A stretch of 64,000 nucleotides of DNA from Reclinomonas americana ATCC 50394 (GCA_048213135.1 PS015054.1:195812-259811), one strand, 5' to 3'; counted from the stretch's first letter, positions 1-64,000 are shown. The notes: generated by a model from the letters alone, not told the origin. Made by a program: numbers and translations.

Positions 1-974
1 GCGGTCAGCGAAAGTGCACAGAGAAAAACACACCAACAGCGCGTGTACCATTTCGCGCTGCATACGGATCAGTTCAGCGTGGCTGATACGCGCCTCCGGC
101 TGCAGGGGCGAGTGATTGTGTACACTCTGCGTGCCGCTGCCTGGCGGCGGCAGCGTAACCAGCGGCTGGCCGAGGAACTGTGGGCGGCGTCATGTGAGCA
201 GCAAGCAAATGCACTCCCAGACATGCACGTGGTTCTCACCTGCGGGCTCTGCATCGCCATCGGCGCGACCATGACGGGCACCGGGGACGGTGGACTACGT
301 GATGGCACGCCCATGAGCGGCAACGGAGGACCCTGCGCCTGCGACTGTGCGCCCCGCGCAATCGACGACTCCAGGTCGGCGGCCGACACCATCATGGTCG
401 GTGGCGGCAAACCCTGTCCGTGTGACGACGACGACGACGACACGTGAGCACCATACGGTGGTGGTGGCGACTCTTGCTGTGGGTGCTGGCGGTGATGCTG
501 CTGCTGTTGTTGTTGCTGCTGCAAGAAGGGATCGCCCAGTGCACTGCCCCACAATGGTTGTGCAGACTGCCCAAACCCGTGGCCCCACACAGAGGACGAC
601 GATCCCGATGCCTGACTACCACCACCACCACCGGAGAGCTGTGCACGTGTGTGTGTGTCGCACACAAAACAGTGTGAGAGACAAGAGCGAGTGCATGATC
701 ACATTGTTGCACTCACATGCAGCTGTCCGAGCTCCGACACAATGTCGCCCTTGTCGAACTGGTTCATGCTCCAGTCAAAGTCCTTGCCTGCGTCACGTGT
801 GTGCGTGTGAGAGAGAGAGACACACACAGAGAGCAAAAGATGCGTGACACGTGTGTGTGGCGCGAAACGAATGCTGGTCACATCGGTGTCAAAGGTTGCC
901 GCATTGGCCTCGTCGTCCTCATCGTCGTCGGCGTTCACAGCCCACTCGGGAACCTCCAAGTCCTCAGGTTCCAT
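1..974 (-). CDS. PAT1: PAT1-like mRNA decay/decapping factor, N-terminal part (spliced; runs off window start)
   Basis: Spliced N-terminus MEPEDLEVPEWAVNADDDEDDEANAATFDTDVTSIR|KDFDW resembles the Pat1 acidic 'N..TF...DFDF' Dhh1-binding segment, followed by a Pro/Gln/Ser-rich region; GT-AG introns keep the frame. The C-terminal domain lies outside the window. Confidence 0.55.
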
Positions 975-1329
975 CTCTGCTGCGTGGCACCGTGTGATTT
1001 GAGAGGAATTTTAAGTGTGTCCCGCAGTTGTCCACATCGGATAAACAACAAGGAACGAAGGAGGGTAGCAGGCGTGGCGATGATGCAGCGGCCTTGAGAG
1101 AAAGAGAGAGGAAGAGGCAAAGTTGTTCCTTTCAAAAAAACATCATAAATTCATTCACCGAACGCCATGGCCTTCGTCGCTGTCGGCAGCAAGCAGCGCA
1201 CTGTCGCCACCACCGTCACCATCAACACCAACACCACCGCCACCGTCTTGCGACACGAAGGAGAGAGAGAGAGGGAGGGAGGGAGAAAGAGAAACATGAA
1301 CGATTGGCATCGAAAAGAGTCACGCTTGT

Positions 1330-2211
1330 TCACGAGCTCTTCTTGCCTGCTGCTCCGCTGCTCTTGCTGCCGCCACTCTGCAGCTGCTCCACATCGGTGC
1401 TCACAATCTCCTGGCTCGACAGGAACAACTGCATCACGTTGAGGACCTGCACATGCACGGAATGGGTGTGAACAGAAACACAACAAACGACTGCCTCACG
1501 CGTGCGAGGTGCGAACCTGCTTGAGGGCCCACACGGGTGCACAGAGCACGGCGCACAAGAGCCACGCACTCATCGACGATCCCACCATAGCAAACGTCGG
1601 CTGGAAGGCGTGCAAGTAGAGGAACCAGTAAAAGAGCTCGTTGAAGAGGCACACGGAGGTGAGCACGGGGCGCTTGGTGTAGTACATGCGCAGCAGCCAT
1701 GGCGTGTTGCTAGCGCACTCCTTGTGCGATCCCTTGCCGGCGGTCAGCGACGAGTACATGCGCACCCAGTGGCTCATCAAGTCGAGCGCATTCAGCGAGA
1801 TAAACGCAAACGCCCATGGACGGTACAGCAGCGCCAGCACCACCAGCAGACCCGCAGTGCCCGCGCGGTCTGTCATCATGTCAAGCACAGCGCCAAAGTT
1901 GGAGCCTGCAAAGAGAGAGATGAGTGCAGTGTGCAAGCGAGTGTGTGTGACTGTGTGGTGGACGGAACATTGGTTGAGGAGGCGAGCGAGGAAGCCATCG
2001 AGGGCGTCAAGCACAAAGCTGACAAAGTAGCAGGCGGCACACACTTGCCACTGGTCGAGTGCAAAGTACATGGCCACAAAGAACAACACGATGCGAATGT
2101 ACCCTGCACACAGAGAGTGAGTGTAAAGTGAGCAAGAGAGAGAGAGAGAAGTGTGTGCATGTGCGTACCAACAATGTTGGGCGCGAAAAGCCACACGTTG
2201 CGTGTCTGCAT
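1330..2211 (-). CDS. PIS1: CDP-diacylglycerol--inositol 3-phosphatidyltransferase (phosphatidylinositol synthase), 4 exons
   Basis: MQTRNVWLFAPNIVG|YIRI...LDALDGFLARLLNQC|SNFGAVLDMMTDR carries the CDP-alcohol phosphotransferase motif; also LDLMSHW and LCAPVWALKQ|VLNVMQL; three GT-AG introns. Confidence 0.95.
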
Positions 2212-2296
2212 TGTGTGTGTGAGTTTGTTTGTGAGGGCCCTCCTATCCCGCAGTCCATCCGATCGGAAGAGAGAGTCGATCACATCTCCTTTTCAA
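2212..2296. promoter_or_regulatory. Putative bidirectional promoter (85 bp between divergent ATGs)
   Basis: PIS ATG at 2211 (-) and hypothetical ATG at 2297 (+); contains the palindrome TCCGATCGGA. Confidence 0.5.
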
Positions 2297-5200
2297 ATGG
2301 CGACGAGTGTGAGGTGCGTCTGTGTGCATACAGTGGGGAGGAGAGAGGAAACGCTTGAGCAAGTGGTACTTGTGTGTATGCGCGCGCGTGTGCGTGTGTC
2401 TCTCTCTGGTGCAAGTGCGCGTCCGGAGAAACGCAACTGCTCTCTCTTTACTCTCTCGCCTCTCGCACACGCACACACACACAAATGCACTGGTGTCACG
2501 CACACGAGAGAGAGAGAGAGACGCAGAGAGAGGAAGCAAGGCACTGCTTATGCGTCTGTGTGTGCATATGTGGTTTGTTGTGTGACATGGCACTCACATC
2601 GCGCTCACGACTTTTTTTGTGTTTGTGTTTGTGTTTCCTCTTGTGTTGTGTGTTTGTGTGCGCGACAGTGCTCCATTGAGCCCTGGCAGCGCGGCAGCTG
2701 CGGCGGCGGGTGATGGAGGTATGCGTTTGTCGCCCTCGGGTCGTGTGGTGGCGCCCGGCGAGGAGGAGTTTAGCTATCGTCCTGATGCGTCGCCCTATGT
2801 TGCGTCTTGGAGAGTGTGCAGGGAGGGAACGTGTGTGTGAGAGAGAGCGAAAGTCTGATTTTGTGTGTGTGTGCATTTTGTGTTTGCAGTCGCAAAAGTT
2901 TCGACCACCGGATTCCTTTGCGTTGCGCGCGCAGGCCGAGGCTGCGGAGCGGGAGCGCAAGATTGACGAGGTTTGTGTGTGCAGTGTGTGTGTGTGTCTG
3001 TGTGTTGTGAGAGAAGGCGTGTGTGTTCTCATTGTCCTCTCTTCTCGTTTCGCGCAGCTGCGTCAGCGTATTCGTGAGCGTGAAAAGCAGGATGCGCCGT
3101 TTGCGCCACAGATCAACACCTACAACTTCCAGGGCAAGGTGAGCAACTGCCCGCACGCACACACTCTTGTGTGTCTGTCTGTCTGTCCACTGACGGTGTT
3201 ACGCGCAGCGTGAGCCGTTTGCCGATGCGGTGAACCAAAAGATCCAGAAGCACAACGAGAAAATGTCGCAGCTGCGCTCCGGTTCGTCGGTGGACAGCGG
3301 TGGCGACGGTGGCTCGTTCAAGCCAGAGGTTTGTTGTCTGTGGTATGTGTGGCCATTGTCACCACGTTGCTCACACCCGAGTGCAGATTTCGACCTACTC
3401 CAAGTCGCTGGTGCGCACCGAGCCGGTCCACGAGCGTCTGTATCGCATTGCACGCACGCCGGAGAAGGCGCAAATGAGTCCAGGTGAGCATGAATCTGCG
3501 TTGCGCGTACGTCGATGTCGTGGCGCTCACGTGTTTGTGTGGCAGCAGGGCTCGGACCCAGCGAGGACATTGACCCGACCACGGGCCAGCCGCTCTTCCA
3601 GCCGGTGATCAACCCGGTGCACACGGTGCGCGACGAGCGTGTCGAAGAGTCGCTGTACAAGGATGCCATGAACCGCAAACTGCGTCGCGAACTGCTGCTG
3701 GAGAGCATCATGACGGCGGAGGAGCACCAGCGGCGACAGCGCAAGCTGACGCCGACCAGCTTGGAGTTTGCACGCAAGCGTGTGGAGAAGGAGCTGCAGA
3801 CGGTGTTTGAGGAGATGGACCCGGAGAACCGTGGCACCATTGGGTACACGGAGCTCGGATATGCGCTGTCGCGACTCGGCCTCTTCAAGACGGTGCGCCT
3901 TTGCATTTGTGTGTGTGCGAAAATAGTCGAGCGTGTGGGTGTTGACGTTGCCCTGTTTGTTTTTGCTTGTTTGTTCGCCGCTGTAGCCTCCGGATCAGGC
4001 GGAGAAGCGTACCGAGGAGGAGGTGCGTCTGCAAGAAAAGCTGTGGAAGATGATGGATCCGAGCGACACGGGCGCTGTCGACTACACCACTTTCTACCGG
4101 TACATGTATTCAATCATGGATCCCACCATTGCCGACGAGGAGGTCAAGTACTTTGGACCGGAGAGCCCCACACGGAAGCTCGCCAAGGAGTTCCGCAAGT
4201 TGCTGGTGAACAAGCTGGCGTACGTGCCAACGCACCGCACCAAGGCTGAGAAGCAGGCCGAGAAGCAAGTGCGCCGTCCGATGTCGGCCTCGCCGCACGC
4301 CGAGCAGTCGCAAAGGGTGCGCTTGTGGTTCATGTGTGTACGTGCTTCCACACAAGTTCTCACCACGCGTGTATGTATGTGCGGTGCAGAGTGCTCGCCG
4401 CTCGAGCGGAAGCCCGACTGGCTCGGAGAACGGACAACGCCGTGGCTCGGCGGAAAGTGCCGAGTTCTCGCGCCGTCTGTACGAGCGCGACAGGAGCCTG
4501 CAAGAGAAGCTGGACAGTCAGCGCGAGAAGCTCAAGCAGGATGAGCTGAAGGAGTGCACCTTCAAGCCGGAGATCAACACTCGCTCCCGCAAGATGGACA
4601 CTGGCGAGCCGCCAGCGGTGAGGCATTATTCTCTCTGTGTCATTTTCTCTCCACATAGAACTCTTGTCTGACCCGTTTTCTTGTGTGTTTGTGTGTGTGT
4701 TGCTCGGTGCAGGGCCGCAAGAATGAGCAGCTGTACGCGATGCGCGAGCGCCCGCGTCCGACTGCCAACCTGCCGACGTCGGTGGATCGCGAGTACGATC
4801 AGCACTGCACCTTCCGCCCCGACACGACCATGAGCAAGAGGTTTGGCGGCGGTGCATGTCTCTGTCGCTGCTATGTGACTTGTGTGACTGATCCTTCACA
4901 TGGTATCGCTTTACACGCTGTTGGCGCAGCAGGAAGGCACCGGTTCCCAAGTACACACCGTCGGGATACAAGCAGGCGATTGAGCGCATGCGCCACGCCA
5001 AGGCCGAGCGCCAGGCACAGACTCACGACGATGTTGCGTACACAGCGCATTCTCCTCGTCGTACCATCTGTTTCTCACCTCCGCGCGTAATCGCAGTTCC
5101 CCACGTCGCTCCGCACGGCCGAGGAGAAGGCCGGGGAGGATGCGTCGGTCTCCGTGACCGGCAAGCGACCGACGGAGCCCAAGCCGTTCGAGTTTGAGCT

Positions 5201-6213
5201 CGACAAGCGACGACGGACACGACCGCTGCTGTACATTGACGTCAATCTGGGCCACGGCAAGTTGCGTACATGACGCGCAGTGTGATGACGGGTCGCGTAC
5301 CGACTGCTCACCGCGTTTCTTCTTTTCTTCATAGGACTGGTCGCATTGGCGTGCACGAGGGTGACGACCCATCGTTGCTGGCACGCAACTTTGCCGTGTC
5401 GTACCGATTGGACGACTTCCTGTGCAAGCGCCTGGAGGAGCTCATTGTGCAACACATGGAGGCGCAAGCCATTCCCTTCACTCGCTCCGAGTCCACTGGC
5501 GACGCAAAGCCGCTGTCGCCCGGCCGCTATCCGGAGCTGGCGAGCGGACACCGCTTGACCGAGCAGTCGTTCTCTTTCCGCGCCCCGAACCGACGCGACA
5601 TGAGCGAGGCCGATCGTGCGCATGAGGAGTATGCACCACACACGTTTGAGAATCAGTTTGCCGATCAGGACTACACGCTGCAGTACCCGTCGTTCGAGGA
5701 GGGGTGAGTACGCGTGGTTTTTTCGTGAGTTGCCACGTGAGACACTGATGATTTTGCTGTTGTGTTGTGAGCAGAGGCCAGTACGATTTCGCCGATGCAC
5801 ACGCATATGACGGTGAGTACCCAGAGGACTACCACCGTGCAGTCGACGAAGATGAGGGCGCTGCGTGGCACCGCCGTCAGCAGACGGACGACGAGCTGTA
5901 CGACGATGTTGTGGGCACCGTGCACCAGGGTGGTGCGGATGAGGAGGAGTACGGTGACGAGGGCGCAGCGCAGGGTGGTCTGGGCGTGCAAATGTCGTAC
6001 GGCCGCCGTGAGCAGCCGCAGGATTCGTACCCACCAGCTCGGCCGCACGTGCGCGAGGTGTACACCACGATTGAGTCACCCGCCACGGAGGGTCGCCCAG
6101 CTGCACAGCCGGTGGCAGCGGCAGGGAACGCCGCGGCCAATCGCCAGTCGGCACGGGAGGCGGTGGACGCAGCCGCCAACCTGGTACTCCGTGAGGTCGA
6201 CGGCCGTCAGTAA
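2297..6213 (+). CDS. Hypothetical EF-hand and CTFxP-repeat protein (probably cytoskeletal), about 14 exons
   Basis: Frame-consistent exon chain with repeated F(K/R/A/Q)PxIN motifs (ECTFKPEIN, HCTFRPDT, PFAPQIN, LFQPVIN), xxRLY motifs, two EF-hand-like loops (MDPENRGTIGYTEL, MDPSDTGAVDYTTF) and a PLLYIDVNLG...IGVHEGDDP domain. Confidence 0.75.
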
Positions 6214-6457
6214 TGAGCTTTCTCTCTGTCTCGCGCCTCTTTTTATTGTCTGCCGGTGATGCTTTTTTTCTCTGTCGCGCAAGTTTCTCCTGTTTTTTTG
6301 ATGGCGTCTATCGATATCTTTTCTCTCTCGTGTGTCTCTATTGCTACTCGGAAAAGAATGTACTGTGGAGTGGGAACGGAATGATTGTCGATTTGTTGGG
6401 TTTCTTCACTCAGGGGTGTGTGCCACAGCGGTGGGCAAGCAACAAACAACGCCACCA

Positions 6458-9450
6458 TTACTCCTGCTGCTGGTCCACAAGGCTCGCCTCCTCCTCCTCC
6501 TCCTCCTCCTCCGACTGCAGATCCAGCGGCTTGAACTGCGGGTGCGACTCCCCGGGCGGACCGCACGGGTTGCCACACGGCTGCGCATGCAAAAATGAAC
6601 ACAAAGCCGCACACATGAACTTCAAGCACACACACAAAAACTTACCGGGTACGGCAGACCGGCCGGCACAATGGAGACTGCGCCGCAATAGTGAGCGAGA
6701 AAAAGAAGAAAGCTGCTGTGGGAGAGAGAGAGAGCACGCACCTTGGGTGGTGAACTTGAACCAGTGCTCGCCGACCATTCCCTCGTCCATGCGCCAGTCG
6801 GCCTGGATAAAGTAGCCGCGGTAGCCAGTCTGCGGAATCGGCAGCTCGGCCACGTACTTGCCGCTGCTGTCCGGCTCCACGCGCTTCTCCGTCCATATGA
6901 TCAGCTGGATGCAGTCGGGGTTCGTCAAGTCCTCGCACTTGGCCAGGCGGAAGTCGCGAGCCTGGCAAAAAAAAAGTGGGGCGTGTCAGAAGAATGCAGT
7001 ACAGGTCATGCAGCTCTCGACGACTGGCGTGAAACCTTGTAGTTGTAGCCAGTCCACACTTCCACAATGTCGGGCTTCGGGTTGGCCGTCATCTCAATGC
7101 GGCCAGTCTTCTCGTCGCGAGTCTGTCATGAGGCATGCACGTCGTGCGCGTGAGTTTGCTTGCGGTTGACGTGAGATGAATGTAGGGGGCACTCACCCAC
7201 GACAGAGTTGGGCGCGGCAGATTGAGGGCCACACTGCGCCAGAAGGTCGACACGGCCAGCGTGACGTCGACTTGATGGCCAGTGAGAGAGTGCTCCGCAT
7301 TCGGCACCATGCGCACTGCCAGTAAATCATGAGTGAGTTTTGTTGGTTACCCATACAGATGAGTGCATGCTCTTTGACGCAACAGTACGTCTCTCCAGGC
7401 AGCTGGTTGAACCAGTACCTATGTTTGCGTGGCACGAGGTGAGATGCGTGTGCACACAAACAGAGCATGAACTTGACAAAGAAACCCCACCAGTTGTCGT
7501 CCATCTGGAAGAACTCGTCGCCAGTGGCATCAATGACGTACTTGGGCATCGTCAGGCGGTCGCGGTACGCCTATATCTTGACAGTGAGAACAAGTGCAAA
7601 ACAACTGCATTGCGCCCCAGCGTGGACGCAACAAACGGATCGATGATGGACGCCATTTGCTGGAACTGCGGAGTGTTGAGGTACCTGCGGAAAACAATTC
7701 AGCTGCTGGCCGACAAAGAAAGTCATGAACACACAGGAGCAGAGCGCAACATGGTAGTGTTCAGGGCCGTGTAGTCCTCGAAAGCAAACGTCCCTACAGA
7801 ACGATGAGTGAGAGGGAGGAGGGAAAGGGAGAGGGAAGGGAAGGGCGAGGGGGAAGGCGCAACAGAAGCCGTACGCCTGCCACATGTGGTTGCTGATGAA
7901 ATCGACGGCAGTGAGCAGACAGGAGGACATACATGTGCATCGACACGCGACTCACATGTTCTCGACCAGGTTGAGACTGCGCAGTGAAAAAACCAATCCC
8001 AACTCGTGTAAGTCACGGGCGCGATGGAAGAACGAGTCTCAGTCGAGAGTACGCAACGCATCCATCACAATCGGCACAATCGCCTTGACACGCTTCTGCA
8101 GGACGGCATCGGCCGCGCCGACAGTCCACGTGGTCCAGCCGCGCTTGCTGGCGCCGCCGACACCCCAGCCAGAGATGGGCTTCACACCAGACACGCCCTT
8201 CACGAGTTCCTCGGTGGCGTCCATGGCACGGAGCACGGCCTTGGTCATGGGCAGGCGGAGCAGCTGTGCGGCACGAAAAGTCAGGTACCTGAGAGTGCGT
8301 CCAATGAATGGTGATCACACGAACCCACTCAGGCTTGGTGGGATCGTCGATAAAGTGGCGCCACTGCACACAACGTGGCCAGGTGAGCAACAGAAACAAC
8401 GCGCGTGGTGCCATGAAAACAAAAAATACCAAGTCGCAACTGTGTACGCAATGATGCCATCCTCGGAGCGGCGCTTATTCTCGCCCGTAAAGTAAATGGG
8501 CTCGTTGGGGATCTGGAACACCGTGGCCGCAATCGTGCGCGTCTCCACAGCCACCAACTCCGTCAGAATGTCGGGCTGCAGTGACGAGTGAGCATGATGA
8601 TCTTAACACACAAAGTGGCGAGACAAAATATGCACCGTCGACGGCGGGGAGTCGTGACTTGAGGGGAGGAGAAAGAAGAAAGAAGAGTGTGAGTCAAGCT
8701 AGCAAGACATCCCCGAGCGCACTCGCATCACTCACTGCATCAGAGTATACGAGTGAGCACATAACAAGACAGGTGAGACAAGCACACATGCACACCTTGC
8801 CGTCGCCATTGATGTCTGCAGGAGGGTGGAACAAGAGAGACGCACTGTTAGCTTGCAGACGCACGCACGCATGCAGAAGGTGTCTTGACGCACACATGAA
8901 AGCCATGTCGGAGTCGCGCACATGCGGAATAATGACTTGCAGCCAGTGCCTGCGCGAGAGACATGAGTGACCACACACACGCTGCGCGCATGAGTCACGA
9001 GCCGCACTCAACTCCCACACAGAGCGGCTCGAGTCGGCGGCAGTCAGCCACGTCTGCGAGCCTGCATGAGAGAGACACACAAATGAGCATTCATGTCTTT
9101 CATGTGTGTGCATGTGAGAGAGAGACGCAACGGAGGTACACATTGTACCATGTGTAGGAGGCAGTGGACTGTGTAGAGTTGATCTTCCACATGTATCTGA
9201 GTGAGGGCGTGCGTGTGTTTCAGTGGTTTGACCCCCACAGCGGCCATGTCGAGACACAAGAGAGACGCAACGTGGAGTCGGGCTTGGCGCAGTACTCATC
9301 GAGTGCGGTCAGCGGGGAGGCCTCGGCGACTGGCACCGAGGTGGTCACGGAGACCACGAGGAGTGCGGTGGCGACGAGAAGGGCGCCGAGGAGGTAGTGG
9401 CGACGCATTCGCGACAATAAAGAGGGTTTGAATTTTTTGGACGAGGACAT
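6458..9450 (-). CDS. PqaA (PhoPQ-activated pathogenicity-related)/AprA-family secreted alpha/beta-hydrolase-like protein, about 20 exons
   Basis: Signal peptide, then family motifs TALDEYCAKPD, SQTWLT, RRSEDGIIAYT|W, LPMTKAVLRAMD, GASKRGWTTW, IVPIVMD, DRLTMPKYVIDATGDEFF, RMVPNAEHSL. Confidence 0.9.
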
Positions 9451-9544
9451 GCGAAGATCCGAAAGTGCGCTGGTGCGGTGTCACTGGGTCCCCCGTCGCG
9501 TCTGGAAGTGTAATGCACGCACTCTAGGAATACTTGAGAGAGAT

Positions 9545-10652
9545 TTAATCCTCAGGGCTCCTGTGCAGTTCCGATATCGAAAACTCAATTGCACGCACAA
9601 GCCGGAGGGCTCCCTTCACCACCAAGCTCTCATCGCTTTCTTGCATCGGCGACATGTCCCTTACAGTCGACAGAGCACGTTGCGCGTAGAAGCGCTCTCG
9701 TGCGAGAAGGAGCTCGGAGAGCCCCAACAAATCTCGATCATCCAAATAGATCTTGAAGCTCTGCCCTTTGTTCTTCACCTCGACGTAGGTGTCTTGCATC
9801 TTCCCGTTGCATCGTCGGTGGATGTGGAACGTGCACTCGCAGGAAGGGAACATCCACGAATCCCAGTACTCTGTGCATGCATTGCCGTTTGTGTAAATGG
9901 TCACGTGCACGTGATCACGGAAAGAAAGTGCAGGCAACAAGTGCACGCACCGGGAACGCCAAGCGGTCGCGACTTACGTCGCATCGCCTCGATTACGTTC
10001 TGCAGTGTCAGCCCAGGACTTGCGTAATACGACGTCGGCGATCGCGAGCCCACATCTGCTTGCGCAAGACTGCTGACATCGTCGCTCACGAGCACCTCGT
10101 CCGTCGTGAAGAACAAATCAAGGACATAGGGCAACAGTGATGCAACCAGTTCAGAACGCGGAGAGCGGGCACGGCTTTTGGTCACCAACTCAAGAACGTG
10201 AAGCAATTCGTCGCCAGCCTGACATGGCGACCCTGTTCGTTGTGAGAACGCCTCCACAAGCTCGCCGTCAGAGATATGCCTAGGCCTGGCACCTCTCTTC
10301 GACTTCAACTGCAGGAGTCTGGCCTCGACCAGCTGGTCAACAACATCCTCAATGACACTGGCGGGAGTGGTGAGACAAAATCCTGGCGCTAATGCAGAAG
10401 AGCAGCAACGTACTCTCGGCTGGCGTCAGCGTTGATAGCGCGATACAAAGCAACCTCTGCGGACGCGCACAGTGAGTGGACTTCGAGTGGCATCACAACA
10501 CAACAGGGTTGAACGCAACTTGATTCGTGATCGAGTTCAGGGGGTGGACCGTCCATTGAGGGCGTCGAGACCACAGCTGCAACGCAAAGATCTTGTCAAG
10601 GAGAAAGAGAGTGTATGTCGCGAGCAACTTTACAGCCACCAAGAACGACCAT
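9545..10652 (-). CDS. Hypothetical protein (spliced; start uncertain)
   Basis: ORF fragments 10389-10574, 9901-10308 and 9545-9946 join in frame through GT-AG introns (…DHESK|VALYRAINADASRD|VIEDVVDQL…GVP|EYWDSWMFP…SPED*). No recognisable motif. Confidence 0.55.
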
Positions 10653-10729
10653 TGAGATTGGTGAGCCCTCTTTACAAAACGACCAGTACTAGTGATTGCA
10701 ACAGCACCCCCTCACATCTCTCACCACAT

Positions 10730-13424
10730 CTACTCATCATCCTCATTATCAGCTGCCCCATGCGCAGCCTTCGCCGTCGCCGCCAGCACCTGCTTCAGCG
10801 TCGCCTCAGCAGTCGGCATGGAGTCCAACAGCGCGTGACTGTTTTGTGTGTCGAAGAACTGCGATAGACATCCCAGTAAGCCCACCGCATTCATCGATCT
10901 ATCTCACCGCCCCATGGCCACCAACTCACCATGTTCGGAATGCGATCGCCAAAGTACACCTTGGTGTTGTTGGCCTGCACAAGCATGCCAAGCTCAGCAT
11001 CAAAGTCTCGCTCGTGCCCCACACAAACACTACACAACACGCACCACCGCTCGGATCATTTCCAGCGTGAGGAACTCCTTTGTGAGTTGCAAGCTGTGAA
11101 GAGCTGTGAGGAAATTGAGCAATAAGAGTCCATCACATCGTATCACTCTCACCGATTGGCTTCGGCCTCCTTCATCGCCGTGTCTGCACCGCGACGCCAA
11201 TGTCAGCAACCACACATGTATCAACAAAAATGCCACGACGCAACAGTGCCGCGCATCCGCGCGATGCTTCTCCTTGGCCAGCTGGATGGCATCCTCAATC
11301 TCTGCAATCTTGCGTCGCGCCTCCTTTTCGGCAATCTCCATCTCCATGTTGATGCGTGACACCTGCGCCGGGAACAGTCAGCGACGGCAGTCCACTTCCC
11401 CCGCTGTCAGTCGAAATACCTCAGCAATCTTCTCTGCGCCGATGCGAGCCTTTTGCCGCTCCGTCTCCGCCTCACGCTCCACCACCTGTGCGTGCATCGT
11501 CAACAACACAAAGAATCCACATTCAACACGTCGATATGCGCAACCTTTTGCCGTTCGACGGCAATCAGCAGCTGCGATTTCTGGTTCTCCATGTCCTCGT
11601 ACTGCATGTCAACAAGTCAGCACACTGACACGACAACGCGAGGGCGCACACAAACAACTCACGCTCTTCGCGATGCTCGGACTCAATCGCGGCTTGGTGA
11701 TGCGAACCGACCTGCAAGAACCACAACGTGAGATGTAAAGTGCAACACAGAGGATGGCACTAGTTTGTCACTTCGCACACTGTGTGTACGACAGAGGGTG
11801 AGTGCGTTGCACATATGCTTCCACACACAACACAGGAACAAACGCACAGACTGTGCAAGCGAAACGCGCAGGTGAGTGACCATCACGCTGATACAAAAGA
11901 GCACCGCATGCACGCACTTTCAATGCCAGTGTCGTACTTGTCACAGTTGGATTGCAAGGCCTACGAACATCTCATATTGTCAGCAGCAGCGCCACTGCCA
12001 CGGCGGACAATCGCTCTGAACTTACACACCTGCAACTGTATGGAATATGTCAGCAATCACTGCATGCAAGAACAACACTCACTGGGCACGCAACGAGCAG
12101 ATCGTCGAGAGTGCCGAATTTCTGCAGACAGTTTTCGATGAGCACGAGCGGGAGTCGCGCATCAAAGACAGCAGATGAACGCAACGGTAATGTACACTTC
12201 TGTGAGGGTGGACTGCGAGCAGAACCTGCATTGCTTGCGCGGTAAGCATGCAGTGAGGCCATGGAAGACGAGACAGACAACACAACTGATTCATCTCGTG
12301 GTGAACTGTTTGCGAAAGTCACGTACGGTCAGTCTGCACGAAAGACGATGTGACACGAACACAAAGAAGCTGCACACAAGGAGTCAGTACAGGCGTGACA
12401 CAGACTCAGCAACAACAGTTGCTCACCGAAACTGCGATCGAATATCAGCGGCTTGTCGTAGTCGGGGCTGCGCAGCGACAGACGGAAGTGAGCAAAGCAG
12501 ACGGGGCGCAGTTCGTCGTCGCTTCACGCACGTGTACTCCTGCAATCATGGTTGTGAGCTACAACATGGATAACAGAGGACGCGTACTTGCAGAGACACA
12601 GACCTTCACAGTGGCAAGCACGTGTGACTTGCGCAGTCGACTGCCCACAGAGAGAGGCGAGGTAAGCATGCAGCGAGACAACTGGCGAAGGATGAAGCAC
12701 GGAACTTGACAACCTCGATCTTGGCGAACTCAACCTGCAAGCCACAGATGAGAAGCAGGAATGGCAGGCCGACGCAACACCAAGCACTTTGTTACCATGA
12801 CGCCACCACTGGTGCCGCACGGCACATTGGTCTGCCCACAGCAATCAGTAATCAACTCACAACAGCACTCGGAACAAGATAACGCACCACCGAGTCGGTC
12901 TGTTCCACGCACACGCACGCAGTGAGCAACGCAGCACATCACAACGAGAAGAGAACCCACGTGCCACACGCACCTGCGTAGTTGTCTGCACAAACTGCAC
13001 GCTGTCGAGCACCGGAACCTTCCAGTGGAAACCAGGTTCTGTGATGTAGTTCTGCAGCGCTCCACCACTGACGTGCGAAAGCAGTCAGTGCGCTGCGTGC
13101 ACCACGCGTGTCGCGGCAAACCACCACACACCGATAGTACACTCCCACATGCCTGTCGATGCGGAGAGAGCGATGCAATCAAACGAAATTGAGCGCACAC
13201 ACAGTGAGAGAGAGAGAGAGATGAACGGAAGCACAAACCCCTCAGGCACAGTCTGCAGCGATACAGTGAGACTCACGACGCAATGCGAGTGCCATGCAGA
13301 CGCGCAACGCAACATGCAGTCCTGTTTGCGACAAGACGAGAACAAGAATGACCAGCGTGACCATGACGCCTGTGCGGAAGGCGCCACCACTGCCAGCCGC
13401 CGGTGCACCAGGACCCTGACGCAT
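10730..13424 (-). CDS. ERLIN: Erlin (SPFH/band-7 ER lipid-raft protein), highly fragmented by introns
   Basis: GLH|TVPEG|HVGVYYR|GGALQ…GFHWKVP…Q|TDSV|TNVPCGTSGGVM, SVRITKP, EKEARRKIAEIEDAIQLAKEK and ANNTKVYFGDRIPNM match erlin-1/2 signatures. Confidence 0.92.
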
Positions 13425-13674
13425 TGTCTCTGCTCAAAACAACACACAAACAATCGAAAGCGATGGACTAATGAACAACGAAAACACGTGTTGACTGAAA
13501 TCCACGTGGCGTGTTTTCTCGAGTCGCCTTCTGCGTTTCATTCATCGCCGTATCGCAACAGCAGCAGCAGGCAGAGGTGGCGGAGGCACAGTCGCCAAAA
13601 CAAGACCGTCAGTCTTCGTCCATCGCGCAGCGACCAGCGCAGGCCTCTCGGATCGACAGATATCGACAGAAGGA

Positions 13675-14719
13675 TCATCGTCGTCGCTTCTTGCTGTTCT
13701 CCTTCTTTGCCGTCGTCTTCTTCTTCTCCTTCTCCGCCGCCTTCTTGTTCTTCTTCTTCTTCTTGTTGCTGTTGCTGTCGTTGTTGTTGTTGCTGCTCTC
13801 ATCGTCATCGGCAAGGTGCGCCTCATGCCAGCAATTTCCGACACCGACTGTGGCACGACAGAAGCGGTTGCACTTGTGCGGCTCCTGCGCGCACAGCTCC
13901 GCGCAACAGTGCGGTTGATCGTAGCACTGCAAGCGCAATGAGCATGACAGCAGCACTTACAGAGATGATGAACACAACGCAACTGCTTCCAGACACAAAT
14001 GCGCCTCCTTGACAGCCCCGCACAGGCGACTCGTCAGCGCCACCCACATGTCGCACTGTGCGGGAGCGAGGATGCCATCGTCGTCCAGCGGAGAAGGCGA
14101 AGGCGGAGGAGGAGCACGCTTCTTCTTTGTCTTTTTCTCCTTCTTCAACTCGGACTCCATCAACTTGCGCTCCGCGTGCATCCGATCGCTCCACTGCACC
14201 GAGCGCTTGAACGTCGACGTCGTGGACGACGACGCGACGCCGGACGGAAGCGGCGGCTCGACACTCCACGGGTCCTGTGGTGTGACATGATGAGTCGGAT
14301 ATCGCGAGCATGCATGTTGTGACACACACACGCACCATGAAGCAGTCCAGTGGGCGCCCATTCGCCGCACAGTAGTGTGCGCATTGACGGAAGCGGTGAG
14401 GTGCAGCACCGCACCAGTCGATGCACGCCAAAGGACTGGCAGTGCACTGTGCGAAAAAACAAAAAGAGAAATCAATTACTTTCACGCACACACGCACGTG
14501 CGCCACTGTACGCACTCGTGTCATGAACGCGCCCTCGTCCAGTGGAGGCCGGAACTTGGCTGCTGCTTGCTGCTGCTGCTGTTGTTCCTCACTTGCAGAA
14601 GAGTCGTCTTCCTCGACGAAAACGATTGCTGGCCGCTGGTGCATTGCATGTGCCACGCAGCAGAGGCACACAACCACCAAGAAGAGCACCAAGAGAAGCA
14701 GCTGGCGTGGAAGCCGCAT
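13675..14719 (-). CDS. Secreted cysteine-rich hypothetical protein with two 6-Cys modules and Lys-rich segments
   Basis: Signal peptide MRLPRQLLLLVLFLVVVCLCCVAHA; exons CTASPLACIDWC…DCF and CYDQPHCCAELC…NCW; KKKKKNKK tail. The donor of the last intron is uncertain. Confidence 0.6.
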
Positions 14720-14800
14720 TAATGAGAAAAGCAGAGATCGCCAGTCGAGTGAATGGACCGCGGATTATCAAATCATCTTTCCTTATCATCATCTGTCAGC
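14720..14800. promoter_or_regulatory. Putative bidirectional promoter (81 bp)
   Basis: Cys-rich protein ATG at 14719 (-) and G-alpha ATG at 14801 (+). Confidence 0.55.
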
Positions 14801-16609
14801 ATGGGCTTGTGCGCATCGGCACCGGTGGATCCGGAGGGAGCGCGGCGGGATACGGAGATCTCGCGCAACCTGAAGAAGGTTTGTGTCTGTGTGTTTGTGT
14901 GTGTTTGTGTGTGATTAGTACGCATGCAATGTGTGAGTGAGTGTGTGTGCGTTGCTGTGTCTCTGCTGGCGGTCATGTATGTGTGTGTGCGTGCGTGACG
15001 TGGAGTGCGTGAGGGGCAGTGTGTGTGTGCGCCATGGAGCCGAGTAATGTCGCGCGTGTGTGTTCTCTTTTTTCTCTCTCCTCTTGCGCGCTCTCCCTTT
15101 CCACCCTCTGTCATATCGTTGCCTGTGTCTTCCGCCTCTCTTTCTTTGTGTGTGAGTGATTGCGTGTGTGTGTGTCCCTGTCTGCCAGTGCGAAAATAAC
15201 ACCACTTCTCACTCCGCTTGTACACGCACACACACACACAGGATCGCAAGGAGATGGAGAGCGAGATCAAGCTGCTGCTGCTCGGCGCTGGTGAATCCGG
15301 CAAGTCGACCATTTTCAAGCAGATGAAGATTATCCACCACAATGGGTGCGAAAACTCACCTCTCCGCGGCTCACACACTCACTCATACATACACTAACCT
15401 TTTGCCTGTGTGTTGCGTACGTGCACAGATTCCAGCCGCGTGATTGCCTGCAGTTCAAGCAGATCATTTACGCCAACATTCTGCAAGTTCAGTTCACAAT
15501 CATCACTCTTCCCGTCCTCCACTCGTGTCTCACCTCTTTCTTCTATGCAGTCCATGCGCGTGCTCATCTCGGCCGCGCAAAAGCTCGGCATCCCGGTGGA
15601 GCCGCAGAACCGCGACCGCGCGCAGCGCATCATGTCGTTCTCGGACGCGCAGATCATCCAGAACATCATGACCATCATGACGCCAGAGATGGGTCGTGAC
15701 ATTGCGCTGCTGGTTCGTGCATGTTTGCGCCGTGTGCTGAGCCTTTTCTATACTCGGTCGCTCATCTTGGGGTCTGTGTAGTGGCGCGATTCGGGCATTC
15801 TGGAGACGTTTAAGCGACGCGCCGAGTTCCAGCTGAACGATTCCGCCGAGTACTACTTCAACGAGATTGAGCGCATCTGCGTGGCGTCGTACATCCCCAC
15901 CCGCCAGGATGTGCTGCGCTCGCGTGTCAAGACCGTGGGTATCACGGAGGAAGAGTTCGAGATCGAGGGCCACAAGTTCCGCATGTTTGACGTCGGTGGT
16001 CAGCGCACGGAGCGCCGCAAGTGGATTCACGTGTTCGACGATGTCACCGCCATCATCTTCGTCACTGCCTTGTCAGAATTCGACCAGAAGCTGATTGAGG
16101 ACGGCACCACCAACCGTATGGAGGAGTCGCTGACACTGTTTGACGAGATCTGCAATCACCGTCTCTTCCAGTCAACACCCATCATCATCTTCTTCAACAA
16201 GACCGACTTGTTCGAGCGCAAGATGCACGAGGTCTGTAGAGGCAGATGTGCATCTAGTTTCACTCGCCCCACCGCTCACACTTGTCTTCTGTTCGCAGGG
16301 CGCCGAGCTGGCCAGGTACTTCCCCGACTACTCGGGCGGCCAGGACATTCCCAAGGCCAAGATGTTCATCGAGGGCCTCTTCCTCGCACGCAACCGCCAG
16401 CCACACCGCACCATCTACTCCAACTTCACGTGCGCCACGGACACGCAGAACATCACCACCGTGTTCAACGCCACGAAGGACATTATTCTGCGAAAAGGTC
16501 TGTTTTGTTTGCTTCTTTGTGAATGTGTCTGCAGGAGAAGAGGATGCTCATGTGTGTGTGTGTGTGTGTGTGCGACAATGCAGCTCTCGAGGATGCCAAC
16601 CTCACGTAA
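14801..16609 (+). CDS. Heterotrimeric G-protein alpha subunit, 7 exons
   Basis: MGLCAS (myristoyl/palmitoyl-type N-terminus), [28 protein letters not shown] and TCATDT: all G boxes intact; ends ALEDANLT*. Confidence 0.97.
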
Positions 16610-16954
16610 GCCGAGGTGCAACTTTCGCTTTTGATACTCGTCTATTCTGTATTTTTCCACCCTTTTTTCCATCCTCCACCGTCTTTGCCATCACCACCAT
16701 CACCGCCACCGCCCGCCTGCCACACAATTGACGTCCTCCGCTGGAGAAACAGAGCATTTGTTTTCTCCTCTGGCAAGGCTGTTGCTATCTGTGTGTGTGC
16801 GCGTGCGCGTGCGTGTGCATGCGTGTGTGTGTGTGTAGAGGCGTGTGTGAACCCACTTTCCCGTCTGTCGAAAACTCCCCTCTGAAATGCAAGGAAAGAG
16901 AGACTGCTGTTACATTCTCGGGGGCTGCGCTGTTATTTTCTCTCCAACCCCCAG

Positions 16955-18096
16955 CTACTTGGATCCACCACCTGCCGCAACCTCGGCCGCCGAATCGTCG
17001 TGTGCTGGTGGTGCTGACACGGACAACTTGACAGCGGAGGCCGGCAGATCGTCGTGTATGCCCTGTGCAGTGAGTTGTATTAGCGAGTGCGCAGAGAGTA
17101 CGCGCAAATAGGGGTGCAAGTGCGCAACAGAGGGGCCGCCACCACCGCCACCACCCGTCATCGCTCGGGTCTTTTTCAGGAATGAGCTCACATCGTCCAA
17201 GTTGGCGAAATCGTCGCCCTCCTCCAACACAATGTGTTGCTCCAGTTGACGCAGCGTGTTCTGCAGCAGTCGCCGCGTGTGAGCGAGACAGTGTGCAGCA
17301 GAGCGCACACGAGCACGAAGATGCACACCTTGAGCATCTTGTCAAACTCCTCGCGAATGACCTCCATTTTCTCCTGGTGCTGCTTGAGAATGCGATCCTG
17401 CCGTGCAATCTCCTCATCCAGCTCCTTCTTGTACTGCTCCGTCTCAATGTGCCGCAAGTCCAATCGATCTGCACTCACCGAGTCAGCAAGGGAGAGAGAG
17501 AGAGAAGGAAGAGAGGGAAGAAGGGAGCGGACCGATAAGTTCGATTCTTTCGTTTTCCAGCTGGTTGATGCGGTCGCACAGCTCATCCTGCCTCTGCTTG
17601 TATTGTCTGCACCGCATGTAAGAGTGAGCGATCGTGAGAGCAAACGAGCGAGCACACAGTCGTGGCTGCGTACCTTGTGAGATCTTGAAACACGTCCTTG
17701 GCATCGCTCTTGGTCTGCACAAACGTGCCCTTCAGCATTGCCAACTGGCTCTGCAACTCAGACCTGCCCGCTCGCTGCTCGTTACGATGTTGCTCAGCCA
17801 GCACTGAGCGTTGCGCGCGTGAGACTCGGGAAGCAAGCAAGAAGCAGCAGAAGTAATTCGCAACTGACAGCTCTCTGCAACGCCTCAATCTCCGCACACC
17901 GCCGTGTGTACAACTCCTCCGGTGTCGGCCCATTGGCGCCCTCATCGTCTCCTCCCTTCTTCTTCTGCGCACGTGTGTGACCATCAGTCACATGATGTGG
18001 TGACGCGTCGTGACACACACACACACTGACACAATAACGCACCCCCTTCTTGCCCTTGCCGCCCTTGCCTCCCTTCTTTCCCTTTTTCGGTGGCAT
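16955..18096 (-). CDS. CCDC153/DRC12-like axonemal coiled-coil protein
   Basis: MPPKKGKKGGKGGKGKK N-terminus typical of axonemal proteins; coiled coil with 'DVFQDLTR|QYKQRQDEL…' and 'KMEVIREEFDKMLK|NTL', resembling the CCDC153 pattern. Confidence 0.65.
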
Positions 18097-18195
18097 GTGT
18101 GCGCCGCTCTCTGTCTCCCTCTTCCCCTCTTTGTTGTTGTTGCTGCGTGCGTGTGCGCCAACGGCTACGTCCACGTGATGGCCCGAGTGTCACAT

Positions 18196-19117
18196 TCACT
18201 CATCACCAATCGCCGCCGTCATTGGCGGACTTTGCAGCGCGTCTGTGTGGAAGTTGTACGGCCTTGCGGGTGGAGCCATGTGCAACCGGCGCTCCCATCG
18301 CATCTACACGCGGCAACCAACGTAAGAAATCGCGTCATGCAGAATGCAGAGAATACGGAACGCACCCGATCTTCCGGTGTCGGTGCCCGCTGTGTGATCT
18401 CCAAGTTGGAATTGGCCGACGACGAAGCCGCCTCGTAGACTGTGCGGAAGCGGTCCTCCAGTCGTTGCAGTGGCACAGACAACTTGGCGCCCGGACGCAG
18501 TCGCTCACGTCGCAGCGGGTCGGCCGATGGAACATACACCTCGCGAATGCGCTTGGGCGCGCGCTGAAAGAGCCTGCACGATGGGTGAGTGGGAATATGT
18601 GGCGAGGTGAGAAGGGGAGGGAGGAATACGCAACTCGCGCGCCTTGATGCTCGGGAAGGTGTGTGGCGGGTCATTGGGGTACGGAATTACATGGTGTGGA
18701 ATGTTGGAGCGCGAAGTAAGACGGTACTGTTCCATGTCACTGTAGCGTGCATCTTAGTGAGCATGCTGCTTCGCAGACACTCACTCGCGAGCGCGCACAC
18801 ACACCTCGGAGGCGTGAAATAGTGTGGTCGCTCGCCAAAGAATGGGCTCACGGGCGCCGCACGCATCACTCGCTGCTTTGCCGCCTGCTCTCTCCACACA
18901 CACACACGTACCCACTGAAGCATGAGTGCATTGTGCACAGCTCTCCTCACAATGCACGCACACACACAACTCTTTCGACCACACTCCACAGCAGACTTTG
19001 CAGTGGCAGCCGCCCTCGTCGTCGCTGCTGGTTGACTTGCCGTGTGTGTGCTGTCACGCTGGTGAAGAGGCCCAGTGAGACCGCCATTACGCACAGCAGG
19101 GTCGCCGCCGAGAGCAT
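18196..19117 (-). CDS. Hypothetical basic, Pro/Arg-rich protein (5 exons; start uncertain)
   Basis: Frame-consistent chain …AAKQRVMRAAPVSPFFGERPHYFTPPS|DMEQYRL…KARE|LFQRAPKR…PEDR|MRWERRL…GDE* joined by GT-AG introns. Confidence 0.55.
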
Positions 19118-19387
19118 GCTTGTTGATTGTGTTTTGCAGTGTGAATTGGCGGTTTTTTGGACCGTTCAATGCGTCTGTTTTTTCTCCGAGGCGAGAGAAA
19201 GAGACAAGAAATGCCCTCGTGTGTGCGTGCACGATCGCCCACTGAGAGACGGCACGCAAACTGTGATTCACTGCATGTGCGCCTGGCGAGTTGAATCGCC
19301 ACCGAAGCGGTTTCTCTTTTGCTGGTGGTGGTGATTCGGAGCTCTCATTCACAATTTGTTTTGCATCGACGTTGGTGTGAGGTGGCA

Positions 19388-21095
19388 ATGAGGCGATCTG
19401 TGTTTACATTGGTTGGCGTCGCGCTGTTGTTGGTGGTGGCGGTGGTGGTGGTGGTGTCGGCGGAGGAGCTGCATCATCCGGAGGATCCGCTGGTGGCGAC
19501 GGCGTGCGAGGGGCGCACGGCCGCACTGCAGTGCCCTCTCGGTCAGCATGTGAGTGTGCGACATGCTTCATACCGACCGGCAGTTGGCGCCGAGTGCCCA
19601 GTTGGTGGCGACGGTCTCGCGCCGGGCGTCGGCATGACCAGCAAGATGGTCTCGCGCGGACGCGATCCGATTGCCTGCCGCAGGTGTGTGTATGTTCCTG
19701 TCCCTCTTTGCCTCGATCGTCTTCATAGTTCTTCCGTCCTCATCACCTCTCTCTCTCTCTCTCTCTCCACGCAGTCCGTTTGTGGTGACGGACCGCTTGA
19801 CGGCGCTGTGCTCCGATATTGAGCGCAGCTTCTGCTCTGATTTGGTTCGCGACAAGAACTTTGGCGTGCTGTGTCCGCACACGCCCCAGTTGCTGGAGGT
19901 TCTCTACGACTGCGTCGACAACTCGCCGACAGTGGCCATCGCCACTGTCAAGGCTTGCGAAGGAGCCGGCGTCGTCCTCGAATGCTCCGAAGGCGAATCG
20001 ATCACCATTCACTCGGCGTTCCTGTCGGCGGCCGGCCCCACCGACTGCCCGAACCCACTCACGATGCCGACTGCGTCGGGGGCCGCCAGTGCCACCGCCG
20101 CCGGCCAGGAGGAGGAGGAGGATGCCAGCGACAGCTTTGATGGCGACGAGGAGGACTCGTTTGCGGAGCACTGCTCGTGCACCAATGTCGACGCCACCGA
20201 GTTGCTGCAGGAGAAGTGCGACGGAAGCGGCGTTTGCGTGGAGACGCCGAGCTCGCGTCACTTTAACGACTTGTGGGGCTGCTGCAACCACAAGACCGAA
20301 CTGAAGCGCGTGCTGAGTCTGGAGTATTCGTGTGTGCCGCGGGCTCCTCTGCACGTGCGCACCGCCTGTACCGACGACCTGGTGCTGCTGGAGTGCCCGG
20401 CCGGCGAGCATGTGGTGGTCGACAGCGCCGAGATGCGCAAGGCCTCCGAGTCCGACCAGTGCCCAGCGGCCACCCCGGAGCAGCTGCGTCTGCAGGAGGA
20501 GGCCGCCGGCGGTTGGTTCTCGTCATGCGAGGAGAGCATTGACGTGACGTCGGCCATGCAGCAGACGTGCTCCGGCATGGGCCACCGCAGGATTTGCACC
20601 GAGCTCGCTTCGCCTCTGCGCTTCGGCGAGGCCTGCCCGAACACCGAGGTCCTGAGCGTGGTCTTCCACTGCGAGGTCAACTTTGACGGGTACGGCCAGC
20701 TGACCACGGCGGCCGCGGGCAAGAAGAAGAAGAAGGCGACGTCGCCGGACGTGCACGAGCTGATGAACGACGCCATGCGCGTGACGGTGCCGCTGAATGA
20801 GTGGAGCACCGTGGACGAGGACGCAACAGAGGCCGAGGGAGACTCCTCCGCCTCGTCGCTGCTGCGCACGTGGCAGAGCGCCGTCGGATCGGACTCGTGG
20901 TTCACGCTCGACAACTGGTTCCTCGGCTCCGAGGCCGACAGCGAGACGGTGAACGAGGTCGAGCCGCTTATCGACGACGATTCAGCATCCTCCCCGCTGG
21001 ACCTTCCCAGTGGCATTATGAACCCATTCGACAGCGCAGAACGCCGCGAGTGGGGAAGTGTCGCGACGGGTGGTGTGGGAAAATCTAAAAAGTAG
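19388..21095 (+). CDS. Secreted protein with three SUEL/rhamnose-galactose-binding lectin-like domains
   Basis: Signal peptide, then three ACEG/ACTD…L.CP.G…I..A…C…C…FG..CP…L.V.Y.C units; one intron near 19684-19773; acidic tail. Confidence 0.8.
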
Positions 21096-21176
21096 TGAAC
21101 GCAACTTCTGCGCCTGTCCTGTGTACAACCCGCGCAGTCAGACGGAGACGAAGGGAGGAAGGGTGAGAGGTACAGG

Positions 21177-22669
21177 ATGGAGACGAGAAGCAGAAACCGC
21201 ACACACGTGGATGGTCGCCCGCTGGCTATTGCGCGGAGGAGAGGAAAGAGGGAGGAGGAGGAGGAGGAGGAGGAAGACGACCGAGTCGAGCATATGGAGA
21301 ATGGTGTGAGGCAAGACCGCGTGCCCGTGGAAGCAGGAGGAGAAGAAGAAGAAGAGAGGAAACAAGTGGAGCGCCCGCTGGCGATTGCACGACGGAGAGT
21401 AAGAGCAGTGGCCATGGTGGAGCAGAAGAAAGAAGAGAAAGAGGAGGACGACGAAGAAAAAGGAGGAGCGGAGGCCATGGAGACCGACAAGCCCGACAAC
21501 CAGGCAGGAGAGGAGGAGAGGAAGCAGGGAGAGGAGAGCGCAGAGAAGGCAGTGGTGGAACCGCCGCCACTGCTTGTGTCGCTGTGGGATGCCCGTGTTG
21601 TGCCTCTTGATCGCGCTCCGAGAAAGGTCGATGGCAGGACCGTCTCTGTGCCGCAGCTGTGGTGCACCGAGAGCCTCTATGCGATCCGCACACTCGGCAC
21701 GTGGATTCAGTTGTTGCGTGCGCTGTGTGCTCATTGCATGTCTGTGTGGTGGGGCGCAACTGACGATTGGGTGGTGCAGGCCGCAGAGAACCATCGCGAC
21801 AGCCATGGTGCTCTTCCATCGCGTCTTCAAGCAGCAGACGCCAGACTTTCTCGCGTTTCCACTGCCAGTTGCGGCGGAGAAAAACATGATATGTTTGTGT
21901 GTTGTTGTTCTGAGTGAATGTGTGCAGTTGGCTGCGTGTGCAACCCTGCTGCTGGCCAGCAAGTGCGAGGAGACGCAGTACAAGCTGCGCATTCGTGACT
22001 ACGTGAACACGCTGTACGCGTTCTGCGAGCCGAAGAATGCGGACAAGCCCATGGAAATTGGTGGACGAGTTGCGTCGCCGCTGCTCTTTCTCTCTCCGTG
22101 TATGTGCATCTCACGCCCGCGTCTGTGCAGCCGTACTGGCGTATCCGTGACGAGCTGGTGGCCTGCGAGCAGCTGGTGTTGCGCATGCTGCGCTTCGACA
22201 CCAGTGTGCAGCATCCGTACAACTACTACGTGACGTACGCCAAGGCGTTGGAGGTGCCACATCGAGTGCTGCAGCGTGGATTCAACTTTCTGAACGACAG
22301 GTTTGCCGCCGACTTGCCACTGTGCATTATTGGCCCCAGGCACTCATTTGTTTTTTTCGTCGACAGCTACTACTTTCCAGCAGTGCTGGAGTGTCCGTCT
22401 CCGCAAGTGCGTGCGTGCGCCGCACTGCATCTTGCCGCGCTCCTCGATCCGTACGACTTCAAACTCAGGCATGACTGGATGACGGTGCTGCAGGTCGATG
22501 TCGCAGAAGTGGAAGGTGAGTGCGTGTGCACACGCTCACTGCTGCGAGTCACATCCTGCCTGTGTGCTCATGAGGGACCTCTTCCGCAGTCGTCGCCTCG
22601 CTAATGGTTGACGGCTACAAGGACCCAGTTCTGCGACCTCATCATATCAGGGCAGAGTTCGGCTTCTAA
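21177..22669 (+). CDS. Transcriptional cyclin (cyclin Q/FAM58- or cyclin L-like)
   Basis: Cyclin box TIATAMVLFHR…ACATLLLASKCEE…IRDYVN; YWRIRDELVACEQLVLRMLRFDTSVQHPYNY; NFLNDSY; acidic N-terminal extension. Confidence 0.88.
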
Positions 22670-22757
22670 TCAGTAATACACACAATAAGAGAGAGACGAC
22701 GTCGTAGAATGCCACGTTTCACAAGCCAAACAACCGGGCACACGCCGTCTTGCTCTC

Positions 22758-24033
22758 TCAGTCGTGCCCGTGGTGATTCCGCAAGATTGCCATACACGAC
22801 TGCCTCGTTTCGTCCGACGTCATCGTGTCCATGTCGTCTGGCGGGGCTGGTGGCGGCATGCGGAACGACGGTGGCAGCACGCGTTCCTCCACTTGCTGCG
22901 CCAGTGTCCGTGCGCTCTTGTACGACGGTCCCGTGCCCCTCGACAGCGAGCGATGCAGAAAAGGATTGATGGCACCACGCTTCGGAACCAAGGCAGCCGC
23001 CACGGCTGCCGCCGTCGCCGCAGTGGTGGCAGTGGCCGAAGAAAACCCCTCTGTGCGCGTGCGTGAGCAATCATACCACCCAAAGCACAAGCACGACGAG
23101 ACTGACCGGCACGAGGCGCCCCTCCTGACGATGATGAGCCTGTCGCCCCCGCTGCTGCTGCTGCTGCCGCTGCCGCCGCCGCCCCCCCACCCGCAAAGCC
23201 ACCGCCGTCACGTGGGCCCACCAGCGACGCTTCTCCAAAATGCAAGAGCGGATGCGGCGGGATGCCGGCCTTCATATTGTACAAGGACTTTTCCACGCGC
23301 GCTCGATATGCCGTATCCTGCCGCAGCAAAGCACCCTCGTCCACTGTCATTGGCTCGTACACCTGTGAGAGGCGCACTAAGATGATGATCGTGAGACGCA
23401 CGAGGCCGCGCAGAGAGCGAACAAAACCTCAGTCTTCGAGTAGGTGTGCTGGTCGGGGTATCGCGGCAAGTACGGTGGAATGTGAGGCGGACACTCGGTG
23501 GCCGCTGTGTCAAACACAGTGGCCGCGGTCTTCGTGGCCCACGTGTTGGCCAGCACTGGCTCACAGGGCGACGGAAACGTCACATCATCAAGTGCCAGTG
23601 AGGCGCCGCCGGCCGCCGCCGATGGTCGTCGCGACAGAAAGTCAATGAGATGCGAGGCTTCCATCGACATGCCCGCACGCAGTGCACGCAGCACGTCAAA
23701 CACATTGGCCGACGACCGGCCAGTGTGCTCCATCTGCGCGGCAGTGTCCACACCAATGTCGCTCATGTCTACACGAATGAAATGCATCACATACGTTGTG
23801 GTGAGGAGACGCGTGTGTGCATGGAGGGCACGTCAAGCGCAGACGCAACACTTGGCCACCAGCTGCGTGACTAGCTGTGCAGCTGACGAGCGCACACGCT
23901 CGTAGCCGGCCTCGCGACACACACGCAGAACCGCCAATTGAGTCAGCTCCAGCGGGTACAAGTGTGCAGGTGGTGGTGGGCGTCCACTGCCATTGCCCAG
24001 TGCAGGCAGCGCACCGGCCCCCGACGGATTCAT
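22758..24033 (-). CDS. TAF8: TFIID subunit 8 (histone-fold/bromodomain-associated domain plus TAF8_C)
   Basis: LAVLRVCREAGY…|YMSDIG…EHTGRSSANVFDVLRAL histone fold; PPHIPPYLPRYPDQHTYSKT TAF8 motif; C-terminal INPFL. Confidence 0.88.
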
Positions 24034-24076
24034 TCCCGCTACTCTCTCACGAGCAACACAATTGATTTTTCTTCAC

Positions 24077-27000
24077 TCATGGGACGACGCCGGTGGCAAC
24101 TTCGTCGAGTGCCTCCTTGAGCAGTACCGTCTCGTTGGCTTGCCACAAGGTCTGCTCGAGAAGGGAGTCGATGGCTGTCGACATTACGCCGTCGCCTTGG
24201 AATCCGAGCGACTTGCTGACAACGTCGTCCAGCAGCGACAGCAGCTGCTTCACCGCCAGCACCTTCTCTCGGCCCAGCTCCGATCGCCTCGCGTGCGCCT
24301 GTCGTACGCTCTGCTTGAGATGCGCAACTCGCTGCCGCAGCTCTTCTTCAGCACCGCCGTCATGGCCATGTTGCTGTTGCCGCTGCAGGAGAGCTAGCGC
24401 TGCTGCATACACGAGGACAACTCGATGTCAGAAACCGCACGCGCGCCCAACATTGCCCGATCGCGGCCGTCACTCACTCTTGGCGTCGTGCAACTCGGCG
24501 AGATGACGTCGGAGCTCCTCGTAGGTCGCCTCGTAGAGTGCCGTGACTCGCGAGACTTCTGCCAGGCATTCCTTCGTCTGCGTACGAAAAGGTCAGTTTT
24601 TTCAGACGCACCAGCCAGCACAACTCTTGGCGTCACGTACCGCACTGGCTTGCTGCGCCGTCGGTGAGCCCTTCGTGGACCGACCACTCGGCGGCACACG
24701 ATGGGAACTAGATGCACTGCGGCCACTCGCCGCCGCGCTCCCTGCATGACTGCTGGTCCGACTGCGGCTGCTGGCGGCCACCCGCAAGGGCGCTGCCGCA
24801 CCCAACGGTATGAGGTCCGAGGAGAACAGTTCGTGCGACGATATGACGGTGGAGGCGCCGAGCGATTGGTCGTCCTCATCGTCGTCGACCACCGACGATT
24901 GCTCCGAGAGTGCCGCCGCATTGGTGTGCAGCTTGTTCAGCAAACGGTCGGGGTTGGAGATGCTCGATTGCGCGCGATGGCGTCCGGCAGCAGCAGGTTT
25001 CGGCCCACCCGCTGCGCCGACGACACGGCGAGCCGACTCGGCGGGCGAGAACGCCAGTGGCGAGACAGTGCCGCTGTGCGACCACGACGATTCGGACTCT
25101 GGAGGGCTGGTGGCATTAGCTACTACTGCTGCTGCTGCTAGTGGTGGTGGTGATGCTGCTGATGCTGCTGCTGCTGCTGGTGGCGGCGGCGATGGTGAGG
25201 CCAGCTTGGTCGGTGCGGGAGCTGGCGGTGAACTCATCGAGATCGGCATGCGAGCCAGAGACTTGGTCGAGTGCAGTTGCGGCGACGCCGGTGCAGAGGG
25301 ATCGGTCATGTCGCGCAGTGAAGAGCCGCGCTGAAGGGTGTGTTGGGTGAGCACGCGCGTCGCTTGCAGTGAACGCGGCTGCGGGAACATGTCGGCCAGG
25401 GCAGCTTTCGATGCTGGTGCCAGTCGCCCGAACGAGTCCGCATTCCACGGTGGCGTGGCTCCGCGAGCCACCGGCTGTGGAGGCGAACCGCGCAATCCTT
25501 GCCCCGACGACGATGACTGCGCGCAACATAAAAACATCAACTTCCGAGTGGGAGCGATGATGAGCCAGAAACCGGAGGCGAGCGAATACGTACGTGCACA
25601 GAGGAGCGTTCGGGAGTCAGTGCGCGCTGCTCGGGAGAGATGGATCGCCGGTCAGGAGACTGAGAGCGGCGCCCCTCGACTGAGGAGGCACGACCCTCTT
25701 GCGATGCCGGTCGAGCGTTCAGCGGTGCCGGAGCGCCAATGGCACCTGGTTTTGCGCGTATCTGATTCCGGCGAGTGAATGCCAACATTGACAAGTGCTC
25801 CACGGCGCTTCGCATTGCTGTCTGCTGTGTCGGCACGCGACCGGCGAGAGCTTCTGCCAGTGTGGGGACAGTGGACCCGCTGGGTACAGCAGGAGCAGCA
25901 GCACCACCGCCGCCGCCTTCGCTGCCAGAGCCGGACGAGGTCGAAGTCGTGCTGAGGAGCTGCACGCGTCGCTGCATGTTTCGCGCCAGCTGCGAACCGA
26001 CACCTGAAGCGAGCACACCTGCTGGATCAGTACCAGCATGCGAAACAAGTGATCGTACACGCTGCGCCAGCGCTGCAAGGTGGGGCGGCACTGGTGCTGG
26101 AGTGGACGGCTGTGCCAACACGCAATTAGTTTTGCACGAAGGAATAAGGGCGATACAAGCGAGTGTCTGCTACACACCGCAGAGCCTTCAGGAGTGGCCG
26201 AGTCAATGGAGCCTGTCAATACAGGGGTGATATCAGTTGTGGGCGACAAAAACCAGATATTGTACAATGCTGCTGGAGCGCACCTCCTCTCGTGTTGCCG
26301 ATGATCATGGGTGCAGACGGACTCAGTGCCTGTGACGAAAACACTAAGCAAGATGCAGGTGTTTCACGCGTGGAGACAACGGAGATGTACCGCCTGAATA
26401 TCTTCCGACTTGCTGTTGGTAAGATCAGCTGCGGAGGAACAAGAAAGAACACGGGTGAAAAACCATGTGGCTGTTGGTGCGACTCTGCGGCATTCACACT
26501 ACGCAACAGCGAGCGAGTCGGAGGTTCTCGAGACGCTTCCGTTGTACCAGTACTTCACGCTCCAGGTCTTCGGCTGCGGTCTCCAGCAGTTGCCACAATT
26601 GTCGGGAATCGGCGGAGACCTGTACGAGCGTACTGAATCAGTTTCAACAGTCCACAGTGTGCCAGGCGCAACCTCGCTATACGCGCACCTGCGTGTCGCG
26701 TTCCCACTCGAGGCGCTGCTCGTGTACACTCTCGCGGAACTTGGTAACCTCGGTCTCCAGGTCGGGTCCCTGCCACACATGGAATTCAGTGATAAAGTAT
26801 GCTGCTTCTGAAAGCACAACTGTGAACGCACTCGCAATGCCTCGAGCTCTGCCTTGGTTGGGCGACGGACAATGGTCTCTCGTCGAACGAGGATCTGTGG
26901 CGCTGCGCAGAGACATCGTTGTTGGTTCACGACTGCGAACTTCACAGTTGCTGCAGACACGTACGTTTTGTTGGTGCTGGTCGAGCAGGCGGCAGTGGTT

Positions 27001-30000
27001 GGATGCCGGCCATTGCGCGATCGCGTTCACGCCACGCCTTGGCAAGCGACTCTTGTGTGTCGGCCAGTTGTTTCTGCAGTCGCCGAATGAGACGCTTGTC
27101 GGCCACGGTGTTGCCGTGATCAGTGGCCAGTGCCAACAATTGCTTCTTCGGTCCTTCTCCAGGGGCCATCGAATGGTGGCCACGATTGGCGGCACCAGTT
27201 GGTGATGCACCACTGCCAGCGGCCTTCTTCCCGTCATGTTCATCGTCATCGCCGTCTTCGTCCTCATCGTCGTCACCATCGTCTTCATCGTCATCATCAT
27301 TGTCACCATCATCATCGTCACCAGCACTGTCGTCGTCTCCGTCCTTGCCGCCACCGTCAGTGTCACCATCATCAGTCGTGACTCCATCATCACTACCGAC
27401 AAGGCCCCGTGCGCCTCGCCGTGGCCGCCCACCGATCCGGCTGCCTTGGCGACTCTCCGAGAAGCTCCCCTGACTTCCGCGGGTGTCGGTCCGACTGATG
27501 GCATCAGTGAGCTTCTGCACTGCATTGAGAACCACTGCTACACACACTCACCGATGCCGATGGCCACTGACACCGTCCGTGTCGGCGCGGTCTTCACGAA
27601 TCGCAGTTGTCTGCATCACCAAGGTTATGAGTGATTCGTAGATGCACGTACTTTCAACCCGCTGCAACAGTGAATGCAAACCAGTTCCATGTGCAACTCG
27701 GCACCGTTGCGTTGCAAAAAGGCAATTGTCGCCGCCTGTCCACTACGCACGGCGTAATCCAGCGGCGACGAGCCCCAACGATCGTAAACATTGAATGTGC
27801 ACTTTGGCAATGCTTGCAGCAGCTTGAGGGCATCGATGTTGCCGACGGAAGCTAGCAGACATGTGTACGTGTTAGCCGTGGGCGAACAAGCGTGGAACAG
27901 AATGAATGAATACTACTACTCCACATACCGGCGACGTGGAGAACAGTGCGACCATCGTAGTCTCCCACCAGTGGATCCCAGCCGGCGTCGATCATTTGTC
28001 GCAGAGTCTTCACGGTGGGATCGCGGCCTGTCCGCGCCAGGCGGCAAGCGTACTCTTCTTCCTGGAAGTTACTCTGCAAACAAACACGTCTTTCATCAGC
28101 ATCGACGGAAGGAAACGACTGCAAGCAGCAATTGTAGGAAACGAAACAGCTCGCACGGCACGCAAATGCGCGCCGTTCTGGATAAGCATGCTGGCGAGTA
28201 CCTTGTGCCCACTCTGCACAGCAATGTTCAGTGCGGTGTTGCGGTCGGGGTCCTGCAGATTCATGTCGATCTTGTCCTCCAGTGTGTCGAGAAAGCCAAA
28301 GATGTTGAGGTGATCGTTGGCAGCTGCAAGCGTAAAAAGTGAACTCAGTTGCATGAAGTAGAAAAGTAAGTGAAAACAGACAGTCGTCCATACCCGCAGC
28401 ATGGGCCACTGTTCGCCCATCAGCAGAGGTCTTCAGTGGATCCACACCGTCGGCCACTAGACGCTGGAAGGTTGCGAGGTCACCAGCCGCCGCCGCAGTT
28501 TGCAGGTCAACAATCGACGGCTGCTCGCGAATACGACTCTCAGCATCGGTGGTCAGCAGCCACTCGACCACTTGCTCCTGATGCGCAGTGTGCGCCACGT
28601 CGAGCGCCGTGAGGCCGTAGCGATCACGAACATTCAGATCGGCATTGGCCATGGCCGCCAACGCTTGCAGAGCCGGCAGTGCCCCACTGGCAGCTGCTCA
28701 CAAACAAGAGCAGATGCAATTGGTGGTAAGTCATCGGTGATGCCATTATACATGCTTCGTCGAAACACGGACCTGCGGCGTGCAGCATTGTTCGACCGTC
28801 CTCGTCTGTCAGTGCAAGATCACCGGGCTTGCGTCGCTCCTTGAGCATGGACAGCAGGGCTTCGACATCGTTGGAACGCGCAGCCTGGAAGAGGCGGATG
28901 CGCGCAATGTTCTCGGCCTCTTTCTCGGGTGCGCGCGGATTGAGCTGCGCGCCGTGATCCACGAGCCAGGACGCGACCTTGTAATGACGACTGACCAGCG
29001 CGTCGCGCAGGGGTGTAGAGCCGCGAGCATCAATAGCACTCAGGTTGCACGTGGGCAGGGTGGACAAGTAGTGCAGTACGTGCGTATGACCCTCGGCCGC
29101 TGCGAGTGAATGAGAAACTGTTCGCGACTGATATTGCCAATGCATCCGGAGCAGTCACTCACCGGCCAAGTGAGCAGCCGTGCGCAGATTCCCATCGACA
29201 AAGTCCACAGGATCGTGCTCTCGTCTCACCAGCTGTTTTATGCGCCGCAATGCGCCCTGACTGGCGGCCGCACAGAACGAGCTGCCGAGGTCCTGTCGAA
29301 TCATATCCAACTGCGCAAATACACACCCAGTCAGTGCACCGTGGCGACTGTTGCTCGACGCGCGATCACACGCTGTATTCGCAACAGTGGCACCCTTGTA
29401 CGGCAGATCGTGTGAGAAGAACCACTCGAGCGTCTCGAACCGATGATATCGCAGCGCATCATCGACCGGACGGAAACCGGCACTGTCGGTGACATTGAGG
29501 TTGCAGCGCGGCAACGTGTGCAAGTACGCCAGGATGTGCGTGTAGCCGAACTCGGCGGCAACGTGAGCCGCCGTGCGCCCCTCATGGTTCACTCCGTGTG
29601 GCGGGTAATTGCGGTGTTCGATCATGCTGCGCACCTCGGCCACATCTCCTCGCGCCACGATTGCGCACAGCTGCGTACCGCGTTCGTCGACATCCATTGC
29701 TTTCTGCGAGTGTGCAGCACGCATGCAAGTTCAACAACAATGCGTCACTGTGTGTGTGTTGCGCGTGCACTGCATCATCGCTCACCAACAGCTTGCCGTC
29801 GGCGTCGGTATTGGCACGTAGCCAGGCCGCGGCCGCCGTCTTTTCGTACTTTTCAGCCAGTGACAGTGGTGTTTCTCCCAACAGATCGCGCAGCGGCACG
29901 TCGTCAATGTCGGGGAGCGAGTACAAGAACTGCAGCACCTCGACGTGTCCGCCCATGGCTGCAGCAGCAATCAGCGGCCAGTTCTTTTCAAACACTGCCA

Positions 30001-32397
30001 AAACGAGCGAAACGTACCAGCATGGTGAAAGACACTGCGTCGATCAAAGTCGGCGATGGACAAGTCCACTCCGTTTTCTACCATGAACTGGATCGTGTCC
30101 AGGTTGCCAAGGCGAGCGGCCTGGCACAGGATCAGTGCTTCACGGAATGCTCGGTCGCCGTACTGCGTGCACACGCACACAACACACTTGTGAGTCAGTA
30201 CATCGACCAAAGGCGTACAGCGTGTGTGTGCGCGTACGTGCCTTGTCGGTGAGCTCCCTCATGGCCACCGTCTGGGTCTCCGACAGTTTGCTCAGCTGTG
30301 TGCAGTGTGACGAGTGAGAAGAAGCGTTCGTCCTCCCAGCGAGCGAGTCATCGACGCCGACGCACCTGTTCTGTGATCTTTTTCTGTTCCACGGCTTGTA
30401 CGCGTTTCTCTGTGATCACTTGCTGCAGCTTGAGAGTGTGGGGATCCACATTCTTTTGCTTCTTCCGCTTGCTCAGCATGCGCCGCTCCAGTTTTGTGAC
30501 GCGACTCTGCGAGTCGTCGAGTGTCAGCAAACACAGTCTGTACACACGCATGACTCGCGCACTGCAACTGCACCTGTGCCGCCTCGAGATCGGCAGTGAG
30601 AAGCTGCACGTGCTTGCGCTGCACCATGGCCTCGGAACGCTGTGTTGTGGCCTCCTTCTCCAGTCTCTTGATTTCCTGCTCCCGCTTGTCCGCTCTCATT
30701 TCTCCGCGCATCAGCTGCTCCATCAAGTCCACCATCCCTGCAGAGATCCACACACACACACACACACGGATCTGGTCAGCAGCGGATAGTGTGCCAGTCT
30801 GCTCCCAAGACGACGCACTTGCTTGCTCTTGCTGCCGTTCGTTCTCCAACTGCGCTGCGCGCTCTTCCATTTTGCTGATCATTTCGGCACTGCTGGTTTC
30901 GTGCTCCAGTTGTCGCAAATGCACTGTGCGTATGTGCATGTTACGGGCATGAACAACCACAACAATAACAACGAGGCGCCAACGTACTTCGCTCAATGGC
31001 TTCCTTGAGCTGCGTCAGTCGTTTCTGTGAGGTGGCCAGTCGATCCGCGTACAGGTCAATCAGATGCTGGTTTTGTACCAATTGCCGCACTTGTACATCG
31101 GTGCTCTCGTCTTCCTCGATCTCGGCGACCAGTTGCCTGACCACTTCCTACACGAGATGCACGCACACCGCTAAGGGATATGAAAGAGAGAGAGAAAGTG
31201 AGGGGAAAAGTACCTCGCGTGTCTGTGCCGACTGCAACAGCTCCTGCAGCAGCTTGTCGTGCATGGCCGAGGTTTGCCTGCTGCGTTGCAACAGCTCCTG
31301 TGCGACCAGTCTGTTGCGCGCCACCTCGTACTCCAGTCGAGAGCCTGCAGAGGCTGTGTGTGTTAGAGGAGAGAGAGAAAAAGAGAGAACTGCGACTTGA
31401 GAAGCCATTCACCATCGGTGAGACCCGTGGATTTCGTGCTGTCGTCGGTGGTCACCAGAAACTTGGCGCAATTGTCTTGCAGCTCTGAGAGCTCGTTCTC
31501 CACACGCACTCGTGCATGCTCGTACGCAATGATCACCGAGTCTCGCTGCGCCACCAGTGAGCCCCCAGTTAGCAGCTGACCGTGATTAACACGCAAATGC
31601 AACACGCCGCACTGCACCTGCAGCAATTCAATGTTGCTGAGATCGGCTTGCACACCGAGATTGAAGCGACGGCGCTTGCGCTCCTTGAAGTCCTCGAACT
31701 CGGAGCGGATCTCCATCAGCACGGTGTCGGGATCCTGCCTCGTCTCCTGTACCATGAGCTGCATCTGCCTCCACGACGGCGACATGACACCGTCGCCAGA
31801 GATGATGGTGGCCGAGCGCTGACCACCGGTGCCGGCCGGAGAGCCGTCGTTCACGGATGAAGACTGCGCCACATGCCACGTGACGGCATGATCGACAATA
31901 GCCCCCTCGCCACGAACTCCGTCCGCATCATCGTCGTCGTCATCGTCGTCGTGTTCGTCATCGGCCTGATCGGCAGTGTCCTCACGATCTGGTGTTGCAA
32001 AGGGCGACGTGTCGCTCGAGGCCCGCGACACTGGCGAGGTGAGTGGCGGCAACGGGGAGGAACGCTGTCGTCCTTGCAGGGAGCGAGTGCGGTCGGCGGG
32101 GTGCACGGGCGGCTGAACCAGCTTCCGCTTCGAGGCAGCGACATTCTTCAGCATGGTGGGCGACGGCACTCTCTGCTTCCACTCGGTGGCCCTGTACGCC
32201 GACACCACTGGCAGCTGGCGGCTTTGTGGTGGAACAATTGCCGCCAGTCGCTCCTCGGCATCCGAGGGTGCACGGAAGAGAGTGCGGTCGCGATCAGGGC
32301 GCCCCGCAGCGGCCGAGTCAGCACCGGAACCACCGCCGCCACTGTCGTGATCGTCGGTGGTGGGGGAGACCACCGGCGGCCGCCTCGTGCTCCTCAT
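24077..32397 (-). CDS. Large coiled-coil/ankyrin-repeat protein (about 18 ankyrin repeats in six modules, acidic tract, C-terminal coiled coil)
   Basis: Exons chain in frame from MRSTRRPPVVS (32397) through a coiled coil, ankyrin motifs (DFDRRSVFHHA, EGRTAAHVAA, DYDGRTVLHVA, DRWGSSPLDYA), poly-D, an S/P-rich region, to …VATGVVP*. Some internal exon boundaries are uncertain and it could be two genes. Confidence 0.75.
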
Positions 32398-32640
32398 GGA
32401 GCCGGCTGTGAGATTGAGAGAGAGCGAGCCACTTGAGAAGGTGAAAAAACGCCCCGAAATGGCGCGAGAGTCGGTCCGTCCATGGTTCGCTGCGTGGCTG
32501 GCCGTGGCTGTGGCTCTTTTGTGCGTGAGCGTGCGTCCGCGTGCTCTCTTTCTCTGTGCACTCGTCTTCGTCCCTCGCTGCGTCCCTTCGTGCCACGGCT
32601 TGCTGTCGGACGGGGAAACACACACATAAACACATCCACA

Positions 32641-32798
32641 ATGGCGGCGACGACACCAGCTGCCAACATGGACTTCTTCGTGCAGAGTGTGGTGAATCGG
32701 TTAGCGCGCATGCGCGACGACATGCATCGGCTGCAATCGGCAGCGAGCGAGTTGAACGCCAGCATTGCGCATTTGGAGAGGAGGTTGGTCGGTGGTGT

Positions 32799-32834
<36 letters not shown>

Positions 32835-34637
32835 CCGCGTTTTCCCAGGATGCCAACACCTCTTCTTCTTGTTGTGTTGCTAACGTGGGGTGGGGCGGCG
32901 CACAGTGTGGATGAGCTGGCCGACAAATCATCGAATGGAGGCGTAACAGTCAATGGCAACGGCGCATCGTCGTCGTCGGCCTCGTCAGTCGCCACACCCT
33001 CGTCCATGTCCTCGGCCAGCATGGTGAGTCCCACAGCAGTCTCGGCCGCAGCAGCCGCCGCCGCCGCTGCTGCTGGTGACGTGGCGGCGTCGGCTGCAGT
33101 GGCGTCGGCAGCGTCGGCGGTTAGCAGTGGAGGAGCCCCAACATCGATGCGCGTCTCCCACTCCAGGAAAGGTCTGCTTTCTTGGTCTGCGCTCTCGCTC
33201 CGCCACCGCCGCCACTCACTGTTTGTCCTGATCGCCGTGCGATCGTGCAGGGAGCTCGGCAGCTGGCATTGCCGCCTCCGCTCACCAGTCGTCGACAGCC
33301 ATCTCGTCGTCGTTTGCAGGTGTGTGACGATCTCGCGCGCTTGCTGGTGGGATGGTCGGTGATGAAACCGTGTGCTGTGCAGACACTGCTCGGGAGAACG
33401 TGGCGCAGGAGGTGGCCGAGGTCGCCCACCAAGTTTCGTGATCCTGATTCGAATTCGATTGCCCACTCACTCCCTCACTTACTCGTGCTTGCGTGCGCAG
33501 CTGATCATGGAGCCCGAGAATCGGCGCCTGGAACGGCTAGAGTCAACGTACCAGCAGACCCCGGCAGACAGAGCAGAAATCGAGCAGATCACGCGCATGT
33601 TTGAGACGGCGATGACGCTGGATGACATGCAGAGTGTGCTTGTCGGTCAGCGACTGGAGTTCCTCAATACGTACCTCAGTTGCGATCGCGTGCGTACCGC
33701 CACACGCAGTGTCGAGCTCCTCACGCGTTATTTCTCGGGGCGGTAGGGTACGATGGCCGCTTCCTGATCATGCCGGCCGATTCACTGGCCGTGGGCTTCA
33801 AGATTGGTGTGCGGAGGACCGACAGAATACACTTGGTCGACGACGGCAACGGCAGTGCACTGGCGCAGCTCGGGTACTTGGTGTTTGACGGACTCAAGCA
33901 GCGTCTCATCCGCGATAAGGAGGACTCGGCGGTGTTGCTGCCGCACGGCTCGTCGGGTGGTTTTGATCCTCCTCTAGAATCGACAATGCCGACAACGTGG
34001 AAGGCGCACACTGTGGGCTCTGGTGTGTTGTGTGTGTGTGCACTGTCTTGTGCATGCGTGTGTGTGTGTTTGTACTGACTGCCCGGAGCAGCGATTGTGG
34101 AGACCCCAACGTGGCGCGATGTGTTTGGCATGACGAAGGTGTTGCGTTTCGGCGAGGACAGACCAGCACAGGGGGGCCAGTTGAATTCGCTGTTGGATGC
34201 CGATGCCGAGGTGGTTACGCAGAGTAGGCGCACTCTGCGCAAGCTCTTTGAGCAGCAGTTCTTTGCTTGCGGAGAGGCACGGACGTTGCGTGCCTGGCAG
34301 CATCGATTTCATGTGCTGCCGAAATTATGCGTGTTCACTTGTTGTCTTGCAGACCCAACACGCGCCACCTCTTTGTGGTATTTGGCGACGCCGTCACGTA
34401 CGTGTTGAGTCGCTTGCGCGAGATCAAGCTCACGGACTATCGCGGTGCGTGGACGTCATACACGGTGCATGTCGTGTGTGTGTCTGAAAGAGAAGGAATG
34501 TGCGTCGTGTGCCAGGTGTCATGATCGTGGCGGTCCCGCGCGATGTTGTCGTCTCCCTCTTTCCGGCTGTGCCCACACGAGAGCACTTGGTGGCCGCCTA
34601 CCGTCAGCTGTGCAGTGTGTTTGTACCGGTGGTGTGA
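32641..34637 (+). CDS. Hypothetical protein: N-terminal coiled coil, Ser/Ala linker, possible degenerate histidine-phosphatase fold (3' end uncertain, possibly to about 34820)
   Basis: Spliced exons MAATTPAANMDFF…, LIMEPENRRL…, GYDGRFLIMPADS…, PTRHLFVVFGDAVTYVLSRL. Confidence 0.55.
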
Positions 34638-35059
34638 GGTGCCATTTATCGCCAAGTGTATTTCGGAAAGGAACGGAATCTTTTTCATGCAAGGGAATTG
34701 CACATGCACCGTGGTGTCTCTCCTGCACGTGCACGCCGTGTCGCGTGTTGGCGGCCGTCGCAAGAGCGGATTCTTTGCGGATATGGGCACGGAAGCGACT
34801 TGCATCAAAACCGGGCTCCATAAATTCCTCGCTGCACATTTTCCTCATGTCTTGCTGCTGCAGCACAGGCGGGGAAGGAGGTGGGGCGGGAGAAGGAGAA
34901 GGAGGAGGAGACCAGGGAGTGATTCTCCAGCCAGCCGAATAACGTTGTCATGTGACAAAATTGTGCTCTTTTTTAGACGTATTTTTCTCACTCTCTCGAG
35001 CGCAAGCAAAGAAGGGATCTTTGAATCTTTGCCCCCACGCTCTCTTTTGTGCCCCCCAC

Positions 35060-36737
35060 ATGAGCAGCACAACAACAACAAAACGTGGCCAGCTGGCCAT
35101 GAAGATAACACGGGCGTTCCAGCATGTGCACGGCGAGGTGCCCGAGGCTGAGCCGCCGCTGTTGCTCGCCGCCGTTGGTGAGTGTTGTTGATGAGACACA
35201 CACGACACCAACAATTCACTCATCGCCGGTTCGCGCCACCACGCGCCCGCTGCATGTGTCTGTGTCTTTGTGTCACTTGTGGCCTGTGTCTTCTCTCTCT
35301 CTATCGATCGTCTCTTGACTTGCGTGATCATATGTCGTTTTATTTTTCGCGCCCTGCCCTGATCTTCGCCCGACATCTCGCTCACCTGCACTCACCTGCC
35401 CCGTTCTCGCTCTCTTCTTGTGTCGGGCACATTGTGCGAAATGTGTGGAGATGCTGAGTGGGAGAGAGAAAGGGAAGGGATCTATTAATGTGCGCGATTG
35501 AGCTTTTCGTCGGAGCATTTCCGGCGCTCGGAGTGACTGCGTTTCTCTCTTTCTCTCTTTCTCGCTCGCTCTTCCTCTTGCGATGCTGTCAGTGAGGGGG
35601 GAGGGAGAGGTATCTGCATGCGATTCGCTTGACCACGCGTGCATTCGTGCCTTTTTATTCTTCATGCGCGGGTTGTTGTGCTGACCATGATTCGCTGCGA
35701 CAGGCGCATATCTGCTGGCCACTCGTTCGGCATCTTCGTGCGTGGTGACGCAACCATGCAAGCACACATACGTGGCACGCTCACGTCATCTGCTGCTGGT
35801 GACGCCGACTGGTGTGTCCAGTCCGGTTTTGTATGTGGACCCGGATTTTGCGTCGCTGTGCACCATTGCACGGCCGACGCCGGCCTACGCACAGCTGGTG
35901 GCGTCGCTGGTCGACCGTGTGTTTGTCGGCACACGTGCCGATGTGGAGCGCGTCGTGCAGCATGTGGCCAGCGAGGCCGCCAAGTCATTTGTCGAGTTTG
36001 ACATGCCGCTGCCGCCGTGGCGGTCGCGTGAAGCGCTGATGCACAACTTTGAGGTGCCGCCGACCTCCAGTACAGACAACAGCAACAGCAAGGACGATGA
36101 CGCGTGCGACCAAGAAACAAGTTGTCGCGCCCTGCAACAACGCATGCAGCAAATGACGCAACAGCTGGCCGACCCCGACGCGGTCGACAATGCCACGAAA
36201 AAGTGCCCGGTTGTCGCCTCGCTGATGCGCCTGCTGGCCAAGTCACCTGTGCTGTCGTCCACGGCCTCCCGGTCACCCGTGCTCCACTCGTCGCCACCCT
36301 CACCACCGACCAACAACTCGGAGATCGCCGTAGACGATGACGACGACGACGACGACGCCGTGACCGCCAACGGCGATGCCGAGGCCGACGAGTTCATTCT
36401 CGGTCTCCTGGACGACGAGTCGCTGCTGAGCAGCCTGGACGGAGACGATGACGATGATGATGACGACGACGACGACGACGACGATGCGCTGTCTGGTGTC
36501 GACTCCGACGTCAGCGACCTCAACTCACAACGACAGCTGCTGGCGCCGCGCTCCACAAGCGTCGGTGTCTCCACCTCGGACACGTCGGCCTCGTCATGCT
36601 TCCTCTCACCCAGCTTCCACACCGTCGCCGAGGCACCCTTGGTGTCTCGTGCACCCCCGGCGGCCGCCAAGCCGTCGAAGCACTTTCTCTTCGCATCGCC
36701 CTCTGACATGGACGCTGCGTTGTCCGCGCACCTGTAG
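35060..36737 (+). CDS. DUF506 (PDDEXK-like) domain protein with acidic C-terminal region, 2 exons
   Basis: YVDPDFASLCTIARPTPAYAQLVASLVDRVFVG…SEAAKSFVEFDMPLPPWR matches the DUF506 consensus (VD.DF…F.IARPT..Y…FVG…AAK.S….M.LPPWR); intron about 35178-35703. Confidence 0.85.
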
Positions 36738-37013
36738 ATAGAATCACACATACTCTCTCCTTTCTCTCTCTCTCTCTAGCCCATTCTGTTTTGCATACGG
36801 TTCCCCCCCTTCGATGGCGTGCCTCCCCTCTATTCTAGATTATCGCATACCACCGTTGCTCCCCCTGTTTCGCCTCTGCTCTATAACTGTGAAAAGGAAA
36901 AGAAAAAACCATTAAACTGTTGTGTTCTTGTTTGCTACTGCCTCTTGTGCCAGAAGAATTCACTCATTTTGCAGCTCGAGACGCGTGTCCCTGCTGCCAC
37001 AGAACGAGCTAGA

Positions 37014-37501
37014 TCACTTGCCAGAGGTACTCTTCTCTGCGTACGACTTGACCAACTGCGCGCGCACCAACAATGAGCTTGGTGGAAGGGAAGAGAGAAG
37101 AGCACGATGATGCGCAACTGCCTCCAAATCCTTCTCCTCGCGTGCGGCAAACGATGTTGCCAGTGAGCCGAATGCTGCGCCTGCTGCTCCAAACACCAGA
37201 TACTCCCACGGTTCTACACGCGTACGCAAACGAATGAGTGTGAACGATGATCGACTGCACCAACACACACACTCTCTCTCTGCGTGTCACACTCACCACG
37301 CGCCAATGGCAGCTTGCGCACAGCGTTGGTGTACAGCTTGGTGAGCAGACCAAGTGCAGCTCCCCCTGAGCGCGTGTGTGCGTGTCAGAGAGTGAGAGGC
37401 GAGGCATGTCGTTCTCTCTCTCTCTTTCTCTCACGTGCTGATCTCACACACACAATGCACGCGCACACACGCTCTACAGCACACACACCTGCAACTTCCA
37501 T
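37014..37501 (-). CDS. NDUFC2: Mitochondrial complex I accessory subunit B14.5b/NDUFC2-like, 3 exons
   Basis: MEVAG|GAALGLLTKLYTNAVRKLPLAR|EPWEYLVFGAAGAAFG matches the GA..G…Y.N..RKLP..R.PWE signature of plant/algal B14.5b. Confidence 0.82.
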
Positions 37502-37602
37502 GATGTGCACTGAGGTCTAAGAGAGTGAGTGTGTGTGGATTTCATCGACCCATCGAAACTGCATTCGCTGTCTTGTTCTCTCTCTGCTCACACACGCCGC
37601 GA
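37502..37602. promoter_or_regulatory. Putative bidirectional promoter (101 bp)
   Basis: NDUFC2 ATG at 37501 (-) and RAD6 ATG at 37603 (+). Confidence 0.55.
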
Positions 37603-38439
37603 ATGTCGTCCACCGCACGTCGTCGCCTCATTCGCGACTACAGGAAAATCCGTGAGGATGCACCACAGGTGAGTCAATGAGAGAGAGAAAGAGAAAGAGT
37701 GTGCTGGTCGAGCTTTTTTTCTGTTTGTGCGCATACTCACTCACAATGCACACACGTGCGCCACACACACTGCGCAGGGTATCAGTGCCAGCCCCAACGA
37801 GCACGATGTGATGAAGTGGGGCGCAGTGATTTTTGGGTGCGTTGTGCGCGCCATCGCAGTCGCGCGTGTGTGTGTGTCGCGCTCTGTCTCTCACTCTTGT
37901 GTGTATGTTGTGCTCTTGTGGCGTGTATGTGTAGACCGGAGGAGACACCATGGGAAGGCGGCACATTCCATCTCGAACTTGTCTTCTCAGAAGAGTACCC
38001 CAATAAGCCACCGCGGGTACGCTTCATCACCAAGCTCTTCCATCCAAACGGTAATAAGGAGCACAGAGACACACAGAACGAAGCAGCAGCTCATCATTAT
38101 CTCTTAACACATTTGCGCCGCCAGTGTACAACGACGGGCAGATCTGCCTCGACATTCTGCAGAACCAGTGGAGCCCCATCTACGATGTCGCCGCCATTCT
38201 CACCTCGATCCAGGTTCGGGCGCGCTGTGTCTGTCCGCCTTTTTGTTGATCGCCTGCCTGCGTGACTGACTGTTTCTTTGTAGTCGCTGCTGACGGATCC
38301 AAACCCCAATTCGCCTGCGAATGCCGAGGCCGCGCGTTTGTACAACGACGACCGTCGACTGTACGAGAAGACTGTGCGCGAGTACGTGGAGAAGTCGTGG
38401 GAGGACGGCGACGATGGAGGCGGCGAGGGCAGCTCGTAG
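37603..38439 (+). CDS. RAD6: Ubiquitin-conjugating enzyme E2 Rad6/UBC2, 5 exons
   Basis: [15 protein letters not shown]…[51 protein letters not shown]; catalytic Cys present. Confidence 0.97.
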
Positions 38440-38816
38440 AAGAAAAAAACACAACAATGCGAAGAGAGAGGGATTTGTCTTTTCCTTCTTTTTCCACCTC
38501 GGCAGTCGAGGGAGGCATGCGAGGGGAGGCACAGGGGAGAGATGGAAGTAAAACAACGAGAATTGGCGATCCAATCGCGCAGGATCCGACGGACCAATTA
38601 ACGCATCACAATCACTTTTTGTTGTCGACGAGGGAGTGGAGGAAGTACACACTCGCAGCCGAGGCTCAACCCGTCCACTCTCTCTTTCTCTTTTTCTTCT
38701 TCTTTTCCCATTGTGTTGTGTGTTGTTTCCTCTGTGTGTTTGTTAGGCTTCGCCCCCCTCCTGGTGTTTATTCTCCTCTTGTTCTTCTCCTCTTCGTCTT
38801 CTTGCTGCGCGTGTTT

Positions 38817-41743
38817 ATGAGTGACAGTGCAACTCCGCCGCCGCCACCACCACCACCACCCTCTTCATCATCGTCGTCATCATCGTCAGGAACAGCGACA
38901 GCAGCAGCAGCAGTGACGCCTGCAGTCGCGCCCACTGCCAACTCTCCATCATCATCATCACCATCAACTGCCAGCATGCCCTCCACGCCCAGCAGTGCAC
39001 TGCGTGCCGGTGCGCCTCCGTACGTGGCACAGACCGCCACCGTCACCGCCAACGGCAATGGTGACCACCACCCTCACCACGCTCACCACGCCCTCCACCA
39101 CCATCATCATCACCATCTCCAGCAGTACCACGATGTCGACGGCAGCAGTGAGGCGGCAGAGATGCAACGTCAGCTGCACCAGCACCACCAGCAGCAGCAA
39201 CAGCAGCAGCAGATGATGATGATGATGCCGGTGCCTGCGCAGCCGCCATCGGCCTCCGCCTCTAGTGTCCATCACTTTTTCTTGCCGCCGCCTCCTCCTC
39301 AACAGCAACAGCAGCAGCAACAACAGCCGCAGCGACGTGTGTCGGCATCGCACCAGCATCAGCACCACCTGCAACAGCAGCACCAGCAACAGCAGCAACA
39401 GCAGCAGCAGCAGCAGCACCAGCAGCAGCTACAGTTGCATGCAATGATGAGCAATGGGCTGTTTGTGGACGGTGGCATGGGAATGGACGACGCGCACTCG
39501 TGCGACCCCTGCAACGTGTTTGTCAAGTACCTGCCGCAGGTGCGTGGTTGACACTACACGCGCGCGTGCGATTGTTTGTTTGTGTGTTGAGCGCGATGTC
39601 CATGTCTGTTGGCCAACTTTTTTTTTGGTCGCGCTCTTTCGCCCCCTCGTGTGTGCTGTTGTCACTTTACACACACGCGCGTGTGCTGATGTGCGTGTGT
39701 GTTGTTGTTTGTTTTGATCGCAGGACTTTGATGATGCGGCGCTGGTTGAGCTGTTTAGTCCATACGGCACAGTGGTCAGCGCAAAGGTCATGGTGGATCC
39801 GCAAAGTGGCGCCTCGCTCGGCTTTGGGTTGCGTTTCCTTCCTCCTCTGTCTCCCCACCACCCTCCCGCCCACTTTCATTTCGTGTCTTGATGGGGTGTG
39901 GTCTTTCGAGAGTGTGAGAGTGTGAGTGTGTTTGTGGTTGCTGAAGGGGGTGTCGAGGCTCCGATCGCCGCATTTGTCAAAACTCGGTTTTTCTTCCGTG
40001 TTTTTCTGTGGATTTGGGTGCGGACACGTGGCTGCCTCCGCCCGGCCCATCCGTATTACTGTCGCACCAACTTTCTTTGTCTCCCTGTCTGTCGAGCGCA
40101 CGCACCTTCTCGACATTGCACATACTTTGACCATTTTTGTTCGTTGTTCGCTCAATCGACGCACATTTCGGGGTTTATTGGGTGATGTGTGTCTTTCTCT
40201 CTCGTGTTGACTCTTTTTGTGCTCTGCTGGTGCGCAGCTTTGTGCGCTTCCCGTCATCGGAGGACGCCGAGCAGGCCATCAAGCACTTGAATGGGCACAA
40301 GATCGGTCCGAAAACTCTGCTCTGCAAGCTCAGCAATGCGCGCAACCAGCAGGAGAGTACCAACTTGTACATCAAGCCGCTGCTGCCGACCACCACCGAA
40401 GGTGAGTCACACGCGTCCTCTGCATTCAGGCTTGGAGGCTCGCCTCACCTATATCGATTTGGGAGCAGAGGATCTCAAGGAGCTCTTTGGACGCTACGGC
40501 AAAATCGAGACCGTCAAGGTGCTCACCGATCGCAAGACAGGCAGCAGCCGGCAGATTGGCTTTGTCAAGTTTGAGAATCAGGACGAGGCCAACATGGCCA
40601 TGATGTCGATGAACGGCTTCCAGTTCGCCGTCGGCACTCCGCCTCTGACGGGTTTGTGTCACTCTCGGGTCACACCTGGTCGTCGTCACCGTTGCCTGAC
40701 TTGTGCACTCGCAGTCAAATACGCCGAGACCGAGGATGAGAAGCTTCGACGCCGCAACCGGATGCAGATTCGTATGCGACACGCCAGCAAGATCACCATG
40801 CCCATGCCGTACGCAATGGCCATGCCCATGGGTGAGTTCGTGCTCCGCCCTTCTTTTTTGTTTTTGGTTCTCCCACTCACACCTTTCGCACAGAGAGCCC
40901 GTACATGATGGCCTACGATGGACTGGGCATGCCCATGGGTGCTCCGCCACCGCCACCACCGCCACCGCCGGGACACATGGCGGCTCACCATGCGCATCAC
41001 GCACACCATGCCATGGCCAGTGCTCCGGTGGGGCCGTCGTCCGTGTCGAGCGCGCCGCCGCCACCACCACCGCCGCATGCCGTGCACCATCATCCGCACC
41101 ACCCACACCATCCGCACCACCATCCACATGCGGTGGCCGCCGCTGCGATGGTGATGCCCCCGGCTGGTCTGGATTACATGAGCTTCCCGCAGATGGGCAT
41201 GATGGGCTCGCCGGCGCCGCATCCGTCGCACCACATGGGTGTGCCGCCGTCGGCGTCCGCTGGTCCCGCCGGCTACGCCACGCAATCGCCGCTGGCACCC
41301 GCATCGCCGGCTCTGCCACCGGCCATGGGTGTGATGCCGCCAATGGCCACCATGGTCCCTCCGGGTGCGGCCAGCATGGCAGGCGCTGGCATGATGGGCA
41401 CCACACCGGCCAATCTGTTCATCTTCCACTTGCCGTCGGAGCTGGACGACAACGGCTTGCTTGCGCTGTTTGCTCCGTTCGGAGCGGTGGAAAGCGTCAA
41501 GGTGATTCGCGATCAGGCGAATGGCGAGAGCCGTGGCTACGGTTTCGTCAAGTTCATGCACATTAGCGAGGCCATGAACGCCATTTCTCAGATGAATGGC
41601 TTTGAGATTGGCTCCAAGCGCCTGAAGGTTTGTCGAGCGCCTAATGCGCATGGCAGGTTGGTTTGTGTGTGTTAACTGATTGTCGTGTGCAGGTGTCATT
41701 CAAGACCGAGACCCCTGGTGGCCGTGGCCCGCGCCGAACATAA
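38817..41743 (+). CDS. Three-RRM RNA-binding protein (ELAV/RBMS/CELF-like) with polyQ/H/P low-complexity regions
   Basis: RRM1 NVFVKYLP…LGFG|FVRF; RRM2 TNLYIKPL…QIGFVKF; RRM3 NLFIFHLP…RGYGFVKF…KRLK|VSFK. Confidence 0.9.
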
Positions 41744-42552
41744 TGACTGTTCATTCTACCCCTGTCACTGTTGCCACAGCGATGGTCTGAGGCCTTGGCA
41801 CTAATCTCTCCCGTTGTTTCACGTTCCGTTGCCCCCCCTGTGTGTCCATGTGTGTCGCTCGCTGTGTATGAAGTTTCATTTTTTGCTCCTCTACACCATC
41901 GTCTTCTTATTTTTGGCTTATCCTCCCACTTATTCTCCTCCTCCTCCTCCTTTTTTTTCTTCGTCGTCGTCTTGCTGGTGGGTGCGCTCCGCTTGGCCTT
42001 CGGCCGCGTGCTGCATTTTGATTGTGTTTTCCTCGCCTTAGATAATTTTTCGTTCGTCTCATGCTGGAAGGCTACATGCGTTAGTCCATCCCAATGTTAT
42101 CCTACCTGCGCTCACACGTGCTCTTGTCGTCTCTCCCGTTGTTGTGTACATGGAATTGTTGCCTGTTTGCTGTTTGAACACATTGTGTCTTGTACGCGCC
42201 CAATCCGTGGACGATGGTTGCGTGCAACACAAGTGCGGGAGCTCGTGTGTGTGTGTTTGTGGTCGCTTCAATGTCTGTGGTTGTCTCGCTTTTGCTTCTG
42301 AACGAACTGCTGTTTTTCCCTTCGCCGTGATATGGTTGCTCTCTCTCTTCCGCCCCGTTTTTTTGCTTCTTCCAATTACCCCTCCCGTGCGCCAGCGTCT
42401 TTGTTGTCTGCCTGCCGGGTGTGCCCCCCCTCTCGACGTTCCCCCAATCTCTCTCTCCACCTTAGACAGTTTGCTCTCTTTCCCACTTGATCAAATGAAC
42501 CACACATCTGCGTGTGTGTGTGTACGCGTCGCAGTCGCCTCTAGTTTTTCAC

Positions 42553-45018
42553 TCATGACGGTGCAGCTGGTGGCGGTGGTGGCGGCGGTGGTGGTGGTGG
42601 TAGCGAGGGTTGGCCTCGTGCATCTGGATTACGCGCGTCCCGTCGACCGCGAATGAGACTCTGCAGCAGCAGTTGCGACGCCTGTGTGTATCCGACGGAA
42701 CTCCATGCGATGGGAGCGTCGGGCGTGGCTGACTGAATGTGTGCTTGGTGGAACCGCTGCGGTGGACGGTCACAGTTAGCATCCACTTGGGAGAGGGAGA
42801 CGGGTTAGAGGTGCGACGCACTCGTAATATTTCGTCGCCGTGCTGTGTCATGAGGAAGTTGGCCTGCGCATGACGGGAGTGAGCGCGGAGGACACTGGGA
42901 TAAATATCACGAGTGCGACACACCGCACGCCGATGAATGGCATCCATTGGTGACTCGTCCTGCTCCATTTCTCGTTTTCTCTTTGCTTGTTCGTCGTCCG
43001 GGCGCGGTTTCCACACGGTGATTCCAGCCTGTGTCAACGATTCAGTGCCGAAGACGAGGGGAATGAAAAGCAAAGCACAACGAGGACAAAACATCTTCGA
43101 GACTGCTGGTGACGATAACCGGGTCGAGAAGCGTCGGCGCAGCCCGAGCCACATGCACCACCGTACTCTTGTGCCCGCCCAATACACTAACAAGCTCACC
43201 AGCTGTGCGCGTTGTGAGCAGAGGTGAGCGAGAGCGACGCAGCCTCCCACGTGAATATGAACAACACAACTCTGAGCGTCGTAAATGTACGCTCTCCGGT
43301 CCTCGGAGCCTGCACACGTCGGGGAAAGTGAGATCGACACACATAGACAAGTACGCGCGCACACACACGCGCACCGGTCATGCAGTACTTGTCATTGAGC
43401 AGGAACTGGGCATCGATGTTGTAGCCCTCGCACTCGTGTTGTTGCATGCACAGCAGGCTGTTGTGCACGATCAGCAACGCAGTCTGCCTGCTCTATCAAC
43501 AAACACACACACACACCAGTCACTCATTCGCGACAACCGTCGCACGTCAAATAGCCGCAGACTCGAGTCGCGGCCACTCGACAAGAACTGATTCCCAGTG
43601 GACGAGAAGGTGACACCGTTCAGCTTGGAGGCGTGCGCTCGCACTGCCCGTTGTGGTGAGTTCCCGAGGAGAAATATAACACGGAAAAAAGAATCAACCC
43701 ACACACCCTCCTGTACGGCTCGGTCTGGAGAGCGCCAATCAAAGAGGCGCACAAAGCCATCGCGAGTGCCGCACACAAACGTATTCGCGTCGTTGGCATT
43801 GAGTGGTGGCTGAAACTCCAGGCTGTTGACCGTATTCAGAGAGCCCTGCTGTGGCGACGCGGTCACATCTCGAGTGTCCACGCGGAACAGCACTTGCTCC
43901 GTCGGCAGATCCCACCCGCAAATCACCGCACTAATACACCCACTCAGCATGCGGCGATTGTCGCCACCCACCGCTAGTGAGCGGATCCAGTCTGCTTGCG
44001 GCAACGTTCAGCCCAGGTGCACCACACGGAAGAATGAGATCGAAGACACACACACACAACAACAACAACTCGCCTGCATGGTCGCGTAGGATTGCCACAC
44101 ATGTGGCGCGCTCCTCATCATCTTTCCCATCCTCGCGTACGAGCCACAATCGAATGGTGCGATCCAGCGACGCCGTGCTGCGCACGATCAGTCAGTCTCG
44201 AAAGAGGGTGGGAAAGAAAACCAGGCATCTCCAACACCACTCAACAGCATAGTTTCGGGAGCCTGCGAGTGCACGGGCGCAAGGAAACGACACGAAGTGA
44301 TAATCTCAGTGTGCATCAGCGGACCCTCCAGCGAGTAACACCGCGAGCCGTCGGCCGGGTCAAACACATCGAGTGACACAACACCTGTGCTCGCAGCGAA
44401 GGAGTCAACAGAGAGCGCGTACACACTCAACAGAATCACACCACAGACCGCGCGACTTGGACATGCTGGCGGCAAGTCGATTCGAGTATGGCGAGAACTC
44501 AGCAGCAATCACGCATCCACGATCATGTGCGTCGCCAGTACCACCAGCCGCAGCTGTGCACAGAGGTCAACAACAAGAAACCATTGATTCCTGCCTCTGA
44601 CACGCGCGCGCACGCAACATCCATGTGGCACCGACACAAAGTCACGCAGCAGCCGAGCATTGGTGTGTCGCAACCACGCTGTGCGCGACCAACTCCACTC
44701 ACAATCTCTCCTCCTCCTATGCACATCCTCGTCTTCATCATCATCATCAACATCATCGACCTCCTCTACGTGACTGTCGAGGAGCAGCGACAGAGCAGCC
44801 ACTGCAGCAGAAGGAGGAGGCTGCTCATCATCATCAGCAGCAGCAGCCACTGACAACAACGACGATGATTGCCGACGTTGTTGTTGTTGTCGACGTCGAC
44901 CGAGCAATGCCGCGCCGCCGTCCTCGCGCGTGCGACACAGGTCGGCAAGCGTTAATGCACGATAGGGAGGAGGCGGCGGCGCCGATGGTGGTAGTGGCGG
45001 CGATCGACTCGTCGCCAT
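42553..45018 (-). CDS. WD40-repeat protein
   Basis: Repeats TASLDRTIRLW, DH|ADWIRSL, GTRDGFVRLFD, AHASKLNGVTFS…SGRDSSLRLFD, GSEDRRAYIYD; Pro-rich termini. Confidence 0.88.
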
Positions 45019-45192
45019 TGTGATGCAATCCTCGTGTCCTGTGCCCTACTTCGGACATCATTCGAGACGCTTGTGTCGCGGCGGCTTCGTTGTTCTCTGC
45101 TCCGATCATCAGTGGGAGAGAAAGAGAGAGACGCACAAACGGGGAGAGAGAGAGACAGCGTGTACAGTGCGCTTTTATAACACGGGACGGGT

Positions 45193-48100
45193 ATGAAGAG
45201 CAGAGGAAGGACTCGTCGAGTGGTGCGGCTGCTGCTGCTGCTCCTGGCTGCAGTCGTGTGCTGTGTTCTATCGTCATCGCCATGGTTGTTAGTGCATGGT
45301 GAGTGCGTGACACAAATGGGAGAGTGCATTCACGCAACCACCACCGACTCATGTGTCTCTGTCGGGCAGCGGCTTCGTCGCCGGCGGCTGGTTCGCCTGA
45401 TGTACCGACCAACGTGTCGATTGACTTTGTGGGGCGAGTGGGCGAGGGCACCACCAGCTACATGGCCATTCGCATGTCATGGGATCCACCGGTACGCGTC
45501 GGCAATGGGCCTCTCACGGACTATGGTTTGTGCGACACTCTCGCTCTGCCGCCTCCTCCTCCTCCTCCTCCTCCTCCTCGCTGAGGCGTCTCCCTCTGTT
45601 TCGTCGCAGGCTTCACTGTCACGGAGGCGGGTAGTGGCGCGGTGACCACTGGTCTTGCTGGCTCCGGATCAATCACTGCATACTCGCTGTCGCAGTTCCA
45701 GTTCTCGCTGTCGGCCGGCAACACGTACTCGGTGGTGGTGAGCAGTGCAGTGGTCTCCGCGATTGCCTTGCTGTCGAACTGACGACTTTCTCTCTTCGTT
45801 TCCTGCCGTGCAGATGTATGCTGTCAATGCGTATGGTCCGGGCACGCCGAGCGCGTCGCTGTCGGCCACGCTGCCGCTGTCGGGAAATCCGTACATGCAG
45901 ATTGCGGATCTGGCGGTCGCCGAGGTCACTGCCACCACCCTGCGCCTCTCGTGGAGTGCACCGACCCGCATTGGGCAGTCGGCGCCAGTGACAGGTGGTG
46001 CTCTCCTCGCTCCATTCTACCAGTTGCAGCAAGCGACCAGCGACGCACCTACGACATGGACCGACTGTGCGTTGTCGGGAGATTCGACTCTGGACGGCAG
46101 CGCGAAGCAGACAGTGCGCATCATCTCATTGCAAGCCGGTACCACCTATCTGTTCCGAGTGCGTGAAACCTTTCGTTGTTGTTGTTGATCATTTCTGTGA
46201 TCGCTAACCTCCTGTCAGGTGCGAGCATACTCGTTCTACGGCTACGGGCCGTTCAGCAGCTCGCTGACGCAGAGTTCGGCGAGTGGTGCAATGACGCCCG
46301 ATGCACCCGACTTCTCCACGTTTACATTCTACGGTGTCACGTCGAGCAGCGTGCGCCTGACGTGGCTCGATCCCGTCCGCATCGGACGCCCGCTGGTGTC
46401 ACCGTATTTTGTCGTCGAAGTGGCGCAGGATCCGTTTGGCGCGTTTGCCACAGCCACAGGCACTGTGTCGCGTTATTCAGACCCTGTCACCGGTCGTTCC
46501 GGTGGCTCCGTGTTCGTCACTGGCCTGTCGGCATCCACACGCTACAACTTCCGAGTGCGTCTGTCGAGGAATTGTGCCCTCACTGACGGTCGCCACTGCG
46601 TCTGACCTGCATTTTTCGGTGTGCAGATTGCTGCGGTAAACAGCGTTGGCACTGGCCCGTTCCAGACGTGCACGAATCCCTACAGTGCTCTCGGTTCCAT
46701 CACCACGACGGCTGCCGGCGTGTCGCCCGACGCTCCGACCGTGTCAATTGATCGTGTGGTGCAAACGTCTGCCACGCAGGCGACCATGTATCTGCAAGTG
46801 ACCACCGGACTTAGCATCGGTAGCACACTGAATCAGTCGGCGCCGTACGACGTCTCAGTCGGCACTGTCGGCGAAGAGTGCAACAAGGTCAGCACGCCAA
46901 CCATCAGTATCTCCTCCAATGCGGACACATCGCGGAGCGCCACACTGACGCTCTCGGCCATCTTCACTGGCAATCTGGGAGTCAACAATACGTGTCGTCC
47001 AATAGTTGCGTCAGTATCGGCACTCCATTGCGTAGGACGACGGCGGTCACCACTCCTGTGCTGATCGTGCTGGTGCGCAGGTACGAGTTCGTACAGCCAC
47101 TGGCCTTGTTTCTGCTGGGGTAAAGCCGCCGGCCTTTGATTTTTCGGTTTCGCGGACACTCCCCGATCCCCCGGCTGCGGTGACAGTCGTACAGCAGGGT
47201 GTGGGCTCGGTGGTCGTCGACATTCAACGCCCAGTCGCCGTGGCTGCCGGCATTGCGTCGTACTCCTACCGCTACAACGGCTTGGCACTGCTGGCTGCCA
47301 CTGTCGAGTATGTTGGGTCGGACGGCACGCTCTCGACGTCGGTGCCGTCGTCGATAGCTACTGCCAGCGTCACTCGCGTGCGTCTGACTTCGGCAAGCTT
47401 CGCGCCACTCTCCGCCTTCAACTTGCAGGTCAGTTGCTACTGTAGCGGAGGACAAGTATGCACGCATTCGTGTTTTCACACCGCTTCGCGCGTTGTTTTT
47501 TTCGCCGCAGGTGTCAAGTGTCGACACAGACGGTGACACGAGTGCGACGGCCGCGTCGGTGGCGCTCATGATTCCCGCCGCGGTCAGTGTGGCAACTGCT
47601 GTGTCGGCCTCGGCCACCCCGGTCACGGACGTGACGGACACGAGTGTCACCGTGTACTGGAGCCCGTCTCCGTCCACTGGCGACGGCAAGCTCATCTCAC
47701 CGTACTACTCGGTTTCGGTGCGACCAGTCTCCACGGGTGTTTCGACGGCCGTATCTGCCACGGTCTCGTCGCCGTTCGGCACCCTGTCGTCGATCTCCGT
47801 CACCAGTCTCACTGCCGACACGGCGTACCAAGTGCTGGTCAGTCCGGTGACCGATGGGCCGAGTGCGGCCACGGCTCCACTTCTGGTTGTTGCCTCGTTC
47901 CGCACCTCTGTAGGTCAGTGCATGAACCCCGTGCGTATCACCCCTCGTTGTTAACAAACTGAGATGCCCTCCCCATTCGACATAGCACGAGCGCCGGCAC
48001 CTACCGTGTCATTGCATTTGGTGTCGGACACGTCGCTGTTGGCGCGCATGGTGACCACCACCGTGACGGGTTCCACGTTGGTGGTGGCTGCGCCGTACAC

Positions 48101-51100
48101 CATCTCGATTCGGCGTGGGAGCAGCGAGCGCTACTTGGACGATTACACACTGGCGGCGCCGTCGGTAACCAGCGACGGCACGCTGGTGGCTGTCACCGGT
48201 GGTCTCTTTGCGGCCAACAAGTCATATTCCGTTCGGGTCTGTGTCACACCAGTGTGTTTGCCGTATGCATGCGACGACCCTGATTCTTACCATTCCTTTT
48301 TGCAGGTATGTGCCATGACGCTTGGCGGTGGGCTCGGCACCTGCAGTGCCGCGCAGTCGGTGACGACAGCATCCAGTCCGTCAGTGCCACAGGATGCACC
48401 GACCATTGCTGCGGTGCGCCGAATCACGCCACAGAGCATGCAAGTCGAATGGACTGCGTCCGCCACTGCCGGCTCCGGCGGCCTCACCTCTCCGTTCTAC
48501 GTGTTCGAGATGCTGCTGCCGAACAGTTCCTACGCGACAGTATCTTTTGCGCCGACGACCGTGATCAGTGCCACCACATATCGCAACACTGCCGTGCTCA
48601 CGTTCCCCTCGCCTGACACCCTCTTCTCCATTCGAGTTGCGTATACATTTGTGTTAGCGTATCGGCTCTCTCAGGCACTGACGACGCACACACACAGGTG
48701 CGCGCTCTCGGACGAACTGGTGTCGGCGTGGCTAGTTCTGACACGCAAGTACGCACTGCGCCGGATGGAGGTCTCGTTCACCGTCGCAGCCATCTGTAGC
48801 CGCCAATGGCCTTTATTGACCTCCTTTTTTCCTGCCATAATGCAGGTGGCTCTGGTCCGGGCCTTGCGCAATCAATCGCCTACACGCAAAAGACCTCTTC
48901 ATCGTTTGTGCTGACATGGATTGAGCCGTCGGTGACCTCGACGAACACGCTCTCTGGCTACGATGTTGGCATTCGCGTGTCCGGTACCTCCACATTCACG
49001 CCATTAACGACACCAGTGGCGATTGCTGGCCTGTCGGCCTCGATTAGCATCACGGGCTTGTCGGCGGCCACCGTCTACGATATTTCGATCACGGCGCGCA
49101 ATTCACTCAATGTCAGTGGCGTGTCGGCGTTCGTGACGGTGACAACCGAGTCCACCGGTTCCGTGCCATACGCTCCCACCAACTTGCAGGCGGCTCGTGT
49201 GACGCAATCGACTGCCTCCATTCTCTTCCGTCGTCCAGCCAATGTCGGTGGCTCTGCGTTGACCGACTGGTTGTTGGAGGCCGCCACGTCGTCATCGTCG
49301 ACGTTTTCGCGTGTTTCTGGCATTGTGGTGACGTCGCTGACCAGCACGAGTGCCACCACTGGTCGCGTCAACGACATGTGGCAGCGCATGGATGTGCCGA
49401 ACCTGTCACCATCTACCTCGTATCGCATGCGGGTGTGCACCGTATTTTTTTCATTTCTGTTCGTCTTTCCGCTCGTCTCAGCACTGACCGTAGCACCTCC
49501 GTGCAGATTTCCGCCGTTAATGAATTCGGCACTGGTGCAGCCAGCGACGAGCTGTCACTCGCCACGCCCGACATTGGCGCATTGCCTGGCTCCGTAACGT
49601 CTCTGAATGTGACGCAAGTGTCGACCACCACTGTCTCCTTGTCGTGGGTCGAGCCAGTTCTCTTTGGCCAGAGTGCCCTGTCGACGCCGGCATATTCGGT
49701 GTCTCTCAGCTCCAATTCGTCACCGTTCACGACCGCAACTGGCTCACTCTCCGGCACCACTTTCACTGTCACCGGACTCAGTGCGGGGCGCTCGTATCGC
49801 ATGCAAGTGCAAGCCGTCAACTCGCGCGGTGCTGGCCCAGGTCAGTACGTGGATGTGACTACGTGCACAACCACCGAGGCTCCTGGAGTGCCCGATCCAC
49901 CGGTGCTGCTCTCTGTCAGCGACGTCAGTGCACAGCTGTTGTGGAGTCCACCCATTCGCCGCGGTGGTGGAACCCTGTCGTCGTACACACTTTACACGTC
50001 GGTGTCGGGCCGGGCCACCAGCATTGTGACGTCGTCTTCCGTGACCTCCATGTCTCTCACCAATCTCGTTCCCGGTCAGACGCACACATTCCAAGTTGCG
50101 GCTCCTAAGTACCCACCTCTTGTGTATCACCACACCACTCCACTCACACTTCATGCGATGCACTTGCAGGTGTCAGTCTCGGCGCAAATCGGCAACTCGT
50201 CAGTGAACAGCACGCTCAGCAGTACGACGGCGGTGGTCACGTCACCCATCGCTGCGCCGTACCCAGTTCCCACGATCCTGACGACATCTGTTGGCGCCGG
50301 CTCTGTGGCATTCACGTGGACTCCGTCATCGACCAATTCTCCCGGCACGCAGGCCGCTCTCGACAGTGACTATGTGCGCTACGAGATCGTGGCCGGCACG
50401 TACAACAGCACGCTGGCGGCGAACTACACGGTCACCGACGTTTATCCGGTGCCGACACCCTCATTGTCGCTGTCGTCGTACACCCTCACGGGCCTCTACG
50501 CCAGCACTCTGTACAACTTCAAGGTAACGTGAGACGCACTCGCCACCGCCTTTCGCTGATGTATATCTGACCAGACTCGCATGCGCAGCTCCGTGTCACC
50601 AATGGCCATCGAGTGGCGACCTCGGACGCTGTGGTGACGGTGACGACATCGTCGACCACGGTGGCTCCGTCGGGTGTGACCAATCTGCAGTCGGTGCTGT
50701 TTGCCAAGACGAATTCGACGATGCAGCTCAAATGGGACCCTCCGTCCGAGTCTGGTGGTTACGGACCGATTGCGCAGTACTTTGTGACATTCCGGTCGAG
50801 CAAGACAACAGGCACGACGCTAGCCTCCTCCACCACCTCCATTCTGCTTCTGGGTCTGCTGAACAACACGGCATACACTGTGGATGTTGCGTGGATGTGT
50901 GCACGTGTAATGTGCCTGTGTGTGGGTGTGTGTCGGCTCACTCGACTCGAGCAGGTCAGAGCGGTGAATTCGCGCGGTCGCTCAACAGTGACGGCCACCT
51001 GGAAATCGGCCGCCGAAACACTCAATGGGAATCCCGTCACCACCGGTGAGCTCAACATATGTGTGTTTCTTTGTGCAACATGTTTGCAGAAAGTGCCTCT

Positions 51101-52414
51101 CATACGTGCGTGTGTGTGTGCAGGGTCGGTACCCCGTATTCCCACTGGACTGTCTCTGGTGGCGGCCAGTACCACCACCACTGTTCAAGTCGGATGGACG
51201 GCACCCAGTGACACCGGCAGCAGTTCGATTACAGGCTGGCGTATTCTCACGCAAGCGGCGTCGACGCTCTCCTACCTGCCGACAACAACACGCATCCTCT
51301 CCGACCCCAATCAACGCTCCTTCTCGCTGACCGTCGGCAACGGCGGTCTCTACCGTGTGACAGTGGCCGCCACCAATAGTTTCGGGTACAGTGAGGAGAG
51401 TGCGGCACTAGTTGTGCAAGTGGCGCCGTCCAGTGGTGCGCCGGCGCAAGTGACTGGTGTTCGCCTAATTAGTCAGGACGGCTGGTCCATGGCACTGACG
51501 TGGACTGCGGTGGCAGCAGCGAACCCACGTGTTGCCGCCACTGGCTACCTCGTTGCGTATCACACGGTGATCCAGCGGACACTGGTAAAGGCCACAGTGC
51601 AGCCGACGACGGCGACCGCAGCAGACACATTCGAGGACTACGGCTCGCTGTCGTGGGTCACTGTCACCGGCCAGGCCAACAACGCAGTGGTGATTTCGCC
51701 CCTCAAGCCGTCAACCATGTACGCGCTCCGTGTGCTGGCCTCGGACGGCACGCAGTTTGGCTTGGCAAGCACTGTTCTGCGCCAGCAGACATCATGTGCG
51801 TTGTTTATCGCTGGCTTTGCATACGCGAAGGAAGTGTGCCTCTCAATTATTCGCCTCTCTCTCTCTCTCCCTCTGCAGCCGCCACGCCCAGCTCACCCAC
51901 TTCGGTGGTGGTCACGAACCGCACGGGAACGACGGCCACACTTTCCTGGTCGCGCCCGGTCAGCTCTGGTGTCGGTGTCCTCACTGCGTACCGCATCAGC
52001 TGGATGCCGACCGACGGCAGCTCCACCGGCGGCAGCATTGATTACGACGGCTCGAACAGCACCTACACTGTCACGTTGCGTTCGTCTTGTGATGCTGTTT
52101 TTTTGTTGCAGAAGAACGCCGGCCGCGGCTCACTGTTGTTGATGCAGTGGTCTTACGACGGGCGTTGCATACGAGTTCACTGTGCGGGCAGTGAATGGGT
52201 TCGGTGCGGGAGACAGCTCGACTGTGCGGGCTGTGGTCTCCTCCTGTTGCGTCGCGTGCACGTGTAATCCAATGCTTCCTGTACACCATTCATCCTGACC
52301 AGCTGTATCTCGAACATTTCTACAGCCGCTGGCACTGCATCAGCCGGGCATCCACCATCCTTGTTGCTGCTAGCATTACTATGCACTTTGGCCACGATCG
52401 TCGCCGCAATGTAA
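45193..52414 (+). CDS. Large secreted Ser/Thr-rich protein with about 16-17 fibronectin type III repeats and a probable GPI-anchor signal
   Basis: Signal peptide; repeated P..PTN…L.W..P…G…L..Y…GL…T.Y…V.AVN..G units; last exon gives …SSSAGTASAGHPPSLLLLALLCTLATIVAAM*. Confidence 0.88.
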
Positions 52415-52702
52415 TCCTGTGTACAATGATGACGATGGTCGGTCTCTCGCTGCGTCGATCCAATGAAATTCCGACGACACCCACACACTCTTTGTTGGCC
52501 CCCGATCACGCGCGCATCTCACTGTGAAGGCTGAACTCCTGGTGATACCCAGCTGCCGTTGATGAAGCGCAGCTTTGAGCACGAGGGTGAGTGTGCAACA
52601 TAGTCCGCAACATAATCTTTTGCAGTATTCTTTCCTGCTCTCCCTTCTCTCCTCTGGTGTATCTACGTGAGAGAGATTGCTTTTTCCTCCGCTCTAGGAA
52701 TC

Positions 52703-55700
52703 ATGGCGGCAGCAGTGCTGGTGATGCACCTTGTGTGTCTGTGTTTGTGTGTGAGTGTGTGCGTGTGTCTTGGCGCCATCGCCATCCACCGACTCCGACA
52801 AGAAAGAGCATCACTCTCATGTTGGCCACTGATCGTTTCCTGCCTGCTTTTCTCTGTCTTTGTGTTCTGTGCGCACTTGATCGTTGCATGCCACTGGTGC
52901 ACATGGTGTTCTGTGGGGCGCGCCTGGCTGCGCGTGGCATTTCCTACTTGCCTTGTGCACGCAGCGCGCCCTCCTTTCCCACGTTCGCGCACCTCGCGCG
53001 CTCGTGCGCTTCCCGTCACGTGCGTGCGCCCTCACGTAGTCATTCGTTGGTGCTCGCAGAGGAGCCTGTGGGCGATGGCGACGCGCAGAAGCGACGCCGC
53101 TTGGCGGGCGACGATGTGTTCGATCAGGGAACTGGTGCTGCATCAGTTTTGGCCTCATCGTCGTCGTCGTCGATGTTGGGCGGCGGAGGTCTCGGGATGG
53201 GCGCACTGGATGGCACTGCCGGTGGTGCTGGTGGAGTCAATGCGGGCATGTCACTGGACCTGAGTGCGGCTGGAGGATACGCCCCGTCGCTGTACAATCC
53301 TCTGGGGGCGCTGGGACATCCGCTGCTGATGGCTCCACAGCTGCAGGAGCTACAGTTGCAACAGCTTCAAGAGCTGCAGATGCAACAGCAGCTGCATCGC
53401 TTGCAGCAACTGCAGCAACTACAACAGCTGCAACAGCTTCGCCAGCAGCAACAGCAACAGCAACAACAACAACAACAACAGCAGCAGCAGCAGCAACANN
53501 NNNNNNNNNNNNNNNNNNGCAGCAGCAGCTGGCACAACAGCAGCATGCGCAGTCGCAGTCGTCGGCGTTGCAGCAACTGCAACAGCAACTGCAGCAACAG
53601 CAACAACAGCAACAGCTTCAGCAGCAGCAGCAGCAGCAGCAACAGCTCCAACAGCAACCGCAGCAGTCGTCGCAGCAACAGGGGTCGCAGGCGAGTGGCT
53701 CCACGCCTGGTGGTCAGCAAGCCAGTGGGTCAATGTCGCAGCTGGCACAGCAGCAGGAGTTGCTGCGCGCGGCAGCTGCGGCCTCCGCACCGTCGCTGAT
53801 TTCTCCGCTGTCGGGACTCGTGTCGCCAGTGGCCGGTCTCATGTTTCCGGGTCTCTATTCGCCATTCCTCGCCCAGTCGCAGCCGGGACTGGGCGGGTTG
53901 TTGACAGCGGCGTCGTTGGCCGGAATTCATCAGGGTCTGGTTGGCTCGCGTGATCTTCAGTCGGCAGCTGGCTTGACTTCGCTTGGGTTCCCGCTGACCA
54001 CCAAGCCGGTATGGTCGCCGTTCACGGCCGTGGAGGAGGCCACAATGCCCGCGGGGTCGCGAATTGGGCCTCCACTGGTGGGTGCCAGCTCGCAGTCGCT
54101 GCAGAGTGGATCACAGCAGCAGCAGCAGCAGCAGCAGCAACAGCAACAACAGCAGCAGTTGCAGCAACAACAGCAGCAACAGCTACAACAGCAACAGCAA
54201 CTCCAGCAACTACAGCAGCTGCAACAGCTACAACAGCTGCAGCAATTACAGCAATTGCAGCAATTCCAGCAGGCACAACTCTCTTCAAACCAAGGGATGA
54301 CGTCGGTGCCGCCGCCGCCACCACCAGCTGCGCCGCCGGCATTGCCGACGGCTCACCAACACCAGCAGCATCAACATCACCATCATCACCACCATCAGCA
54401 ACAGCAGCATCACCATCACCAGAGTCAGCACACGCGTGACTTGCTGTACACGCCAACCAGTGTGCGCACCACCAGCACTGCGTCGTCGCCCTCGTCCGCC
54501 ATCTCGACCATGCTGCATTCCTCGGGCGTCACCACCACCATGCCCACGGCGCAGTCGGCGGGTGGATTCCGTCAGTTGGCGCCGGGTAACGGCTCAGGTG
54601 CATCCTCTATGCTGGGCGGTGGGCTTCCGTCGTCGCAATTATCGCTGCATGGGGGTTTCATGGGCGATTCGTTCGGCCAAGGCAGTTTCGGTGACCCGTC
54701 GCTGCTGCAATACGCGCAGCCGTCGTCACCGTCGGGTGGTGAGAAAGACAGGGGTGTGGCACGGCGTCGTGCCAGTCAGAGCGAGGCCGAGATCGCCAAC
54801 GCGAATTCTCGGCCGTTGGTGTCCACTGATTGGTTCCCTTTTATTCGGTGCGTGCTCAGCCCTACAATGCGTCATCCGCTTCCGTCACTCATCAGTGCCC
54901 GCCTGCAGGTTCCTCAACATGGATTCGTGGCAGGAGTACCATGCCAGTGCTGTGGAGAAGACAAACACGTATGTGACGCGCAATTTGCAGCAGCGGTCGC
55001 TGCAGACGAGCCCGCGCACAACCGGTGCCGACAATTTTAAAGTCCGACTGCGAGTTGCGCTCTCGTGTGGTGAAAAGAAAGGTGGGCGACTGCCTGCGCT
55101 TACTTATGCACCTTGTTCGACTAGGCTCTGTTTGATGTTGTCGAGAGCTTCCTGGATCAGTGGAGTCGGTTGACAAAGGCTGGTCAACGGGCCGAGGCGC
55201 AGGAGGTGTTGCAGAAAGCCACCGACTACATTGTTGCCACGTGCCAGGCCGAGTATCCTGGCATACAACGACGAGCGAAGAATTTTCAGGAGCGGTGCGT
55301 GTCTCCACCGCATTGTTGTTGTTGTTGTTGTTGTTGTTTTGTGTTTATCTCATGCCACGCGGCGACACAGCATCTGGGCCGTGTTGCGCGATCGGTATGC
55401 GCGACTCATTGCACTGTCGCCGTCCGGACCGAGTGGCATTTTCGAAGTGCTCGAGGTGCGTTGCTTTTGCCTGTGAAGAGGTGACTTGGGAGGGTTGGCT
55501 GACGTGTTGATGGTCGACCAGATTCACCGCATGTACCACGACGACTCTCTCAATCGACAGATTGCGATTCCCACCACCGTCACGTACCCCTCGGGAATCT
55601 TGCGACACATTCAGTGTGGTGAGCTGTCCCTTGTTTCTGCCCCTCCATCGTGCGGCGGTGCGCTGACACTGTTGTTTCCTTCGTGTGGTGTCACAGTGTG

Positions 55701-56083
55701 CCGTCTGCCCGACACGGAGGGCTCCATGCGTCACCACAATCGACGCTCGTACCTGCCGGTCACCATCAATGTTGCGTGTGTGTCGTGACGGAGAAGTGCG
55801 TGGATGGCGAGTGTGAGCTGACTGTGGCGGTTTGCAGATGCCGGGCCGTGAGGCACTAAAGTTGTGGTGTGCACTCGAGCCACACGAGCGGGAGGCCGTC
55901 GAGGCCGCCGGTGTCGATGACATGTGCGGGCACCTCATGGGTCCACCTGCCGTGCAGCTCTCGTCGTCGCCCACGTCGGCGCTGGACGGACCCGCGTCGC
56001 CGCCACATGGCAATCCGAATGGCTCCTCTTCATTACCCAGCTACCTGTTGTTTAATCCGCACGGCGCCGACTTCGAATCGTAG
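52703..56083 (+). CDS. Poly-glutamine-rich hypothetical (likely nuclear) protein spanning an assembly gap
   Basis: KRRRL NLS-like motif, long CAG/CAA tracts, poly-H; globular C-terminal exons ending …HGADFES*. The first exon is tentative. Confidence 0.65.
53340..53660 (+). repeat. CAG/CAA polyQ trinucleotide tract containing a 20-N assembly gap (53499-53518)
   Basis: Directly visible in the sequence. Confidence 0.95.
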
Positions 56084-56286
56084 ACTGGCGACGTCGACGT
56101 CGATGTCTTTTTTCACTTTTTTTTGCGTGTTTTGTCTGTTTTGCTTGTGCTTGCTTCTTGTGCATGTGTGCGTGTGTGTATCTGTGTGTCTGTGTGCTAC
56201 GTAAAAAAATACAATTGTCATCAAGGGTCACAAAGGGAGTAACGGTCGACGATCCGGTCGACGACCGACAGAGGACGATCGACTCA

Positions 56287-59200
56287 ATGAGCGACGCAGG
56301 AGCAAGTGCGGCTGCACCGCTCGTGACATCGTCCACTGACCAGCACGACTTGCTGCGCGTTCAGCGTGTGCACGTGCCACTCGATCAGCACACGCGGTTC
56401 GTGATGCGAACCCTGAGCCAGTGTGTGTGTGTGTGTCATCGTTGACCGTGTATGTGCTCTACACAGTGATGCGGTGCGCGCCAAGGAGGCCCGTCGGTAC
56501 CTGGAGAAGCAGATGGAGGAGACAGAGCGACAGGCACATCGACGGGTCACTGAAGTCGAGATGGTTGGTTGGCCTTCGAGGGGGTGCTGACTCGCCAGTG
56601 TTGCCTCTCATCGTCGTGCAGGAATACCAACGACAAGTGGACATGCTGCAGAGGCAGCTGCAGGCGGTGAATCGCGAGTTGGAGTCAGAGCGCGTGGCAG
56701 AACGCGAGGTATCAATTCTCTCTCTCTTGCTCTCTTTGTCTCTCTCCGTGCTTGTTGTGTAACATCCGCGTGTTTCCTCGCCTGCGCAGGCACTGGAAGA
56801 GTGTGAGCAGGTGGCTGCTGACGCCGAGTTGCTGCGGCATCGATACGATGAGGTCTTGCGGCGGGAGAGTGAGCAGGTGAAGCAGAATGCAGAATTGGTT
56901 GCCGCCCTCGAGAACACGCGACGAGAGTGTTGCGTCAAGCGATTGGTTCTCCTCGCACCGCGTGTGCCACACCGATACTGAGGAGGAGGAGGGTGTCTGC
57001 TTGAACACAGATCGCACGTGCTGGCAGCAAAAGGAGGAGACCGAGAGACAGATGGAGCGGCAGCGCAAGGACTCGAACAAGTTGCATGAACGAAACACGG
57101 CGCTGGTACACCAGCTGGAGCTGCGCACACAAGAGGTGCGGCACCGTGGGTGGTGTGCCTGAGTTTGCGCGCGTGGTGGCCCTGACATGTCGATGGGGCA
57201 GCTGGGAACGTTGCAGGATCGGCTGGCCGCTCTCGAGGAGGAGCAGAGCAAGTGGCATGTGAGGGAGAACAGCATGGGCCAAGAGCTGGGTACGCTGCGC
57301 GCAGAAGTGCGTCGTCTCACCGAAGAGACGGCGGCGGCGAAGAAGCATGCTGACGATGTCACGTCGTCGCTCGCCATCGAATCCGATCGCACCACGTTGC
57401 GACTGGAGGCGTTGCGCAAGGAGGCCGAGGCGGAGGTGACGCGTAAGACTGCAGAGGCCGCCACGTGGCAAACCAAGTTCGAGCACCAAGTCGACATGGT
57501 GAGGAGACACGATTGTCGACGATTGCATGTGGAACTGGAGACTCACTCGCCCATGTGTATGAAGACACGCCACCTGGAAGGATCCATTCAGCGGCTGGAG
57601 ACGTCAGTGGCCGACTTGTCACGGCAGCGCGATGAACTGAGGAGACAAGTGGAATTGCGGCGCGAGGAGTTTGTGGCCGAGTCTCGTCGAGCGCTTGAGC
57701 AGCTCACAGAAGACTTGGCCGGCATGCGACGCAGCATCGAAACACTTCGTGCACAGAACGAAGAGCTGCGGACGCAGGCAGACCAGGCACGGCAGACGTT
57801 GAAGCAGAAGCAGGACAAGCACGCCGAGAAGAAGCGGCGTTTCGAGTCACAGGTGCACCTTGTGGCCTCGTGCAGAGAGTGTTTGTCGCGCCGTCGCTTA
57901 CATAAGTTGACAGATGCGAGCGATGGAACAAGAACACAAGCGTCTGCAACAGTCTGCCGAGGAAGCCCTACAGCGTGCCGAATCGCGTGCCGAACAGGTC
58001 TGTGTGGCCTGGCGAGTACTGTGTGTGAGAGACGTGTGGCTGATGTGAGTTGATGCTGTTGTGCAGCTGGCCAACAAAGTCGCGACTGGTGTCGATGACC
58101 TCAATCGGATGCGGCTGGAAGGCGAGAGAGCGCGGATTGATTCTGAGCGGTTGCGTAGCGAGGCGTCGGAGTTGCGACTGCAGCTGCAGCAAATGGAGTC
58201 GGTCGCCGCTGCCTCTCGTGCCGCTGCGACGCAGGACGAAATCAAGCAAGCCGACATGCAGCGCCGTGTGGCAGAGTGTTGCGTTGCATTTTGTTGTTGT
58301 TGTTGTTGTGTTCGCGCCATGAGTCTCATGCGATACGCAGTGGAGACCATGTTGCGGCAGACGGAGGAGAAGCAGGGTGGTCGAATGGCACAAGTGGAAA
58401 AGGAGCGAACAAAATGTTGCGCCGTCCACATCCTTTCCCTCTTCTTCTCTCGCCCCCCTGCTCACCTTGTTGTGTGCGTCCAGTGGCTGCTAGCCATCGT
58501 CGTCTGGACATTGCACTGGACTTGTCGACCAAGGCTCGACAGACGCGCCTGCGTCACCAGCAGCTGCGACATTGCTGGGAGGTTTGGTGAGTTGGGAGTG
58601 TGTGCTCGTGATTACCACATCCGCGCGCAGCGACTGAATGGCGCTGCCGTGACAGGGTCCTGTTTGCCAAGCAATCGCGACAGGAGCGGCTGCAGGCAGC
58701 AGCGCGCGCGCATCATGTATCCAAGACCAAGCTCTTGGTACGAACCGTGCAGCAGCTGCGGCGGGAGGCCACCTTGCGGCAGGCGTTTTCCACGTGGTTG
58801 GCGTCGCACGCTGCCGCCAAGATCGCCAACACGCGCTTGTGCGTCCACTTTCCCCCTCTATTGCAGTGTCTTGGGTGTATAAGTATGCTGAACTGTTGCT
58901 GGAGCGCACAGGGCTTCCATGGCTGCCATCAAGATGGAGCGTAACAAGGTCGAGGCGCAGTTGGAAGCCTTGCAGAAGGAGGCCGCCTCGCACGCGGCAC
59001 AGGCCGCTGCGGCGCAGCACACGGTCGCCTCACTCACCAATCTGGCCGCCTCCACACGCGGTGCGCATACTTGTGGATTATTGTTCTTGTTGCCCACAAT
59101 CATGCTGAGGGTGGTTGCTGCGCGATTGTAGAGCGTCTGATGGACCCGCGAGTTGTGCTGCACCTGGTGTTCACCTTGTGGAAGTATCGCGCGCGTCACC

Positions 59201-62180
59201 GAAGACTCAAGCGATCGCTCAACGGTGGCGCCTCTGAGGCTGACCGATTGCGTGTGCTGGTGGAGCGCGTTTCGGACGCGTGGCATCAGCAACGAGCGGT
59301 GGCGAGTGCCTTTGGTCGCTGGAGGACCGGAGTGGCTCGTTTGCGACTGGAGCAGGCACAGCAGGCGACACCAGTGTCACGCAAGTCGGCACCACCCACA
59401 CAACCCACACCTCCCGTGTCTCGACTGCCGCCACCAGCGCGTCTGGATGTGGACACGGAGAGCATGGTTTGGGGTGGATGTGGAATCAAGGGATGCCACG
59501 AAGGAGTCGTTTTTCTCACTACGCTGTGTGTGTGCGTGTGTGCAGCGGTCAGATTCGCGCCGCGTGGGGAGCGCACCGATCCCCGTCGCTCATGTGACGT
59601 TGCGTGATGCAGGCGTGTGTTTTTGCGTACCCACCACCATTTTTGTGTACCGACGATCGAGTGCGTGCAGTATCGACCAGGCCACGTCACCGATGCCGCA
59701 GCCCGCAGCGTCGCGGTCACCTGCGCCACCGCCACCGCCACCTCCACCACCGCAGTTGTCAGTCGAGCCGCCATCCATTGTGGTGGGTGTTTTTTTCTCC
59801 GCCGCCGACTGTTCGTGTAGTTGCTGACTGCTGCTGGTCGCAGGTGGTTCCGGCTCAGGACACTCAGGTGCAGGAGAGGTTACAGCAATCGATTGAGGTT
59901 ACACTACTTGTGTGTGTGTCTGGTAGCATACACCAGCTTCTTGTGACTTACACACACGCGCGCGGTGCAGCAATTGAGCGTCGGTCTGCAGCACCTCGTG
60001 GAATCCACCGTCAAGTCGGAGGATCGAAATCTGAGTCGCATTGAGCAGCTGGCGGCAGCCGTCGGTCGTACCAATCAGGCCACCACAGAGGCCGTGAAAA
60101 TCATTCGCGTGAGTCGCCATCTTTATGTGTGTGTGTGCGCGCGCGTGTCACTGCGTGCGACTGAATGCCAGACACAGGATATGAAGCGCTCGGTAGACCG
60201 CGCACACGTGGCGCCAAAGCGGGACCGCACGCCACCACCGCCAGCCCCAGTCTCTGCACCACAGCGAGCTGCGCCAGCGAACGCCTTTACTGGCGCCATG
60301 CCGACAGTGGCGGGGGCTGTGGCGACGCACGGTATTCAGACCGAGTTGCGCTCGATTCGCAACTCGGGCACCATGACCGACAGTTGCGCTCGACTTGTAT
60401 TGGTGTGAGGTCGGAGAGTTTACTCACATCGCACTCATTTCGTAGGTGCCGATGCGACGATGGCGCCGCTGTCGGCAGGATCCTCGCCGCAAAAGAGAGC
60501 TCCACGGCCAGCGTCTGCACCAAAACCAGGCACTGCTGTTGCGTGACCCTTGCGCGTCCAGTGTGTGAAATTCTTTGCTCACATCCACTTTTTTCGCGCA
60601 GTCGTCTGGTCGCCTGCCGCCTCAGCTGGCCGGCAACCATCGGTCGTCGGATTTTACCTCCCGTCGGCGACCTGTTCCGCATGCTTCGCGACCACCGACC
60701 GCCTCGTCAACGAGCCACAAAACGACCCGACCGCGATCTGCGGCCGCCAGCGATCGTCACGACGCGCTGCCACCACAGCTTACAGTGGCGAGTCAATCGC
60801 CTTCGCCTCGTCGCGGTCGTGCGCGTCACGGCATGCGCAGCAGCAGCAGCATGAGTCCCCGCGATCCGCAGCGCTTGTCGTCGGTGCAAAACATTGTTGA
60901 TCGGATGGTGGAGGCCGACAAGGCCGCTGCCCGGACGGCGATGGCGCAGCAGCGCATGAACAGCGAGGCACTGCGACCGCACGTCGCTTCCTTGTCGTCG
61001 ACACTCTCGGCGACCACCACCGCGGACTCGACGCCGCTCACGGTGAGTCTGACTGTCGTGTCGTGTGTGCGGTGATTGCTTTTCCCGTTGCGTGCATGCT
61101 CACGCGTGGACGACACAACAACACAGGGAACGATTGGCGGTAGCAGTGGTGGCATGATGAGTTCGTCGGAGGTCCTCCTGACGCGCACCATTGGCATGGA
61201 TGTTGTTGTGCGGCCGACAGTTCCCATGGGTACCACCACGGTTTCGGCCATTAGCAGCGACATTTCACCCACCAGCAGCAAGAGCGGCAGCAACGCAAGT
61301 GGCACCAATACCGGTCACCTGCTCGCCGGCACCGTGACAACTGGCGTCTCGTTCGCGTCCAGTTCCACTGCGACGGGTTCCGGTCCAATGCCCTTCCGCC
61401 CCGACATGATCACACCGCCGCCTGCCGCACGTGTGGCCCCGACGCTGGCATGGCCACAATTGCCCGACACACCCGTTTCATTGCCGCAGCTGCCGCCAGT
61501 GCCCGTATCGCCTCCTCGTCGGTCGCCGTCGCCGCCACCGATGCTGCACAGGGCAGAGGATCCATTCAGTCGGCACCGCCACCAGCCGACCGACGCCGTG
61601 CGGACGGCAGGTCCGTCGGCCCCGGCGGCCCCCGCTCACGTGACCACAGTGCGGCGCGAGGTGCCGGTGGTGGATTCGCGTGACAGCAGCAAGTCCACAG
61701 CCTCGAAGCCCTCCGCAGGGTACATGCACAAGCAGGTCAAGGTGGACAAGGGAGTCAAGGTGTGTGTCCGCGTTTGTGCACAGCCGAGTGATGTGCATGT
61801 GAAGCTGCAACTGATGAACGGGGTGTGCGCAGCGAGCCACTCGTGCAGTGGCACCAGTGGCGGTCGACAGTGACTTGCTGTCGCCACCGGCGGCCGGCAA
61901 GAACACGCCGACCACCCTCCGACGGCACTTTGAGGAGCGCGCGGCCAGCAACCACGAGGATCAGGAGCTGATCCGGCGGTTGATGGCCGAGCAGCACGCA
62001 CGCTCCAATCCTGCATCGTCGAGCACCTCGCCCATTCCCACCGACGGCGATGTCGGTGTCAGCGGGATCGACAGGGGTGGTGCGCTGAAGAATCTCGATG
62101 CACCAAGCGGCTCCACCACTGCTTCATCGACGCCCACACTGATGGTGCTCTCCGACAACCCATCGCCCGACAACAAGTAA
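56287..62180 (+). CDS. Long coiled-coil protein with Pro/Ser-rich C-terminus (many exons)
   Basis: E/R/Q/L heptad-rich exons joined in frame from MSDAGASAAAPLV to …DNPSPDNK*. Confidence 0.75.
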
Positions 62181-62450
62181 TTGCATTTGCATGATAACAG
62201 GTACTACATTGGGGTTGGGGCTTTTTTTCAGTGGTGGCGTGATATACAGTGGGGGGGTTTCAAAATTGCGCTTCTGCGCACTGAAGGCAGAAGCGCTGCG
62301 GGGGTGCCGTCGATTACTAGGAAATTCGAGTGCGAGAGGAAAACAGAGGAGACCAAAGAGCGCTCGCACAAGTACTAGGGTGGGGGGGAGGAGGAGGGAG
62401 GAGTAGGAGGGAAGAAAAAAGTGGGGCGGGGAACCGAGAGATGATGATGC

Positions 62451-63032
62451 TCAGCAGAAAAGCTTGAGCCACTCGTTCTGGTCCACTACTCCGTCGCCAT
62501 TGGAATCAATTGTGGTCATTAGCGCGTCGAGGTCCGACTCGCTGAGATTCTCGCCGAGCGCTTGCAGCGCCGACTTGAGTTCCGCACGGCTCAACGCACC
62601 GTCACCATCCTAAGCAAACGAAGAAGGTGGTGATGATGAGCTTTGGTACAGAAACAAACAAACAAGGAGGCATCGAGGGGGACAACTCACCGTATCAAAC
62701 AGGTGGAAGCACTCGAGCAACTCGGCGTGCGGGTCGGTGGCATGTCGTGCATCGAGGAGCGCCATAAAGTCCTCGAGCGAGACAATGTGCTTGGAGGAGA
62801 TCGAGGCGGCGAGGTCCTTGGCCTCACTGGCCGTCACACTCAGACCGAATCGCGACAGCACGGTTTGGATCGACACATGATCCATGCGTTGCTTGCCTAC
62901 ACACACACACACACACAGAGAGAGCAATGAGCACACAGCACACAAGAGCGAGTGTGTGTTGATGAGTGTGTGCCTACCAGAGGAGAAGTACTCGAAGACG
63001 GCACGTGCGTTCTCGTAGAATCCGCTCGACAT
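62451..63032 (-). CDS. Calmodulin-like EF-hand protein, 3 exons
   Basis: ELLECFHLFDT|DGDGALSRAELKSALQALGENLSESDLDALMTTIDSNGDGVVDQNEW: two canonical C-lobe EF hands; degenerate N-lobe. Confidence 0.88.
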
Positions 63033-63472
63033 GATGATGTTGGTGGGTATGAGGGTAGTTGGGTTGTGTGTTGGTGGTGGAGGGCAAGTTGCGTACTCTC
63101 GAGTGGGAGACGAAAACAGTATGGTGAACAGTGCACGGTTGGCCCTTTCGTTTTGTTGACCACTTGTTCCGTGCCGGTGTGCCGTTCTTCCGTATTCGTA
63201 TCGCCCACACACACTTGATAACGAGAGAAAAAAACGGAAATCTTCGTTTGCGGTTGTTGTTGTCGTCGCACACACACACTCTCGCTCACACACACACTGT
63301 CACACAACACGCACGCGTGCCAGCCGTGATGCTGATGACGCATCCTATTCACAATTCATTGCCTTGCTCGTCACATGCCATGATTTCAGTGGGCGAATTG
63401 CATGACGTCACGCGGACAAACACCACTGTCCATTGTCCATTGTCCCTCACACTCACAAACACACACAAAGAA

Positions 63473-64000
63473 ATGGCGTCTGCGGCGGGTGCAAGCTCTG
63501 AACCAACGTCAGGCGCCGGTGGCAACACGGGCGCCATCAGCGACGTGATTGTGCATCCGATTGTGCTGCTCAGTGTGGTCGACCACGTCCACAGGATCAA
63601 CAATCCACGGTACACTTGCGCGCCAAAAAAAGAGGGACACAGAGAGAGAGTGTGTGTGTCTGTGTGTTGCTTGTCTGGCATGCACTCTCTTTGTGTGTGT
63701 GTTTGTGTGTATGGCATGCGTGTGCACATTCACGCTCATTCTCTTGTCGTGTGTGCGTGCGTGTGTGTGCGCCATGCTCACAAAATGCCCGCGCGCCACT
63801 CCCACGCACACACACACGCACGCACGCACGTTGTCCAGCATGTCATCATCTTGCCACTCACACGCACGCACATGCATGCACTTTGTGATGCTGTTGTCTT
63901 GTGATGAACCGATTTGAGTTCGCGCTCTTGTTGCACAGCGGAATTGCAGTCGCTCACTCTCTTTGCTCTTTGTCTTTCTTGTTGTGTTTGTTGTTGTTGT
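63473..64000 (+). CDS. RPN8: MPN-domain protein, probably 26S proteasome lid subunit RPN8/PSMD7 (first exon to about 63609, then intron; runs off window end)
   Basis: VIVHPIVLLSVVDH matches the RPN8 N-terminal motif; eIF3f/CSN6 are less likely. Confidence 0.75.

Follow-up and report, generated by a model that had tools for sequence, protein, structure and literature searches.

The window analysed here is a stretch of 64,000 nucleotides from Reclinomonas americana ATCC 50394 (GCA_048213135.1, PS015054.1:195812-259811), and its intron-bearing genes include an AprA/PhoPQ-related gene, a G-alpha gene, a TAF8-like gene, an erlin-like gene, a cyclin K/L-like gene and an FN3-repeat gene. The named sequences closest to the G-alpha product are those of Naegleria fowleri (70%) and Willaertia magna (67%); two further records are 83-85% identical. 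One exon of the erlin-like gene matches Erlin-2 chains (PDB), and exon 4 of the cyclin K/L-like gene aligns to residues 128-185 of cyclin K.

The usual donor in the window is of the G/GTGNGT type (the slash marks the cut), and the second kind is GTTGCG(T). Donors with G at +5 are referred to as class A, and those reading GTT..G, i.e., with T at +3 and G at +6 and no G at +5, as class B; rarer forms of the latter are GTTGAGT, GTTCAGT, GTTCCGT and GTTTCG(T). Introns were predicted with a Viterbi gene finder using codon statistics, an acceptor matrix and an intron-length prior, whose knowledge of donors is limited to "GT." The filtered, confident set consists of 102 introns: 50 of class A, 29 of class B and 23 others, the last being attributed to false introns in the ab initio set. 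Three of the 29 class B introns are homology-only and were added by hand to that set; otherwise class B comprises 26 of 99. In addition, junctions were determined by spliced alignment to homologue profiles, blind to the donor motif, the AprA/PhoPQ-related profile being built from 78 homologues. The following class B junctions were fixed by homology:

9197..9271, minus strand: AprA/PhoPQ-related gene, GTTGCGTCT, C at -1, 75 nt; motif-blind spliced alignment, 78-homologue profile
9062..9131, minus strand: AprA/PhoPQ-related gene, GTTGCGTCT, C at -1, 70 nt; motif-blind spliced alignment
8950..9012, minus strand: AprA/PhoPQ-related gene, GTTGAGT subtype, A at -1, 63 nt; motif-blind spliced alignment
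8364..8440, minus strand: AprA/PhoPQ-related gene, GTTGCGACT, A at -1, 77 nt; spliced alignment, junction codon W equals consensus W, G/TT cut gives G; a 39-nt micro-exon (8325-8363) follows directly
7977..8057, minus strand: AprA/PhoPQ-related gene, GTTGCGTAC, C at -1, 81 nt; profile alignment gapless over junction
7794..7863, minus strand: AprA/PhoPQ-related gene, GTTGCGCCT, T at -1, 70 nt; motif-blind spliced alignment
7685..7750, minus strand: AprA/PhoPQ-related gene, GTTGCGCTC, T at -1, 66 nt; motif-blind spliced alignment
7571..7632, minus strand: AprA/PhoPQ-related gene, GTTGCGTCC, T at -1, 62 nt; spliced alignment, excision removes a 9-residue insertion read through by the first model
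7316..7383, minus strand: AprA/PhoPQ-related gene, GTTGCGTCA, T at -1, 68 nt; spliced alignment, junction codon L equals consensus L, other cut gives W
15487..15550, plus strand: G-alpha gene, GTTCAGT subtype, A at -1, 64 nt; tblastn (85%-identical homologue) and profile spliced alignment, ILQ/SMR, no gap
23769..23849, minus strand: TAF8-like gene, GTTGCGTCT, T at -1, 81 nt; exon 1 matches Bromo_TP positions 6-36 and exon 2 matches 41-68; the ab initio confident set includes this intron too

These class B introns come from the donor-agnostic model, all within the confident set:

2799..2889, plus strand: GTTGCGTCT, T at -1
5033..5096, plus strand: GTTGCGTAC, T at -1
5261..5334, plus strand: GTTGCGTAC, A at -1
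11486..11544, minus strand: erlin-like gene, GTTGCGCAT, G at -1
11184..11244, minus strand: erlin-like gene, GTTGCGTCG, T at -1
13927..13983, minus strand: GTTGCGTTG, A at -1
17804..17864, minus strand: GTTGCGAAT, A at -1
18574..18634, minus strand: GTTGCGTAT, A at -1
21713..21779, plus strand: cyclin K/L-like gene, GTTGCGTGC, T at -1
22069..22130, plus strand: cyclin K/L-like gene, GTTGCGTCG, A at -1
33679..33746, plus strand: GTTGCGATC, A at -1
34285..34352, plus strand: GTTGCGTGC, C at -1
52075..52147, plus strand: FN3-repeat gene, GTTGCGTTC, C at -1
55054..55124, plus strand: GTTGCGCTC, A at -1
55771..55837, plus strand: GTTGCGTGT, T at -1
56929..57010, plus strand: GTTGCGTCA, T at -1
58416..58483, plus strand: GTTGCGCCG, T at -1
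28694..28766, minus strand: GTTTCG subtype, T at -1
28074..28147, minus strand: GTTTCGT subtype, T at -1

Three class A introns, supported by spliced alignment and present in the confident set, are given for contrast:

7123..7196, minus strand: AprA/PhoPQ-related gene, tgg/GTGAGTGCC
6678..6741, minus strand: AprA/PhoPQ-related gene, aag/GTGCGTGCT
15713..15781, plus strand: G-alpha gene, ctg/GTTCGTGCA, T at +3 yet G at +5

Class B donors account for 10 of the 23 homology-guided introns, nine of 18 in the AprA/PhoPQ-related gene and one of five in the G-alpha gene. An eleventh junction, at 23849 in the TAF8-like gene, is crossed contiguously by the Pfam Bromo_TP profile, and all 11 are gapless against the homologue profiles. 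Moving the cut in the AprA/PhoPQ-related gene from GT..AG to G/TT alters the residue at two of its nine class B junctions, and both times it is GT..AG that yields the consensus residue; at the other seven the peptide is the same under either cut. Two matches, both unrelated, were returned when a piece of the erlin ORF was compared with a representative library, which gives no homology support for that gene's sites at 13313, 12705, 12185 and 12094. Exons 2 and 3 of the cyclin K/L-like gene, searched singly in Pfam and PDB, produced no cyclin match and no contiguity result across 21868 and 22069. A metagenome scan with a G-alpha exon recovered ten loci, the best 64% identical, none of them close enough for a comparison of donors.

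A preliminary description of this DNA had listed 28 donors of the second kind, and all 28 positions carry the motif ascribed to them (24 GTTGCG, two GTTCCG, one GTTTCG and one GTTCAG). Its remark that G is rare at -1 is likewise accurate, a single site (39828) having it while the others show T (14), A (nine) or C (four). The donor-agnostic model chose 21 of these 28 sites as donors, 13 of which passed the stricter filter; each of the seven missed sites is followed by what appears by eye to be an intron-like stretch. A further 24 GTT..G donors were predicted beyond that list. GTTGCG represents 35 of the 189 predicted donors, where 2.85 are expected (hypergeometric p = 1.7e-31), a twelvefold enrichment over sense-strand GT sites, of which 67 out of 4448 possess this motif. 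Within genes, GTTGCGT is found 39 times in the sense and eight times in the antisense orientation.

The confident set also bears out the two classes that had been proposed, and the rules attributed to them. Among the 52 confident donors lacking G at +5, T at +3 and G at +6 are coupled (counts 29, 4, 3 and 16; Fisher p = 3e-7). This exceeds background composition: at confident donors with GTT and no +5 G, +6 is G in 29 of 33 cases (88%), as against 150 of 572 non-donor sense-strand GTT sites and 75 of 325 GTT sites inside predicted introns (23-26%). Class B donors also lack G at -1, a base present in 40/50 class A and 2/29 class B donors (Fisher p = 1e-10). The class B -1 base is T in 12, A in 10, C in five and G in two (n = 29), so that G is depleted (binomial p = 0.002) and T in excess (p = 0.003), a composition unlike that of class A at -2 (A 22, C 11, G 10, T 7; n = 50; chi-square p = 0.04). 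By definition, all 29 class B donors have T at +3 and G at +6. T follows at +7 in 21/29, and occupies +6 in 38/50 class A donors; the conserved G and T are therefore found at +6/+7 in class B versus +5/+6 in class A. Positions +4 (G in 25/29) and +5 (C in 26/29) of class B resemble the commonest class A bases at +3 and +4, and the GC dinucleotide occurs there in 24/29 class B against 13/50 class A donors.

On this sequence evidence, class B sites are confirmed as true starts of short GT-AG introns of the ordinary kind, and form a second routine donor class. They make up about 26-43% of introns in the window, with 29 of 102 in the confident set and 10 of 23 in the homology-guided set, in agreement with the earlier view of a routine mode used by a large minority. 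The observation is stronger than that description claimed, and we take it as shown that these donors exist, how frequent they are and which sequence rules they follow.

Downstream of the donor the two classes are much alike. The median intron length is 68 nt for class B (range 57-91 nt) and 69.5 nt for class A; a YTSAY branch motif is present in 26/29 and 44/50, at a median distance of 16.5 and 19 nt from the acceptor; and base composition is the same. All 29 confident class B introns terminate in CAG (24) or TAG (five). Processing of both classes by the same (major) spliceosome is the best explanation. U12-type introns possess the donor RTATCCTT and a branch site near the acceptor with its own consensus, and a second, minor spliceosome of this kind would account for two discrete donor consensuses within the same genes of one genome, the defining sign of the U2/U12 split. 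Unlike that split, however, classes A and B agree in branch motif and spacing, acceptor, length and composition; the class B donor is GTTGCGT, with no RTATCCTT-type form; and a share of 26-43% is far from rare and exceeds any known minor class, so that we consider a U12-like origin extremely improbable. Minor-class introns constitute 0.36% in human, according to the part of PMC4856993 cited here.

Two further readings concern the identity of the introns themselves. Introner elements are the transposon-derived introns of Micromonas, Aureococcus and dinoflagellates, and share with class B a stereotyped terminal sequence common to many introns. Copies of such a mobile element, the end of which provides GTTGCGT, would explain the unusual uniformity of the donor word and the uniform lengths (57-91 nt), but class B has no common sequence past its first seven nucleotides. 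After removal of the first eight, weak blastn matches occur in 20/406 B-B, 58/1225 A-A and 69/1450 A-B pairs (all about 5%), and none of the 406 B-B pairs reaches E < 0.01; moreover, branch motifs and lengths equal those of class A. With no class B-specific similarity beyond the donor word, an introner family is very improbable. No more credible is that the junctions were mis-assigned, the true donors lying elsewhere, or the cut falling at G/TT and the 3′ end shifting downstream by one base, so that GTTGCG would be no more than a common word of TG/CG-rich introns. Ab initio models do err, three of 20 homology introns having been missed and the first model having also predicted a 35-nt intron. 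Against this stand the 11 gapless junctions, the twelvefold donor enrichment, and the 88% frequency of +6 G given GTT at donors versus 23-26% elsewhere. The displaced cut, G/TT..AGN, was rejected: it gives the wrong residue at both informative junctions of the AprA/PhoPQ-related gene, where the consensus is W and L.

How class B sites are recognized is a separate question. Few recognition events in eukaryotes are as conserved as the pairing of a 5′ splice site with U1, whose 5′ end is invariant, and the ψψ stretch of U1 cannot read GC. Duplex energies were calculated for the textbook 5′ end AUACUUACCUG, in a model that leaves aside pseudouridines and U1 proteins. The mean best-duplex ΔG is -1.3 kcal/mol for class B and -6.5 kcal/mol for class A, compared to -2.7 kcal/mol for 500 random non-donor GT sites; across all registers class B thus pairs with this end less well than random GT sites do. 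In the shifted register GUUGCGU forms five interrupted pairs (+1.9 or +0.4 kcal/mol), while the human GUUAAGU type reaches -2.4 kcal/mol; five pairs in the canonical register give +2.7 kcal/mol, although the organism's own U1 may differ from AUACUUACCUG. The minimum-free-energy duplex places G+1 opposite C9 in just 3/29 class B sites. A Roca-Krainer shift on an ordinary U1 is not supported by these calculations, and the interpretation in the preliminary description is supported in part. An invented 5′ end, not an observed sequence, in which positions 5-6 are G-C and position 8 is A, improves class B to -10.1 kcal/mol (controls -4.9 kcal/mol), with G+1 facing position 9 in 27/29 sites. Since class B pairs too poorly with textbook U1, its recognition would require either a protein factor or an snRNA that is adapted or variant. 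No spliceosomal snRNA is found in the 64-kb window by Rfam: there was no match at gathering thresholds, and at E ≤ 10 only families such as isrG and microRNAs appear. The strongest of the latter matches lie on CAG/TG repeats at about 53.3-54.3 kb.

On balance we lean, with limited confidence, towards class B sites being routine GT-AG donors of the major spliceosome that are read in a displaced register, probably by a non-textbook U1 partner or a helper protein. The conserved G-C-G-T block would then sit one nucleotide further from the cut, behind an extra T, and the exonic -1 G would be dispensed with. Most likely the base pairing would be displaced by one nucleotide, G+1 taking the place of G-1 and G+6/U+7 those normally held by G+5/U+6, while U6 and U5 would keep the cut at GU. 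A textbook U1 5′ end is probably not what binds them, because class B sites pair poorly with it and demand G-C at +4/+5; we would expect either a helper protein or a U1 that is variant or has an adapted 5′ end, its positions 5-6 able to read G-C and an A facing U+2. From the poor pairing, the -1 composition and the strict GC we infer that "adapted U1/U6 or auxiliary factors" is the part of the earlier interpretation favoured by the data. Contact with a protein or with U6 would account just as well for the strict GC at +4/+5. A simple shift predicts that -1, standing in for -2, should be A opposite U10; T (12) is seen there somewhat more often than A (10), along with C (five) and G (two).

Two other modes of recognition have to be set against this displaced register. 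Standard U1 might bind in its normal register (G+1:C8, U+2:A7) with one U, at +2 or +3, bulged. Class B is equivalent to the commonest class A site, GTGCGT, with one T inserted, a one-nucleotide insertion within the intron would be the simplest evolutionary path between the classes, and a +2/+3 bulge register exists in human according to the cited part of Tan et al. 2016 (PMC4856993). As in class B, the human registers have one extra nucleotide between GU and the paired block, but they keep the G-1:C9 pair. A -1 G should hence be as common as in class A, rather than 2/29 versus 40/50, and CAU/GUUGCGUC in this register has a ΔG of +2.6 kcal/mol with standard U1, all of which makes a bulge quite unlikely. 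Alternatively, U1 pairing may play no part in reading class B, GTTGCGT instead being a word bound by a sequence-specific protein or recognized directly by U6/U5. Standard U1 pairing below that of random GT sites argues for this, as do the GC at +4/+5, stricter (24/29) than at the equivalent class A positions (13/50), and a -1 preference for T/A that matches no U1 register. There is, however, no candidate factor, and the G..GT spacing is that of class A displaced by one nucleotide, as pairing to a like RNA would give; we hold this reading to be unlikely. Neither a shift nor a bulge explains the depletion of G and excess of T at -1 in class B.

More tentatively, and with doubts that prevail over our support, the displaced register might amount to a two-register 5′ splice-site code, in which GUUGCGU would define about a third of introns and be read by a U1 dedicated or re-tuned to it (say, one with A replacing C8 and G-C-reading bases replacing ψψ), with U6 accepting the extra nucleotide beside the catalytic GU. 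The major spliceosome would then contain a second grammar of donors, heritable and in force across the whole genome. To our knowledge, displaced or bulged U1 registers are known solely as rare human exceptions. Human atypical sites read by shifted U1 pairing were described by Roca and Krainer in 2009 and re-measured by Tan et al. 2016 (PMC4856993), the cited part of which puts validated non-canonical registers, taken together, at about 1.5% of human 5′ splice sites, whereas class B has 26-43% of introns here. The human shifted sites resemble class B in having T at +3, G moved from +5 to +6, U at +7, no need of a -1 G, and a cut at GU. They are, however, GUUAAGU-like and pair with the ψψ of U1, whereas GUUGCGU pairs poorly with standard U1 in any register, and they do not share the class B preference for T or A over G at -1.

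A lineage-wide change of splice-site rule is also described for tunicate genomes, in which, in the portion of PMC13326754 cited, most introns are non-GT/AG and both U1/U6 modification and U2AF are altered, i.e., altered recognizing machinery. Those introns give up GT-AG, whereas class B keeps both GT and AG and departs only in the register of the block that follows. Among other protists, Diplonema papillatum is credited with 1.6 introns per gene and a median intron of under 1 kb in the cited part of PMC10161547, and that of PMC7050145 gives 88% of 864 characterized mitochondrion-targeted genes of Andalucia godoyi as intronless; neither fits the DNA studied here. No published account of a GTTGCG/GUUGCGU donor class was found in the literature covered, from which genome-paper supplements and subscription journals are excluded.

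Were the displaced register correct, a free-living protist in which one precise displaced word, with a -1 rule of its own, serves a quarter to two-fifths of introns would be evidence that the splice code can adopt a second register as standard, and the flexibility of the U1-to-U6 hand-off would be open to direct testing via U1 genes and donor swaps. In such genomes, annotation by a gene finder that was trained with a single donor matrix will go wrong; in this window the first gene model read through or skipped several class B introns and micro-exons.

This 64-kb window consists of eukaryotic nuclear DNA that is rich in introns and has a GC content of 56-61%. It carries genes for a G-protein alpha subunit, an AprA/PhoPQ-related protein, erlin, a TAF8-like protein, a cyclin K/L-like protein, a RAD6-like E2, an RRM protein and a very long FN3-repeat protein. 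The predicted introns are short (median ~70 nt), with YTSAY branch motifs and CAG acceptors; the whole analysis covers this one window and introns predicted from DNA. Among named sequences, the closest relatives of the G-alpha protein are heterolobosean, from Naegleria (70% identity) and Willaertia (67%); two further records reach 83-85%, and the closest metagenome relative is 64% identical. Within the lengths searched, the green alga Micractinium supplies the sole database relative of a PDDEXK_6 (DUF506) domain ORF at 35691-36734 (+), an odd affinity beside the heterolobosean-like G-alpha. Microsatellites of (TG)n, (GA)n and (CA)n abound in introns and intergenic DNA (e.g., 640-680, 2380-2530, 63740-63835). 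An assembly gap of 20 N (53499-53518) lies within long CAG/poly-Q coding repeats (53.3-54.3 kb), which are the source of spurious sub-threshold Rfam matches (isrG, microRNA families).

The preliminary description listed 28 donors of a GTT type that nearly lack an exonic G at -1. The motif is present at all 28 (24 GTTGCG, 2 GTTCCG, 1 GTTTCG, 1 GTTCAG), and G occupies -1 at a single site. Genes were predicted with a Viterbi gene finder scoring codon usage, intron composition and an acceptor matrix; its donor term was limited to GT because circularity was to be avoided. The first version returned 162 introns, the top donor hexamer being GTTGCG (19), then GTGAGT (14) and GTGCGT (11). With an intron-length prior, and still blind to the donor, it returned 189 introns, including 35 with GTTGCG, 18 with GTGCGT and 12 with GTGAGT. 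GTTGCG accounts for 67 of 4448 sense-strand GT sites, so that 2.85 would be expected among 189 donors versus the 35 seen (p = 1.7e-31); within genes, the sense strand has 39 copies of GTTGCGT and the antisense strand 8. The blind model picked 21 of the 28 listed sites, together with 24 GTT..G donors absent from the list. For seven of the 28, and for the erlin and cyclin junctions, the basis is frame and intron-like context only.

Homology gives a second view of these donors. Our own protein-profile-to-genome spliced aligner, which knows GT..AG only, was run with a profile of 78 full-length AprA/PhoPQ-related homologues and placed 18 introns in the AprA-like gene at 6400-10760 (-). Nine belong to class B (+3T and +6G, with a base other than G at +5), as distinct from class A (+5G).

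Class B donors of the AprA-like gene, placed by profile spliced alignment
9271 (-), GTTGCG
9131 (-), GTTGCG
9012 (-), GTTGAG
8440 (-), GTTGCG
8057 (-), GTTGCG
7863 (-), GTTGCG
7750 (-), GTTGCG
7632 (-), GTTGCG
7383 (-), GTTGCG

Use of the 7632 donor deletes a 9-residue false insertion of the ab initio model. That model also skipped a 39-nt micro-exon (8325-8363, -) that follows the 8440 intron, is flanked by one class B and one class A intron, and whose 13 codons match the homologue consensus W-R/K-x-F-L...E-W. The erlin gene seems to hold further micro-exons, such as a 27-nt open stretch from the 12185 intron to the 12094 donor. Among five aligned introns of the G-alpha gene one is class B (15487, GTTCAGT), a junction recovered also with an 85%-identical homologue. 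In the TAF8-like gene, exon 1 matches Bromo_TP profile positions 6-36 and exon 2 matches positions 41-68; the interval between them is filled exactly by two unaligned residues, the split codon and exon 2's first residue, so that the profile runs unbroken over the 23849 junction. A truth set of 20 introns was drawn up without AprA introns 8793, 8635 and 7490, which lie in poorly aligned stretches; the blind gene finder found 17 of its members. A displaced cut of equal length, with the G left in the exon and an intron of the form TT..AGN, was rejected: it alters the protein in two of the nine AprA-gene class B introns, and both times loses a consensus residue that the GT..AG reading retains.

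Filtering for introns of 45-110 nt in which read-through is impossible and coding scores are positive on both flanks left 102 (99 ab initio and 3 homology-only), of which 50 are class A, 29 class B and 23 other, the last being a mixture of probable errors and AG/GT sites with weak intronic parts.

Anatomy of the two donor classes
G at -1: class A 40/50; class B 2/29; Fisher p = 1e-10
Other bases at -1: class A T 5, A 4, C 1; class B T 12, A 10, C 5
T following the conserved G: class A 38/50 (+6); class B 21/29 (+7)
Variable pair: class A (+3/+4, n = 50) GC 13, GA 11, GT 6, TT 4, TC 4, CT 4, CA 3, AC 3; class B (+4/+5) GC 24/29; p = 1.4e-6
Median intron length: class A 69.5 nt; class B 68 nt

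The proposed association of +3T/+6G donors with absence of -1 G is thus borne out, and so is the coupling of +3T with +6G (52 donors without +5G, counts 29/4/3/16, p = 3e-7). At -1 of class B, G is rarer than in exons generally (31%; p = 0.002) and T commoner (18%; p = 0.003). In sequence terms, a class B site corresponds to the most frequent class A site whose post-GT block has moved 1 nt downstream behind an added T and whose exonic G has gone. Class A has its own oddities: +3 is G, T or C (A in just 4/50), +4 is C, A or T (G in 1/50), GTAAGT occurs once, and constraint lies at -1G, +6T and, by definition, +5G. Two explanations would fit: mutation pressure towards GC, or a U1 reading +3/+4 in a non-textbook way. 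Three confident donors of the other group, against 29 with T, have G+6 and T+7 with A or G at +3, e.g., 50524 (+) aag/GTAACGT and 61058 (+) gtc/GTGTCGT; these may be displaced-register sites with another extra base.

Class B donors show the same sequence pattern as human sites read in the shifted register, where C9 of U1 is the partner of G+1 (Roca and Krainer 2009, in Tan et al. 2016, PMC4856993). The preliminary description's appeal to this register holds for the pattern, a T inserted after GT with loss of the exonic G, but not for pairing with ordinary U1, whose energies misfit. For CAU/GUUGCGUC against the U1 5′ end AUACUUACCUG we calculate +2.7 (canonical), +1.9 (shifted) and +2.6 kcal/mol (one U bulged), while GUUAAGU in the shifted register gives -2.4 kcal/mol. 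The best U1 duplexes of class A average -6.5, with G+1 on C8 in 46/50 and additionally G+5 on C4 in 39/50; those of class B average -1.3 versus -2.7 for 500 random non-donor GT sites. A plain bulge on U1 is quite unlikely to explain class B, given its unfavorable energy; moreover, neither shift nor bulge on a standard U1 accounts for the strict GC at +4/+5 or for T/A at -1 with G avoided. With a hypothetical U1 5′ end of our own construction (G-C at positions 5-6, A at 8), class B scores -10.1 versus -4.9 for controls, and G+1 lies opposite position 9 in 27/29 sites; such invented sequences indicate only the type of partner that GUUGCGU demands. We lean towards a reading in which class B donors would be read in a one-nucleotide displaced register, the partner being an adapted or variant U1-type RNA. 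No spliceosomal snRNA was found across the 64-kb window.

Recognition by a protein or by U6 is an unlikely alternative. Mis-assignment, introners and the minor spliceosome are each highly improbable. The two classes have the same branch motifs, acceptors and base composition. Of the 15 gene regions having confident introns, 12 contain class B introns. With the first 8 nt removed, class B introns resemble one another no more than class A introns do (weak matches in 20/406 B-B, 58/1225 A-A and 69/1450 A-B pairs).

The suggestion that this is a routine mode in a large minority of introns agrees with class B frequencies of 26% (26/99, ab initio only), 28% (29/102) and 43% (10/23, homology-guided). 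In humans, by contrast, validated non-canonical U1 registers combined make up ~1.5% of sites, and U12-type introns 0.36% (PMC4856993). We file class B as U2-type GT-AG donors that would use a non-canonical register as standard mode. No description of a GTTGCG/GUUGCGU donor class was found in the literature searched, whose reach excluded supplements and subscription journals, and an earlier one may exist.

In three class B introns (21713-21779, +; 17804-17864, -; 7571-7632, -) a reverse complement of the intron's 5′ end (GCGCAAC or GCGCAA) recurs near the branch/3′ region and could pair the intron ends; at 3/29 this is too rare to be general. The very long gene at 44623-52300 (+) encodes many fibronectin type III repeats (Pfam fn3, E 1e-21 to 1e-24 for two ORF pieces). 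Both donor classes occur among the introns separating these repeats, and comparing the repeats could reveal class switches at orthologous intron positions.
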